Shown here: positions 1 through 64,000 of the stretch, piece by piece
How positions within the stretch are numbered: position 1 is the first letter of the stretch
Layout of the letters: each line of letters starts with the position of its first letter
NCBI RefSeq assembly: GCF_963921235.1
Contig: NC_086107.1
Location: 100,752,001-100,816,000 of the forward strand
DNA length: 64,000 nt
Direction of reading: 5' to 3'
From: Mobula hypostoma
Lineage: Eukaryota
Notes under the pieces: model-generated
Databases searched by the model: none
Told to the model about the DNA's origin: nothing
Seen by the model: only the letters and a program-made list of their open reading frames with translations
Translations under genes and position numbers: made by a program

Positions 1-117
1 TCCCTCCCCATCATCAAGAACATCTTCCAACGGCAGTGCCTAAGAAGGCAGCATCCATCATTTAAAGACCCTCACCATCCAGGACATGTCTTCTTCTTAT
101 TACTACCATTGGAGTGG
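1..117 (+). mobile_element. Rex1/Babar-type LINE 3' ORF fragment
   Basis: LP.I..I...C..KAASI.KDPHHPGH motif, shared with the longer copy at 18030-19120. Confidence 0.6.
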
Positions 118-1200
118 ATGTAGTGGTTCGTCCATCGTCGTCGATGAAGACCTCGACACCATTAGTCACTTTGAGACTGGATGCGGTGTGTCCAAAGATT
201 ACTGGTCAGGCCAATTAGGGCACGGGATGTCCTGGCACATGTTGGGCAGACGTGCAGGCACTGCAGTTGTTGCGCTGGTGGATCTGGACTTGTGCAGCTC
301 GCGCTTATGTTGTGCTTCAGCAATGCGCCTTGCTTCGTAAGCTCGACAGCCCTCGTGGATGAGGCCACGCCAGGTAGGGCGGTTTTGTGCCAGCGTTTCC
401 CAGGAGGTCGTGTCTATGTCAAATGACTTCAGGGAGGCCATTAGTGTGTCTTTGTAACATTTCTTCTGCCCTCCATGTGAGCGTCTTCCAGCAGAGAGTT
501 CCCCAAAAAGAAGTTGCTTGGGTATGCGCATGTCCGGCATGCGGATGACATGACCTGCCCACCGGGTTCTGTGCTCTCATCAGCAGTGTGTGGACTGATG
601 GCAGACTTGCTCCAGAGAGAACTTCAGTGTCTGGTACTTTGTCTTGCCATCTGATGCCTAATATTCTGTGAAGACAAGTCATGTGGAAATGGTTGAGCTG
701 TCTTGCATGCCTTCGATACACAGTCCATGTTTCACAGGCATACAGGAGGGTAGTGAGTACCACGGCTCTGTAGACCTTCAGTTTTGTCGCTGGACTGATT
801 CCTCAACGTTCCCATACTGTGGAGCGCAGTCTACCGAAAGCAGGACTTGCCTTTGTTATTCTGTATCAATAGTCACTGCTCGGGAGAGGGTGCTGCCAAG
901 GTAAGTACTGTAAACTGGTCCACTGCCTGTAGCTTCTGTCCTTTGTGATTTTGGGTTCTGTGTACGGTGCATGAGGAGCAGGCTGGTGTATGACTTCGGT
1001 CTTTTTGATGTTGATGGTGAGTCCAAAGTTGTCACAAGCCATGGAGAATTTGTCCATATTGACTTGCATCTCTGGCTCCGAGCCAGCATACAGGGCGCAG
1101 TCATCGGCAAAGAGGAAGTCTCTCAGAACGGTCTCCTTCACTTTGGTAATAGCTTGAAGGCTCCTCAGGTTGAAGAGCTTCCCATCCACTCTGTACTTGA
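118..1200 (-). mobile_element. RTE-clade (BovB-like) LINE, 5'-truncated, frameshifted RT and C-terminus
   Basis: DGKLFNLRSL..TKV..RDFLFADDCAL; VLTTLLYACETWTVYRRH; RIPKQLLFGEL..GRRSHGGQKK.YKDTL. Confidence 0.9.
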
Positions 1201-2744
1201 GGCCGGGGTGTGGCCGCTGTCACATGCAAACAGCTACAGGGAGCCACAGGTGAGAGCTGAGTGCCAGGTGGGGGCCAAAGGTGGACAAACTGCCCTGAAA
1301 AGGACGCGACATGTTCCCCCACCAGAGATGCTACCCCTCCCTGATGCCCCATTGAGGGGATGGGTCGGTGGGGATGAAGTGAGAGGCTGGGAGGTGATGG
1401 ATGGATCTTGCTTTCAATCTGAAGTAAAACTTTTCACCAAGGATCTCCTTAACATTAGGTTTGCACATGATTACAGGTGTGATTGTTCACTCTGTACAGG
1501 ACCTGCTAATAATACTAAATCTGATAAATATTTTAAATAAGACATTTCCAGTCCTTGAATGTTGCCAAGACAAAGGTCCTTTACTAACCTTCTCCAAGAC
1601 TCCGCTCTCCCACCCCACCTCCCAAAACTACACCCTCCCAAATTACCCTGAAGCCAGTTAAACATCTCTCATGCCGTCCATGTAGGTATGGAGTAATTAT
1701 GGTTATAGAGTACCTGGAGCACTTTAAATAATTCCATCCTTCCCGACTGGCTAATATTAATAAATTGCAGCACTAGGTCAGACCAAATTTCCTCATATTA
1801 CAACCAAGTATTTCTGAAATCAGAGGCCTTCGTGGTTTATTGGCATATTGTCGTGACTTCCCTCCTCTACTACAGTAAAATATAGGCCACCTACCTACAT
1901 TATGACCCTTGAGAATTTCCAAGTAGTATGTAATTTAAATCCTGGAAATCAGATGTGAGGATCAGTGGAAGAAGAGAAGCATCTTCTGTTGAGTATGAGC
2001 ACCAGTTATTTCATGATGAATGTCCCAAAGATCAGTCTTTTGCTCTGTTATTTACTTCCTATTGCATTTCCCATGTTACTGCTGTGGATCTCTTCGGATG
2101 TGCTCTGTGGACTGTGAAGCACCTTGGCTGCCCTTGCAGGAGGTGCGGCGCAGCGGGGCCTCCTGCCTGCAAGGGTATGCTCTCCCTGGATCCAGCACTG
2201 GGGCTGCACCGTGATCGTTTAAACATCTGCGCTGGGGAAAGATGTTTCAAGTTGTGCTCTGGCCAAAAAATAAAGATCTGTCTGTTGTTGAAATTAGGAA
2301 GTAGGGCAGTCAGCTCAAATTAGGAGCAACTGGAGACTTTTTTTTGCCATTTATTGTTCATTGGGACAGGAGGATCTTGACATGTACACTATATACAAAG
2401 TTAAATTTTCTTACCAACTGGATGTCAGTCATGCTTTCAGATTTTCTTTTAACCTTTGAGCCTGTGCTTGAACTGATGTAGGTGCTTTCCTTGAATCGCT
2501 CGGTACTTTTTTCATTAACTTTCAGTTCCTGTTTGGAAGTTGCTGTGGAACTTACTTTCAGAGAATGCATTCAACTTCGGAAACAGTCATTTCATATATA
2601 AATTTATCCTCATCTCCCTACTGGTTCTTTTGCCAATGACCTTAAATCTTTATTTGCAGATGACTCCTTATGAAAAGGCTACAGTGCCAAAGCCCTTCAT
2701 ATCAGCCCTGTCTATAAGGAATGAGAATGTGCCATTCCCCTTAA

Positions 2745-3920
2745 CTGGACTATACCTCTTCCCTCCCTGTCTCCTATAAAAATGCTGTTCCCTTTTCTCA
2801 GTTCCTTCGTGTCCGCCATATCTGTTCCCAGGATGATGCTTTCCTTTCAGAGATGTCCTCCTCCTCCTACAAAGAATGGGGTTTCCCTTCCTCCACCATC
2901 GATACTGCCCTCACCCACAGCTCCTCCATTTTCTGCATTCACCCCATCTTCCAACCACCCTAACCAGGGATAGAGTTCCATTTGTCCTCACCTACTACCC
3001 CAGGAGCCTCCACATCCAACACATCATTTTCCTCAGCTTACCCTATCTCAAAAGGGATCCTACCACTGAATATACCTTTACCTCCCTCCCTCCACTTTCC
3101 ATAGGGATCACTCCCTCTTTGATTCCCTTGTCCATTTGTCCCTCCCTCTAATCTCCCTCCTGGCACTTGTCCCTGCAAGTGGCCAAAGTGCTACAGCTGC
3201 CCATTCACCTCCATTCAGGGGCCCCAAACAGTTCTTCCATGTGAAGCAACACTTACCTGTGAATCTGCTGGGGTCGTCTGTTGTGTCTGGTGCTGTCAAT
3301 GCGGGCTCTTCTACATCATAAATTGGGGGACCACTTTGTCGAGCACCTCTGCTCCATCTGCCAAAAGCGGAACTTCCTGGTGGCCAAACATTTTAATTCT
3401 GATTCCCCTTCCTGTTTCGGCATGTTGGTTCGTGTCCTCCTTTTGTTCCATGATGAGACTACTCTCAGGGTGGAGGAACAAAACCTTATATACCTTCTGG
3501 GTAACCTCCAATCTAATGGCATGAATATCAATTTTTCCTTCTGGTTAAAAAGAAACTCTCCCCTCTCCACTCTGGTCATTTGCCTCTTCTCACCTGCCTA
3601 TCACCTCTCCCGGATTCCCTCTTCCTTTCCTTTCTCTTGTGGTCCACTTTCCTCTCCTATCAGATTCCTTCCTCTCCAGCCCTTTACCTTTCTTACCCAC
3701 CTGGCTTCACCTGCCACCTTCTAGCCATCCTGCTTTCCTGAACCACCCACCTTTTAGTCTGTCACTTTTCCCCCTTCCTTTCCAGTCCTGATGAAAGGTC
3801 TTGGTCCGAAACACCAACTGTTTATTCATTTCCATAGATGCTGCCTGACCTGCTGAATTCCTCCAGCATTTTGTGTGTGTTGCTCTGGATTTCCAGCGTC
3901 TGCAGAATTTCTTGTGTTTG
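2745..3920 (+). mobile_element. Penelope-like element 3' part (RT thumb, GIY-YIG endonuclease, hammerhead-bearing tail)
   Basis: LDYTSS..KNAVPFSQFLR.R.ICS; LGDHFVEHL..VAKHFNS..EEQNLIY.LGNLQ.NGMN; hammerhead motif at 3783-3820. Confidence 0.85.
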
Positions 3921-4298
3921 CCGTTCCCCTTGAGCTTCATTGAATACCAAATGATCGTGTTTTCCACCTCTTTGCCTTTTTCCTACAGCCTTGCCAACTG
4001 TTTACCCATAATCACAGTTAAAATTAACAATGAGCTTTTAAGTCATATCCCAGTTTAATTCTAGAGCAAAGGACATGACACTGGGGGAGTCTGGCGAGTT
4101 GGACAACATCTGTGAAGGGAAGTGAACATTACGTAAGAAATAAGAGCAGGAGTAGCCCACCTGACCTGTTGAATCCTCTCCGCCATTCAATTAGATCATG
4201 GCTGATCTGGCCCTGAACTCAGCTCCACCTACTTGCACTTTCACCATAGCCCTTACTTCCCCTCAAATGCAAAAATCTATCTTAATTGTGTCTTAAAT

Positions 4299-5005
4299 AT
4301 ACTCAGTAGTCACTTTATTAGGCGCCTCCTATACCTAATAAAGCAGCCAATGTGTGTATGTTTGTGGTCTTCTGCTGCTATGTGTTTTGTGCATTCAGAG
4401 ATGCTGCTCTGTACACCACGGTTGTGTTTATTTGAGTTACTGTCACCTTCCTGTCAGTTAGAACCAGTACGGCCATTCTCTTCTGACCTCTCTGATTAAG
4501 AAGACATTTTTGCCCATCGAACTGCCTCTGACTGGATATTTTTTTTGTTTTTGTGCCATTCTCTGTAAACTCTTAGATAGAGACTATTCTATGTGAAAAT
4601 CCCGATAGATCAGCAGTTTCTGAGATACTTAAATCAACCTGTCTTGCACCAATAATCATTCCATGGTCAGAATTACTTAGATCACATTTCTTCCCCATTC
4701 TGATCTTTAGTCTGTATAGCTACTGTCGGCATGCTTTTTTATACATAGAGTTGATGCCACATGATTTGTTGATTGGAACACTCACAACAGGCTGGAGGAA
4801 CTCATTAGGACTCAGGGTTCCGGCCCGAAACGTCGACTGATCTTTTCCATGGAGGCTGCCCGACCTGCTGAGTTCCTCCAGCATGTTGTGAGTATTGCTT
4901 TGACCCCAGCATCTGCTGATTATTTTGTGTTTACGATTTGCTGATTGGATATTTGCATTATCGAGCAGATGTGCAGGTGTATCTGATAAAGTGGCCACTG
5001 AGTAT
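4299..5005 (-). mobile_element. Tc1-like non-autonomous DNA transposon, interrupted by a Penelope-derived fragment (about 4780-4935)
   Basis: Inverted ends actcagt.gtcactttatta / taaagtggccactgagt; body is the reverse complement of the 25608-26152 family. Confidence 0.75.
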
Positions 5006-5869
5006 ATATTTAATGAGGCTCCTTCTGCTCTTTCCCTGGGCAGTGAATGGGATCCTGATCAGCGATGGCAGCTAAGATGCAAGAGGTTCTGTAGATGCTG
5101 GAAATATTGAGCAATGCACACAAATTGCTGAGGAACTCAGCAGACCCTCCTGATGAAAGGTCTCGCCCCCCCCCCCCCCCCAGGTGTCCAGCATTTTGAG
5201 TGTGTTGCTCCGAGCTGTTGTTTGTCCATTTCCCTCTGCAGGTGCTGCCTGGCCCAGTGCGTTTTTGTTCAGCAAGTGTTTTTTTTCCTCTCTACTTGTG
5301 TTGCATTTTCAACAAATTATTCTAGAGCAAAACATCCAGTAATTTGGTCCATTCTCAGCTAATGGTATCTGCAAAATAATGTGTGGCATTTCAATTTGCC
5401 CTGACACCTTCAAAGATCAGTATTATGGGGTTGTACAGTAGGTAAATCAAGCCCTGCAGCCCACCCAGTTCACACTGATCATCACCCATTGACACTAAAC
5501 AAACACTGGTCTAGTTCCCAGCTTACAGTGCTGAATAAAAGCATTTGGACAGGTATATGATAGGAAAGGTTTAGAGTAGGGGTTCCCAATCTGGGGTCCA
5601 CAGATCCCTCGGTTAATGCTAAGGCTCAATGGCATAAAATAGGCTGGGAACTTCAGAGGGATATGGGCCAAATGGGATCAGCTCAGAAAGACGCCTTGGT
5701 CGGCATGGGAGGGTTGGGCCGAAGAGCCTGTTTCTATGTTGTATGATTCTTGACTATATTACTGACTTGGAGGAGGATACAAGGTATATAAGGCTTTAAA
5801 GTTACTGATGGTGTGACAGTAGGTGAGAAGCCATGCTGTAGAGAGTGTATTTGCACTCTTAAAACAAGG

Positions 5870-6935
5870 TATACATTGGTTGTGTGTAAGAACAAAAACT
5901 TGGCATGTGGAATTTAATGTAGGAAAATGTGATGTCATGAACGTGACATTAGGAAGCAAAAGCTGGACTATTATCTAAATGGAGAAAAATTACAAAAGTG
6001 GAGTGGAGGCATTAAGTCTTTTTGTGCATGAAAAACAGTATCCCTTTGCAGCAAGTAATTCTGAAAGCAAATGTCATATTGGCCTTTATTGCTAGAGAGT
6101 TAGAGTTTAAAAATAGAGAAAGGTTTGAAGATACAGCACAGTAACAAACCCTTCTGGTCCAATGAATCCACACTGCCCAATTACATCCGTGTAATCAATT
6201 AACCTGCTGATCCATACATATTTGGAATGTGGGAGGAAACTGGAGCACCCAGAGGAAACCCACGTGGTCGAGGAGAACGTACAAGTTCCTTAAGGACAGT
6301 GGCGGGAATTGAACCCATGTCACCGGCACTGTAAAAGTGTTTACACTAATGCTATGCTACAGTGCCATCTCCAAAATGTTATTGCAATCGGACAAGGTAG
6401 TGGTGAGGTAGCACCTGAATTTCTGTAAATAGATTGGTTCTGCTATCTACAAAATTATATACAAGCAAGGGAGACAATCCTAAAGAGATTCACAAGGCGA
6501 ATTCCTGGCATGGGAGGGTTATCTTATTACAAATAACTTGACAAAATAAAATTATGCCTGTATCTTATCTTGGAGTTTGGAAGAAATGAGGAGTGGTCTT
6601 ACTGACAGATGCAAGATCCTACTAGGGCAGGACAGTATAGATATTGAAATGTTTCCACTGGTGCAAGTGTCTCTAAAGGGGAGAATCATTTAAAGCTGCT
6701 GTTGGTAGAACTCAGTGCTGTGAACCTCTGGAATTCTATAGCTATACGGTTGTGGGATCTTGATTGCTGGAGTTATTAATAACAGAGTTAGATGAACTTC
6801 TGAATGACTAGCAAATTCAGGGCTATGGGAAACTAGGATGGAAGAGGGATTGAGATCTTAGAGTAATTTAGTCATGATCAGATGGAATGTTAGACTTAAA
6901 GGTTCAAGTGTCCTCCTATTCCGGTTAGTGTTCTT
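5870..6935 (+). mobile_element. Degraded CR1 LINE 3' part with a nested V-SINE (about 6130-6370, minus strand)
   Basis: W..EFNVGKC.VM motif; SINE V-domain ggaatgtgggaggaaactggagcacccagaggaaaccc. Confidence 0.7.
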
Positions 6936-7791
6936 GTGATAGACAAGCTACAGCATTTGGCTGCCTGAGAACTGTCTCCCTTGCCAGGTTCTTCTTCCGT
7001 CTCTCTGCTGTTGGGCCACATTCATAAGACAGGAGAGAAACCATCTAAAAACATGCTCAAGGGAGGAGCAGGCTGCTGACTGCATGTTGTGGCTGAGATT
7101 CATCAAGGTGAATGGCAGTTTGGAGCCATGAAGGAGGGAGTTCTGGACCACATCAGGGCTGCAAGTGCTGCTTCCCCAAGTAATAGCATGCGCCTGCTTC
7201 CAAAGAGAATTTGTGTCCAGAATCTGGTTCCTCAGTCATGTAAAGGTTCACCACGCCTGGGAGATATTATGCTGTTTTGAGGGACAGCTGTCAACTTTGA
7301 TTGAAGGTCTTTTAGTTATTACACTGAGCTAAAATTTGGAACCTGGAGGATATTGTTAAAATGAGAGCATTAAATTCCGTTTTCAGCGATGGGTTGTATA
7401 GATCATAGAAGTCTGGCGGGCACATGAAGCAGAGAATCAGCAAATATCCCTGTTCAGAATCATCAGCAAACAAAAGCTTCCAGTCTTGTGTTGAGTTGGT
7501 ATTGTCCCAGAGATGCCCACGTCCCTGGGGTTGATTAACATAACTGTATATGTCTCTCAGTCGCTGTGGTTTGATTGTAACAGTAACTGCAACTTGATAA
7601 TTAATTAAAATTCTGAACTGCCTTGGAGACCTGGATATATAAAACTTCCCACTTTCCCACTTGAGTGTTTTGCTGCATTTAAGCATTGAAACGTACTGTA
7701 AGTTAAATCAGAATTGTCTGCTGTTAAAATTGGTGCACTCTGGATCAACGTATTTTGAGATTGAAATTGTTTATTTCTTTAACCTGTACAG

Positions 7792-7941
7792 GTTCTGGAG
7801 ACCTGTGTGAAAAACTGTGGTCATCGATTCCACGTGCTGGTGGCCAGTCGTGACTTTGTGGAGGATGTGCTAGTGAAAACCATTCTGCCGAAGAACAATC
7901 CTCCCAATATAGTGCAGGATAAAGTCCTGAGTTTAATCCAG
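7792..7941 (+). CDS. TOM1: TOM1/TOM1L2-family exon, VHS domain ([50 protein letters not shown])
   Basis: cag|GTT...CAG|gtaaaa; 150 nt, phase 0/0; peptide recognisable as TOM1-family VHS. TOM1 versus TOM1L2 orthology not certain. Confidence 0.93.
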
Positions 7942-8109
7942 GTAAAAGGCGCCAGTAGTTCATTGTTATCTCCAATATTTAGTCATTCAGCAATATCTAA
8001 CCCTTGACAACAACGTTAGTTTGGAAATGTTGCTTCCTTAAAATGTTTCATTTTTGTTTATGGTAGACTGTTTGAAGCTGAACACAAATATAATTTCAGA
8101 CTACTTGTA

Positions 8110-8720
8110 TCACGTAGGAATTTAGAGAAACAAGAAACTGTTTTGTTAATGATTTTCATTTATCTGTTGTGTCTGAGACTTCTTGCTTCAGTGTCCAAGA
8201 ATAATCACCCAGCATTGATGGACTCCAGTTGCCCTGACACTGTTTCTCCATGACCGCAATGTCCTGTTGAAACCTTTCACCATGCTCATCACTGACAGCG
8301 CCAAGATTTGCAGGGAAGAAGTTTAAATGGGAATGCAGAAAATGAATCTTTAGTGACATGTTGCTTCATGGCTTTGTATTCTTGAAGCATGTTGTCAACC
8401 AGCTGCATGTAATTTGGTGCTCTGTATTTGTCAAGAAAGTTTTCAACAATGTCCTTGAATACTTTCCATGCTATTTTTTCCAGTCCCACTAGAAGTTCTT
8501 TGAATTGCCTGCCATCGATGACCTATTTGATTTGTGGATTAATAAAAATGCCTTTCTTAATCTTGGCATCAATTATTCTGACTTGAATTATGAAGTGAAA
8601 TAACAAATATAGCCCATTTCAAAATAAATGGTGTGTGATAGGGAAATTTCATGGTGATTTTCATGATCAGCAGCCCAAAATCCATAAGGTTTTCCCAGAA
8701 GTATTCAGAAAGCAAAAACT
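8110..8720 (-). mobile_element. Chapaev3-like (CMC) DNA transposase C-terminal fragment
   Basis: MSLKIHFLHSHLNFFPANLGAVSDEHGERFQQDI..MEK..QG.WSPSML.DY.W motif; frameshifted. Confidence 0.75.
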
Positions 8721-10876
8721 TTGTTGTCTGTTGTAATTAGAAATGTACAGAATTGATGAACAGCAAACCAACTGGTCCATTAATCCATAGAGTGATCAAA
8801 ACATCATACTTAAAGCTCTTCAAGTAGCCTCCTCACCACATTTGCAAACCATGAGATTTGGAAGAGGCATAAATGGTGAAATCCCAAGACTAATGTCATC
8901 ATCATCATCATCATCAGGTGCGGTGCCCAGTTTGAGCTTTGACTGCCATGGCCCACACACTCCTGTTTCAGGTCAAGTGCTCCTCACTTGCTTCTGCATT
9001 TGTCTCAATGTCTCAGTCTGCTTCGATGCTTTAGTCACCAATTAATGGATGCTTTAAATGGTGCAATGGTGTTGAGCCTCGGTTCGCACCCCACCTCTAA
9101 GTTTCTTTGCATCAAGGCTATCGGAGTACGCGCTCGTTTCCCGTTATCTTCTCGGAGACAGCAAAGCGCTGGATAGCTTAAATGATCTCCAAACTGTATA
9201 TCGCAGGCTCTAACTCTAACAGAGCCAGAAACACACTTAAGGTGGAAAAACAGACATAAAAGGAGTAAAAAGGATATTTTCGTGAGATATCTGGAAGATG
9301 TCGATCGAGGGAGTGTTGTACGCTGGCGCCATCTTGACCAGATCATTGCAAAATGTCAAATATTCAGGGGTTTTTTTTTTTGCTAATTCTCATGTAATTC
9401 CATGCTTTCACTTTGCTGTGCTGATGGTCTGCCTGACAAAAGAGTAAATGAGTTGTGCATTCCTCCTAACAATACTACAAGGACAAAAAATTCAATAGTG
9501 TTCATATTCTTGGGAAAGATATCTCAGCTTTAGAATGCTTGCAGTATAGTTTTACCAGAATGATTAAATTATAGGCACACATTGCCAAGGCACACATGCT
9601 AGAAAGTTTAAGAAGAGCTCTGGTGAAAACAGGTTTAAAAAAAATTAGATTGCTAGTGTACACAGAGTAACTGTGTATCTTGGGACAGCAGAACATAAGA
9701 TTGTAAAATTTTATCATTTAGAGTTAAGCTATTAAGAGTAAGTCAACAAACAACTGAAAGTCTAGAATTCTCAAACTTAGTGAGGTTTGAACATATTTGC
9801 AATTGTACTTTTGTTCTGTGAAGGTATTGTGCTTTTGCAACATAAGCAGAGGATTCTTTTGCTGAGATGAAGGCCATTTGGTCTTACTGCCAACTGAAAT
9901 ACAATGTCTAATCCAAGTTTCCAATGCTTAATCCATAGCCATTTGTTGCAGCATTCCTGTCTAACCAAATTCTTCCTAACCTTTTATTCCGCAAGGGTAT
10001 TTGTTTCTGCCTCCTTTTTAGGGTCCCCTATAGTTGCACTCTGTTCTAAATGCTCCATTGTTTATTGATTTCTGTTACAGGAAATAAATCTTTGCAATAA
10101 ATTTTACCCACACCCTACAAGACATTATATCTGCAAGACAAGACATTATATCTTTTTATGTCTCCTTGTTCTGTCAACGTGCCTATCCAACAGTTCCTCA
10201 TAATTAAAATTATACAGGTTATATAAGAATTGCATCAGACATAATACACTTATTGACCATCCTGTTATCACTTCAAAAGAAATCAAGTCAAGTTAGTTAG
10301 ATATTTTGAAGCAAAAAACTCCATTATTCCTGCATGTCTTTAATTTGTGACCTTTCATACTGGCTATTAATACTTAGCTGCAAACATTTTCCTTTAGTTT
10401 TCTTACTATTGAGGTTAGATTTTCTTGCCTCTAATTTATTTGTTCTTCCCTTTTTTTAAAACAAAATATATACTGTTAACAACCTTCCAGTCCATTGGCA
10501 GTGTTTTTTGTATCCAGATGGAGACAGGCACAAGAGACCACAAATGCTGGACTGTGAAGAAACTTCCCCCTCCCCCACCTTGGTTTCAAGCTTGATTTTT
10601 TTTTAATAAAAATAAACTTTAATTATAATAAAAATATATTTACACAAATAAACTAGGTAATGATTGAGGTGTAGAATATTATAAGGCTAGCAGGAAGGAG
10701 CTTAAGAAAGAAATTGGGAGAGCCAGAAGAGGCAATGAGAAGGCCTTGGCGGACAGGATTAAGGAAAACCCCAAGGCATTCTGCAAGTATGTGAAGAGCA
10801 AGAGGATAAGATGTGAGAGAATAGGACAGTGGAAAAGTGTGTATGGAACCGGAGGGGATAGCAGAGGTATTTAATG

Positions 10877-11559
10877 CAACACACATCGAAGTTGCTGGTG
10901 AACGCAGCAGGCCAGGCAGCATCTCTAAGAAGAGGTACAGTCGACGTTTCAGGCTGAGACCTTTCGTCAGGACTAACTGAAGGAAGAGTTAGTAAGAGAT
11001 TTGAAAGTGGGAGGGGGAGGGGGAGATCCAAAATGATAGGAGAAGACAAGAGGGAGAGGGATGGAGCCAAGAGCTGGACAGGTGATTGGGAAAGGGGATA
11101 TGAGAGGATCATGGGAAAGGTGGCCCGGGGAGAAAGACAGGTGGGGGGGGGGGGAACCAGAGGATGGGCAAGGGGTATAGTCAGAGAGACAGAGGGAGAA
11201 AAAGGAGAGTGACAGAAAGAATGTGTGTATAAAAATAAATAACGGATGGGGTACGAGGGGGAGGTGGGGCATTAGCGGAAGTTAGAGAAGTCAATGTTCA
11301 TGCCATCAGGTTGGAGGCTACCCAGACGGAATATAAGGTGTTGTTCCTCCAACCTGAGTGTGGCTTCATCTTTACAGTAGAGGGGGCTGTGGATAGACAT
11401 GTCAGAATGGGAATGGGATGTGGAATTAAAATGTGTGGCCACTGGGAGATCCTGCTTTCTCTGGCGGACAGAGCGTAGGTGTTCAGCAAAGCGGTCTCCC
11501 AGTCTGCGTCGGGTCTCGCCAATATATAGAAGGCCACATCGGGAGCACCAGACGCAGTA
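10877..11559 (-). mobile_element. Penelope-like element 3' fragment inserted in CR1 with a 9-bp TSD
   Basis: GIY-YIG peptide YIGETRRRLGDRFAEHLRSV..LPVATHFNS..EEQHLIFRLGSLQPDGMN; TATTTAATG at 10868-10876 and 11560-11568. Confidence 0.88.
10939..10974 (-). ncRNA. Minimal type I hammerhead ribozyme motif (family A, intact core)
   Basis: Minus strand AGTC-CTGACGA-A-AGGTCTCAGCCT-GAAA-CGTC-GACT: helix I AGTC/GACT, helix II AGG/CCT, palindromic ACGT helix III, GUC site. Confidence 0.8.
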
Positions 11560-13469
11560 TATTTAATGAGTACTTTGCTTCAGTATTCACTACAGAAAAG
11601 GATCTTGCGGTTGTAGGGATCACTTGCAGTGGACTGAAAAGCTTGAGCATGTAGATATTAAGGAAGAGGATGTGTTGGAGCTTTTGGAAAGCATCAAGTT
11701 GGGTAAGTCACTGGAACCAGATGAGATGTACCCTGGCTACTGTGGAAGGTGAGGGAGGAGATTGCTGAGCCTCTAGCAATGATAGTTGCATCATCAATGG
11801 GGAAGGGAGAGGTTCTGGAGGATTGGAGGGTTGCGGATATTGTTCCATTGTTCAAGAAAGGGAGTTGGGATAGCCCAGGAAATTATAGACCAGTGAGTCT
11901 TACTTCAGTGGTTGGTAAGTTGATGGAGAAGATCCTGAGAGGCAGGATTTATGAACATTTGGAGAGGCATAATATAATTAGGAACAGTCAGCATAGCTTT
12001 GTGAAAGGCAGGTCGAGCCTTGTGAGCCTGATTGAATTTTTTGAGGATGTGACCAAACACATAGATGAAGGTAGAGCAATAGATGTAGTGTATATGGATT
12101 TGACAAGGTACCCCATGCAAAGCTTATTGAGAAAGTAAGGAGGCATGGGATCCAAGGGGATATTGCTTTGTGGATCCAGAACTGGTTTGCCCACAGAATG
12201 CAAAGAGTGGTTAGAGATGGGTCATATTCTGCATGGAGGTCAGTGACCAGTGGTGTGCCTCAGGAATCTGTTCTAGGACCCCTACTCTTCATGATTTTTA
12301 TAAATGACCTGGATGAGGAAGTGGAGGGATGGATTAGTAAATTTGCTGATGACACAAAGGTTGGGGATGATGTGGATAGTGTGGAGGGCTGTCAGAGGTT
12401 ACAGCAGGACATCGATGGGGTGAAAAACTAGGCTGAGAAGTGGCAGATGGAGTTCATTTTAATAAGTGTGAGATGGTTCATTTTGGTAGGTCAAATACGA
12501 TGGCAGAACATAGTATTAATGGTAAGACTCTTGGCAGTGTGGAGGATCAGAGGGATCTTGGGGTCTGAGTTCATGGGACACTCAAGGCTGCTGCGCAGGT
12601 TGACTCTGTGGTTAAGAAAGCATATGGTGCATTGGCCACCTTCAATCGTAGGATTGAGTTTAGGAGCTGAGAGGTAAGTTGCAGCTATATAGGACCCTGG
12701 TAAGACCCCACTTGGAGTATTGTGCTCAGTTTTGGTTGCTTCACTCCAGGAAGGATGTGGAAACCATAAAAAGGGTGCTGAGGAGGTTTACAAGGATGTT
12801 GCCTGGATTGGGGAGCATGCCTTATGATAATAGGTCGAGTGAACTCGGCCTTTTTTCCTTGGAGTGACAGAGAATAAGAGTTGACTTGATAGAGGTGTGT
12901 AAGATGATGAGAGGCATTGATCGTGTGGATAGTCAGAGGCTTTTTCCCAGGGCTGAAATGGCTAGCATGAGACGGCACAGTTTTAAGGTGCTTGGAAGTA
13001 GATACAGGGGAGATGTCTGGGCTAAGTTTTTACGCAGAGAGTGGTGAGTGCATGGAATGGGCTGCTGGCGACGGTAGTGGAGGTGGATACGATAGGGTCT
13101 TTTAAGAGACTCCTGGACAGGTACATGGAGCTCAGAAAAGTAGAGGGCTATGGGTAACCCTAGGTAATTTCTAAGGTAAGGATATGTTTGGCACAGCTTT
13201 GTGGGCTGGAAGACCTGTATTGTGCTGTAGGTTTTCTATGTTTCTAAACCTTGTAATGCCTTTTCAGTTTTTACATTCGTAGTCAGTGCATTCAGAACTG
13301 TTATATTACATTCCTGCACTTCAAAAGCACTGCTGCCACTTGTCATCTAGGATGGTTTCCTCACCCATCCTGGCCCCTCCCTTTTCTAGTAGCAGAAGAA
13401 CTGTGGTCCTCATGCACTGAGCCCTTTCAAACTTGAATTATATCCTTGGTTAATGAACATGGTTGCAAA

Positions 13470-14095
13470 TCCTCAGGAGTCTTGCGAGGTTTGGCATGTC
13501 ATCAAAGACCTTGGCCAACTTCTATAGATGTGTGGTGGGAAGTGTGCTGACTTACTGCATTATGGGAACGCCAGTGCCTTTCAACAAAAAATCCTACAAA
13601 AGGTGATGGATTTGGCCCAGTCTGTCATGAGTAAAACCCTCCCAACCGTTGACATGAAACGTTGCCATAGAAAAGCAGAATCCATCATCAAATCCATTCA
13701 TCCTCACCGCCCAGGCCGTCCTCTTTTCTTGCTGCTCCCATCAGGTAGAGGTACAGGTACCTCAGGACCTGCACCACCAGGTTCAAGAACAGTTACTACC
13801 CCGAAACCATCAGGCTCTTGAACAAAAGGGAGAACTATACTCGTTCTACTTCTGATCTTCCAACAACTGACGGTCTCACTTTAAAGACTCTTTATCTTGT
13901 TATTTCATACTCGTTATTTATTGCTATTTATTTATATTTGCATTTGCACAGTTCGTTTGTCCATTGGTCCTGTTTACAGTTACTGTTCTATAGACTTGCT
14001 AAGTATGCCCACAGGAAAAAGAATCTCAGGGTTGTATTTGGTGACATGTACGTATTCTGATAATAAAATTTACTTTGAACTTTTGAACTTTGAAA
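13470..14095 (+). mobile_element. Rex1/Babar-type LINE 3' end
   Basis: LANFYRC.V; RCHRKA.SIIK; LLPSG; 3' tail aataaaatttactttgaactttga. Confidence 0.75.
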
Positions 14096-14759
14096 TGCTA
14101 CAGCCATGTCTTTGGAGCTCCTGTGCTGTGCTTTAATATTTCCTGTCACAATATATTTGTACTATCGAACATTTTAAGCAAGCACTATTGTTTGAGGCAG
14201 TGTTGTCTCCTTTTATGAAGTACCTAGGTTGTGTATCACTGAGCTTGCATAGATTCAAACGAGGTTGAAATGTATATTTTGCAAATCAGATTGGTCTGGT
14301 CAACTGTAAACACTGATATGATGGTACTTCATATTTCCTGTTGCTTTCATGTCAGTTGAACCATGAAACAAACGTAAATACTACTTAAAGGTTACATCCA
14401 CTATCTGGTACGTTGCAAAGCGTAGTCTGCTGTTAAAATTGCTACAGTCAACTGTCAAAAGGTGTTGCTGCTCTTTCTAATGCTTTGGATTAAAGAGTTA
14501 CGAAACATAATTGAGCCACTCTTGCAGGAAACAATGTGCAGATTTTGTGTAATGCTAGTATAATGTGTTCTAAGGTGAATAACTTGGAGATCCTTTATCA
14601 ATGAATTAAAATTATTCCAAACCTTTATTAAGTACTACAAAACCTTAGTAGAATTGTGTCCAATATCAGTCATTACATTTTGGGAAGAATACGAAATCTG
14701 AAGGGTTCAGGCAGATTTACTTTGTTGATAATAGTATTGAGGAACAGTTGTAGATCTGA

Positions 14760-15040
14760 GGGGCGGCATGGTAGCATGCCGGATTGCACAGTGCTTTACA
14801 GTACAGGCAACCCAGGTTCAATTCCCACCACTTCCTGTAAGGAGTTTGTACATTCTCCCTGCCATCGCATGGGTTTCCTCTGGGTGCTCCTGCTTCCTAT
14901 CACAGTCCAAAGATGTATTGGTTAGTAGGTTAATTGGTCATTGTAAATTGTCCATTGCTTAGGCCAAGGTTAAATCGGGGATTGCCAGGCAATATGGCTG
15001 GAAGGGCCTATTCTGTACTGTCTCTCAATAAATAAATAAA
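14760..15040 (+). mobile_element. tRNA-derived V-SINE (HE1-like)
   Basis: A/B box-like ggcatggtagc..ggttcaattccc; V-domain gggtttcctctgggtgctcc..ttcct..cacagtccaaaga; (AAAT)n tail. Confidence 0.85.
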
Positions 15041-15504
15041 TTATTCTCCTCACGAAAGAGAAGGTCAAGGGGAAGTTTAAAACTGAAGTGTGATTTGTTT
15101 CCAGTATTTGTTGGCTTAGGAGCTAAGTGACACAGTATTAAAGAGTCGGAACAAGCATAAAACTTCCTTTTAACGTAGTTGCTTTAATTTGGAAACTATT
15201 TCCTCATAGCTTCTGTAATAAAACAATAGGATCAATAAGAACTAATATTGAAGCATAAATTATATTTGCTGGAAATCAAAATAGAAAATGCTGGAAACAC
15301 ATGAGGGAGCGAGGAAGGTTTACTATTTTAGATCATCCCTGCAGTTTATCAGTGAGACTTGTAATTCTGTTCCAAAATTGTGGAGTGCTTTTACCATGAT
15401 GCAAGGGGTAACTAAAGCTAAAAATGGACATGTAAAAAGCAGACAAGTATACCATTCTTACGATGGAATAATTCTTAATGCTGTGTATCTAACTTTGGGT
15501 GCAG

Positions 15505-15639
15505 GCTTGGGCTGATGCCTTCCGGAGTACTCCAGATCTCACTGGCGTCGTGACTGTTTATGAAGAGCTGAGGAGAAAGGGGCTTGAGTTCCCTATGACT
15601 GATCTTGATGCACTGTCTCCCATCCACACACCCCAGAGA
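15505..15639 (+). CDS. TOM1: TOM1-family exon, end of VHS ([45 protein letters not shown])
   Basis: gcag|GCT...AGA|gtgagt; 135 nt, phase 0/0; nearly identical to the conserved TOM1/TOM1L2 segment. Confidence 0.95.
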
Positions 15640-16004
15640 GTGAGTATAAACTAGATTCTGGTTATTGCTTATTTCTGTTATGTTGACTGATTTTGGGTAG
15701 GTGAACTACTAAAATTTTCCCACTGTGTTGACTTGGTAAAGATTGAGTATCTTTAATGTTTGATGATTGTAGATATTTGGCAGCAGCATCAATTCTAACC
15801 AACCCTTTTGTTGGTATAAAATGGTCAGTGCTTTACACATGATTTGTGGTTGACTGTAGTCTTTCAACGTTGCATCAGCAGTACAAACCTCACTGGTGAG
15901 ATTCATATATGGAGATACAGAAGAACTAATGATCTTTGGAGAGGAAAGCAACATGCTCAGAATCTTTGCGATTGGGTCTTGGCATGAGCATTGGGTCAAA
16001 TGTG

Positions 16005-16895
16005 AGGTTCAGAGGTTCAAAGTACATTTATTGTCAAAGAATGTATGCAGTATACAACCCTGGAATTTGTCTTCCCCACAGACAGCTATAAAAAGAAAAA
16101 TCCATGGAACCCGTTCAAAGAAAAACATCAACCAACCCCCCCCCCATGCACAAAAAAACCAATAGCACGAACGACACAAAAAATGAGTGAAAAACACAAA
16201 ATATAAAACACAAAATTGAAATTGCAGGCATATTTCAGTTCAGCTCAGGGTTCGTTATCTGCAAACTATCCCAATTCAAAATTGCCCAAAATACCAACAA
16301 AAGGAGGAGCAATCAAACACTGGAAACACATCATAATGTAAACCCCAGAGTCCAATTCACAAGCTGCATCAATTAAACCTTGCTCCAGCATCATCCTCCA
16401 AAAGCATTGAGGGAGAGAGTGATCATTCGAACCTTCCTTCAGGAGCAGTGAATGAGATGGGGAGAGAGACTGTCACATGCAGATACTTTCCTCTGCCAGC
16501 AGTGAGCAAGAGGCTGGTAGATGGCGCAGAGCACCCCTTCGCCTTCGCCTTCTGCACTTGCCTTGATGAGTTCAATCTTTCTCAACACTTTAATCGGTGA
16601 GAAATGAAGTTGATCACGGGCTTGCGCCCTGTCTCCAGGCTTCTTGGCCTTCAGACTGCACGCTTTGCTCAAAGCCTCACGGAACCCTCTCTCTCGGGGA
16701 CAGCAAAGTGCCAGATTGCTCTATCAACCGGAAAACACACCACCAAAATATAGTTCGTAGGCACTGAACAGTAGGTCACAGGCTCCGACAGTAGCAGAAC
16801 CACATTTCAAGGAAAAATAAGACTTGAAAGCAGTAGTTTTGTGAACTATCTGGAGGATGTTGCCCTTGGTAGCGTTGTTCGTTGGCGCCATCTTC
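16005..16895 (-). mobile_element. Non-autonomous retroelement of about 0.9 kb (AAGATGGCGCC 5' end, LINE-like 3' tail)
   Basis: The 5' motif recurs at about 9130-9340 and the 3' part at about 28890-29200; tail aataaatgtactttgaac resembles the Rex-type tails in this window. Confidence 0.5.
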
Positions 16896-17049
16896 TTCTG
16901 CTTCAATGAAATTTTCAGTTTTGTTTTCAATGAGATGGGTAATGATGGCTTTGGGAGAGTGTAGACTATTGCATTGGGGGGAAGGAAATGTGTAAGATGT
17001 TAGCATCCTGAGTGTCAGAAAGGGAAGTTTTGTGATTCATTGCTTTGCC

Positions 17050-17520
17050 ACAATGGGACAGGCCCTTCAGCCTACAATATCTGTACCTAACACAATGCCA
17101 AATTCCTTCTGCCTGCACATGATCCTCAGCCCTCCATTCCCTGTCTCTTAAGCCCAGTCATATCGACTTCTATCACTGCCCTTTGCAACTCGTTCCAAGA
17201 ATCAACCACTCTGTGTTTATTTAAAATGAAACTTGCCTTGCATATCTTATTTAAATTCCCCCCACCCCACCCTACCCTCACCCACTTGAATGCATGTCTT
17301 CTAATATTTGACATCTACCCTGAGGGAAAAGATGCTGAGTGTCTACTCTATTTATATCTCTCGTAATTTTACAAACTTCTATCAGCCTCTGATGCTCCAG
17401 AGAAAATAGACCAAGTTTGTTAAACTACTTCCAGGAGCACATCCCCTCTAATCCTTGTAAACTACTTATGCACCCTTTCCAAAACAACCACATTCAGTAT
17501 TGGGGTGACCACGATATTCA
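17050..17520 (-). mobile_element. Degraded CR1 3' end
   Basis: Reverse complement similar to 12800-13240. Confidence 0.65.
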
Positions 17521-18029
17521 AACTAGGTTATAGGTGGCTGAAGTCTTGTTCATAAACGGACATTCTGAAGGATAATATCGAGAGGTCAGTAATAGTTCAT
17601 AAATGGAATAATTTAATTTATTTTGTGCCATAGAGCGACACTGCTATGTGAATTAAAGCAAAGCAGGAAAGAGATCAGCAAGATTAGCCACCCCAGTGAA
17701 AGAAAAAGTAGTTCTCTAGCTGAGATTGGGCACCTCTACAAGGAGTACTGCCACAAGGAAGCAGCATCATCATCGAGGATCCCCACCATTCAGGCCATGC
17801 TCTCGTCATGCTGCTGCCATTGGGAAGGAGGTACAGGAGCCTTTGATCCCATACCACCAATTTCGTTAACAGTTGTTATCCTTCAACCAGCAGGCTGCTG
17901 AACTAGTGTGGATAATTTCACTCACCTCAACACTGAACTGATCTTACAATCTAGAGACTCTCTTTCCAGGCCTCCAAACTCATATTCTCAGTATTGTTTA
18001 TTTATTTATGTATTGTGTAGCCAAGGATA

Positions 18030-19120
18030 TATAAGTTTGCTGAAGACACAACAATTGTAGGCCGTATCTCAGGTAATGATGAGTTTGAGTATAGAGAGGA
18101 AATTAAGAACCTGGTGGCATGGTGCGAAGACAATAACCTATCCCTCAACGTCAGCAAGACGAAGGAATTGGTTGTTGACTTCAGAAGGAGTAGCGGACCG
18201 CATGACCCAATTTACATCGGTGGTGTGCAAGTGGAACAGGTCAAAAGCTTTAAGTTCCTCGGGGTCAATATCACAAATGACCTGATTTGGTCCGACCAAG
18301 CAGAGTCCACTGCCAAGAAGGCCTACCAGCACCTTTACTTCCTGAGAAAAGTAAAGAAATTTGGCCTGTCCCCTAAAACCCTCACTAATTTTTATAGGTG
18401 CACCGTAGAAAGCATTCTTCTAGGGTGCATCACAACCTGGTATGGAAGTTGTCCTGTCCAAGACCGAAAGAAGCTGCAGAAGATCATGAACACAGCCCAG
18501 CACATCACACAAACCAATCTTCCATCCTTGGACTCACTTTACACCGCACGCTGTCGGAGCAGTGCTGCCAGGATAATCAAGGATACGACCCACCCAGCCA
18601 ACACACTTTTCGTCCCTCTTCCCTCTGGGAGAAGGCTCAGGAGCTTGAAGACTCGTATGGCCAGATTTGGGAACAGCGTCTTTCCAACTGTGATAAGACT
18701 GCTGAAAGAATCCCAACCCGGATCTGGGCCATACCCTCCAAATATCCGGACTTGCTTCTCAGTTTATTTTGCACTACCTTACTTCCCATTTTTCTATTTT
18801 TTATTTATGATTTATAATTTAAATTTTTAATATTTACTAATTTTAACTATTTTAATATCTTTAATATTTACTATTTGTAATCCAGGGAGTGTGAAGTGCA
18901 GAACCAAATATCGCTGTGATGATTGTACGTTCTGGTACCAATTGTTTGGCGACTATAAAGTATTTAAGGATTTTGTACAATTTGCCTTTTGCATCTTGGT
19001 GTTTGTCAGTCTTTGTGTGTTGTTTTTCATTGATTCTGTTGTATTTCTTCTACTGTGAATGCCTACAAGAAAATGAATCTCGAGGTAGTATATGGTGACA
19101 TAAATTTACTTTGAACTTTC
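18030..19120 (+). mobile_element. Rex1/Babar-type LINE with an open RT C-terminal frame, nested in an older copy (from about 17725)
   Basis: KFAEDTT; WCEDNNLSLNVSKTKELVVDFR; LYFLRK..LTNFYRCTVESIL.GCIT.WYG; ORF 18114..18830. Confidence 0.9.
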
Positions 19121-19639
19121 GGTACTCAAGAGTGAAGTTGTAGAAGCTTCAGTGGGTTATTCCATGAATTGCCAGCAGAGGGCACATCCAATGGTTTTTC
19201 AAACCTTGGCAAAAACAGGAAATACAGGTGTGACAAGACAGTGTTGCTCTATCTGATTTTTGCAATTCCAAAGGAATTTCTCAACAGTTATCCAATGTTG
19301 TAATAGCCTTGAACAAATTACTTGGTTTTTATGATGTTTCTCAGATTTCTAAATTTATCAGTCTCATTGTTTGTGATAGCTTGTGTGCAGTGGATTCCTT
19401 TACAGAGGATCAGTGTCTGCACCTCATTGTGGAACATCTCTGCGGAAACAAGGGATGTTCCAGTTTGTATACTCAATGTAGAATAGCAGGAAAGTTGAGA
19501 CGTTCCTACCTGCCAAAGAGTTGAGAAAATCTGAAGAATATTACAATCAATCTCTTTAAAAATAAGGAATTGTTTTTAAAATTTACACAGGGATCTTCTG
19601 GTATCACTTAGAATTCACCTTTCTAGTCCATGGCACGTA

Positions 19640-20410
19640 ACCCTCCATAACCCACTTTTCTGGATTGAACTCCATCTGCTACTTTCTAGCTCAGCTTTGG
19701 ATTCTACCAAGTTCTGTTGTAACCAATGACAACCTTCTACTCTATCCACAACACCATCAGCTTTTGTGTCATCTGCTAACTTACTAGCCCACTATTTTAC
19801 TACTTCATCCAAGTCACTTTTAAAAACCATGAAGAGCAGGGGTCCCAGAACAGATCCCAGTGGAATACCACTGGTCATGGACCTTCAGGTAGAATATCCT
19901 CTACCCTCTGGACAAGCCAATTCTGAATCTATGCAGCCAAGTTTCCCTGGATCCCATGCCTTCTGACTTTCTGAATGAACAGACTGTGAAGAACCTTGTT
20001 GAACACCTTACTAAAATCCATACATCCCACATTCACTGTTCTACCTTCATTAATTTGTTTTGTCACTTCCTCGAAGAATTTAATCAGGCCCTTGAGGCAT
20101 GGCCTGTCCTCACAGAACCATGCTGACTATCCCTAATCAGACAATGCGTCTCCAAATGCTTGTAAATACTGTCCTCTAAGAACTTTCTCCAGTAGTTCGT
20201 CATGATATAAGACTGGTCTATAATTCCCAGGATTATCCCTATTACTTTTTTTGAACAATGGAATAACTTTTGCCATCCTCCAATCACTTGGTACTACTCC
20301 TGTGGCTAGTAAGGATGTAAAGATCATCATCAAAGGCGCAGCAATCTTCCTTCTCTTCCCACGGTAACCAGGGGATACCCCGTCTATACCCTGTCCAGCC
20401 CTGGGGGCTT
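19640..20410 (-). mobile_element. CR1 LINE RT fragment
   Basis: VPSDWRMAKVIPLFKKSNRDNPGNYRPV; SKLADDTK on the minus strand. Confidence 0.85.
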
Positions 20411-20606
20411 AATTATTCAGGACAGATGAAAGATCTCAGCCCGAAGTGTCGACTTAGGATCTGAGTGTTCTATGTCACTGTGTTCAGTTAGGAGCAGAAG
20501 TAGGTCATCTGGCCCATTGAGTCTGCTCTGCCATTCAATAAGACTATATATGGAAAAATCTGAGTTGTTTGAAATATTGTGGAATATTGGTAGCTCGAGT
20601 TGGCTG

Positions 20607-20771
20607 TTTGGAAGTTCGGTTGATCGCGGAGGTCGGCAGGTGTTTCAGCTCCATTTGAGAAGCCATCATCAGTGCATATTTGATGGTGTGCTCTTATGAT
20701 TGCTTCTTGATTGGAGCCGAAATGTCCGCAAACATTTCACCAAGCTCGGCGATCAACCAAACTTCCAAAAA
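20607..20771. ncRNA. Inverted pair of degenerate hammerhead motifs (family B) within a small inverted-repeat element
   Basis: Minus 20636-20675 GCA-CTGATGA-T-GGCTTC-TCAAAT-GGAGCT-GAAA-CACC-TGC; plus about 20690-20729 CTTATGA-T-TGCTTC-TTGATT-GGAGCC-GAAA-TGTC; outer arms tttggaagttcggttgatcgc / gcgatcaaccaaacttccaaa. Confidence 0.55.
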
Positions 20772-20828
20772 CTGAGTGGCTCTTCAGGCCACTTCAGAGG
20801 GCAGTAAGAGCCAGCAGATGGGTAGAGC

Positions 20829-20907
20829 AGGGGTTCCCAACCTTTTAAATGCCTTGGACCCTTACCATTATCTGAGGGATCTGTGGACTCCAAGCTGGGA
20901 AACCCTG
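20829..20907. mobile_element. Short MITE of about 80 bp with CAGGGGTTCCCA-type inverted ends (hAT-like); other copies at about 5578, 23728, 27340 and 29205
   Basis: caggggttcccaa...tgggaaaccctg; recurrent in the window. Confidence 0.6.
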
Positions 20908-21632
20908 CTGTACAGCCATCTGTTACAGGTGATGACTTCAGACCGAAATGCCAATAGAATTTTATTTCTAGGCTTTTAGATTTCCATGGTGAGATTCCAA
21001 TGACATTGACTAGTGACTTTTTCCTCTTGGAACAGTGCAGAGTTATTCTTAATTGTAATTACATCCCTTATTAATACAAAAGAAGTTAACTCTGTTAACT
21101 TTTTATTTTTGGAAAGTGCTATTTCTATTCTAAATTGCAGATCTTTGAACATCTTACCTTGCTCAACATTCCTCACATTGCTGAAACTCGCTGACAGTTT
21201 ACAAACAATGAGCTTCCACCTGCCTGTGAACAGAAGCAAGTATTTCAGCAAGATTCTCTCCTGCATCATTTCAAGCCCTCTTTCCTTCCACTCATAAGGA
21301 AAATGTAGTTTCTTTCTCTCTACATCTGCAGTACAGATGCTTGTTATGCTCGCTGTGTTATCTGACCGACTAGTGATGCAGATTAAGGATCCAAGCTAAT
21401 GATTTTTTTTTTTACCTGATATGGATGAACTAATTTAGTGAGTGAACTTGTCGAGTCATTAAATAATCTTCCAAAACCTTCGGAATCTATTGAGTCAGAG
21501 TGACAACTTCAAGTTAGATTTGTTATAACTGTCATTTCATTCTGTTGTGCAGCTACTTCTGATCATTAATGATGGTATCTTCGTATTACCTATTCGCTGT
21601 CCTCATTACAAATGCTTTTTTTTGTTTTTCAG

Positions 21633-21767
21633 ACTATTCCTGAAGTGGACCCAGCAGTGTCACAGAATTCAGTTCCAGCACAGGCACAGTCAGCAGTGTT
21701 TCCTGTCTCTGAACAACCCATTCCAGTAGCATCATCGGAAGGTGCAATTACTCCTTCCCTTGAGCAG
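21633..21767 (+). CDS. TOM1: TOM1-family exon, VHS-GAT linker (TIPEVDPAVSQNSV...AITPSLEQ)
   Basis: Strong pyrimidine tract tttttttgtttttcag|ACT...CAG|gtaaaa; 135 nt; PEVDPA start and IT..EQ end match the family linker exon. Confidence 0.88.
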
Positions 21768-21994
21768 GTAAAATGCAATGCTGTATATTTCATGGCTACA
21801 TATCTAATTTATTTACCCCTACTGTCCCAGAATGGAACATGATGGCACAGAGGTACTGCTGCCTTGCAGATCCAACAACTTGCATTTGATCCTGAACTCT
21901 CTTGCTGTCTGTGTGGACGTTGTGCATTCTTCCTGCCTCCACATGGGTTTCCCTTAGGTGCTCTGGTTCCTTCCTACATTCTAAAGATACCTCT

Positions 21995-22380
21995 ATTGCC
22001 TGTTATGCCACTGGTGTTTAGGGCAGCAATGGAGGTCCTCCATCTCTGGCGGGGTTCAGGATTTCCTTCATTGTCCAGTAGCTTGGTTTTCACTACTGTC
22101 AGTCGTGCAAGTTGCGGAGGAGACTCAGGAATACTGTCACACTCAGATGTAGAAGGATTCTTCATTGCTGTTTTGTTTTACCAGTGAGGGTTGTTAGCCC
22201 TGAGCTGAACCCCAAACCTGGAGGACCAATGGACCACTCTTAGCCTTTGACCACTTTGGCATGGATGACCCTACCAACGGCCAAAGCATAAAGCCCTGAC
22301 TCCACCCAACAATGCTCTCTGGGTCATTGAGACACACAAGCCTCTAAACTACAACAAGGTTGGAGTCCTCTTGGAGGACA
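21995..22380 (-). mobile_element. RTE-derived non-autonomous element (second copy about 27985-28345)
   Basis: Two homologous copies; the minus-strand 5' part (gcttgcgtgcctcaa..gagctacgttgtc..ggtagggtcacccatgccaaacaggtc) resembles Rex3/Expander 5' UTRs. Confidence 0.5.
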
Positions 22381-22589
22381 TCCTAAAGATATAGTTGGTT
22401 AATTTGCTACTTAGGTTAGCCCTAATGTAGATGTTTGATTTAAAAAAAAAAGTTGAAGGTGAGTATGAGGGAGAATTGTTTTTGGGGAGATGGGGCTGCT
22501 GGGTTTGCTCTGAGAGCAGACCTTCTGGGCTGAATAGTCTCCTGTGTTGTAAGTCAATAGTTGGTAAATTGGCATGTTAATTGTTACTT

Positions 22590-22797
22590 AACCACACATT
22601 GCTCTGCGACAACACCGGTGCCAAGCTGTATCAGCCCTAGTACCCTTCCCTTGGACAACATCGGTGGCGTGGAGAGGGGAGACTTGCAGCATGGGCAACT
22701 GCCAGTCTTCCATACAACCTTGCCCAGGGCTGTGCCCTGGAAATCTTCCAAGGAGCAAATCCATGGTCTCACAAGACTAACGGATGCCTAAAAAAAA
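22590..22797 (+). mobile_element. Short RTE-related SINE-like element with A tail
   Basis: Ends ccatggtctcacaagactaacggatgcctaaaaaaaa, an RTE-type 3' stem-loop; family assignment from memory. Confidence 0.4.
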
Positions 22798-23947
22798 TTG
22801 TTACATGCACCAAGGTACAGTAGAAAAACCTTTGTTTTGCATGCCATCCATGCAGGATGGATCATTTCTTTAAATCAGTACGTTGAGGTGGTACAAGGGT
22901 AAGTAATGACATATGTAGACTAAAATGTTACAGTTATAGGGAAAGTACAGGCAGACAATGTGCAGGGTCATGACGAGGTAGTTTGTGAGGTCACGAGCCC
23001 ATCTAATCATGCAAGGGAACCATTATAACAGTGGGACAGAAGCTGTCTTTTGCCATGTGGTATGTGCATTCTGGTTTCTATATCTTCTCTTCAATGGGAG
23101 GGAGGAGAAAGAGAGTGTATGAAGGTGCTAGGCTCTTTAACTATGTTGACTGCTTTATCAAGGAGTGTAATTGATCGTGACAATTTTTGGGTTGTGTTTC
23201 TTCATTCCAGAAATTTGATTGGGAATGAAGAGATTCAACCCAAAAAACATGCATCTGATGAGATTTCTGCATCAGATACCCACCACACAAAGTCATTCCT
23301 TGTGCATCCATCCATTACCACCAATATTATTTTCCGGGCTGTGACCTCGCTCACATAGTTTGCAACGTTACTGCCCTCTCCCAGCCCTCCACCACAAAAC
23401 CAAAGAAAGCATCAACCACTTCAACCACAGACGTCTCTTTCTAACATTTCCCTTCATGCACACCATTCAACCCCTCCCCTAAAAGGGCCCAATATTTGGC
23501 CAGCCAACTCTATCATCCCCATGACTCCAGATTGCAGTTGGGCCATGTATTTCTGGCTAGTCACTTCCATCACACCATGAGGCCCCATCATGGCCACTGA
23601 CTGTTGGATCTCAGCCCCCTTTCTCCTACCCTTCTTTCTATCTCTCTGTTGCTAGCCTCAGTCACATGAATTCTTCTGGTCAAAAGTTGCCCTCCATAAA
23701 CTACCCACACTTGAACTTCCCCAGAGCAGGGGTTCCCAACTTGAGGTCCGTGGATCCCTTACTTAATGGTATTGGTCCATGGCATAAAAAATGATTGGAA
23801 CCCCTTCCCTGGAGGTGCAGCATTTTCTCCATGGTTTTGTTCCTCCATATCTGGTCTCTGCGAAATGAACTCTTCAACGTGCTTTCAACACACACAAAAT
23901 GCTGAAGGAACTCAGCAGGTCAGGCAGCATCAATGCAAAGGAGTAAA

Positions 23948-23985
23948 CAGTCGATGTTTCGGGCTGAGACCCTTCATCAGGACTG
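23948..23985 (-). ncRNA. Minimal type I hammerhead ribozyme motif (family A)
   Basis: Minus strand CAGTC-CTGATGA-A-GGGTCTCAGCCC-GAAA-CATC-GACTG. Confidence 0.75.
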
Positions 23986-25095
23986 GGGAAAAAAGATGAG
24001 AAAGTCAGAGTAAGAATTACAGGGTGGTAGGTGATAGATGCAAAGAGTCGGGGGGGGGCCGCAGAGATCACGGGGGGAGCAGTGAAAGAGTATATCACTG
24101 AATCCCGTCAAAGAGAAGATATAAAGAACTCCTCAGTATGTCATTTTCTCCACTTCAGTCTTCCTGCTCATTTTTTCTGTGGAGACCACATTAATTCAAT
24201 GATTACAATGACAGCTGCTGTTTCCATTGGCAAGAGTAGACTGTTAGAAGGAAGAAAGGGCTGTTCAGCTCCTCTTCTTTGCTCCAGAATTTTAATAACA
24301 TTATGGTGGATCTTTTGCCTCTGGTTTTCCTACCCTAATGACAAAATCCCTTAACATCTCAGTCTCTTGAATATATGGAACATATTCAAGACAGTCTGCC
24401 CAGACATCTTAGATAGATTCACTGCCCTTCATCTTGGTCCTAAATAGCTAAATCCTTACTATGAGGCTGTATGACTCAACTCCTGGCAGCCCATCCACCC
24501 GCCCCACCCCGTTGTTTCCAGATTTCCTGGTATCTTAGTTGGGAGTTGTTGTGTCTGTACAACTACATATCATATAAATACATAAATACATACAACTACA
24601 TGTCATACGCATTCAGAAGTGGTTAACTGTATATTCACTTTGCAGAGACAGCAACAAATCAATGTGCATGCATAAGTTATCAGTTCATAATTAGAGCTAA
24701 GGGGAGTCATTGCACTAAAAAAAATAGATCCATACACTACAGGAGTAACATCAATTTTGCATCTCCCCTGATAGACCTGCAAGAAAGTAGTATGTTTCAG
24801 TAAGATCACTCCTTGTTCTCCCAAACTGAAGGCTATAGGTCACTCTGTTTTATCCCTCTTCATGTGGTAAAATCACTATCCCAGGAAACTTCAAACTTCT
24901 ATCACACGTCTATCCTTTTGGGTAGGGAAACCAAACCTGTATAAAGAAGTCTAGAATAAATGAAATTAATAAAATTGCTGGACCTGATAATCCAAAGTTT
25001 AAAAACAGAAAAAGCTAGAAATACTTGTGGCATACGCAAAAAGAACAGAGAGAAAGAGTTCAGCAGGCCAGGCAGCATCTATGGAAAAGGGTAGA

Positions 25096-25172
25096 TGACG
25101 TTTTGGGCTGAGATTCTTCATCAGGACCCTTCATTAGTCCTGATGAAGAGTCTCGGCCCGAAACAACGACTA
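25096..25172. ncRNA. Back-to-back inverted pair of degenerate family A hammerhead motifs
   Basis: Minus 25096-25127 GTC-CTGATGA-AGAATCTCAGCCC-AAAA-CGTC; plus 25135-25172 TAGTC-CTGATGA-AGAGTCTCGGCCC-GAAA-CAAC-GACTA. Confidence 0.65.
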
Positions 25173-25607
25173 TTTACTCTTTTCTATAGATGCTGCCCGG
25201 CCTGCTGAGTTCCTCCAGCGTTTTGTGTGTGTTGCTTGGATTTCCACCATCTACAGATTTTCTCTTGTTTGAAAGAGAAAGAGTTAATGTTTCAACTTTT
25301 GACAAAGTGTCCCAGATGCTGTTTGACCTGCATTTTGTGCTTTTTAATACCACAGCATTCTAGCTGCAGTCAAACCAGAATCCTATATAATTGGAGCAAG
25401 ATGTTTCCGCTCTTGTATCTGCCTTTCTAACTGCCTGCTATTCCTGAAAGTTAATTTTAAGTAATTTGTGTACAGATGTTCCAGCTCCTTCCGAAAACCA
25501 GTAATTTCCAGTCTCTTGCCAACTTCAAAAAAAAGCCTCTTCTTTTTTCCCATTAAGATGAATGAAAATGCTGTTTTTTCCCCCCACATTTTATTAAATT
25601 TGCTATA

Positions 25608-26152
25608 TACGCTGAGTGGCTATTTAATCAGTTACACCTGTTTGCCTGCTTGTTAATGCATGTATCTAATCAGCCAATCATGGGCAGCCACTCAATGCAT
25701 AAAAGCATGTGGTCATGGTCAAAAGTTCAGTTATTGTTCAGAGCAAACATCAGAATGGGGAATAAATGTGATTTAAGTGATTTTGACTGTGGAATGATTG
25801 TTGGTGCCAGATGGGGTGGCTTGAGTATTTCAAACTGCTGATCTCTTGGGATTTTCATGCACAACAGTCTCCAGAGTTTACAGAGACTGGCGCAAAAAAA
25901 CAAATCATCCAGAGAGCGGCAGTTCTGTGGGCGAAAAAACCTTGTTAATAAGAGAGGACAGAAAAGAATGGCCAGATTGGTTCAAGCTGACAGGAAGGCA
26001 ACTAACTCAAATAATCATGTGTTACAACAGTCGTGTGCAGAAGAGCGTCTCTGAACACACAGCATGTTGAACCTTGAAGTGGATGGGCTGCAGCAGCAGA
26101 AGACCACGCTGGGTTCCACTCTTGTACCTAATTAAATGACTGCTGAGTGGAT
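25608..26152 (+). mobile_element. Tc1-like transposon, internally deleted
   Basis: MGNKCDLSDFDCGMIVGAR.GGLSIS..DLLGFS.TTVSRVYRDW paired-like HTH; TIR-like ends. Confidence 0.85.
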
Positions 26153-27583
26153 ATCCTCACCATTTACTGAAAGCACTTTGATGCTCCTTTCAGTTCACCC
26201 TGCCACCCAGTTTTGTTTCATCAGCAAACATGAATATTTTACATTTGATCCCCTCATCCAAATCATTGATGTAGATTGTGAACAGCTGCACATTCAATTA
26301 TTGACATCCTCTCAACCTGAAAAGGACACGTATTCCGTCTGTTAATGTCAAATTCATATTGGTATTACTCTCAATCTTGTGCTCTCTAATTTTGTTTAAT
26401 AACCTCGTTGAAGAACTTCTGAAACTCCCACTACACCACATCAACTGGCTTGTCCTTAGTTTTTCTGCTGAGTACCACTTCAAAAAAACTGTCATACATT
26501 AATAAATGTCATAATTATTAACTGTCATACATTTTCTCTTTCTTATATCAATTTTGACTCTTCCCAATCCTGTTGTTATTTTTCAAATGCCTGTTTACCG
26601 CTTCCTTAATAATAGGTTCTAGTTTTTAATAACTTATTTTTTCCTATCCCTGTCTTTAAATAATGTAAAAATATTTGGAGAAATAAACCATGGAATTTTG
26701 GAAAATTGCATCTCCATTGTTCCCTCCTTCAGACCTTGGTTCTTAGAATCTATTACTTTTCATTTCCATTAATTTCTCCAATACAAATCTTCATGCCCTT
26801 CTCTCGGCTCAACATGTCAACTGTTTATATAGTATGTACAACAGGACAGTCAATATAACATAGAAATACAGTTGTATCAGCGTGAATTAATCAATCTGAT
26901 GGCCTGGTGGAAGAAGCTGTCCTGGAGCCTGTTGGTCCTGGCTTTTATGCTGCGGTACTGTTTCCCAGAAAGTTTGTGGTTGAGGTGGCTCAGGTCCCCA
27001 ATGGTCCTTTTTACACACCTGTCTTTGTAAATATCCTGAATAGGTCATTGCAATGTACTGCTGCATAACAACAAATTTCATCACATATGCCAGTGATATT
27101 AAACCTGATTCTGATAAATATGGATTGTCATGATTTTTATCTCAGGCTAGGGGAGTCTGAAACCAGAAGGCATAAATTTAATGTGAGAGGGAAATTATTC
27201 TAAAAGGGAAAAAGAGGCAAGTTTTCCATAGAGTACAGTGAATATATGGAATAAGCTTTCAGAGGAAAGGGTAGAGCTAGTTAAGTAACAACATCTAAAA
27301 GATATTTGGCCAGGTACATGGATGGGAAAGACGTAGCTCAGAGGTTCCTAATCTGAGGTCCATGGGCCCCTTGGTTAATGGTATGAGTCCATGGCATAAA
27401 AAAGGTTGGAAACTCCTAGTTTAGAGGGATATGGACCAAATACAAGCCAATGGACTAACTCTGGAATACATCTTTATTGGCATGGACAGGTTGGGCCAAA
27501 GGCCTGTTTCTGTGCTGTACAACTCTATGGCGGTCAATATCTGGTTCATTGGCCTTGAATTTTAAATGCTTTCTGTTTTACAG

Positions 27584-27700
27584 GTTGCAAAACTGCGGAG
27601 TGAACTGGATATTGTTAACGGTAATGTCAAAGTGATGTCTGAAATGCTGACTGAGATGGTCCCAGGTCAAGAAGATCCCTCTGACCTTGAGCTACTACAG
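27584..27700 (+). CDS. TOM1: TOM1-family exon, GAT domain ([39 protein letters not shown])
   Basis: tacag|GTT...CAG|gtgaaa; 117 nt, phase 0/0. Confidence 0.95.
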
Positions 27701-29507
27701 GTGAAACAGTAATCTGAAATTAAAATAGGCCATTCAGCATCTTGCTTTTGAAATGCCACTCAGTTAGGTTATGGCTTTCGAAATTCATATGCCCAGTTTG
27801 TTATCTGTTAATTGAAATGAAATGGTGTGGGGCCAGGTGCAAGGATGGTGGAAATAAATCTTTGGCCAGTTGCAAAGTTGAAACAATTATCTTGATGTAC
27901 TTTATCTCTTTGTCAACTAGCAATGACACCCCAGCCCCATGACTCTTAAACTTTGTCCAATTAATTTTACCTTTTCTCTCTTTTATTGCCTATTACACTG
28001 TTGGCGTTTAGGGTAGCAGTGAAGTTCCCCTATCTCTGCCTGTCCTTGGCCATCTTCTTTATTGTGCCAAAGGTGTTATTCAGGGTCCTCAGTCACACAG
28101 ATGTAGAAGAATTCTTTACTACTGTTTCCGTTACGATCTTTTTGACCAGTCAGGGTTGTTATCCCTGAGCTGAACCCCTGAACCTGGAGGACTGGTGGAC
28201 CACTACCTTTGACCTGTTTGGCATGGGTGACCCTACCAAGAGCAACAGCATAAAGCCCTGACTCCAGACAACGTAGCTCTTCGTGCCGTTGAGGCACGCA
28301 AGCCTCCGAACCATGACAATGTGGTGGTCCTCTTGGAGGACCTTTTCTCTCTATTGCCTTCTTTCTTAGTTCCACAAAATTTCAGGTAACTGAATATTTC
28401 TGTCATCTGACCTTGGTACTTTGGCTTCAGAGTTTCATTTACTCTTATCACTTTTTAATCAATTGGTAGTTTAAACCATAAACTTTAAGCTACTTTACAA
28501 ATTTCCATGTCCAGACTGCAATATCCAGTGTGAGACTTTTTGCATCAGTTTAAGTTATCATGATACTGAGTTTTTACATTTAAGATTGTGTTTCATCACA
28601 CCCCGTTCACGTTCTGGACCTGTGATTCACTTAAGCTTGGAGGAAGACTTGACTGGAAACTAACGCTAAAAATACTGAAGCATCCAGCTCCATTTTCCTT
28701 TCTCACCCACCCCACCACTCTATATCCTGCTTACTGAGCACTATTCAGAAGAAAAATGAGGCATTGCCCAATGGCACACTAGGTTTATTGAGAACACAGT
28801 TGAGCCAAATAGACTAGCTGATTCCTGGGTTCAGTTGTTCTGCATTGTTAACTTGAGTGAGGAGGAGGCCGATCAAAGTTGCATCTAAATCGGGGTTCAA
28901 AGCTTCATTTATTATCAAAGTATACAATGTGAAATTCTTCTTCTCAGAGTAGTCATGAAACCAAGAAAGAAAAGAAAGGCAGCGCGATCATCAATCCCCC
29001 AAATCCCCTCTCCCCGCACAAAAAATCGAACAAAAACGGAACAGGCACATCAACCCCCAAATCCCTCATCCTGCGCAAAAAAATGAACAAAATGGAACCA
29101 GCACATCGACCCCCAAATCCCCATCCCCACTCAAAAAGAAAACAAGAAAGATCGGGCAAGAACCACAGAATATAAAAAAAACTATAAGACTGAAAAAAGG
29201 CCTATGGTTCCCAGCTTTTTTTCTGCCATGGGCCTTTACCATTAACCGAGGGGTTGTGGATCCCAGGTAATGTATAATGTTGGGTTCAACACAATCTAGG
29301 TAAAGTATGATACTATTTACAGTCAATCATTTTGTTAATGTTGGAAAGGTGACAGGCATTCCTGAAACAGTAAGCTCAGATTTCTGGTTGGGATCGGAAT
29401 TTGTGAAATACAGAGTTTAAGATTTAAATGTTAATTTTGATATAAATAATTTCTCCCTTATAAATATACTGGAGTTCTTGTGTATAATTATACATTTCTT
29501 ACACTAG

Positions 29508-29641
29508 GAACTGAACAGAACATGTCGGGCAATGCAGCAGAGGGTTCTGGATCTCATCTCAAGAGTGACCAATGAGCAAGTGACAGAGGACCTGTTGCAC
29601 GTCAATGATAATCTCAATAACATATTCCTTCGATATGATAG
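29508..29641 (+). CDS. TOM1: TOM1-family exon, GAT domain ([44 protein letters not shown])
   Basis: ctag|GAA...GAT AG|gtatct; 134 nt, phase 0/2. Confidence 0.95.
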
Positions 29642-31053
29642 GTATCTTTACAGTGCACCTTTTCAGCTACATTGAGCTACCCTCTCTAAAGAGTGACTTT
29701 GCTCCTACAATTTTGTTACATGGTACTTTAAAGCAACTATTGAAGTCCTTCTCCCAGGAAACTTGCAGCCAGTTAGTGTACACAAGCACCTGTGAATTAT
29801 GTGGTATTAATGACCAGATAATCTTTTTATTGGCGATGTTGGTTGGGGATAATAATAGGGCAGAAGACTTGGCTAATCTCTTTTTTGTAAATGATACATT
29901 AGGATCTTTAGTATGCACTTGAGGTTGGCCCATGACTTAATGTCTCATTTGAAATATGTTACTGTACTGTATTGCTGCTACATTGAAATATAAATTGGGA
30001 TTACATGATGATCTAGGGTAGGAACATATGGCCTCTGAGGAAACAGATTCCATTTTTGTATTGATCAGGCCTATGTTCCTCAAACAGTTGTTTCTGTCCT
30101 TAAAACTTCGTACATGTTCAGGTGTGTGGGTGGATATCTGTCATAGTAAATGGTCTGCAACTTAAATAAATGGCAAATTAAGACTTGAAGAGCGCCGAGG
30201 GGATCTTGATTAGATTGGTATAAGAAATGAACAATTTTAGTTGTTTGGAGTAAGTAGAATATTTGGGATGGTTCTTAGAGCAGATTGAGGAGGGGGGTTT
30301 AATTGAGTTGTCTGAAAATTGTAATGTGCTTTCACCAAAAAGAGAATCAGTAAACTGCCAATTCGGTATTCAGCATGGGAAATGCATATAGTGATGAGGC
30401 AGATACAATGCTTTTTGTATACAGTGGGTGCAGATTCCTTGTTTTCAGTGGGGAACTGGCAAAAAATGTGTGGCTATGAGTGAGACAAATTATGGCTCTC
30501 CAAAGAGATGGGGGCAGATGCAGTGAAATAGCAGAGCTCTTTCTGCAGCATATTGGCCTGTATTGAAGTAACGATGTTAGTGCCTGAAACCTACTCCAAA
30601 AAAAACCCCTTGATGATAGTGGAATCCCTAACCAGCTCTTTGGCAGTTCCTCAAAGAGTATAAAACGGTGACTTTTCCTCCTACCCTAACCATAATACAG
30701 ACAAATAATGAAAATATTTTGTTTATTTCCCATCCCATAATCCAAGTATAGTTGCAAAGTCTTATTTACATAAAGCATGAGGTATCTGTCTTGAAATATG
30801 GGTCATAAAATTGGAAGAACTTTGTGCTAAATTATTAGTGCTTGTTTGTGCAGATCAAGAGTCTAATGTGTTTTTCGACTTCACAAAGTAGTAAGGATGG
30901 TAAATTCTCAATATTTCTCTTTCAACGTTAGCCTATTTAGTCAATTTTAAGAACACTGGTTAAGAAAACACCTGTGGCCCCTCCCCAGAAGTTGTTTATT
31001 AGGTGGTTCATACCTTCAGTCTGCTTTATGGATTCTGCCTTTCCTATTTTCAG

Positions 31054-31093
31054 GTTTGAGAGATTCAGAACTGGACAGAAGACTATCAACCGA
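31054..31093 (+). CDS. TOM1: TOM1-family short exon (R-FERFRTGQKTINR)
   Basis: ttttcag|G TTT GAG AGA...CGA|gtgagt; 40 nt, phase 2/0, completes the split Arg codon. Confidence 0.9.
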
Positions 31094-31654
31094 GTGAGTA
31101 TCATTCAGCATACGGAAAAGAGACAGTTCAGTCCTGCAGGTTGAGTCACTGCACATGTAGAGCTCGCACCAAGGGTAACTTAAGGTAGATACACTGTAAA
31201 GACGTTAGATACAAATTTAGGAGGAAGCCATTAAATCCCTGAAGTCTATCTCACTATTTAATCGGTTAAGGCTGACTTGGTTACAACCCTAACTGCATGT
31301 TCCTGTTTACTTATGATTGTACCATGACTTTATCTACCTCTATTTTAAACATTCAAAGACTTGCTATTGTCCAAAAATATTAATGGATGAAGCTTTATTT
31401 TTAAGCAGTTCTGTATTCTTCCACAAGTTGAAAGATCCCTCTCCTGATCCTCGACTCCATGTTTTTGTATGCTTCATTCAAAAGAGATTTGTTAAGTGTG
31501 ATGAGGTTCTTTAGAAATATGTAATCTCTGATGGACAACTGTTCAACTTGACAAGTTAAAATGTCGGTGTGCTACCTGAGTGTGCAATCAAAGCAGCTAC
31601 CATCATTTTCAAAACTATTTGGATCAATTAGTTCATAACATCTTCAGGCACAAT

Positions 31655-31865
31655 GGCACGGTAGTGTAGTGTTCAGCGCAACACTTAGTTGTCTGTAAGA
31701 AGTTTGTACCTCCTCCCCTTGACCACGTGGGTTTCCTCCAGATGCTCCAGCTTCCTCTCTCAGCCTAAAGACGTACCGATTAATTGGTTGTTGTGACTTA
31801 TCTCATGATTAGGCTAGGGTTAAATTGGGGGGTTGCTGGGCGGCACAGCTCTCAATCAGTCAATA
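31655..31865 (+). mobile_element. V-SINE
   Basis: ggcacggtagtgtagtg...gtgggtttcctccagatgctccagcttcctc. Confidence 0.75.
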
Positions 31866-31899
31866 AAAATGATTGCTTCCTTTTCAGATTTGTGGAGAA

Positions 31900-32870
31900 T
31901 CAGAGTCAGGTTTGCATTGTTTTGTAGCAATGGTACAATGCGGGTACAACATATTAATATATGCAATAAGAAATAAAAATAAATAAGTGGTGCAAAAAGT
32001 GAGGTAGTGTTCATGATCTGTTCAGAAATCTGACAGCAGAGGGGGAAGAAGCTGCTCTTAAAATATTGAGTGTGTGTCTTCAGACTCCTCTACCTTCTCC
32101 CTGATGGTAGAATTGAGAACAGGGCATGTCGTGGATGGTGAGGGGTCCTCAATGATAGATGGCACCTTTTTGAGGCATTGCCTGTTGATGATGCCCTCAA
32201 TGATTTGGAGGCGAGTGCCCACGGTGAGTTGGCTGAGTTTACAACCCTCTGCAGCCTTTTCTGATCCTGTTCATTGCTGCCTCCATACCAGACAGTGATG
32301 CAACCAGTCAGAATGCTAGAGTCTGGTGAAATACAAAATCTTCTCAAACACCCAATGAAATATAGCTGCTAGCTTGCCTTTCAGAATCAGGTTTAATATC
32401 ACTGGCATACAGTATGTCATGAAATTTGTTGTTATTTGGCAGCAGTACAATGCAATACATAATAAAATAAAAAATTTTTGAAATTGCATCAATATGCTGA
32501 GCGCAGAAAAGACCTTCAGCGATGTTGACACTCATATGAAGGAAGCTACTCACCTTTTCCACTGCTAACCTCTCAATGAGAACTGGTACGTGTCCTCCTG
32601 ACTTCCCTTTCCTGAAGTCCACAACCAGTTCTTTGGTTTTGCTGATGTTGGGTGCAAAGTTGTTGTTGCAACCACTCAACAGCGAACTATCTCCCTCCTG
32701 TATGCCTCCTTGTCACTATCCGAGATACTGCCAACAGCAGTATTGGCAAATTTGTAGATGGTGTTTGAGCTCTGAGCCTCAGTGCACAGTGTGAGTGCAG
32801 GGAAAGTAGAACATTGGACGGAGCATGTTGCCTTGAAGTGCGCCTGTGTTGATTGTCCGTGATGCAGTTC
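31900..32870 (-). mobile_element. Rex1/Babar-type LINE fragments
   Basis: NISKTKELVVDFRK; SILTGCITVWYG; HALFSILPSGRR. Confidence 0.8.
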
Positions 32871-33042
32871 GCAACATAGTGCATCTTCCTACCTTATAAC
32901 CACAACCCCCTCATCTCTTTTTTAATTTCTAGGATTCCATATATTTGATGAAGAAAATGATTTGTCCACAATTTTTCTACTGGTTTGCTTTGGATATAGC
33001 ATTCAATGTCTCTTAAACTAATTCACTTTTTTTCCTCTCAAG

Positions 33043-33151
33043 GTGCCCAGTGTTTCAGAGAATGTGGACAACTTAATAAATCTTACACCAAGTTCCCCTG
33101 CTGTTGTCACTCCAGTTGCATCTAATATCTCGACACAGATGGCAGGACTTA
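33043..33151 (+). CDS. TOM1: TOM1-family exon (VPSVSENVDNLINLTPSSPAVVTPVASNISTQMAGL), with clathrin-box-like NLINL
   Basis: tttttttcctctcaag|GTG...CTT A|gtaagt; 109 nt, phase 0/1; resembles TOM1L2 DNLIDL..SPAVV.P..SQLAGL. Confidence 0.88.
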
Positions 33152-33199
33152 GTAAGTAATGGCTATTTATTGATCCTTGCTATCAAGAACTACACCCTA

Positions 33200-33580
33200 A
33201 ACTGACAGACTGCAAATACGAAAATAAACAAGTAATAATAAATAATACTGAGAACATGATTTGTAGAATCCTTGGAAGGGAGTCCATAGGTTGTGTTCAG
33301 TGATCAGTTCAGTGTTAACAGTGAGTGAAGGTATCCACACTGGTTCAGAAGCCTGATAGTTGGAGGGTCATAACTGTTCTTGAACCTGGTGATTTGGGGC
33401 CTAAGGCTCCTGCAGCTCTTTCCTGAATGTAGCATTGAGAAGAGAACATGGCCTGTTGGATGGGAGTCCTTGAGGATGGACGCTGCTTTCTTGTGGCAGC
33501 GCTCTTTGTAGATGTGCACAATGGTGGAGAGGGTTTTTCCTGCAATGAATTGGACTGTATTCACCACCTTTTGTAGGCCA
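33200..33580 (-). mobile_element. Rex1/Babar-type LINE 3' fragment inside a short TOM1 intron
   Basis: LQKVVNT..IYKERCHKKAASILKDSHP.GH.LFS. Confidence 0.8.
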
Positions 33581-33856
33581 TTGTCAAATAAGATTGGGTG
33601 ATTGCCCTGACACTTGACCATTCTTGCTGCAGTATTTCACCTCAAACAAACTTTGGAGGAGAGCTAACCTTCGGAACTAATGGAAAACTTTTCAATATAC
33701 AACAACTCTACTCCAGAAGCAAGAAGGTCCCAATCTTGGTAGTGAAGCTGCAGATAGCACACACGCTTACACTGTGTTTGTTCCAAGAAACTGAGTTGTT
33801 CAAGTTGCATTGTCTGAAGCTTTATGCTGTTTGTTAATTGCTGTGCATATGGTCAG

Positions 33857-33983
33857 GTGTTACAGGGGAAGGTGTGAGTGCAACTGCAAAGCCATTGGAA
33901 AACAGCCATCCAAAAACTGAGGAAGAAGAATTTGACATGTTTGCACAAACGAGAAGCAATTCCCTGGCAGATCAGCGCAAGAG
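33857..33983 (+). CDS. TOM1: TOM1-family exon (S-VTGEGVSATAKPLENSHPKTEEEEFDMFAQTRSNSLADQRK)
   Basis: gtcag|GT...AAG AG|gtgagt; 127 nt, phase 1/2; conserved FDMFAQTR..SLADQRK. An alternative in-frame acceptor would start the exon at 33866. Confidence 0.88.
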
Positions 33984-35059
33984 GTGAGTAGTTACCGATT
34001 TTGCAGGTTGGACATTTCTCTAATTCTTTTCCTGTCCTTTCTAATGCAAAAACACAGAACTAAAATGGGAAGTGTACAGCAACTACATTGGTATCAGAAT
34101 AATGGTGTGTGGGGGGTAGGGGTTTGGAATACATACTCTGGATAGTTCTCATTCAGAATCCAATCCCATTAACTTGAGGATTTAGGAAAACTAGGAAATT
34201 TTTGCTACTCAGTTCAGGAAGGGGAGTGAGGGGTCACTGAAGAAGAACCTTGAATATTTGAAGCATTAAAGTGGATGTATCAAAATATTAAGAGTAGTAA
34301 AATGTTAAAAGTTGTTTGGGACACCATTTCAATCTAAGCTGTTGCTTGTGTTTATCATGTTAAAAATAGCACGGAAAAAACACTTGAAGCATTATCAGAT
34401 ATTGAGCCATAAATGGAGGTATTTGGGCATGTGACCAAAAACTATTAAAGCATAGATTTTGAGAAGGTTAAAGTCAGAGAGACGTTCTAGTCTTTGAATC
34501 CTCGGCGGCTGGAAGCACAGCTGTAAGTGATGGGCAGATTTTAAATCAGTGTTGCTTTATGATCAAGGAAGAGTCTTTTCAGCCCATCAAGTTTATGTGT
34601 ACTCAGAACAATCCCATTTTCTCCTGTAATCTATTCTCCCCACCTTCCCATCAATTCTATTCCCAACTCTACTGGGGCCAATTTTATTTCATTTTTTAAA
34701 AGCTGTGACTAATTAACAATCTGCACACCCTTGGCCTATGGTAGAAAAGCAGAGTGTTCAAAGAACCATATAATCAAAGGTTTCAGAGGTCGAATTTAAT
34801 GTAAAGAAAAATGTATACATGTAGAATGCGCAATCGTCATATAGACTATGCCAGAAGTCAGGCTTGAGTTTGAGTCTCTGAGGCAGCAGATCTACTAGCT
34901 GTACTGCTGTGTTCCATGTTGAGATTGGGTGTTGGAGTCCACATGGATAGACTGCTCAGTAGTTTGGTGTATTACTTGGATTATTAGGAGGGGAGGGAAA
35001 TCCATGAAGGGGGTCTCAAAACAGGTTGGGGGAAAGCTGTACTGACATGGGACTATAAG

Positions 35060-35490
35060 TTATAGGAGCAGAATTAGGTCATTTTGTCCATCGACTCTGC
35101 TCTGCCATTTCATCATAGCTGAGCTATTTTCCCTCTCATGCCCAATCTCCTGCCTTCTCCCTGTATCCCTACTTGCCCTGACCAATCAAGAATCTTATCA
35201 ACCTATACCTTAAATATACCCAATGACTTGGTCTCCACAGCTGCTTGTGGCAATGAATTCCACAGATTCGCCACTCTCTGGCTAAAGAAATCATCCTCAT
35301 CTCCATTCTAAAAGAATGCCCCTCTATTTTGAGGCAGTGTCCTGTGGTGTTAGACTACTACACCATAGGAAACATTCTCTCCACATGCTCTCTAACGAGG
35401 CCTTTCAACATTAGATAGGTTTCTGAATTCCAGCGAGTAGAGGCCCAGAGCCATCAAACGCTCTTCATACGACAAGCCTTTCAATCCCAG
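35060..35490 (-). mobile_element. CR1 3' end
   Basis: Reverse complement homologous to 39660-40110. Confidence 0.75.
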
Positions 35491-35939
35491 AAACAATGGA
35501 GAAATCTTTTTAAGAGAGGGAAGTATTTGAAGGTGTCTCTTGCTTTGGGTTATGGAGGGTGTTTATAGAATACTAGATACGTGTCAGGATGGAATAGGAT
35601 GTGGTCACCGTGGTTTGAATGCTGGCTAGGAGACAGTATGAACAGTTATGAGTGCTTGGATGAGAGCAGCTGCAAAATATGGGCATAGATTCAAATTGTA
35701 AGCAGGCAAGTCTTGGACTAACGTCAGGAAGTTCTTCAGGAGTAATAGATTGGTGGTATTTAGCCTCTCAGCCCTGCAGCAAGTTTTGGATGGCTGATTT
35801 CAGCACTGATTACAACATGAAAGTCGGCAATGAGCTGAAGGTCGAATTCCAGCATATCTGACCTCCCATTTGATGTTAGGACTGTGTCAAGAAATCTTAT
35901 GCGTTCAAAGTTTGAAGTAAAATTTATTATCGAAGTATG

Positions 35940-36740
35940 TAACTCAGTGGCCACTTTATTGGGTATACCTGTACAGCAGCTCATTTATACAAATATACAA
36001 TCAGCCAGTCATGTGGCAGCAACTCATTGCATAAATGATGCAGACATGGTCAAGAGGTTCAGTTGTTGTTCAGACCAAACATCAGAATGGGGAAGAAATG
36101 TGATCTAATGTGACTTTGACCATGGAAAGATTGTTGGTACAAGACGTGGTTTAAGTGTGTCAGAAACTACTGATATCTTAGGGTTTTCGTGCATAACAGT
36201 CTACAGAGAATGGTATGATACACAAAAAATATCCAGTGAGCAGCATTTGCATTCATTTGCCTGTCATTGAGATGTTCCTACAATCAATGATCTCACTTTA
36301 AAGACTCTTTACCGTGTTACTTAATTTTCTCGTTATTTATATTTGCATTTGCGCAGTTTTGTTGTCTTCTGCACTCTAGTTGCTCTTTCATTGGTCCTGT
36401 TATAGTTACTATTCTTTAGATTTGCTGAGTATGCCCACAGGAAAATGAATCTCAGGATTGTATTCGATAGTAAAGTTCGCTTTGAGTTTTGTGAGCTTTC
36501 CCTGTGGGTGAAAATACTTTGTTAATGAGAGAGATCAGAGGAGTTTGGCCAGTCTTGTTCAAGCTGACAGTAACTTAAAATAACCGCATGTTACAACAGT
36601 GAGGTGTAGAACAACATCTCTAAGCACACAACAGGTTGAACCTTGAAGTGGATGGGCTATAGCAGCAGAAGACCGCGTACACTCAGTGGCCAGTTTTATT
36701 AGGCACAGGAGGTATCTAATAAAGTGACCATTGAGTGTAT
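35940..36740 (+). mobile_element. Tc1-like element with a nested Rex-type 3' tail (about 36270-36490)
   Basis: actcagtggccactttatt ... aataaagtgaccattgagtgta ends; same body as 25608-26152. Confidence 0.8.
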
Positions 36741-37394
36741 GTATTACCATATACTACCTTTTTTTCAGGCATTTACAGGGAAATGAATACCATAAAATTT
36801 TACGAAAAACTGTACCTGAACAAAAACCGACAAACAACAATGTGCAAAAGAAAGCAAACTGTGCAAATAAAACGATACTGAGAACAGGAGTGTGAAGAGT
36901 TGCAAAGGCACGCAGTCTCAGGACCTCCAGCAATAGCTGTATACTCTAAGGGCTTTCTCCTAACTGGTTTAGCAGGTCCGTCGCTGTTTATGATGTTTCA
37001 TTTCAAATGATTGAATAAAAGAATGAAACGTCACATATCCCAGATTATGCTGATAGAGAGCTGGGCGTGACAGAGATTTTAGGAGATATGGACAACCTTA
37101 GCAAATCAATGAGGACGTGGTAAATGAAATCTAAATGTGGAATAACAGGTTATCCATTTAGTAGAAGCAAACATTTTCTAGTAAATGTTGAATAATTGAA
37201 AGATGTTGGTATTCAGAGGAAGCTGGATTGTCTTTGTATACAGATTACTGGAACTTGAAGGCAAACTTTTGCCTTCATTGCAAGAGAATTTGAGTACAAG
37301 AGTAGAGATCATACTGCAATCATAAAGGCCTGGATAAAACTGCACCTAGATTATTGTGTATAGGTCAGGTTTTCCTGCTAAGTAAGGATATAAT

Positions 37395-38690
37395 AATCAT
37401 GAAGTGCTTTGAGCAGCTGGAAATGGATCATATAAAAATCTTACCTTCCAGCTACATTGGACCCTTTCCAGTTTGTCTGCTGCTCAAACCAGTCCACTGA
37501 GGATGCTGTAGCCTCGACCTTTTACTCTGTCCTGTCCCACCTAAAAAAAAATGATGCCAATGTTTTTCATTAGCTTCAGTTTTGCATTTAGAACGATCAT
37601 CCTCAAGAGGCTGGTGGGTAAACTGTCTTCACTGGGATTCAGCACCCCTCTCTGTAACTGGCTCTTAGACTTCCTGATGAAAGACCACAGTCAGTCCAAG
37701 TTGGCAGCAACATCTCAAGCTCTGTCACACTGATTACTGGTGCTCCCCAGGACTTTCTGCTCAGTCCACTACTGTTCACGCTGTTGATTCACAACTGCAC
37801 TGCCAGATCCAGCTCAAGCTGCTTTGTCAAGTTCACTGATAATACAACGTTGGCCTCATCAGCCACAATGATGAGTCAACATAGCGAGGGGAGGCTGAGA
37901 GGCTTGTCAAATGGTGTGAAAACAACAACTTGAATCTCAATGTGGACAAAATAAAAGGGATGATTATGGACTTCAGGAAGGCACAGGTCGAACCTTCTCC
38001 ATTGCACATCAATGACTTTGCTGTGGAGAGACTGAAGAACACAAAATTCCTTCACGTGCACATAATGGACGATCTAACCTGAACCCACAACATCTCCTCA
38101 TTAGTCAAGAAGGCACAATAGCGTCTACACTTTCTGAGGAGATTGAGGCGTGCAAGTTTCCCACCCCATGCAAACAACTTTGTACGTGCGTGCTATTGAG
38201 TGTGTCCTCTTTGGCTGCATCATCGTATGACATGAAAGCTGCAAGGCATCGGACTGTGAGACCCTACAAAGGGTCATAAAACCTACAGAGAGGATCACGA
38301 GGTCTCCCTCCCCAACATTTGTGACATTCTTTGGGATCACAGTATACGAAGGGTCCAAAGCATTGTTGAGGATCCCTACAACCCATCCCACAATCTCTTC
38401 GACCTACTACCATCAGGAAGGAGGTATAGGAGCATCAGGACTAGGACTTCCAGACTAGCTAACAGTTTTCTCTCTCAGGCGGTGAGACTAATGAATACCC
38501 AGCCATCACTTGAGCCGTTTACTGTACTGTTCACTATTTGGCTGTTACCTGTGCTGCTCACTGCATGCAGTTTGAATTACATTTTATTAACTTATTTGTG
38601 GTAATATTTTGTTTTGTTGTGATGTGGAGGAACATTATTTCATTTGGTTGTATATATGTACAGACAGATGACAAGCTCGAACTTGATACT
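37395..38690 (+). mobile_element. Rex1/Babar-type LINE, decayed RT, nested in CR1 remnants
   Basis: [44 protein letters not shown]. Confidence 0.85.
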
Positions 38691-39194
38691 ATGTAATAGA
38701 GGTGACATAATGGAGATTTGCCAAACTGATTCTTGGATGGTGGATCTTTGCTAAGAGGAGAGAGTAGGCAAACTGGACCTTAGCTCAAAAGTTTGGAATC
38801 AGAGAGGATCTCATTCCAATATTTAAAACTCTTACAGGGTGAAGCATTGTGAAAGCACAAATGATCTTTTCCCTAGGTGGGCATTTAGAACCAAAGGTCC
38901 ATAATCTCAGAATAAAGGATTGGTCATTCAGATGTTTGAAATGAAGGAAGATCACACAGAGGATAGTGAATTTTTGCAAGTTCTTTACCTGAATTGGTTA
39001 TAGAGTCTCAGTTGTTGATTATGTACAAAATACTAATCAATATATTTTTGGGTGTGACAGAGACTGGGGAATTATATATTACAGAGAAGTGGCAATGAGA
39101 TACAGGATCAGCCATCATCTCAATGAATTGTGGACCAGTTGAAAGGGGCTGAATGGTTTCTATTTCTGTTGCTCTTTGGAAGGGACTTAAAACT

Positions 39195-40112
39195 TCGGAA
39201 AAGATGGTTGGAGGAGTGGGTAGTGTTGAGGAAACAGAGAGCCTGCAGAGAGACTTAGGTAGTTTAGGGGAATGGGCAAAGAAGTGGCAAATGAAATTCA
39301 ATGTTGGAAAGTGTATGGTCATGCACTTTGGTGGAAGAAATAAACGGGCAGACTATTATTTAGCTGGGGAGAGAATTCAAAATGCAGAGATGTGAAGGGA
39401 CTTGGGAGTCCTTGTGCAGGATACCCTAGAGGTTAACTTCCAGGTTGAATCGGTGGTGAAGAACGCGGATGCAATGTTAGCTTTCATTTCTAGAGGTATA
39501 GAATATAAGAGCAGGGATGTGATGTTGAGGCTCTATAAGGCATTCGTGAGACCACATGGAGTATTGTGTGCCGTTTTGGACCTCTTAATTTAGAAAGGAT
39601 ATACTGACATTGGAGAGGGTTCAGAGAAGATTCACAAGAATGATTCCAGGAATGAAAGGGTTACCGTATGAGGAACGTCTGGCAGCTCTTGGGCTGTATT
39701 CCCTGGAGTTCAGGAGAATGAGGGGGGATCTCAAAGAAACATTCCAAGTGTTAAAAGGCCTGAACAGATTAGATATGACAAAGTTATTTCCCATGGTAGG
39801 GTAGTCTAGAGCAAGAGGGCACGACTTCAGCATTGAAGGACGTCCATTTAGAACAGAGATGTGGAGAAATTACTGTAGTCAAGGGTGGTAAATCTGTGGA
39901 AGTTGTTGCCACGAGTGGCTGTGGATGCTAAGTCACTGGTTGCATTTAAAGCAAAGATAGATAGGTTCTTGATCAGCCAGGGCATCAAAAGGTATGGGGA
40001 GAAGGCAGGGGAGTGTGGATGACTGGAAGAATTGGATCAGCCCATGATTGAATGGCGGAGCAGACTTGATGGTTTGAATGGCCTACTTCTGCTCCTATAT
40101 CTTATGGTCTTA
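39195..40112 (+). mobile_element. CR1 LINE 3' part
   Basis: LQRDL..LGEWAKKWQMKFNVGKC.VMHFG; ERVQRRFTRMIPG; tail tcttatggtctta. Confidence 0.93.
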
Positions 40113-40309
40113 ACTAATTAACTATGGAAGCTATATTAACAGTTTAATAGCTAGTTAACTATGGAAACAATGTTTCTCAAGCTTATGACTCTTGAGTAGG
40201 ATTGTCCCAGGGTGCATATTAAATGCCTGTTATGTTTGGAATTTTAAAATCTTATACCTTCACAATTTGGTGTGCCTCTCATTGGCAGGCTCACCACAAT
40301 CTTGTGCAG

Positions 40310-41830
40310 AATCATAGAAACATAGAGCACAGAAACAGGCCTTTAGCCCATCTAGTCCTTATGAACATGATGCCTCTCTCATTTATAGATCTTGTTTAAT
40401 GTCTGTCCCACATTAAGCACATATCCCTCTATGCTTTTCCTATCCAAATGCCTTTTGAAATGTTGTAATTGTATCTGCCTCCATGATCTCCTGTGGCACC
40501 TCATTCCAGATACTGTAATCAACACCCACGGTATGGAAAAACTTGCCACTCTTGATTTCTCCCCTCTCACCTTAAACCTATGGACTCTAGTTCTAGGTTT
40601 CCCTGTTCTTGGAAAAAGATAGTAACTGATTATTCTATCTATGCCCCTCATAATTTTATAAACTTCTTTCTTTTTAAATCTTTTTATTGAATAAGTATAC
40701 AAAAAGGTAAGCCATATAGGCACTAATACACTGTTAGAATATAATAAAATTACAGAAGATATTAATACAAAAAAAAACTACAAACAATGTAATTTAAACA
40801 TAACGTACCAAGGTAACATAGTAGTATACTAATTTTTATATATATATATCAATAGAGAAAAGGAAAAAAAAACCCAAAAAAAAACCCACCGTGCAACTAA
40901 CTAAAAGCAAAGCAAAGCAATGGGCTAACTTGAAACCAAACAGAGTTAAAAAACTTAAAATCACGTCCTCAATCCTGACCTCCATTAAAATCAGTAAAAA
41001 AAAACAAGAAGGGTATATATTACATTAAATGAAAATATTGAATAAAAGATTGCCAGGTCTGTTCAAATTTAAATGAGGAGTCATAAAGATTGCTTCTAAT
41101 TTTCTCCAAATTCAAGCATAATATCGTCTGAGAAAACCAAAAAAAGGTAGTTGGAGCATTAAGCTCTTTCCAATGTTGTAAGATGCATCTTTTCGCCATT
41201 AAAGTAAGAAATGCAATCATTCTACGGGCTGAAGGGGAAAGATTACTGGAAATTTTAGGTAGTCCAAAGATAGCAGTTAAAGGGTGAGGAGAGATATCTA
41301 TATTCAATACCTTGGAGATAATATTAAAAATGTCTCTCCAAAAAGTTTCCAGAGTAGGGCAAGACCAAAACATATGAGTTAAAGAGGCTATCTGCCCCGG
41401 ACATCTATCACAAAAAGGATTAATATGAGAATAAAAGCACGCTAACTTATCTTTGGACAATAACTTTATAAACATCTAAGGTCATCTCTCAGCCTCCTTT
41501 ACTTGTGTGAAAATAAGCCCTGCCTATCCATTCTCTCTTTACAGCTATAATTCTCCAGTACTCTCTTATGTACTCTGTCTGTTGTTGTCATTTTGTTCCT
41601 GTAATGTGGTCAAACTAATGTTTTATACAACTGCAACATGATATCCCAGTTCCTGTACACAGTGCCTCGTGCTGTGAAGACAAATATACCAAAACGTCGT
41701 CTTCTCCTCCTTATCCGCCTGTGTTGCCACTTCCATGGAGCGACGGAATTGCATCCCAAGGCTCCTCTGTACATTAACACTCCTGAGGTCCCTATCATTT
41801 ACTTCGTATGTCCCAACAGAAAGTGACCTC
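40310..41830 (-). mobile_element. CR1 3' part interrupted by an L1 insertion
   Basis: MLQLYKTLV (41610..41798) continues after the insert as VYKIMRGIDR; tail atagaaacatag. Confidence 0.75.
40664..41459 (-). mobile_element. 5'-truncated L1-clade LINE (ORF2 C-terminal zinc knuckle, 3' UTR, A-rich tail)
   Basis: Open frame CDRCPGQIASLTHMFWSCPTLETFW; AATAAA + A-rich tail; 14-bp TSD ATAA(T/C)TTTATAAAC at 40650-40663 and 41460-41473. Confidence 0.88.
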
Positions 41831-42635
41831 CCAATAGTGTTGTCCTATTTTTACTTGCATTCATATCCTGCAGAGTGGCAGAGTAAGTTACAGAACTTGT
41901 TTTAATTGATGCTCACAAAGACTCCTTTGCTTCCAGAATTTCAATTTCTGTCTTATTTTGTCCTTCCGGAGGTCAGCAGAAAGTTAGTGCTAGCGGTATA
42001 ATGCAAGTAAAAATAGGACAACACTATTGGGAGGTCACTTTCTGTTGGGACATACGAAGTAAATGATAGGGACCTCAGGAGTGTTAACTTACAGAGGAGC
42101 CTTGGGATGCAATTCCATCGCTCCATGGAAGTGGCAACACAGGCGGATAAGGAGGAGAAGACGACGTTTTGGTATATTTGTCTTCACAGCACGAGGCACT
42201 GTGTACAGGAACTAAGAGGATATCATGTTGCAGTTGTATAAAACATTAGTTTTGACCACATTACAGGAACAAAATAGCAAAGCAAGCAGACAGAGTACAT
42301 AAGAGAGTACTGGAGAATTATAGCTGTAAAGAGAGAATAGATGCAGGCAGGGCTTGTTTTCACACAAGTAAAGGAGGCTGAGAGATGACCTTAGATGTTT
42401 ATAAAGTTATTGTCCAAAGATCTAAGTTAGCGTGCTTTTATTCTCATATTAATCCTTTTTTTTGTGATAGATGTCCCAGGGGCAGATAGCCTCTTTAACT
42501 CATATGTTTTGGTCTTGCCCTCCTCTGGAAACTTTTTGGAGAGACATTTTTAATATTATCTCCAAGGTATTGAATATAGATATCTCTCCTCACCCTTTTA
42601 ACTGCTATCTTTTGGACTACCTAAAATTTCCAGTA
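41244..42635. repeat. Fold-back inverted duplication: arms about 41244-41861 and 42000-42635
   Basis: 42001 atgcaagtaaaaataggacaacactattgg is the reverse complement of 41831-41860; the match continues to the gap with many small indels in the right arm. Confidence 0.95.
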
Positions 42636-42835
42636 NNNNNNNNNNNNNNNNNNNNNNNNNNNNNNNNNNNNNNNNNNNNNNNNNNNNNNNNNNNNNNNNN
42701 NNNNNNNNNNNNNNNNNNNNNNNNNNNNNNNNNNNNNNNNNNNNNNNNNNNNNNNNNNNNNNNNNNNNNNNNNNNNNNNNNNNNNNNNNNNNNNNNNNNN
42801 NNNNNNNNNNNNNNNNNNNNNNNNNNNNNNNNNNN
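42636..42835. other. Assembly gap (200 N)
   Basis: Run of exactly 200 N; a round number typical of a scaffolding placeholder. Confidence 0.99.
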
Positions 42836-45800
42836 GAGGAGTCAATGTTTAAAAGTGGTGGGGGGAGTGATAGGTGAAAATGCTGGGGGTAGTGGGGTGG
42901 TTTGAAGTAAAGACCTGGGGAGTTGATTGGTGAAAGAGATACAGGGCTGCAGAAGGGGGAATCTAATAGAGGACAAAAGGCCATGGAAGAAAGAAAAGGG
43001 GAAGGAGCACCAGAGGAAGGTGATGGGCAGGTAAGGAGATAAGGTGAGAGAGGGAAATGGGAATGGGGAATGGTGAAGGAGGGGCAGTTACCAGAAATTC
43101 GACAAATTGATGTTCATGCCATCAGGTTGGAGGCTACCCAGATGGAATACAAGATGTTGGTCCTCCAACCTGAGTGTGGCCTCATCAGGACAATAGAGGA
43201 GACCATTGATGGACATGTCAGAATGAGAAGTGGAAATAAAATGGGTGGTCACTGGGAGATCTTGTTCCTTCAGTCTGAACCAATACATCCTTTACTTCCC
43301 CATAGCATATTCTCCCTCAGTCTTCACTTGGTGCAATTTACTGACCACCCAACCTGCACCTCTTTGGGATGTAACTGGAGCACTCTATGGAAAACCTAGA
43401 GTGTCACAGGGAGAGCATGTATACTCCACACAGACAGCACCTGATGAGTTGGGGATAGAAACCAGGCCTCCATTGTCGTGAGGCAGTGGTTTATTCTTGG
43501 TACTATAGCATCAGCAAAGTCTGTCTGTAAGTCTAGGTACCCTATAGGATGCGGACTTTGGTGACCATGGCTTTCCATATAGATCTATCCTTCGTTTTTT
43601 GGATGACTTCCATTTCCTCGATGTGTAGCCACCTGGCTATGCTTTTGATGTACATAAGCCAAGGTCTTCCTCTAGGTTTGCTCCCCTCAATCTTTCCAGA
43701 GAGTCTGAGTTTTTCTAGTTCATCTTTCCGCGTGATGTGTTATATATATATGTCCTCTATTAGACTCCCCCTTCTCCAGCCCTGTATCTCTTTCACCAAT
43801 CAACTCCCCAGGTCTTTACTTCAAACCCATCGCCCCCTCCCCACATTTTCACCTATCACTCTCTTCCCCCACCCCACCACTTTTAAACATTGACTCCTCG
43901 TTTTTTCTCCAGTCTTGATGAAGGGTCTCAGCCTGAAACGTCGATTAGTCTCTTTTTCCATAGATGCTGCTTGGCCTGCTGAGTTCCTCCAGCATTTCGT
44001 GTAAGTTGCTAAGACTGAAGGACTTGCTTTACTAGGATAGGAAAGATTTGGAGGGATATATGCCAAACAAAGTAGTATATCAGCAAAGTACATGTCTAAA
44101 AAAACATTGAATTCACTGACTTATAATGGTAATTACAAATGTGATTAAAAGAGAAAGATGGTTAAGTGCAGATGCCGGTATTTGGACCAAATGAGATTAA
44201 AATAAATGTCAGTCTTGCCAAAGGGTTTCAACCCGAAATGTCAACTACTTTTTTCCATGCCCGTCCCTGTGTTACATATGACTATGAGCACAGAAAAAAG
44301 GTCCCATTTCTCTTGCTCCCACCACCTCTAACGACCCCTACATAGCTTTTTCCTAACATGTCTTTTTTCTCTACAGTAGCAAATCAATAAGAACACTTCT
44401 GGAATGTGTGAGGAAACTAGAACATCTTATAGAAACTCAAACTCAGACTACATTCACACAAGCTCAAAATTGAAGCTGCATCACTGGATTTGCGATAGAT
44501 ACAGCACCTTTACTGCACTGAACACTTCTTGACACTCAGGAGATACAGCTTAAGAGACTGTATTTTATAAAAATGGCCAGAACTCGCTTGTGTGTTAATA
44601 AAGCACCTCTTGCTGTTTTTTTTTTTCCAAAATGGCTACCAATTTAGCAATAACAAGATACTACCACTAAAATACAGATCATCATAGCATACAAGTACAA
44701 GGATAACAGGAGAATCACTAAGAACATTGGTAGTAGTTCAGGGAAGTATTTCTGCCTGCTGTTAAGTAGACTAATGAAATTGCTCTAGATTCCTGCTGCT
44801 TCACAAAAGCCTGAAAATGTTCTCTATCAAGTGTCTGTCAAATGCCACATTGTAGAGTCTGATTGCTTCCATGAAGTTTCAGATCATGATGTAAAAACAT
44901 TTTTCCACACAATTCCCCATTGTCATTTGGCCAAAAATTTTAAATACGCCCCTGATCTTGAGGTGAGTTTAATTGTTTTCCTCCAAGGAGAACCATCCCA
45001 GCCAAACCTTGCACTGTAAGTCTTCAAATGCCAGGGACTTCTGAACCATTCGATTTTGTTTTAAGTCTTGAACACATTGATCTATCAGTTGTAAATATTA
45101 CCAGAAATGGCAAGGAGGGAAGTTTGGAGAGGCATTAGAATATGAGATGTTGTGAGGAATATTTGAAACCAAAGTTAGTAACCATTAAAATAATCTGAAC
45201 AGATGGTAAAAGGAAGATAGATACAGTACATTTAGTGAAGAGGACAGAGAGGTAAATCTAACAATCGTAAAGGGGAAAATCAGGGAATGTAAGTGCAATG
45301 AACATCTTAATCAAATAGAAACATCAAACTTCAGTTATGATTAAAAATCATGAGTGAAAGACAAGTCAAAAAAAGAATAAAGTTCATGAGGAAGGAAGAT
45401 TTTCCCCCAGATGGTGCTCCTAAACAACTGAGGGAAGTTAACTTAGCAAACTGTACATCATAGTCATACAGGAAAAGGACCTTCAGCTCACCATATCTAT
45501 GCCACCTGCTGTACATTATTTATGGGATTATTTACATTCATCCCATTTACCTACATCAGGCCTATAACTTTATGTCTCAGCGATTCAAATATTTATCTAG
45601 AAATTTCTTAAATATGAGAGTATCTGCCATCAGTAACTCTCCAAACAGCACATTCCAGACTATATGGTCTGGAAGAAATAAAACCCTCCCTCAGGTCATC
45701 TCTAAACTTCGAGTCTCTAACTTTAAACCTACAGACTCTTGTCCTGGATACTCCCACTATGGAAAAAGATTTTTACTATCTACCCTCCCTATCCCCTCAT

Positions 45801-48800
45801 AATTTTAGCTATCACAGCCTGCTCAATTCAAAGGAAAACAAACCCAGTCTCCTTTCAATTGAAATGCTCCATTTCCAGGCAACATCCTGGCGAATATCCT
45901 CCACACCCTCTCCAGCACAATCATATCCTTCCTATAGTGTAGTGACCAGAACTGTACACAATACTCCTGATATTGTCTAACCAATGTTTATATGATGTTG
46001 TTACAAATTGTCTCAACTTTTATATTGTATGCCATGGCTAGTTAATGTAAATATGCCATATACCTTCTTCCCCACCTTATCCAATTCAGGAAAACTATGG
46101 ACTTGACAACCAAGTCCCTCTGTTCATTAGTATTTAACTATCTAGGATCCTACCCTAGTTTGCCTTCTTTCAAAATACATCAGCTTGAATTTGTCAAGAT
46201 TAAATTGGTCTTTTGGCTATGGGAGAAGAAGTTGAGCACCCAGGATGACAGAGAGTACATGTGAACTCCAGGGAAAACACCACACTGCAGGTGCTGTGTA
46301 ATGAAGCTACACTATTAACTGCAGCACTCTTCTGCTATGCACTGTGAGTTGTGATCTGGCACACATTGGTCATTTTAACCGCACTTAAAAGTTGAAGCAT
46401 TTAATAACCAAAAATATTCAATTTTAGTGATACTGAGTAAAGACAAACTTCCCTGAGCTGAATCACAAATAAACACTGAACAGTTTACCCCAAAATAAAT
46501 TATGCATCACAGAATTTTGCATAAACTTCTCAAAACCACCATGTGATAATTATCAAAGGATCTGTTTTAGTGACGCTGATTGATAATCTCTAGTCTGCTG
46601 ACATCAGTGAAGTATCATCTCAAAATATTTAACTACTCTTTCAATCACCTTTCTGAAATATAATTAATGAAAACATTAGTACCAATTAACATTACAATAC
46701 ATAATTACCTATTGAAAATCTTCACTTAATTCCTTATCCCTCCTACTCTAAAACTCAAGTGTTGACCAGTTAGTGAAACCTCACTACTAACTACTATATT
46801 TGTTTTGTGTCCTCATCTTTCCCTTTTGCTGCACTTTGGCAATATCATCGAGGTTAGCTTCTATATTAACTTTCTTCTTTGCCAAGTCTTCTCAGCCCCT
46901 TGGTTAGCTCCACAGTACTATTTTTATCTTGTGACCAACCATAAGAAACCAAACACTTTATTGTGTTTGGCTTCTACTCTTTTTCCAGCATTTCTCCCCC
47001 TAACCATTTCTACGTTCTCTCCACATAAAATATCTTAGGATATTTAAAAAAAAAATTTAATTTATTTTTTTATTTAGATATACAGCATGGTAACTAGCCC
47101 TTTCTAGCCCAATGAGTCTGCACTGTCCAATTAACCTACTAACCTGTATGTCTTTGGAATGTGGGAGGAAACAGGAGCACCCAGAGGAAACCCAATTTTG
47201 TATCTGGGTCTAAGACTACTTCCATAGCAATTCCCACCTCTGCTCTGAAACCATTTTACATATTATTTTCACCTTCATGGTTAACCTATAAAAAGCGCCA
47301 TATAAGCTTACAAAGCTGGAATATTTTCCAAATCCAGATTTTTTGGAAACCTGGACCAAGGTAAATCAAACAAAGGGTCTCAAATACAAGTTTTGATGAC
47401 AGATCTGTGTCATTCTTTCCCAACATACTGGCAAGAGGGCTTAACAAATGAGATGCAGTCAGTGAATGGCAAAAAATAAAAAGGGTTTAAGGTACCTATA
47501 AAAAGATGTGAAATTCTGAAAATAAAATGTGTGACAACATAAAAATTTCATTTTATCAATCTCATGAGTGACATGTTTATTCTTTAACCCTTCAGCCCCA
47601 CATATTCTCACAAATATTAGCAAATAATAAAATTTGTTGTATTTACTACAGATCTATTTCTTTACCCAAGCACTAAGATACCTCTCTCACACCTGGGAGA
47701 TGCCCTGAAAACAGTCATGATAAGCACTTTTTAGTTAGATTGATATCATGCTCAGAAATTCCAAAGACAACTAAAGAGGTTCCTTGAACTTGTGGAACGT
47801 AGCAGGCCAGGCATCATCTATAGGAAGAAGTACAGTTGACATTTCGGGTCAAGGCCCTTCGTCAGGACTAACGGAAAAAAAGAGATAGCAAGAGATTTGA
47901 AAGTGTGAGGGGGAGGGGGGAGACCCGAAACGATAGGAGAGGACAGGAGGGGGAGGGATGAAGCCAAGAGCTGGGAAGTTGATTGACAAAAGGGATACAA
48001 GGCTGGAGAAGGGGGAGTATCATAGGACAGAAGGCCTTAGAAGAAAGAAAGAGGGAGGGGAGCACCAGAGGAAGATGGAGAACAGGCAAGGAGTTATTGT
48101 GAGAGGGAAAGAGAAAAAAAATTAGGGATGGGGTATGAAGGGGACGAGGGGCATTAACAGAAGTTAGAGAAATCAATGTTTATGCCATCAGGTTGGAGGC
48201 TACCCAGATGGAATACAAGGTGTTGTTCCTCCAACCTGAGTGTGATTCTCCTGTTTGCGGTCTTGAATTTGTGTTCAAGCAGCTGCAACAATAACCTGCA
48301 TTTACGTGGCAACCTATATTCCAAGGCATTACACAGAAATATTACCAATCAAAAATTGTCACAACCACATATAGGAACAGAGGTAGATCTTAAAGAACAT
48401 CTCAAAAGTGGAGAGGTAAAGTGGTATCCGTAATAACTGCCAGAAGTTCAAGTCAGCCATAGCCATACTGAAGTCAACTGTGTACATGAAAGAGGCCAAT
48501 GGAGGAGCATAGAAATCTTCGACAATTGTAGGGCTGATGAAGGAACAGAGATATAGAGTAGGATAATGGAGGGATCTATAAAAGAGAATAAACAGAAAAT
48601 GAAATACCCAGCAGATGAAGAGACATCTAAAGAGAAAGAGTTAATGACCCATCATCATAACGAGGAAGAATTGGAAATAAAGCATACTTCACGTTGTAGG
48701 AAAGGCTGAATGAAGAGAAGATATATGTAACAGAGTTTAAACCTCTATTCTTACCCCCACTCTGCAATTCAGAACATTTTCTTTCTAACTTTTTCTAGTT

Positions 48801-49698
48801 CTGATGAAAGGTCATTGACCTGAAAAAAGTTTCTTTCTCTCTCTCTCTCTCTCTCTACAGATGCCACTTGACCAGCTGAGTTTTTCCAACATTTTGTTTT
48901 TATTCCTACAGACCAACACCTCAAGCCTTTGCTTTCTGGAATAAATGTTGGCAGCATTAAGTGTTTATGTTATTTTATTTCCCAAGACGACATTTTTTTT
49001 AAAAAAGATTATTTGGCTCTTCAAAAGGTAATGAATGAATGAATGAACTCTTTATATGCATTCCAAGAGGCATAACAGGAATTTATGAAGCAGAATTTGA
49101 CTTAAAATACAAAGAGATAATAGAATATAAATTTTGCAGAATATCTTATAGGAGGAGAGATGTATAGATATACTATTTTTGTTCATTAATTTAATAAAAA
49201 TATAGTGTTTGGTGACCATAGAGATGGAAGGTCCACCTCTGAGTGCAATTCTGTGTATATCGCACAGGACTGATGAATTTTAAACCAGTTCTTAGGATTA
49301 TATTTTTAAACTCCTGCATTTTATTCTCAAATTGGAAAACCAGCAGTTCAACTTATAATGCACAATTGAGTTGGTACTGTTAAGGTTCATTACTTAACAG
49401 TAATGGAAGAACTCAAAGCCTTTTAAACTCAGATTCTGGGATTGTTACCATCATTTCAGGGATTACATTCAATAATTCAAACCCATTTTATTGATATGAA
49501 TCAAAACAAATGCGGGTTTGATAATGACATTGCTTCTTTCAATTAAAGGTAGCAGCGGTATTGACAGCAAATCCATAAGGGCTACTGCCATGCTAAAAGT
49601 ATTTTCTTCAGTCTTGTATAGGTGCCAGTGACAGATTTCTAGCAGCTCCAGTCAGCAGTATATTAACAGTCTCAACAATTGTCATGTTGCTCAGTGGG

Positions 49699-49824
49699 TC
49701 ATAATTCAGATCTTGTCTTTGTAATCCTTGGCCCTTTTCGAAGCTCCTTCCTCTTATCTACTTTTTTCCTCCTTTTCTCCTCATCTTTCAAGGCTTTGCG
49801 AAAGGCATCATTATCGTCAGTAAA
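49699..49824 (-). other. CCDC134: Mirror copy of the CCDC134 terminal exon in the left palindrome arm (probably artefactual)
   Basis: Reverse complement of 56290-56415 with one substitution (KKEDKR to KKVDKR). Confidence 0.8.
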
Positions 49825-52800
49825 CTGTAAAATACAAATAACAGTGCTGGATCAATTTGTGAATCGGATCTTTTAACATTTGTCATTCTCAATAGCACCC
49901 TCAATGTAGCTTTACAAATCACTGATTCATTGGTTAACAATGAGAAATAATTTGTTTTTACTTTGTTACATTAATAGTAAATAAAGAAACTATTCTGTTA
50001 AGATTTTAGGGAAAAGCTAAAGTCATGGAGCCTTTGAAGTGATAGTTTGTGAACAATAACTCTGGTGTTTGAAAAGATTTGTTAGGTTTCAGGCACCTAA
50101 TTTCGGTGCCACAGTAGCGTAGCAGATAGCACAATGCTACCACAGCTCGGGGCATTCCAGAGTTTAGAGTTCAGTTCCAGTGCTGTCTGTAAGGAGTCCG
50201 TACACCCTCCCCGTAGAATGCTGGGTTTTCCCCAGGTGCTCCAGTTTCCTCCCACAGTCCAAAGACATACCAGGTAGGTTAATTATAAATTCTCCAATGA
50301 ATAGGTTAGGGTTAATTGGGGTTGTAGGGACCCGGAGGCAGCGTGACTCAAGGGGCCAGAAGGTCCAACTGCGTGACATATTGCAAAGTAAATAAAATGA
50401 ATAATTAGATGTAAAATGCAAGTTTAACAGATAATTCTGTGATTCTGTAAACAGACACAGCATTATGGAACAACCAGATAAGTGACAAAAAAAAACACAA
50501 AATTGTGTTACTGAAAATGATATCTCATCTTTTGGATAGTTCCAGATACTTCGCATGTAACAAAGGTCAATAGCAGATGCAATCTCAATGGCTTTCCGTG
50601 GGGCTTTAGACCATCTGGACAACACAAACACCTATGTCAGGATGCTGCATCGACAATAGCTCAGCATTTCATTCCCACAATGCTGATTGAAAAGTTGCAG
50701 AACCTGGGACTCTGTACCTCCCTCTGCAATTGGATCCTCGACTTCCTAACTGGAAGACCACAATCTGTGCAGATTGGTGATAACATCTTCTCCTTGCTGA
50801 CAATCAACACTGGCGCACCTCAGGGGTGTGTGCTTAGCCCACTTCTCTACTCTGTAAGTACACATGACTGCGTGGCTAGGTACACCTCAAATACCATCTA
50901 TAAATATGCTAACGATACAACCATTGTTGATAGAATCTCAGGTGGTGACGAGAGGGCGTACAGGAGTGAGATATGCCAACTAGTGGAGTGGTGCCACAGC
51001 AACAACCTGGCACTCAATGTCAGTAAGATGAAAGAGCTGATTGTGGTACAACTTCATAAACCATTAGGTCACAACTGGGGTACTACAGGCAGTTCTGGTT
51101 TGTTTATTTGTTTAGTGATACAGCACAGAGTAGGCTCTTCTGGCCCTTCGAGACACGCCGCCCCAGCAACCCAACAACCTAGATTAACCCTAACCTTATC
51201 ATGGGACAATTTACAATGACTAATTAACCTACCTGGTGCATCTTTCGACTGTGGGAGGAAACTAAAGCACCCTAGGAACACGCATGCATTCTACAGGGTG
51301 GATGCAGAGAGACCCTTTATAGAAGTGTCAGAATTGAACTCCAAACTCTGGAAGGCCCCAAGCTGTATTAGTGTCACGCTAACCACTTACACTACTGCCG
51401 CACCCATATGGTTTTCTCAATATACGAAGGAAATGATTGCACAGGAAAGAGTCACAGGATGCTTCTTAGCATGAAACATCTCACCTATGAAAAGACCGTA
51501 AGACAATGGTGCAGAATCAGGCCATCGGCCCATCAAGTCTGCTCCACCAATTGATCATAGCCGATTTATTATCCCTCTCAACCCCCATTCTCCTGCCTCA
51601 TCCCCATAACTTTTGATGCCTCTACTAATCAAGAACCTATCAACCTCCACTTAAAATATTCCTAATTAATTGGCCTCCACAGCCATCTTTGTTCACCTCC
51701 ACAAATTCACAACCCTCTGGTTAAAGATTCTTGCTCATCTCTGTTCTAAAGGGATGTCCTTCTATTTTGCAGCTGTGCCTTCTGGTCTTAGACTCCCCCA
51801 AAATAGGAAATATCCTCTTCACACCCACTCTGTCTAAGCCTTTTAATATTCAATAGATTTGGAACTCGGTGTTCTGGAAGACTTCTATTTTGGAGGTGAG
51901 CAAGATGGACTGATAAAGGTTGTGGATGTGGGCAACAGAGAGGCAGAGGCAGAGAAGGCAGTAAGCGATGATCAAGAGGAAAGGGAATGGCAAACAAATG
52001 AGTCAGATATGGAGGTGAACAGTGCATGGGATGGTGGGGGGAGGAAAGAGGGAGAGAAATACATTTTCAGTTAGATGGTTAACCAATTAAAACAGCCAGA
52101 GGCTGAAGGAACTGAATATGCAGAGTATGCAGAGTAAGACAGCTCTGGTATCAGTACGTACCTTGGAAAATCTCTGGCTTATTGTCAGTCTTAAAACTGG
52201 ATAGCCTGAGTGACAATACGAAGAGTGATTAACATGTCAAGAAGGCAAAAGAGACAACGGATTCTGAAATCTGGCATCAAAAAAATTGCTGGAATGTTGG
52301 AAGAACTCATTCCATCAGAAAGACACTGGATAGGCTGGCTTTGTTTTTCTCAGAACAAAATAGAAGGGAACATGACTGAGATAAGCAAAAATCTGAGGGA
52401 CACTGCTAAAAGTAGATGCCTTCCCAGCATCCAAGACACCTTCAAAAGGCAATAGCTCAAAAAGGCTGCATCTATTGTTAAGGACCCCCATCACCCAGGA
52501 CATGCCCCCTTCTCATTGCCACCATCAAGAAGGTATAGGAGCCTGAGACACACACTCAGGAATAGCTTCTTCCCCTCTGCCATCAGATTTCTAAATGAAC
52601 AATGAACCCATTAACACTACTTCACATTTATTTTGCACTACTAATATTTTTTAATATATATATTTCTTATTGTAACTTATGTTTATTAGTATGTATTACA
52701 ATGTACTGCTGCCACAAAACAAATTTATGACATTTGCCAGTGATATTAAACCTGATTCTGAGAAACTTTCATGCACAGCAGAGATGTAAAATCAGAGCAT

Positions 52801-53359
52801 AAAAGTAAGGGGTGGAGGTTTGCAGGGAATCAGAACTTCTTTTTCTATCCAGATGTTGGTTGTAATATGGAGGGAGTGGTAGAGGCAGAAAGCTTCCCAA
52901 CACTTAATAAGGATCTATAGGAACCCTTGAATTCTTATGGCATGGAAGGCTAAGAGAAGTGTTGGAAAAATGGGAATAGCATAGACATAGTTTATGATTG
53001 GCACGGTCATGGTAGGCTAGTGTCTGTTTCTGTGCAATATAACTCAAATACTCGATAACTTCCATTGAGTATTTGAGTTATATTGCACAGAAACAGACAC
53101 TAGCCTACCATGACCGTGCCAATCATAAACTATGTCTATGCTATTCCCATTTTTCCAACACTTCTCTTAGCCTTCCATGCCATAAGAATTCAAGGGTTCC
53201 TATAGATCCTTATTAAGTGTTGGGAAGCTTTCTGCCTCTACCACTCCCTCCATATTACAACCAACATCTGGATAGAAAAAGAAGTTCTGATTCCCTGCAA
53301 ACCTCCACCCCTTACTTTTATGCTCTGATTTTACATCTCTGCTGTGCATGAAAGTTTCT

Positions 53360-53710
53360 CAGAATCAGGTTTAATATCACTGGCAAATGTCATAAATTTG
53401 TTTTGTGGCAGCAGTACATTGTAATACATACTAATAAACATAAGTTACAATAAGAAATATATATATTAAAAAATATTAGTAGTGCAAAATAAATGTGAAG
53501 TAGTGTTAATGGGTTCATTGTTCATTTAGAAATCTGATGGCAGAGGGGAAGAAGCTATTCCTGAGTGTGTGTCTCAGGCTCCTATACCTTCTTGATGGTG
53601 GCAATGAGAAGGGGGCATGTCCTGGGTGATGGGGGTCCTTAACAATAGATGCAGCCTTTTTGAGCTATTGCCTTTTGAAGGTGTCTTGGATGCTGGGAAG
53701 GCATCTACTT
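53360..53710 (-). mobile_element. Rex1/Babar-type 3' end (mirror at about 52410-52760)
   Basis: LPSIQDTFKR..KKAASIVKDP motif and aaacctgattctga tail. Confidence 0.75.
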
Positions 53711-54254
53711 TTAGCAGTGTCCCTCAGATTTTTGCTTATCTCAGTCATGTTCCCTTCTATTTTGTTCTGAGAAAAACAAAGCCAGCCTATCCAGTGTCTT
53801 TCTGATGGAATGAGTTCTTCCAACATTCCAGCAATTTTTTTGATGCCAGATTTCAGCATCCGTTGTCTCTTTTGCCTTCTTGACATGTTAATCACTCTTC
53901 GTATTGTCACTCAGGCTATCCAGTTTTAAGACTGACAATAAGCCAGAGATTTTCCAAGGTACGTACTGATACCAGAGCTGTCTTACTCTGCATACTCTGC
54001 ATATTCAGTTCCTTCAGCCTCTGGCTGTTTTAATTGGTTAACCATCTAACTGAAAATGTATTTCTCTCCCTCTTTCCTCCCCCCACCATCCCATGCACTG
54101 TTCACCTCCATATCTGACTCATTTGTTTGCCATTCCCTTTCCTCTTGATCATCGCTTACTGCCTTCTCTGCCTCTGCCTCTCTGTTGCCCACATCCACAA
54201 CCTTTATCAGTCCATCTTGCTCACCTCCAAAATAGAAGTCTTCCAGAACACCGA

Positions 54255-54620
54255 GTCCAAATCTATTGAATATTAAAAGGCTTAGACAGAGTGGGTGTGA
54301 AGAGGATATTTCCTATTTTGGGGGAGTCTAAGACCAGAAGGCACAGCTGCAAAATAGAAGGACATCCCTTTAGAACAGAGATGAGCAAGAATCTTTAACC
54401 AGAGGGTTGTGAATTTGTGGAGGTGAACAAAGATGGCTGTGGAGGCCAATTAATTAGGAATATTTTAAGTGGAGGTTGATAGGTTCTTGATTAGTAGAGG
54501 CATCAAAAGTTATGGGGATGAGGCAGGAGAATGGGGGTTGAGAGGGATAATAAATCGGCTATGATCAATTGGTGGAGCAGACTTGATGGGCCGATGGCCT
54601 GATTCTGCACCATTGTCTTA
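54255..54620 (+). mobile_element. CR1 3' end (mirror at about 51500-51860)
   Basis: Homologous to 39740-40110. Confidence 0.75.
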
Positions 54621-54714
54621 CGGTCTTTTCATAGGTGAGATGTTTCATGCTAAGAAACATCCTGGACTCTTTCCTGTGCAATCATTTCCTTCGTATATTG
54701 AGAAAACCATATGG

Positions 54715-55010
54715 GTGCGGCAGTAGTGTAAGTGGTTAGCGTGACACTAATACAGCTTGGGGCCTTCCAGAGTTTGGAGTTCAATTCTGACACTTCTATA
54801 AAGGGTCTCTCTGCATCCACCCTGTAGAATGCATGCGTGTTCCTAGGGTGCTTTAGTTTCCTCCCACAGTCGAAAGATGCACCAGGTAGGTTAATTAGTC
54901 ATTGTAAATTGTCCCATGATAAGGTTAGGGTTAATCTAGGTTGTTGGGTTGCTGGGGCGGCGTGTCTCGAAGGGCCAGAAGAGCCTACTCTGTGCTGTAT
55001 CACTAAACAA
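54715..55010 (+). mobile_element. V-SINE (mirror at about 51110-51405)
   Basis: V-domain ttcctagggtgctttagtttcctcccacagtc. Confidence 0.75.
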
Positions 55011-55071
55011 ATAAACAAACCAGAACTGCCTGTAGTACCCCAGTTGTGACCTAATGGTTTATGAAGTTGTA

Positions 55072-55560
55072 CCACAATCAGCTCTTTCATCTTACTGACA
55101 TTGAGTGCCAGGTTGTTGCTGTGGCACCACTCCACTAGTTGGCATATCTCACTCCTGTACGCCCTCTCGTCACCACCTGAGATTCTATCAACAATGGTTG
55201 TATCGTTAGCATATTTATAGATGGTATTTGAGGTGTACCTAGCCACGCAGTCATGTGTACTTACAGAGTAGAGAAGTGGGCTAAGCACACACCCCTGAGG
55301 TGCGCCAGTGTTGATTGTCAGCAAGGAGAAGATGTTATCACCAATCTGCACAGATTGTGGTCTTCCAGTTAGGAAGTCGAGGATCCAATTGCAGAGGGAG
55401 GTACAGAGTCCCAGGTTCTGCAACTTTTCAATCAGCATTGTGGGAATGAAATGCTGAGCTATTGTCGATGCAGCATCCTGACATAGGTGTTTGTGTTGTC
55501 CAGATGGTCTAAAGCCCCACGGAAAGCCATTGAGATTGCATCTGCTATTGACCTTTGTTA
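55072..55560 (-). mobile_element. Rex1/Babar-type RT fragment (mirror at about 50560-51045)
   Basis: [39 protein letters not shown]. Confidence 0.88.
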
Positions 55561-55724
55561 CATGCGAAGTATCTGGAACTATCCAAAAGATGAGATATCA
55601 TTTTCAGTAACACAATTTTGTGTTTTTTTTTGTCACTTATCTGGTTGTTCCATAATGCTGTGTCTGTTTACAGAATCACAGAATTATCTGTTAAACTTGC
55701 ATTTTACATCTAATTATTCATTTT

Positions 55725-56015
55725 ATTTACTTTGCAATATGTCACGCAGTTGGACCTTCTGGCCCCTTGAGTCACGCTGCCTCCGGGTCCCTACAACCCC
55801 AATTAACCCTAACCTAATCACGGGACAATTTATAATTAACCTACCTGGTATGTCTTTGGACTGTGGGAGGAAACTGGAGCACCTGGGGAAAACCCAGCAT
55901 TCTACGGGGAGGGTGTACGGACTCCTTACAGACAGCACTGGAACTGAACTCTAAACTCTGGAATGCCCCGAGCTGTGGTAGCATTGTGCTATCTGCTACG
56001 CTACTGTGGCACCGA
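55725..56015 (-). mobile_element. V-SINE (mirror at about 50105-50395)
   Basis: tttggactgtgggaggaaactggagcacctggggaaaaccc. Confidence 0.8.
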
Positions 56016-56289
56016 AATTAGGTGCCTGAAACCTAACAAATCTTTTCAAACACCAGAGTTATTGTTCACAAACTATCACTTCAAAGGCTCCATGACTTTA
56101 GCTTTTCCCTAAAATCTTACAGAATAGTTTCTTTATTTACTATTAATGTAACAAAGTAAAAACAAATTATTTCTCATTGTTAACCAATGAATCAGTGATT
56201 TGTAAAGCTACATTGAGGGTGCTATTGAGAATGACAAATGTTAAAAGATCCGATTCACAAATTGATCCACTGTTATTTGTATTTTACAG

Positions 56290-56415
56290 TTTACTGACGA
56301 TAATGATGCCTTTCGCAAAGCCTTGAAAGATGAGGAGAAAAGGAGGAAAAAAGAAGATAAGAGGAAGGAGCTTCGAAAAGGGCCAAGGATTACAAAGACA
56401 AGATCTGAATTATGA
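56290..56415 (+). CDS. CCDC134: CCDC134 terminal coding exon ([41 protein letters not shown])
   Basis: ttttacag| acceptor, 41 codons + TGA; matches the remembered human C-terminus (..[34 protein letters not shown]) with a KDEL-like end; AATAAA at 56622 and 56789 downstream. No upstream exons found in the window. Confidence 0.9.
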
Positions 56416-57871
56416 CCCACTGAGCAACATGACAATTGTTGAGACTGTTAATATACTGCTGACTGGAGCTGCTAGAAATCTGTCACTGGCACCTATACAA
56501 GACTGAAGAAAATACTTTTAGCATGGCAGTAGCCCTTATGGATTTGCTGTCAATACCGCTGCTACCTTTAATTGAAAGAAGCAATGTCATTATCAAACCC
56601 GCATTTGTTTTGATTCATATCAATAAAATGGGTTTGAATTATTGAATGTAATCCCTGAAATGATGGTAACAATCCCAGAATCTGAGTTTAAAAGGCTTTG
56701 AGTTCTTCCATTACTGTTAAGTAATGAACCTTAACAGTACCAACTCAATTGTGCATTATAAGTTGAACTGCTGGTTTTCCAATTTGAGAATAAAATGCAG
56801 GAGTTTAAAAATATAATCCTAAGAACTGGTTTAAAATTCATCAGTCCTGTGCGATATACACAGAATTGCACTCAGAGGTGGACCTTCCATCTCTATGGTC
56901 ACCAAACACTATATTTTTATTAAATTAATGAACAAAAATAGTATATCTATACATCTCTCCTCCTATAAGATATTCTGCAAAATTTATATTCTATTATCTC
57001 TTTGTATTTTAAGTCAAATTCTGCTTCATAAATTCCTGTTATGCCTCTTGGAATGCATATAAAGAGTTCATTCATTCATTCATTACCTTTTGAAGAGCCA
57101 AATAATCTTTTTTAAAAAAAATGTCGTCTTGGGAAATAAAATAACATAAACACTTAATGCTGCCAACATTCATTCCAGAAAGCAAAGGCTTGAGGTGTTG
57201 GTCTGTAGGAATAAAAACAAAATGTTGGAAAAACTCAGCTGGTCAAGTGGCATCTGTAGAGAGAGAGAGAGAGAGAGAAAGAAACTTTTTTCAGGTCAAT
57301 GACCTTTCATCAGAACTAGAAAAAGTTAGAAAGAAAATGTTCTGAATTGCAGAGTGGGGGTAAGAATAGAGGTTTAAACTCTGTTACATATATCTTCTCT
57401 TCATTCAGCCTTTCCTACAACGTGAAGTATGCTTTATTTCCAATTCTTCCTCGTTATGATGATGGGTCATTAACTCTTTCTCTTTAGATGTCTCTTCATC
57501 TGCTGGGTATTTCATTTTCTGTTTATTCTCTTTTATAGATCCCTCCATTATCCTACTCTATATCTCTGTTCCTTCATCAGCCCTACAATTGTCGAAGATT
57601 TCTATGCTCCTCCATTGGCCTCTTTCATGTACACAGTTGACTTCAGTATGGCTATGGCTGACTTGAACTTCTGGCAGTTATTACGGATACCACTTTACCT
57701 CTCCACTTTTGAGATGTTCTTTAAGATCTACCTCTGTTCTGATATGTGGTTGTGACAATTTTTGATTGGTAATATTCCTGTGTAATGCCTTGGAATATAG
57801 GTTGCCACGTAAATGCAGGTTATTGTTGCAGCTGCTTGAACACAAATTCAAGACCGCAAACAGGAGAAAAA

Positions 57872-58320
57872 CCACACTCAGGTTGGAGGAACAACACCTT
57901 GTATTCCATCTGGGTAGCCTCCAACCTGATGGCATAAACATTGATTTCTCTAACTTCTGTTAATGCCCCTCGTCCCCTTCATACCCCATCCCTAATTTTT
58001 TTTCTCTTTCCCTCTCACAATAACTCCTTGCCTGTTCTCCATCTTCCTCTGGTGCTCCCCTCCCTCTTTCTTTCTTCTAAGGCCTTCTGTCCTATGATAC
58101 TCCCCCTTCTCCAGCCTTGTATCCCTTTTGTCAATCAACTTCCCAGCTCTTGGCTTCATCCCTCCCCCTCCTGTCCTCTCCTATCGTTTCGGGTCTCCCC
58201 CTCCCCCTCACACTTTCAAATCTCTTGCTATCTCTTTTTTTCCGTTAGTCCTGACGAAGGGCCTTGACCCGAAATGTCAACTGTACTTCTTCCTATAGAT
58301 GATGCCTGGCCTGCTACGTT
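57872..58320 (+). mobile_element. Penelope-like 3' fragment (mirror at about 47795-48245)
   Basis: TLRLEEQHLVFHLGSLQPDGINIDFSNF, pyrimidine-rich tail, hammerhead motif. Confidence 0.85.
58246..58283 (+). ncRNA. Family A hammerhead motif (mirror copy at about 47833-47870)
   Basis: TAGTC-CTGACGA-A-GGGCCTTGACCC-GAAA-TGTC-AACTG at the end of a Penelope-like fragment. Confidence 0.65.
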
Positions 58321-59899
58321 CCACAAGTTCAAGGAACCTCTTTAGTTGTCTTTGGAATTTCTGAGCATGATATCAATCTAACTAAAAAGTGCTTATCATG
58401 ACTGTTTTCAGGGCATCTCCCAGGTGTGAGAGAGGTATCTTAGTGCTTGGGTAAAGAAATAGATCTGTAGTAAATACAACAAATTTTATTATTTGCTAAT
58501 ATTTGTGAGAATATGTGGGGCTGAAGGGTTAAAGAATAAACATGTCACTCATGAGATTGATAAAATGAAATTTTTATGTTGTCACACATTTTATTTTCAG
58601 AATTTCACATCTTTTTATAGGTACCTTAAACCCTTTTTATTTTTTGCCATTCACTGACTGCATCTCATTTGTTAAGCCCTCTTGCCAGTATGTTGGGAAA
58701 GAATGACACAGATCTGTCATCAAAACTTGTATTTGAGACCCTTTGTTTGATTTACCTTGGTCCAGGTTTCCAAAAAATCTGGATTTGGAAAATATTCCAG
58801 CTTTGTAAGCTTATATGGCGCTTTTTATAGGTTAACCATGAAGGTGAAAATAATATGTAAAATGGTTTCAGAGCAGAGGTGGGAATTGCTATGGAAGTAG
58901 TCTTAGACCCAGATACAAAATTGGGTTTCCTCTGGGTGCTCCTGTTTCCTCCCACATTCCAAAGACATACAGGTTAGTAGGTTAATTGGACAGTGCAGAC
59001 TCATTGGGCTAGAAAGGGCTAGTTACCATGCTGTATATCTAAATAAAAAAATAAATTAAATTTTTTTTTTAAATATCCTAAGATATTTTATGTGGAGAGA
59101 ACGTAGAAATGGTTAGGGGGAGAAATGCTGGAAAAAGAGTAGAAGCCAGACACAATGTGTTTGGTTTCTTATGGTTGGTCTTAAGACAAAAATAGTACTG
59201 TGGAGGTAACCAAAGGGCTGAGAAGACTTGGCAAAGAAGAAAGTTAATATAGAAGCTAACCTCGATGATATTGCCAAAGTGCAGCAAAAGGGAAAGATGA
59301 GGACACAAAACAAATATAGTAGTTAGTAGTGAGGTTTCACTAACTGGTCAACACTTGAGTTTTAGAGTAGGAGGGATAAGGAATTAAGTGAAGATTTTCA
59401 ATAGGTAATTATGTATTGTAATGTTAATTGGTACTAATGTTTTCATTAATTATATTTCAGGTGATTGAAAGAGTAGTTAAATATTTTGAGATGATACTTC
59501 ACTGATGTCAGCAGACTAGAGATTATCAATCAGCGTCACTAAAACAGATCCTTTGATAATTATCACATGGTGGTTTTGAGAAGTTTATGCAAAATTCTGT
59601 GATGCATAATTTATTTTGGGGTAAACTGTTCAGTGTTTATTTGTGATTCAGCTCAGGGAAGTTTGTCTTTACTCAGTATCACTAAAATTGAATATTTTTG
59701 GTTATTAAATGCTTCAACTTTTAAGTGCGGTTAAAATGACCAATGTGTGCCAGATCACAACTCACAGTGCATAGCAGAAGAGTGCTGCAGTTAATAGTGT
59801 AGCTTCATTACACAGCACCTGCAGTGTGGTGTTTTCCCTGGAGTTCACATGTACTCTCTGTCATCCTGGGTGCTCAGATTTTCTCCCATAGCCAAAAGA

Positions 59900-60650
59900 C
59901 CAATTTAATCTTGACAAATTCAAGCTGATGTATTTTGAAAGAAGGCAAACTAGGGTAGGATCCTAGAGCGTACTAATGAACAGAGGGACTTGGTTGTCAA
60001 GTCCATAGTTTTCCTGAATTGGATAAGGTGGGGAAGAAGGTATATGGCATATTTACATTAACTAGCCATGGCATACAATATAAAAGTTGAGACAATTTGT
60101 AACAACATCATATAAACATTGGTTAGACAATATCAGGAGTATTGTGTACAGTTCTGGTCACTACACTATAGGAAGGATATGATTGTGCTGGAGAGGGTGT
60201 GGAGGATATTCGCCAGGATGTTGCCTGGAATGGAGCATTTCAATTGAAAGGAGACTGGGTTTGTTTTCCTTTGAATTGAGCAGGCTGTGATAGCTAAAAT
60301 TATGAGGGGATAGGGAGGGTAAATAGTAAAAATCTTTTTCCATAGTGGGAGTATCCAGGACAAGAGTCTGTAGGTTTAAAGTTAGAGACTCGAAGTTTAG
60401 AGATGACCTGAGGGAGGGTTTTATTTCTTCCAGACCATATAGTCTGGAATGTGCTGTTTGGAGAGTTACTGATGGCAGATACTCTCATATTTAAGAAATT
60501 TCTAGATAAATATTTGAATCGCTGAGACATAAAGTTATAGGCCTGATGTAGGTAAATGGGATGAATGTAAATAATCCCATAAATAATGTACAGCAGGTGG
60601 CATAGATATGGTGAGCTGAAGGTCCTTTTCCTGTATGACTATGATGTACA
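59900..60650 (+). mobile_element. Degraded CR1 3' part (mirror at about 45460-46200)
   Basis: YKTLVRQYQEYCVQFWS; LERV.R.F.RMLPG. Confidence 0.75.
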
Positions 60651-62351
60651 GTTTGCTAAGTTAACTTCCCTCAGTTGTTTAGGAGCACCATCTGGGAAAA
60701 TCTTCCTTCCTCATGAACTTTATTCTTTTTTTGACTTGTCTTTCACTCATGATTTTTAATCATAACTGAAGTTTGATGTTTCTATTTGATTAAGATGTTC
60801 ATTGCACGTGCATTCCCTGATTTTCCCCTTTACGATTGTTAGATTTACCTCTCTGTCCTCTTCACTAAATGTACTGTATTAACTTCCTTTTACCATCTGT
60901 TCAGATTATTTTAATGGTTACTAACTTTGGTTTCAAGATTACAACATCTCATATTCTAATGCCTCTCCAAACTTCCCTCCTTGCCATTTCTGGTAATATT
61001 TACAACTGATAGATCAATGTGTTCAAGACTTAAAACAAAATCGAATGGTTCAGAAGTCCCTGGCATTTGAAGACTTACAGTGCAAGGTTTGGCTGGGATG
61101 GTTCTCCTTGGAGGAAAACAATTAAACTCACCTCAAGATCAGGGGCGTATTTAAAATTTTTGGCCAAATGACAATGGGGAATTGTGTGGAAAAATGTTTT
61201 TACATCATGATCTGAAACTTCATGGAAGCAATCAGACTCTACAATGTGGCATTTGACAGACACTTGATAGAGAACATTTTCAGGCTTTTGTGAAGCAGCA
61301 GGAATCTAGAGCAATTTCATTAGTCTACTTAACAGCAGGCAGAAATACTTCCCTGAACTACTACCAATGTTGTAGTGATTCTCCTGTTATCCTTGTACTT
61401 GTATGCTATGATGATCTGTATTTTAGTGGTAGTATCTTGTTATTGCTAAATTGGTAGCCATTTTGGAAAAAAAAAACAGCAAGAGGTGCTTTATTAACAC
61501 ACAAGCGAGTTCTGGCCATTTTTATAAAATACAGTCTCTTAAGCTGTATCTCCTGAGTGTCAAGAAGTGTTCAGTGCAGTAAAGGTGCTGTATCTATCGC
61601 AAATCCAGTGATGCAGCTTCAATTTTGAGCTTGTGTGAATGTAGTCTGAGTTTGAGTTTCTATAAGATGTTCTAGTTTCCTCACACATTCCAGAAGTGTT
61701 CTTATTGATTTGCTACTGTAGAGAAAAAAGACATGTTAGGAAAAAGCTATGTAGGGGTCGTTAGAGGTGGTGGGAGCAAGAGAAATGGGACCTTTTTTCT
61801 GTGCTCATAGTCATATGTAACACAGGGACGGGCATGGAAAAAAGTAGTTGACATTTCGGGTTGAAACCCTTTGGCAAGACTGACATTTATTTTAATCTCA
61901 TTTGGTCCAAATACCGGCATCTGCACTTAACCATCTTTCTCTTTTAATCACATTTGTAATTACCATTATAAGTCAGTGAATTCAATGTTTTTTTAGACAT
62001 GTACTTTGCTGATATACTACTTTGTTTGGCATATATCCCTCCAAATCTTTCCTATCCTAGTAAAGCAAGTCCTTCAGTCTTAGCAACTTACACGAAATGC
62101 TGGAGGAACTCAGCAGGCCAAGCAGCATCTATGGAAAAAGAGACTAATCGACGTTTCAGGCTGAGACCCTTCATCAAGACTGGAGAAAAAACGAGGAGTC
62201 AATGTTTAAAAGTGGTGGGGTGGGGGAAGAGAGTGATAGGTGAAAATGTGGGGAGGGGGCGATGGGTTTGAAGTAAAGACCTGGGGAGTTGATTGGTGAA
62301 AGAGATACAGGGCTGGAGAAGGGGGAGTCTAATAGAGGACATATATATATA

Positions 62352-62575
62352 ACACATCACGCGGAAAGATGAACTAGAAAAACTCAGACTCTCTGGAAAG
62401 ATTGAGGGGAGCAAACCTAGAGGAAGACCTTGGCTTATGTACATCAAAAGCATAGCCAGGTGGCTACACATCGAGGAAATGGAAGTCATCCAAAAAACGA
62501 AGGATAGATCTATATGGAAAGCCATGGTCACCAAAGTCCGCATCGGATAGGGTACCTAGACAGACAGACAGACTT
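62352..62575 (+). mobile_element. RTE-clade LINE extreme 3' end with (AGAC)n tail (mirror at about 43520-43740)
   Basis: HITRKDELEKL.LSGKIEGSKPRGRP..YIK..DRSIWK. Confidence 0.65.
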
Positions 62576-62824
62576 TGCTGATGCTATAGTACCAAGAATA
62601 AACCACTGCCTCACGACAATGGAGGCCTGGTTTCTATCCCCAACTCATCAGGTGCTGTCTGTGTGGAGTATACATGCTCTCCCTGTGACACTCTAGGTTT
62701 TCCATAGAGTGCTCCAGTTACATCCCAAAGAGGTGCAGGTTGGGTGGTCAGTAAATTGCACCAAGTGAAGACTGAGGGAGAATATGCTATGGGGAAGTAA
62801 AGGATGTATTGGTTCAGACTGAAG

Positions 62825-63370
62825 GAACAAGATCTCCCAGTGACCACCCATTTTATTTCCACTTCTCATTCTGACATGTCCATCAATGGTCTCCTCTATT
62901 GTCCTGATGAGGCCACACTCAGGTTGGAGGACCAACATCTTGTATTCCATCTGGGTAGCCTCCAACCTGATGGCATGAACATCAATTTGTCGAATTTCTG
63001 GTAACTGCCCCTCCTTCACCATTCCCCATTCCCATTTCCCTCTCTCACCTTATCTCCTTACCTGCCCATCACCTTCCTCTGGTGCTCCTTCCCCTTTTCT
63101 TTCTTCCATGGCCTTTTGTCCTCTATTAGATTCCCCCTTCTGCAGCCCTGTATCTCTTTCACCAATCAACTCCCCAGGTCTTTACTTCAAACCACCCCAC
63201 TACCCCCAGCATTTTCACCTATCACTCCCCCCACCACTTTTAAACATTGACTCCTCGTTTTTTCTCCCGTCCCGATGAAGGGTCTCAGCCCGAAACTTCA
63301 ACCATTCTCTTTTTCCCATTGATGCTGCTTGGCCTGCTGAGTTCCTCCAGCATTCCGTGTAAGTTGCTAA
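62825..63370 (+). mobile_element. Penelope-like 3' fragment (partial mirror at 42836-43265)
   Basis: QDLPVTTHF..SHSDMSI..EDQHLVFHLGSLQPDGMN; degenerate hammerhead at about 63269-63302. Confidence 0.85.
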
Positions 63371-63649
63371 GACTGGCTTTACTAGGATGGGAAAGATTTG
63401 GAGGGATATATGCCAAACACAGGCACATGTTCAAGTGGCCAAATGGGTGAGTATAGACGCGATGGGCCGAGGGACCGTTTCAATATGACTCATAGACCTC
63501 GTGGGCTGCATTCTTATAAATAAACTCCCGGAAATTAAAGGGCAATCTTGTAATGTTGCCACAACTTCCCCCATTGCTAAAGATTTACTATTTCTATATA
63601 ATCTCTATTCTATATTAACGTGCTTTACAAGATAATAAGACGCCCCAAA

Positions 63650-63930
63650 CTGAAGCTCCCAGAAGGCGGCCGGCGAGCGGCCCGTCACCATGACGACTCA
63701 TCATGACGCCGCATCACCCCATCAGCCGGAGCGCCAGCCCATTGGCCCGCCGGCGTCTCGTGTTCTGGGTAACAACAAACGGTCGCTGCTCGCGCCACCG
63801 TTCGAGCAGCATACGCGCGGAAAGGGGGCGTCTCCGGCCTGTGACGTCACCCCGGAGCAAGATGGCGGCGCTGTCAGTGAGGAAGTAGCATCGGCGCAGG
63901 GAATGGCAACAATGAAGCCCGAAAGTAGGA
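63650..63930 (+). promoter_or_regulatory. CpG-island promoter / first exon region, probably SREBF2
   Basis: Abrupt CpG enrichment; SRE-like ATCACCCCAT 63713-63722, inverted CCAAT (ATTGG) 63741-63745, CRE TGACGTCA 63842-63849, YY1 motif CAAGATGGCGGC 63858-63869. SREBF2 identity is inferred from the SRE/NF-Y module and its position downstream of CCDC134. Confidence 0.75.
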
Positions 63931-64000
63931 GATACGCCAAATTATTTTTTTGAGAAAGGGGTGGGAAGAGTCACCATTTCATTATTACATTCCCAGAAAA

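Follow-up and report, generated by a model that had tools for sequence, protein, structure and literature searches.

The window, the whole 64-kb stretch of DNA analysed here, contains TOM1-type exons on the + strand, pieces of a Penelope-like element (PLE) and a large palindrome. A 36-nt hammerhead motif recurs at 13 loci, with the palindrome mirrors counted once. The features are as follows.

2743..3923, + strand: 5′-truncated PLE copy, apparently of Neptune type, recognised by translation and by tblastn with ray PLE proteins, which starts at 2745; from 5′ to 3′ it holds an RT-thumb remnant, a CX4CxxC linker, a broken GIY-YIG, UTR, a decayed hammerhead, a downstream segment and the tail, within an 8-bp direct repeat (2735-2742 and 3924-3931).
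3784..3819, + strand: hammerhead motif with U16.1 changed and helix III broken; inactive by core rules.
4778..4941: head-to-head short unit with an 8-bp TSD, interrupting an unrelated repeat; the left arm, 4778-4809(-), has no motif, and the right arm, from about 4810(+), begins in helix II and carries the tail.
5079..5213: head-to-head short unit around which no TSD of at least 6 bp was found; the left arm, 5079-5146(-), has the tail, and in the right arm, from 5148(+), the 5′ half of the motif is broken by a C run.
7792..7941, + strand: TOM1-type exon, VHS domain (Pfam VHS E 1.4e-11; PDB 1elk, Target of Myb1, E 9e-24; AG/GT borders).
10877..11559, - strand: best-preserved 5′-truncated PLE copy, with a GIY-YIG end (stop at 11272-11274), UTR, hammerhead and a short end without the tail; it sits inside another repeat and has an AT-rich 8-9 bp TSD (10868-10876 and 11560-11568).
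10939..10974, - strand: fully intact motif (full core, helix I of 4 bp, helix II of 4 bp, ACGU), with the predicted cut between 10943 and 10942.
15505..15639, + strand: TOM1-type exon, end of VHS (weak Pfam match, E 0.028).
20419..20454, + strand: degenerate solo motif, U4 and A15.1 changed.
23886..23996, - strand: short copy; motif 23949-23984 with an intact core, G10.1-C11.1 and a helix III mismatch.
25061..25273: head-to-head unit with a 12-bp TSD (25049-25060 and 25274-25285); in the left arm, 25061-25127(-), G12 is changed, and the right arm, 25128-25273(+), has a changed U16.1 and carries the tail.
27584..27700, + strand: TOM1-type exon, start of the GAT domain (Pfam E 0.0036).
29508..29641, + strand: TOM1-type exon, GAT domain (Pfam E 1.7e-9).
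42836..63256: near-perfect palindrome (20.4 kb, 99.3%) that starts at an N gap and doubles four motif copies.
43751..44010, + strand: UTR and motif 43911-43946 (C3 changed); mirror 62082-62341(-).
44211..44266, + strand: degenerate short copy with three core changes; mirror near 61826-61883(-).
48797..48900, + strand: sister-family copy, motif 48797-48833, with a 5-bp helix II closed by A-U (read by eye) and U16.1 lost; mirror near 57210-57319(-).
57869..58322, + strand: 5′-truncated copy with the last ~30 EN codons, UTR and motif 58247-58282 (core intact, first helix I pair broken); mirror 47794-48244(-).
62822..63368, + strand: 5′-truncated copy with EN end, UTR and motif 63268-63303 (U4 changed).

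All 12 of the motif sites named in the preliminary description were recovered. A degenerate pattern with up to three mismatches gave seven matches, whereas 100 shuffles gave none (mean 0.00, maximum 0), and a structural min-HHR descriptor gave one match, 10939-10974(-), compared with 0 in 200 random 64-kb sequences. The list had missed the sister-family copy at 48797-48833 and the arms at 4778-4809(-) and 5079-5146(-), and not all of its sites are separate: the sequence downstream of 43911 matches that downstream of 63268 (87% over 324 bp), and the two are unlikely to be independent copies. The majority sequence follows the type I order, C3-A9, G12-A15.1 and U16.1-H17, and retains 11 of 11 core positions, the extra base and the palindromic 15.2-16.2, in agreement with the proposed identity as a Penelope-type minimal type I hammerhead. 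The extra A described after the core lies between A9 and 10.1 in all 12 scored rows, a count that leaves out 5150(+), 5146(-) and 4809(-), from which most of the motif is absent; the covariation alignment of 11 copies further leaves out 48801, which is one base longer. Replacement of helix III by the palindromic ACGT holds for the majority sequence, but the ACGT is intact in only 4 of the 11 aligned copies. No hammerhead family was among the 16 matches at E up to 10 in an Rfam scan of the window, as would be expected for a motif lacking helix III. The MIR5048 match in that scan (25060-25208) was rejected, being merely the inverted unit. Degenerate motif scans returned 0 in viral contigs and 0 in metagenome contigs.

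The carrier would appear to be a Neptune-type PLE, a clade assignment made from motifs rather than an RT tree and one that does not separate Neptune from Nematis. A C-terminal GIY-YIG with CCHH is present, the Pfam match in the 10877-11559 copy (E 1.9e-4, 22.1 bits) lying just under the curated cut-off of 22.6. The CX4CxxC linker is seen in the 2743 copy and in ray homologues, and 37 of 38 long relatives have a CX2-5CxxC linker between RT and EN. The nearest protein relatives are from rays (77-93% identity), with the 10877-11559 copy 93% identical to a Mobula protein. Neither an RT core nor a full-length element with two pseudo-LTRs was found in the 64-kb window. The motif had been placed directly after the GIY-YIG coding end; it is indeed linked to GIY-YIG ends in four copies, but at a distance of about 230-300 nt, following a pyrimidine-rich UTR. 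About 20 nt 3′ of the cut site, behind an acceptor-like tract, is the probable start codon of the next tandem unit. As had been supposed, the family is very large, with 9,690-78,770 contigs per run aligned to an 801-bp copy in four public runs, these being contig counts and not copy numbers.

Judged by their sequences, nearly all of the copies in the window are mutated leftovers and not working ribozymes. The core is intact in 3 of the 12 scored copies, and only 10939-10974 combines a full core with helices I and III. The anticipated conservation of the core above the flanking repeat was not seen among the copies, with 115 of 132 core cells conserved (87%) against 379 of 443 (86%) in the adjacent downstream segment; across the scored copies, 53 of 72 cells were conserved in CpG columns and 816 of 988 elsewhere. 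Between subfamilies the figures are 75-78% for the motif, 72-89% for the EN end and 52-54% for the 100 nt of UTR before the motif; the same pattern is seen in two of the public runs as loose ends at 10974 and 11277. That the motif is kept between subfamilies may in part be due to start-codon context, or to overlap with a promoter or a protein-binding site.

A compensatory change at 10.1-11.1 of helix II (GGG/CCC in one copy, AGG/CCT in another) had also been proposed, and was rejected on copy counts, contig depths and a shuffle test. The pair is GC in seven of the 11 aligned copies, AC in two, AU in one and GU in one. In the four public contig sets G10.1 makes up 94.6-99.6% of depth and C11.1 just 17-74%, and G10.1 with U11.1, a departure from the canonical G-C pair, dominates the depth in two runs. 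The A10.1-U11.1 of the best-preserved copy, 10939-10974, is a private G>A on top of a common C>T variant. The covariation score was 0.109 compared with 0.141 for shuffled alignments, 467 of 500 shuffles being as high, in a sample of 11-12 copies of essentially one family that is small and weak for covariation. In a single case read by eye, the sister copy at 48797, helix II is different yet paired.

The best fold of the monomer is a rod (-10.0 kcal/mol, z -1.26) in which G5-G8 of the core pair with 15.2-17. A hammerhead dimer with helix III is predicted to be geometrically possible but not to be the lowest-energy state, its score being -10.7, where two monomers reach -20.0 and the best dimer -23.2, in a model that ignores tertiary core contacts. 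It may be that the motif is catalytically dead even in the source elements and persists because of a structural, promoter or protein-binding role. The rod-like monomer and the lower stability of the hammerhead dimer in this model would fit such a relic, as would the frequency of G10.1-U11.1 in the contigs, the finding that insertion in vitro did not need cleavage (PMC11167929) and the failure of 8 of 9 Xenopus dimers to cleave (bioRxiv 10.64898/2026.07.22.740005). We nevertheless consider it rather unlikely, given the complete core, extra base and palindrome of the majority sequence, the lack of any core position among the best 40 of 172 difference rows from the contigs, and the protein-assisted cleavage of a related Anolis motif, which responds to mutations of C3 and G8 (PMC11167929).

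Several copies had been reported to lie in TOM1 introns, and five (10970, 20424, 23980, 25124 and 25140) are indeed located between the identified + strand exons for VHS and GAT, with three further motif copies upstream of the first identified exon. Such positions might suggest that, as with the conserved intronic hammerheads of amniotes, ribozymes have been co-opted here and act on the TOM1 pre-mRNA. A domesticated intronic hammerhead of the RECK type is, however, intact and sense to the host pre-mRNA, whereas none of the five copies sense to TOM1 (3788, 4814, 5150, 20424 and 25140) has an intact core, both intact-core copies within the gene (10939-10974 and 23949-23984) are antisense, and helix III is absent as a monomer in all of these copies. 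Co-option is therefore barely credible, and nothing about the intronic position points to function, as the one copy that is intact throughout runs antisense to TOM1.

TSDs of 8, 8, 9 and 12 bp were found for 4 of the 11 copies or units searched, the chance of such a match in random 36-nt windows being 0.016, 0.016, 0.004 and 0.0008, respectively, with a larger search window for the 2743 copy. Empty-site joints (10870>11563) were present in four of four runs. The 3′ end takes one of two positions, about 35 bp from each other, and each of the three inverted head-to-head units bears the optional tail of ~35 bp on one arm; in the contigs the tail is seen as loose ends at 10876 and 10869, with a partial-tandem joint seen once, in one run. 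A model built on the sequence 3′ of the cut returned 18 rows, among them mirrors and two chance-level rows, and none is a copy that begins at the cut site; the templates were therefore presumably uncut or re-ligated. Tandem units were absent from the spacing analysis and self-comparison, the same-strand neighbours that lie closest together (299 and 336 nt) being unrelated degenerate copies.

The idea that the family spreads partly as short non-coding units stands in part. Short units with their own TSDs exist (4778-4941 and 25061-25273), so that some insertions were short from the start. The arms at 25128(+), 25127(-), 5148(+) and, less surely, 44211 and 20419 start at the upstream edge of the motif; arm starts near the core are more clustered than random truncation suggests, about five of 15 lying within ~12 nt upstream of the core, with two of the five boundaries uncertain. 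A non-autonomous SINE- or retrozyme-like family, whose short RNAs would begin just upstream of helix I and be mobilised in trans by the Penelope protein, would account for these, and an origin of animal retrozymes from pseudo-LTRs is put forward in a 2026 preprint (bioRxiv 10.64898/2026.07.22.740005). Depth just 3′ of the motif, which gives no copy number, is also slightly above that of the EN end in two runs, although in the two largest runs the EN end is deeper than the motif. A separate non-coding family is nonetheless unlikely: the three inverted units have three different junctions, so truncation products fit better than a fixed non-autonomous family, other copies are truncated about 165, 380, 450, 590 and 1040 nt upstream, and the window has no tandem units.

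We think it very likely that the sites are the 3′ ends, or pseudo-LTR pieces, of a very abundant Neptune-type ray Penelope element, that its source elements bear the hammerhead and that the dispersed copies are neutral relics, those in TOM1 introns included. In the source-element pseudo-LTR the hammerhead would lie between the UTR that follows GIY-YIG and the probable start codon of the next tandem unit. By analogy with Anolis Poseidon, the element protein would nick AT-rich DNA and reverse transcription would start at either of two internal sites that lie ~60-100 nt beyond the 3′ side of the hammerhead, so that the hammerhead is copied as well, from an uncut tandem RNA or a re-ligated circle. 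Early stops would give the short units, and the head-to-head units could arise where both nicked strands are extended. The ribozyme would presumably matter only in the source elements, through weak dimer cutting or with the help of protein.

The acceptor-like tract allows a further reading, in which transcription of a short RNA from the pseudo-LTR begins just upstream of helix I and a leader intron contains the hammerhead. The acceptor (pyrimidine tract, YAG) would abut the start codon ~20 nt past the cut and CUGAY would serve as the branch point; splicing would give mRNA, and unspliced, uncut RNA would be the template, copied in trans as short head-to-head units. This is a long shot. A 5′ donor at the ORF stop is not conserved among the four EN-bearing copies, the putative N-terminal peptide has no meaningful similarity to 68 proteins, and no splice joint onto the acceptor-like site is present among the listed 15 of 331 joints and 24 of 2,607 loose ends. 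If this were true, vertebrate Penelope elements would have a switch between splicing and self-cleavage, which would give the ribozyme a regulatory role, and the short units would form a genuine non-autonomous class.

Read as relics of a ray Penelope element, the copies extend to a ray genome a motif class already described in 2014, the minimal hammerheads of metazoan Penelope-like pseudo-LTRs (Cervera and De la Pena 2014, PMC4209133). They share with it the type I order, the CUGANGA core, the extra base before 10.1, G10.1-C11.1 in most copies, the palindromic 15.2-16.2 without loop III, a short helix I, a U-rich 5′ flank, and a position in the 3′ repeat of truncated copies that are mostly solo, with opposite-strand pairs nearby. 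They differ in the host, a cartilaginous fish, of which there is none among the 56 motifs of Fig. S3 of that paper, in a helix II at the short end of the range (3 G-C and U-G) with G10.1-U11.1 common in two runs, and in the lack of covariation among the 11 copies. As in Neptune-clade EN+ PLEs (Craig et al. 2021, PMC8557442; PMC3846280) there are GIY-YIG with CCHH, the CX2-5CxxC linker, 5′ truncation, an adjacent inverted copy, an optional 30-40 bp tail at one end, 8-10 bp TSDs and, it would seem, a repeat ending in the first ORF codons; unlike in these, the window has no full-length copy and the four TSDs show no (TA)n targeting. Poseidon PAc of Anolis carolinensis (Frangieh et al. 2024, PMC11167929) likewise has a pair of 3′ ends that differ by one tail, an AT-rich target (here, on the element strand, the 10868 TSD starts with ATT) and insertion templates that retain an uncut hammerhead, but belongs to another clade, and its ORF starts at stem II whereas here an ATG ~20 nt after the cut is likely. 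In animal non-LTR retrozymes, reported in one chondrichthyan, short non-coding repeats with a relationship to pseudo-LTRs likewise carry a type I hammerhead (bioRxiv 10.64898/2026.07.22.740005; see also PMC7229834), but retrozymes are tandem with a hammerhead per unit, whereas the copies here occur singly or head-to-head and lack common unit ends.

A hammerhead-like repeat in an intron is thus not evidence of ribozyme function. The size of the family makes it a usable data set for asking whether hammerhead cleavage is used in the transposition of Penelope elements, since it offers thousands of insertions in which to count how 5′ ends are spread around the cut site.

The motif is a real feature of this DNA and the preliminary description named its ribozyme class correctly, as the minimal type I hammerhead carried in the ends of Penelope-like elements (PLEs). 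Regular-expression and profile searches of the window recovered the motif at all 12 of the sites named there. Counting each palindrome mirror pair once, there are 13 motif-bearing loci, with two further arms that hold the segment 3′ of the motif alone; as the copies at 43911 and 63268 are 87% alike across 324 bp, flank included, about 12 of the loci are independent. A degenerate motif pattern matched seven times in the window and not at all in 100 shuffles, and a structural hammerhead descriptor matched once, compared with none in 200 random sequences. In standard hammerhead numbering, all traits listed for minimal hammerheads are present in the majority sequence of the copies. Hammerhead families were absent from the 16 Rfam matches to the window at E ≤ 10, presumably because the motif is without helix III. 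The class has already been described, and the novelty is limited to membership from a ray. A literature search, with most subscription journals and Repbase outside its scope, found no paper dealing specifically with Penelope hammerheads of rays or sharks, and the 56 motifs shown in Fig. S3 of PMC4209133 include none from cartilaginous fish. Retrozymes and PLEs are reported from one chondrichthyan in bioRxiv 10.64898/2026.07.22.740005, the supplementary tables of which may already include the ray element family.

The motif had been placed directly after a GIY-YIG endonuclease (EN) coding end. The linkage is seen in four copies, but the two are not immediately adjacent, a pyrimidine-rich UTR of about 230–300 nt lying between them. 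The 96-residue frame at 11275–11562(−) scores 22.1 bits against Pfam GIY-YIG, slightly below the 22.6 cut-off, and its best relatives (30 of 72 candidates) include ray gene models of 77–93% identity, with Mobula hypostoma and Hypanus sabinus as source names, so that the host is probably a ray. The ray homologues contain reverse transcriptase (RT) motifs, a CX4CxxC linker and a CCHH-type GIY-YIG domain, and the copy at 2743–3923 retains the linker and a remnant of the RT thumb. Judged from these sequence features, the carrier would fit Neptune or Nematis as defined in PMC8557442. Ray gene models under host-gene names (P0003, P0005, P0018 and P0028) are fused to, or mostly consist of, the RT/EN of the element, which thus leaks into gene annotation.

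The copy at 10877–11559 is bordered by an AT-rich direct repeat of 8–9 bp. An empty-site joint, 10870>11563, in which the flanks meet without the copy, is present in all four public contig sets aligned to it (7, 5, 2 and 3 contigs), so that the copy is an insertion into another repeat, which to judge by its translation is probably a LINE. Target-site duplications (TSDs) of 8, 8, 9 and 12 bp were found for 4 of the 11 copies or units searched. The 3′ ends of copies fall at two alternative points about 35 bp apart, and this optional extension, the tail, also occurs as loose ends in the public sets. Three short units have distinct junctions:

4778–4941, both strands: head-to-head short unit, tail on one arm only
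5079–5213, both strands: head-to-head short unit, tail on one arm only
25061–25273, both strands: head-to-head short unit, tail on one arm only

A partial tandem, an element end joined to a copy starting inside EN, appears in one record of one set. Throughout, the window copies have known PLE anatomy: the inverted truncated arm and optional tail described in PMC8557442, the TSDs (8–10 bp) and the solo and inverted pieces (pseudo-LTRs) of PMC3846280, and the hammerhead pairs on opposite strands of PMC4209133.

The proposal that the family spreads partly as short non-coding units stands in part. Some insertions have TSDs of their own and were therefore short from the outset, but the window contains no tandem repeat unit of the motif and the 5′ ends of copies are dispersed, some lying within the downstream segment and others as far as about 1,040 nt upstream. 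For about 5 of 15 arms, two of the five uncertain, the start is no more than about 12 nt upstream of the core, which hints weakly at a preferred 5′ end there. A sister-family copy that the earlier reader missed lies at 48797–48833(+), with its mirror near 57317(−); its helix II differs, with all 5 bp paired and an A-U closing pair, and its (TC)n tract is expanded.

No window copy starts at the predicted cleavage site, which is traversed by 11 of the 12 scored copies and by the partial 4814 copy (its 3′ part). Extrapolating from PMC11167929, reverse transcription would begin at two internal sites, their positions defining the tail, and proceed back across the uncut hammerhead, and both DNA strands could be nicked and extended, a possible source of the head-to-head units. 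A re-ligated circular RNA as template would give the same read-through of the cut site. Nine of 10 copies retain an ATG about 20 nt 3′ of the cut, from which a frame runs for about 16 codons as far as the short end, or about 28 with the tail, comparable to the 12 and 22 codons of PMC3846280. This ATG probably begins the next tandem unit; its peptide had no meaningful match among 68 compared proteins. A pyrimidine tract and YAG lie ahead of the ATG in 6 of 10 copies (58251 being counted at its first ATG), directly before it at 3820–3840 and equivalents and most strongly at 48830–48860, and the ATG so preceded is 42–56 nt 3′ of the core CUGAY. By sequence the site resembles a splice acceptor, with the CUGAY of the hammerhead core in the place of the branch-point consensus. 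No splice joint onto the site is among the joints and loose ends listed for the public sets.

The + strand carries exons that match VHS and GAT domains, the first being nearest to human TOM1 in the PDB. Five motif copies fall between identified exons, bearing out their assignment to TOM1 introns, and three more, upstream of the first exon found, are probably in an earlier intron. None of the five copies that are sense to TOM1 (3788, 4814, 5150, 20424 and 25140) is intact, the two intact-core copies within TOM1 are both antisense, and nothing suggests co-option. The unit at 25061–25273 could form a long imperfect hairpin in the TOM1 pre-mRNA. A microRNA-precursor match there in Rfam, below the family cut-off, reflects only this head-to-head unit.

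A 20.4-kb palindrome (42836–63256, 99.3% identity, centre near 53,060, spacer about 11 nt) begins at the edge of a 200-N gap and could be a fold-back produced in assembly and not a true inverted duplication. A second inverted repeat (41244–41861/42000–42635, 636 bp, 95.8%) ends at the opposite side of the gap, a further reason to suspect a fault in the assembly. The GC- and CpG-rich stretch at 63640–63960, which contains an ATG near 63,862, has the look of a promoter and first exon belonging to another gene.

The core is kept in 3 of the 12 scored copies (10970, 23980 and 58251), and together with helices I and III only in the first, at 10939–10974. Covariation was not above that of shuffles (score 0.109 against 0.141; 467 of 500 as high). 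The compensatory pair reported in helix II (10.1–11.1) did not hold up, the copies having GC 7, AC 2, AU 1 and GU 1. By contig depth, which is not copy number, G10.1 makes up 99.6, 99.3, 96.9 and 94.6% in the four public sets and C11.1 17, 25, 74 and 42%, so that A10.1 is private to the 10939–10974 copy, on top of a common U11.1 variant, which may represent either repeated CpG decay or a change fixed in a source gene. At positions 10951 and 10962, G10.1-U11.1 exceeds the canonical G-C by depth in two of the sets (X1 and X5), pointing to a high-copy subfamily that has a wobble where hammerheads normally have a fixed pair. The best fold of the 10939–10974 copy is a rod (−10.0 kcal/mol, z −1.26) with core bases paired with the cleavage strand, and the hammerhead dimer reaches −10.7 compared with −20.0 kcal/mol for two monomers, in a model that leaves tertiary contacts out of account. 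This predicted preference would fit the low or protein-dependent cleavage activity described for PLE hammerheads in PMC4209133 and PMC11167929. In the copies at 10939–10974 and 23949–23984 positions 5–8 are fully paired with 15.2–17 (C7-G16.2, U7-A16.2), favouring the inactive rod; this pairing may be chance CpG decay.

CpG columns decay faster (53/72 against 816/988 elsewhere). The refuting condition set in the preliminary description, no conservation above the flanking sequence, gave a divided outcome. Conservation of the motif exceeds that of the upstream UTR but not that of the downstream segment, with retention of 115/132 cells in the core compared with 379/443 in that segment. Hundreds of contigs, in two of the sets, diverge exactly at 10974 and 11277, and between subfamilies identity is 75–78% in the motif and 72–89% in the EN end, compared with 52–54% in the UTR between them. 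The motif copies in the window are relics, and the conservation between subfamilies argues in favour of constraint on the motif in the source elements.
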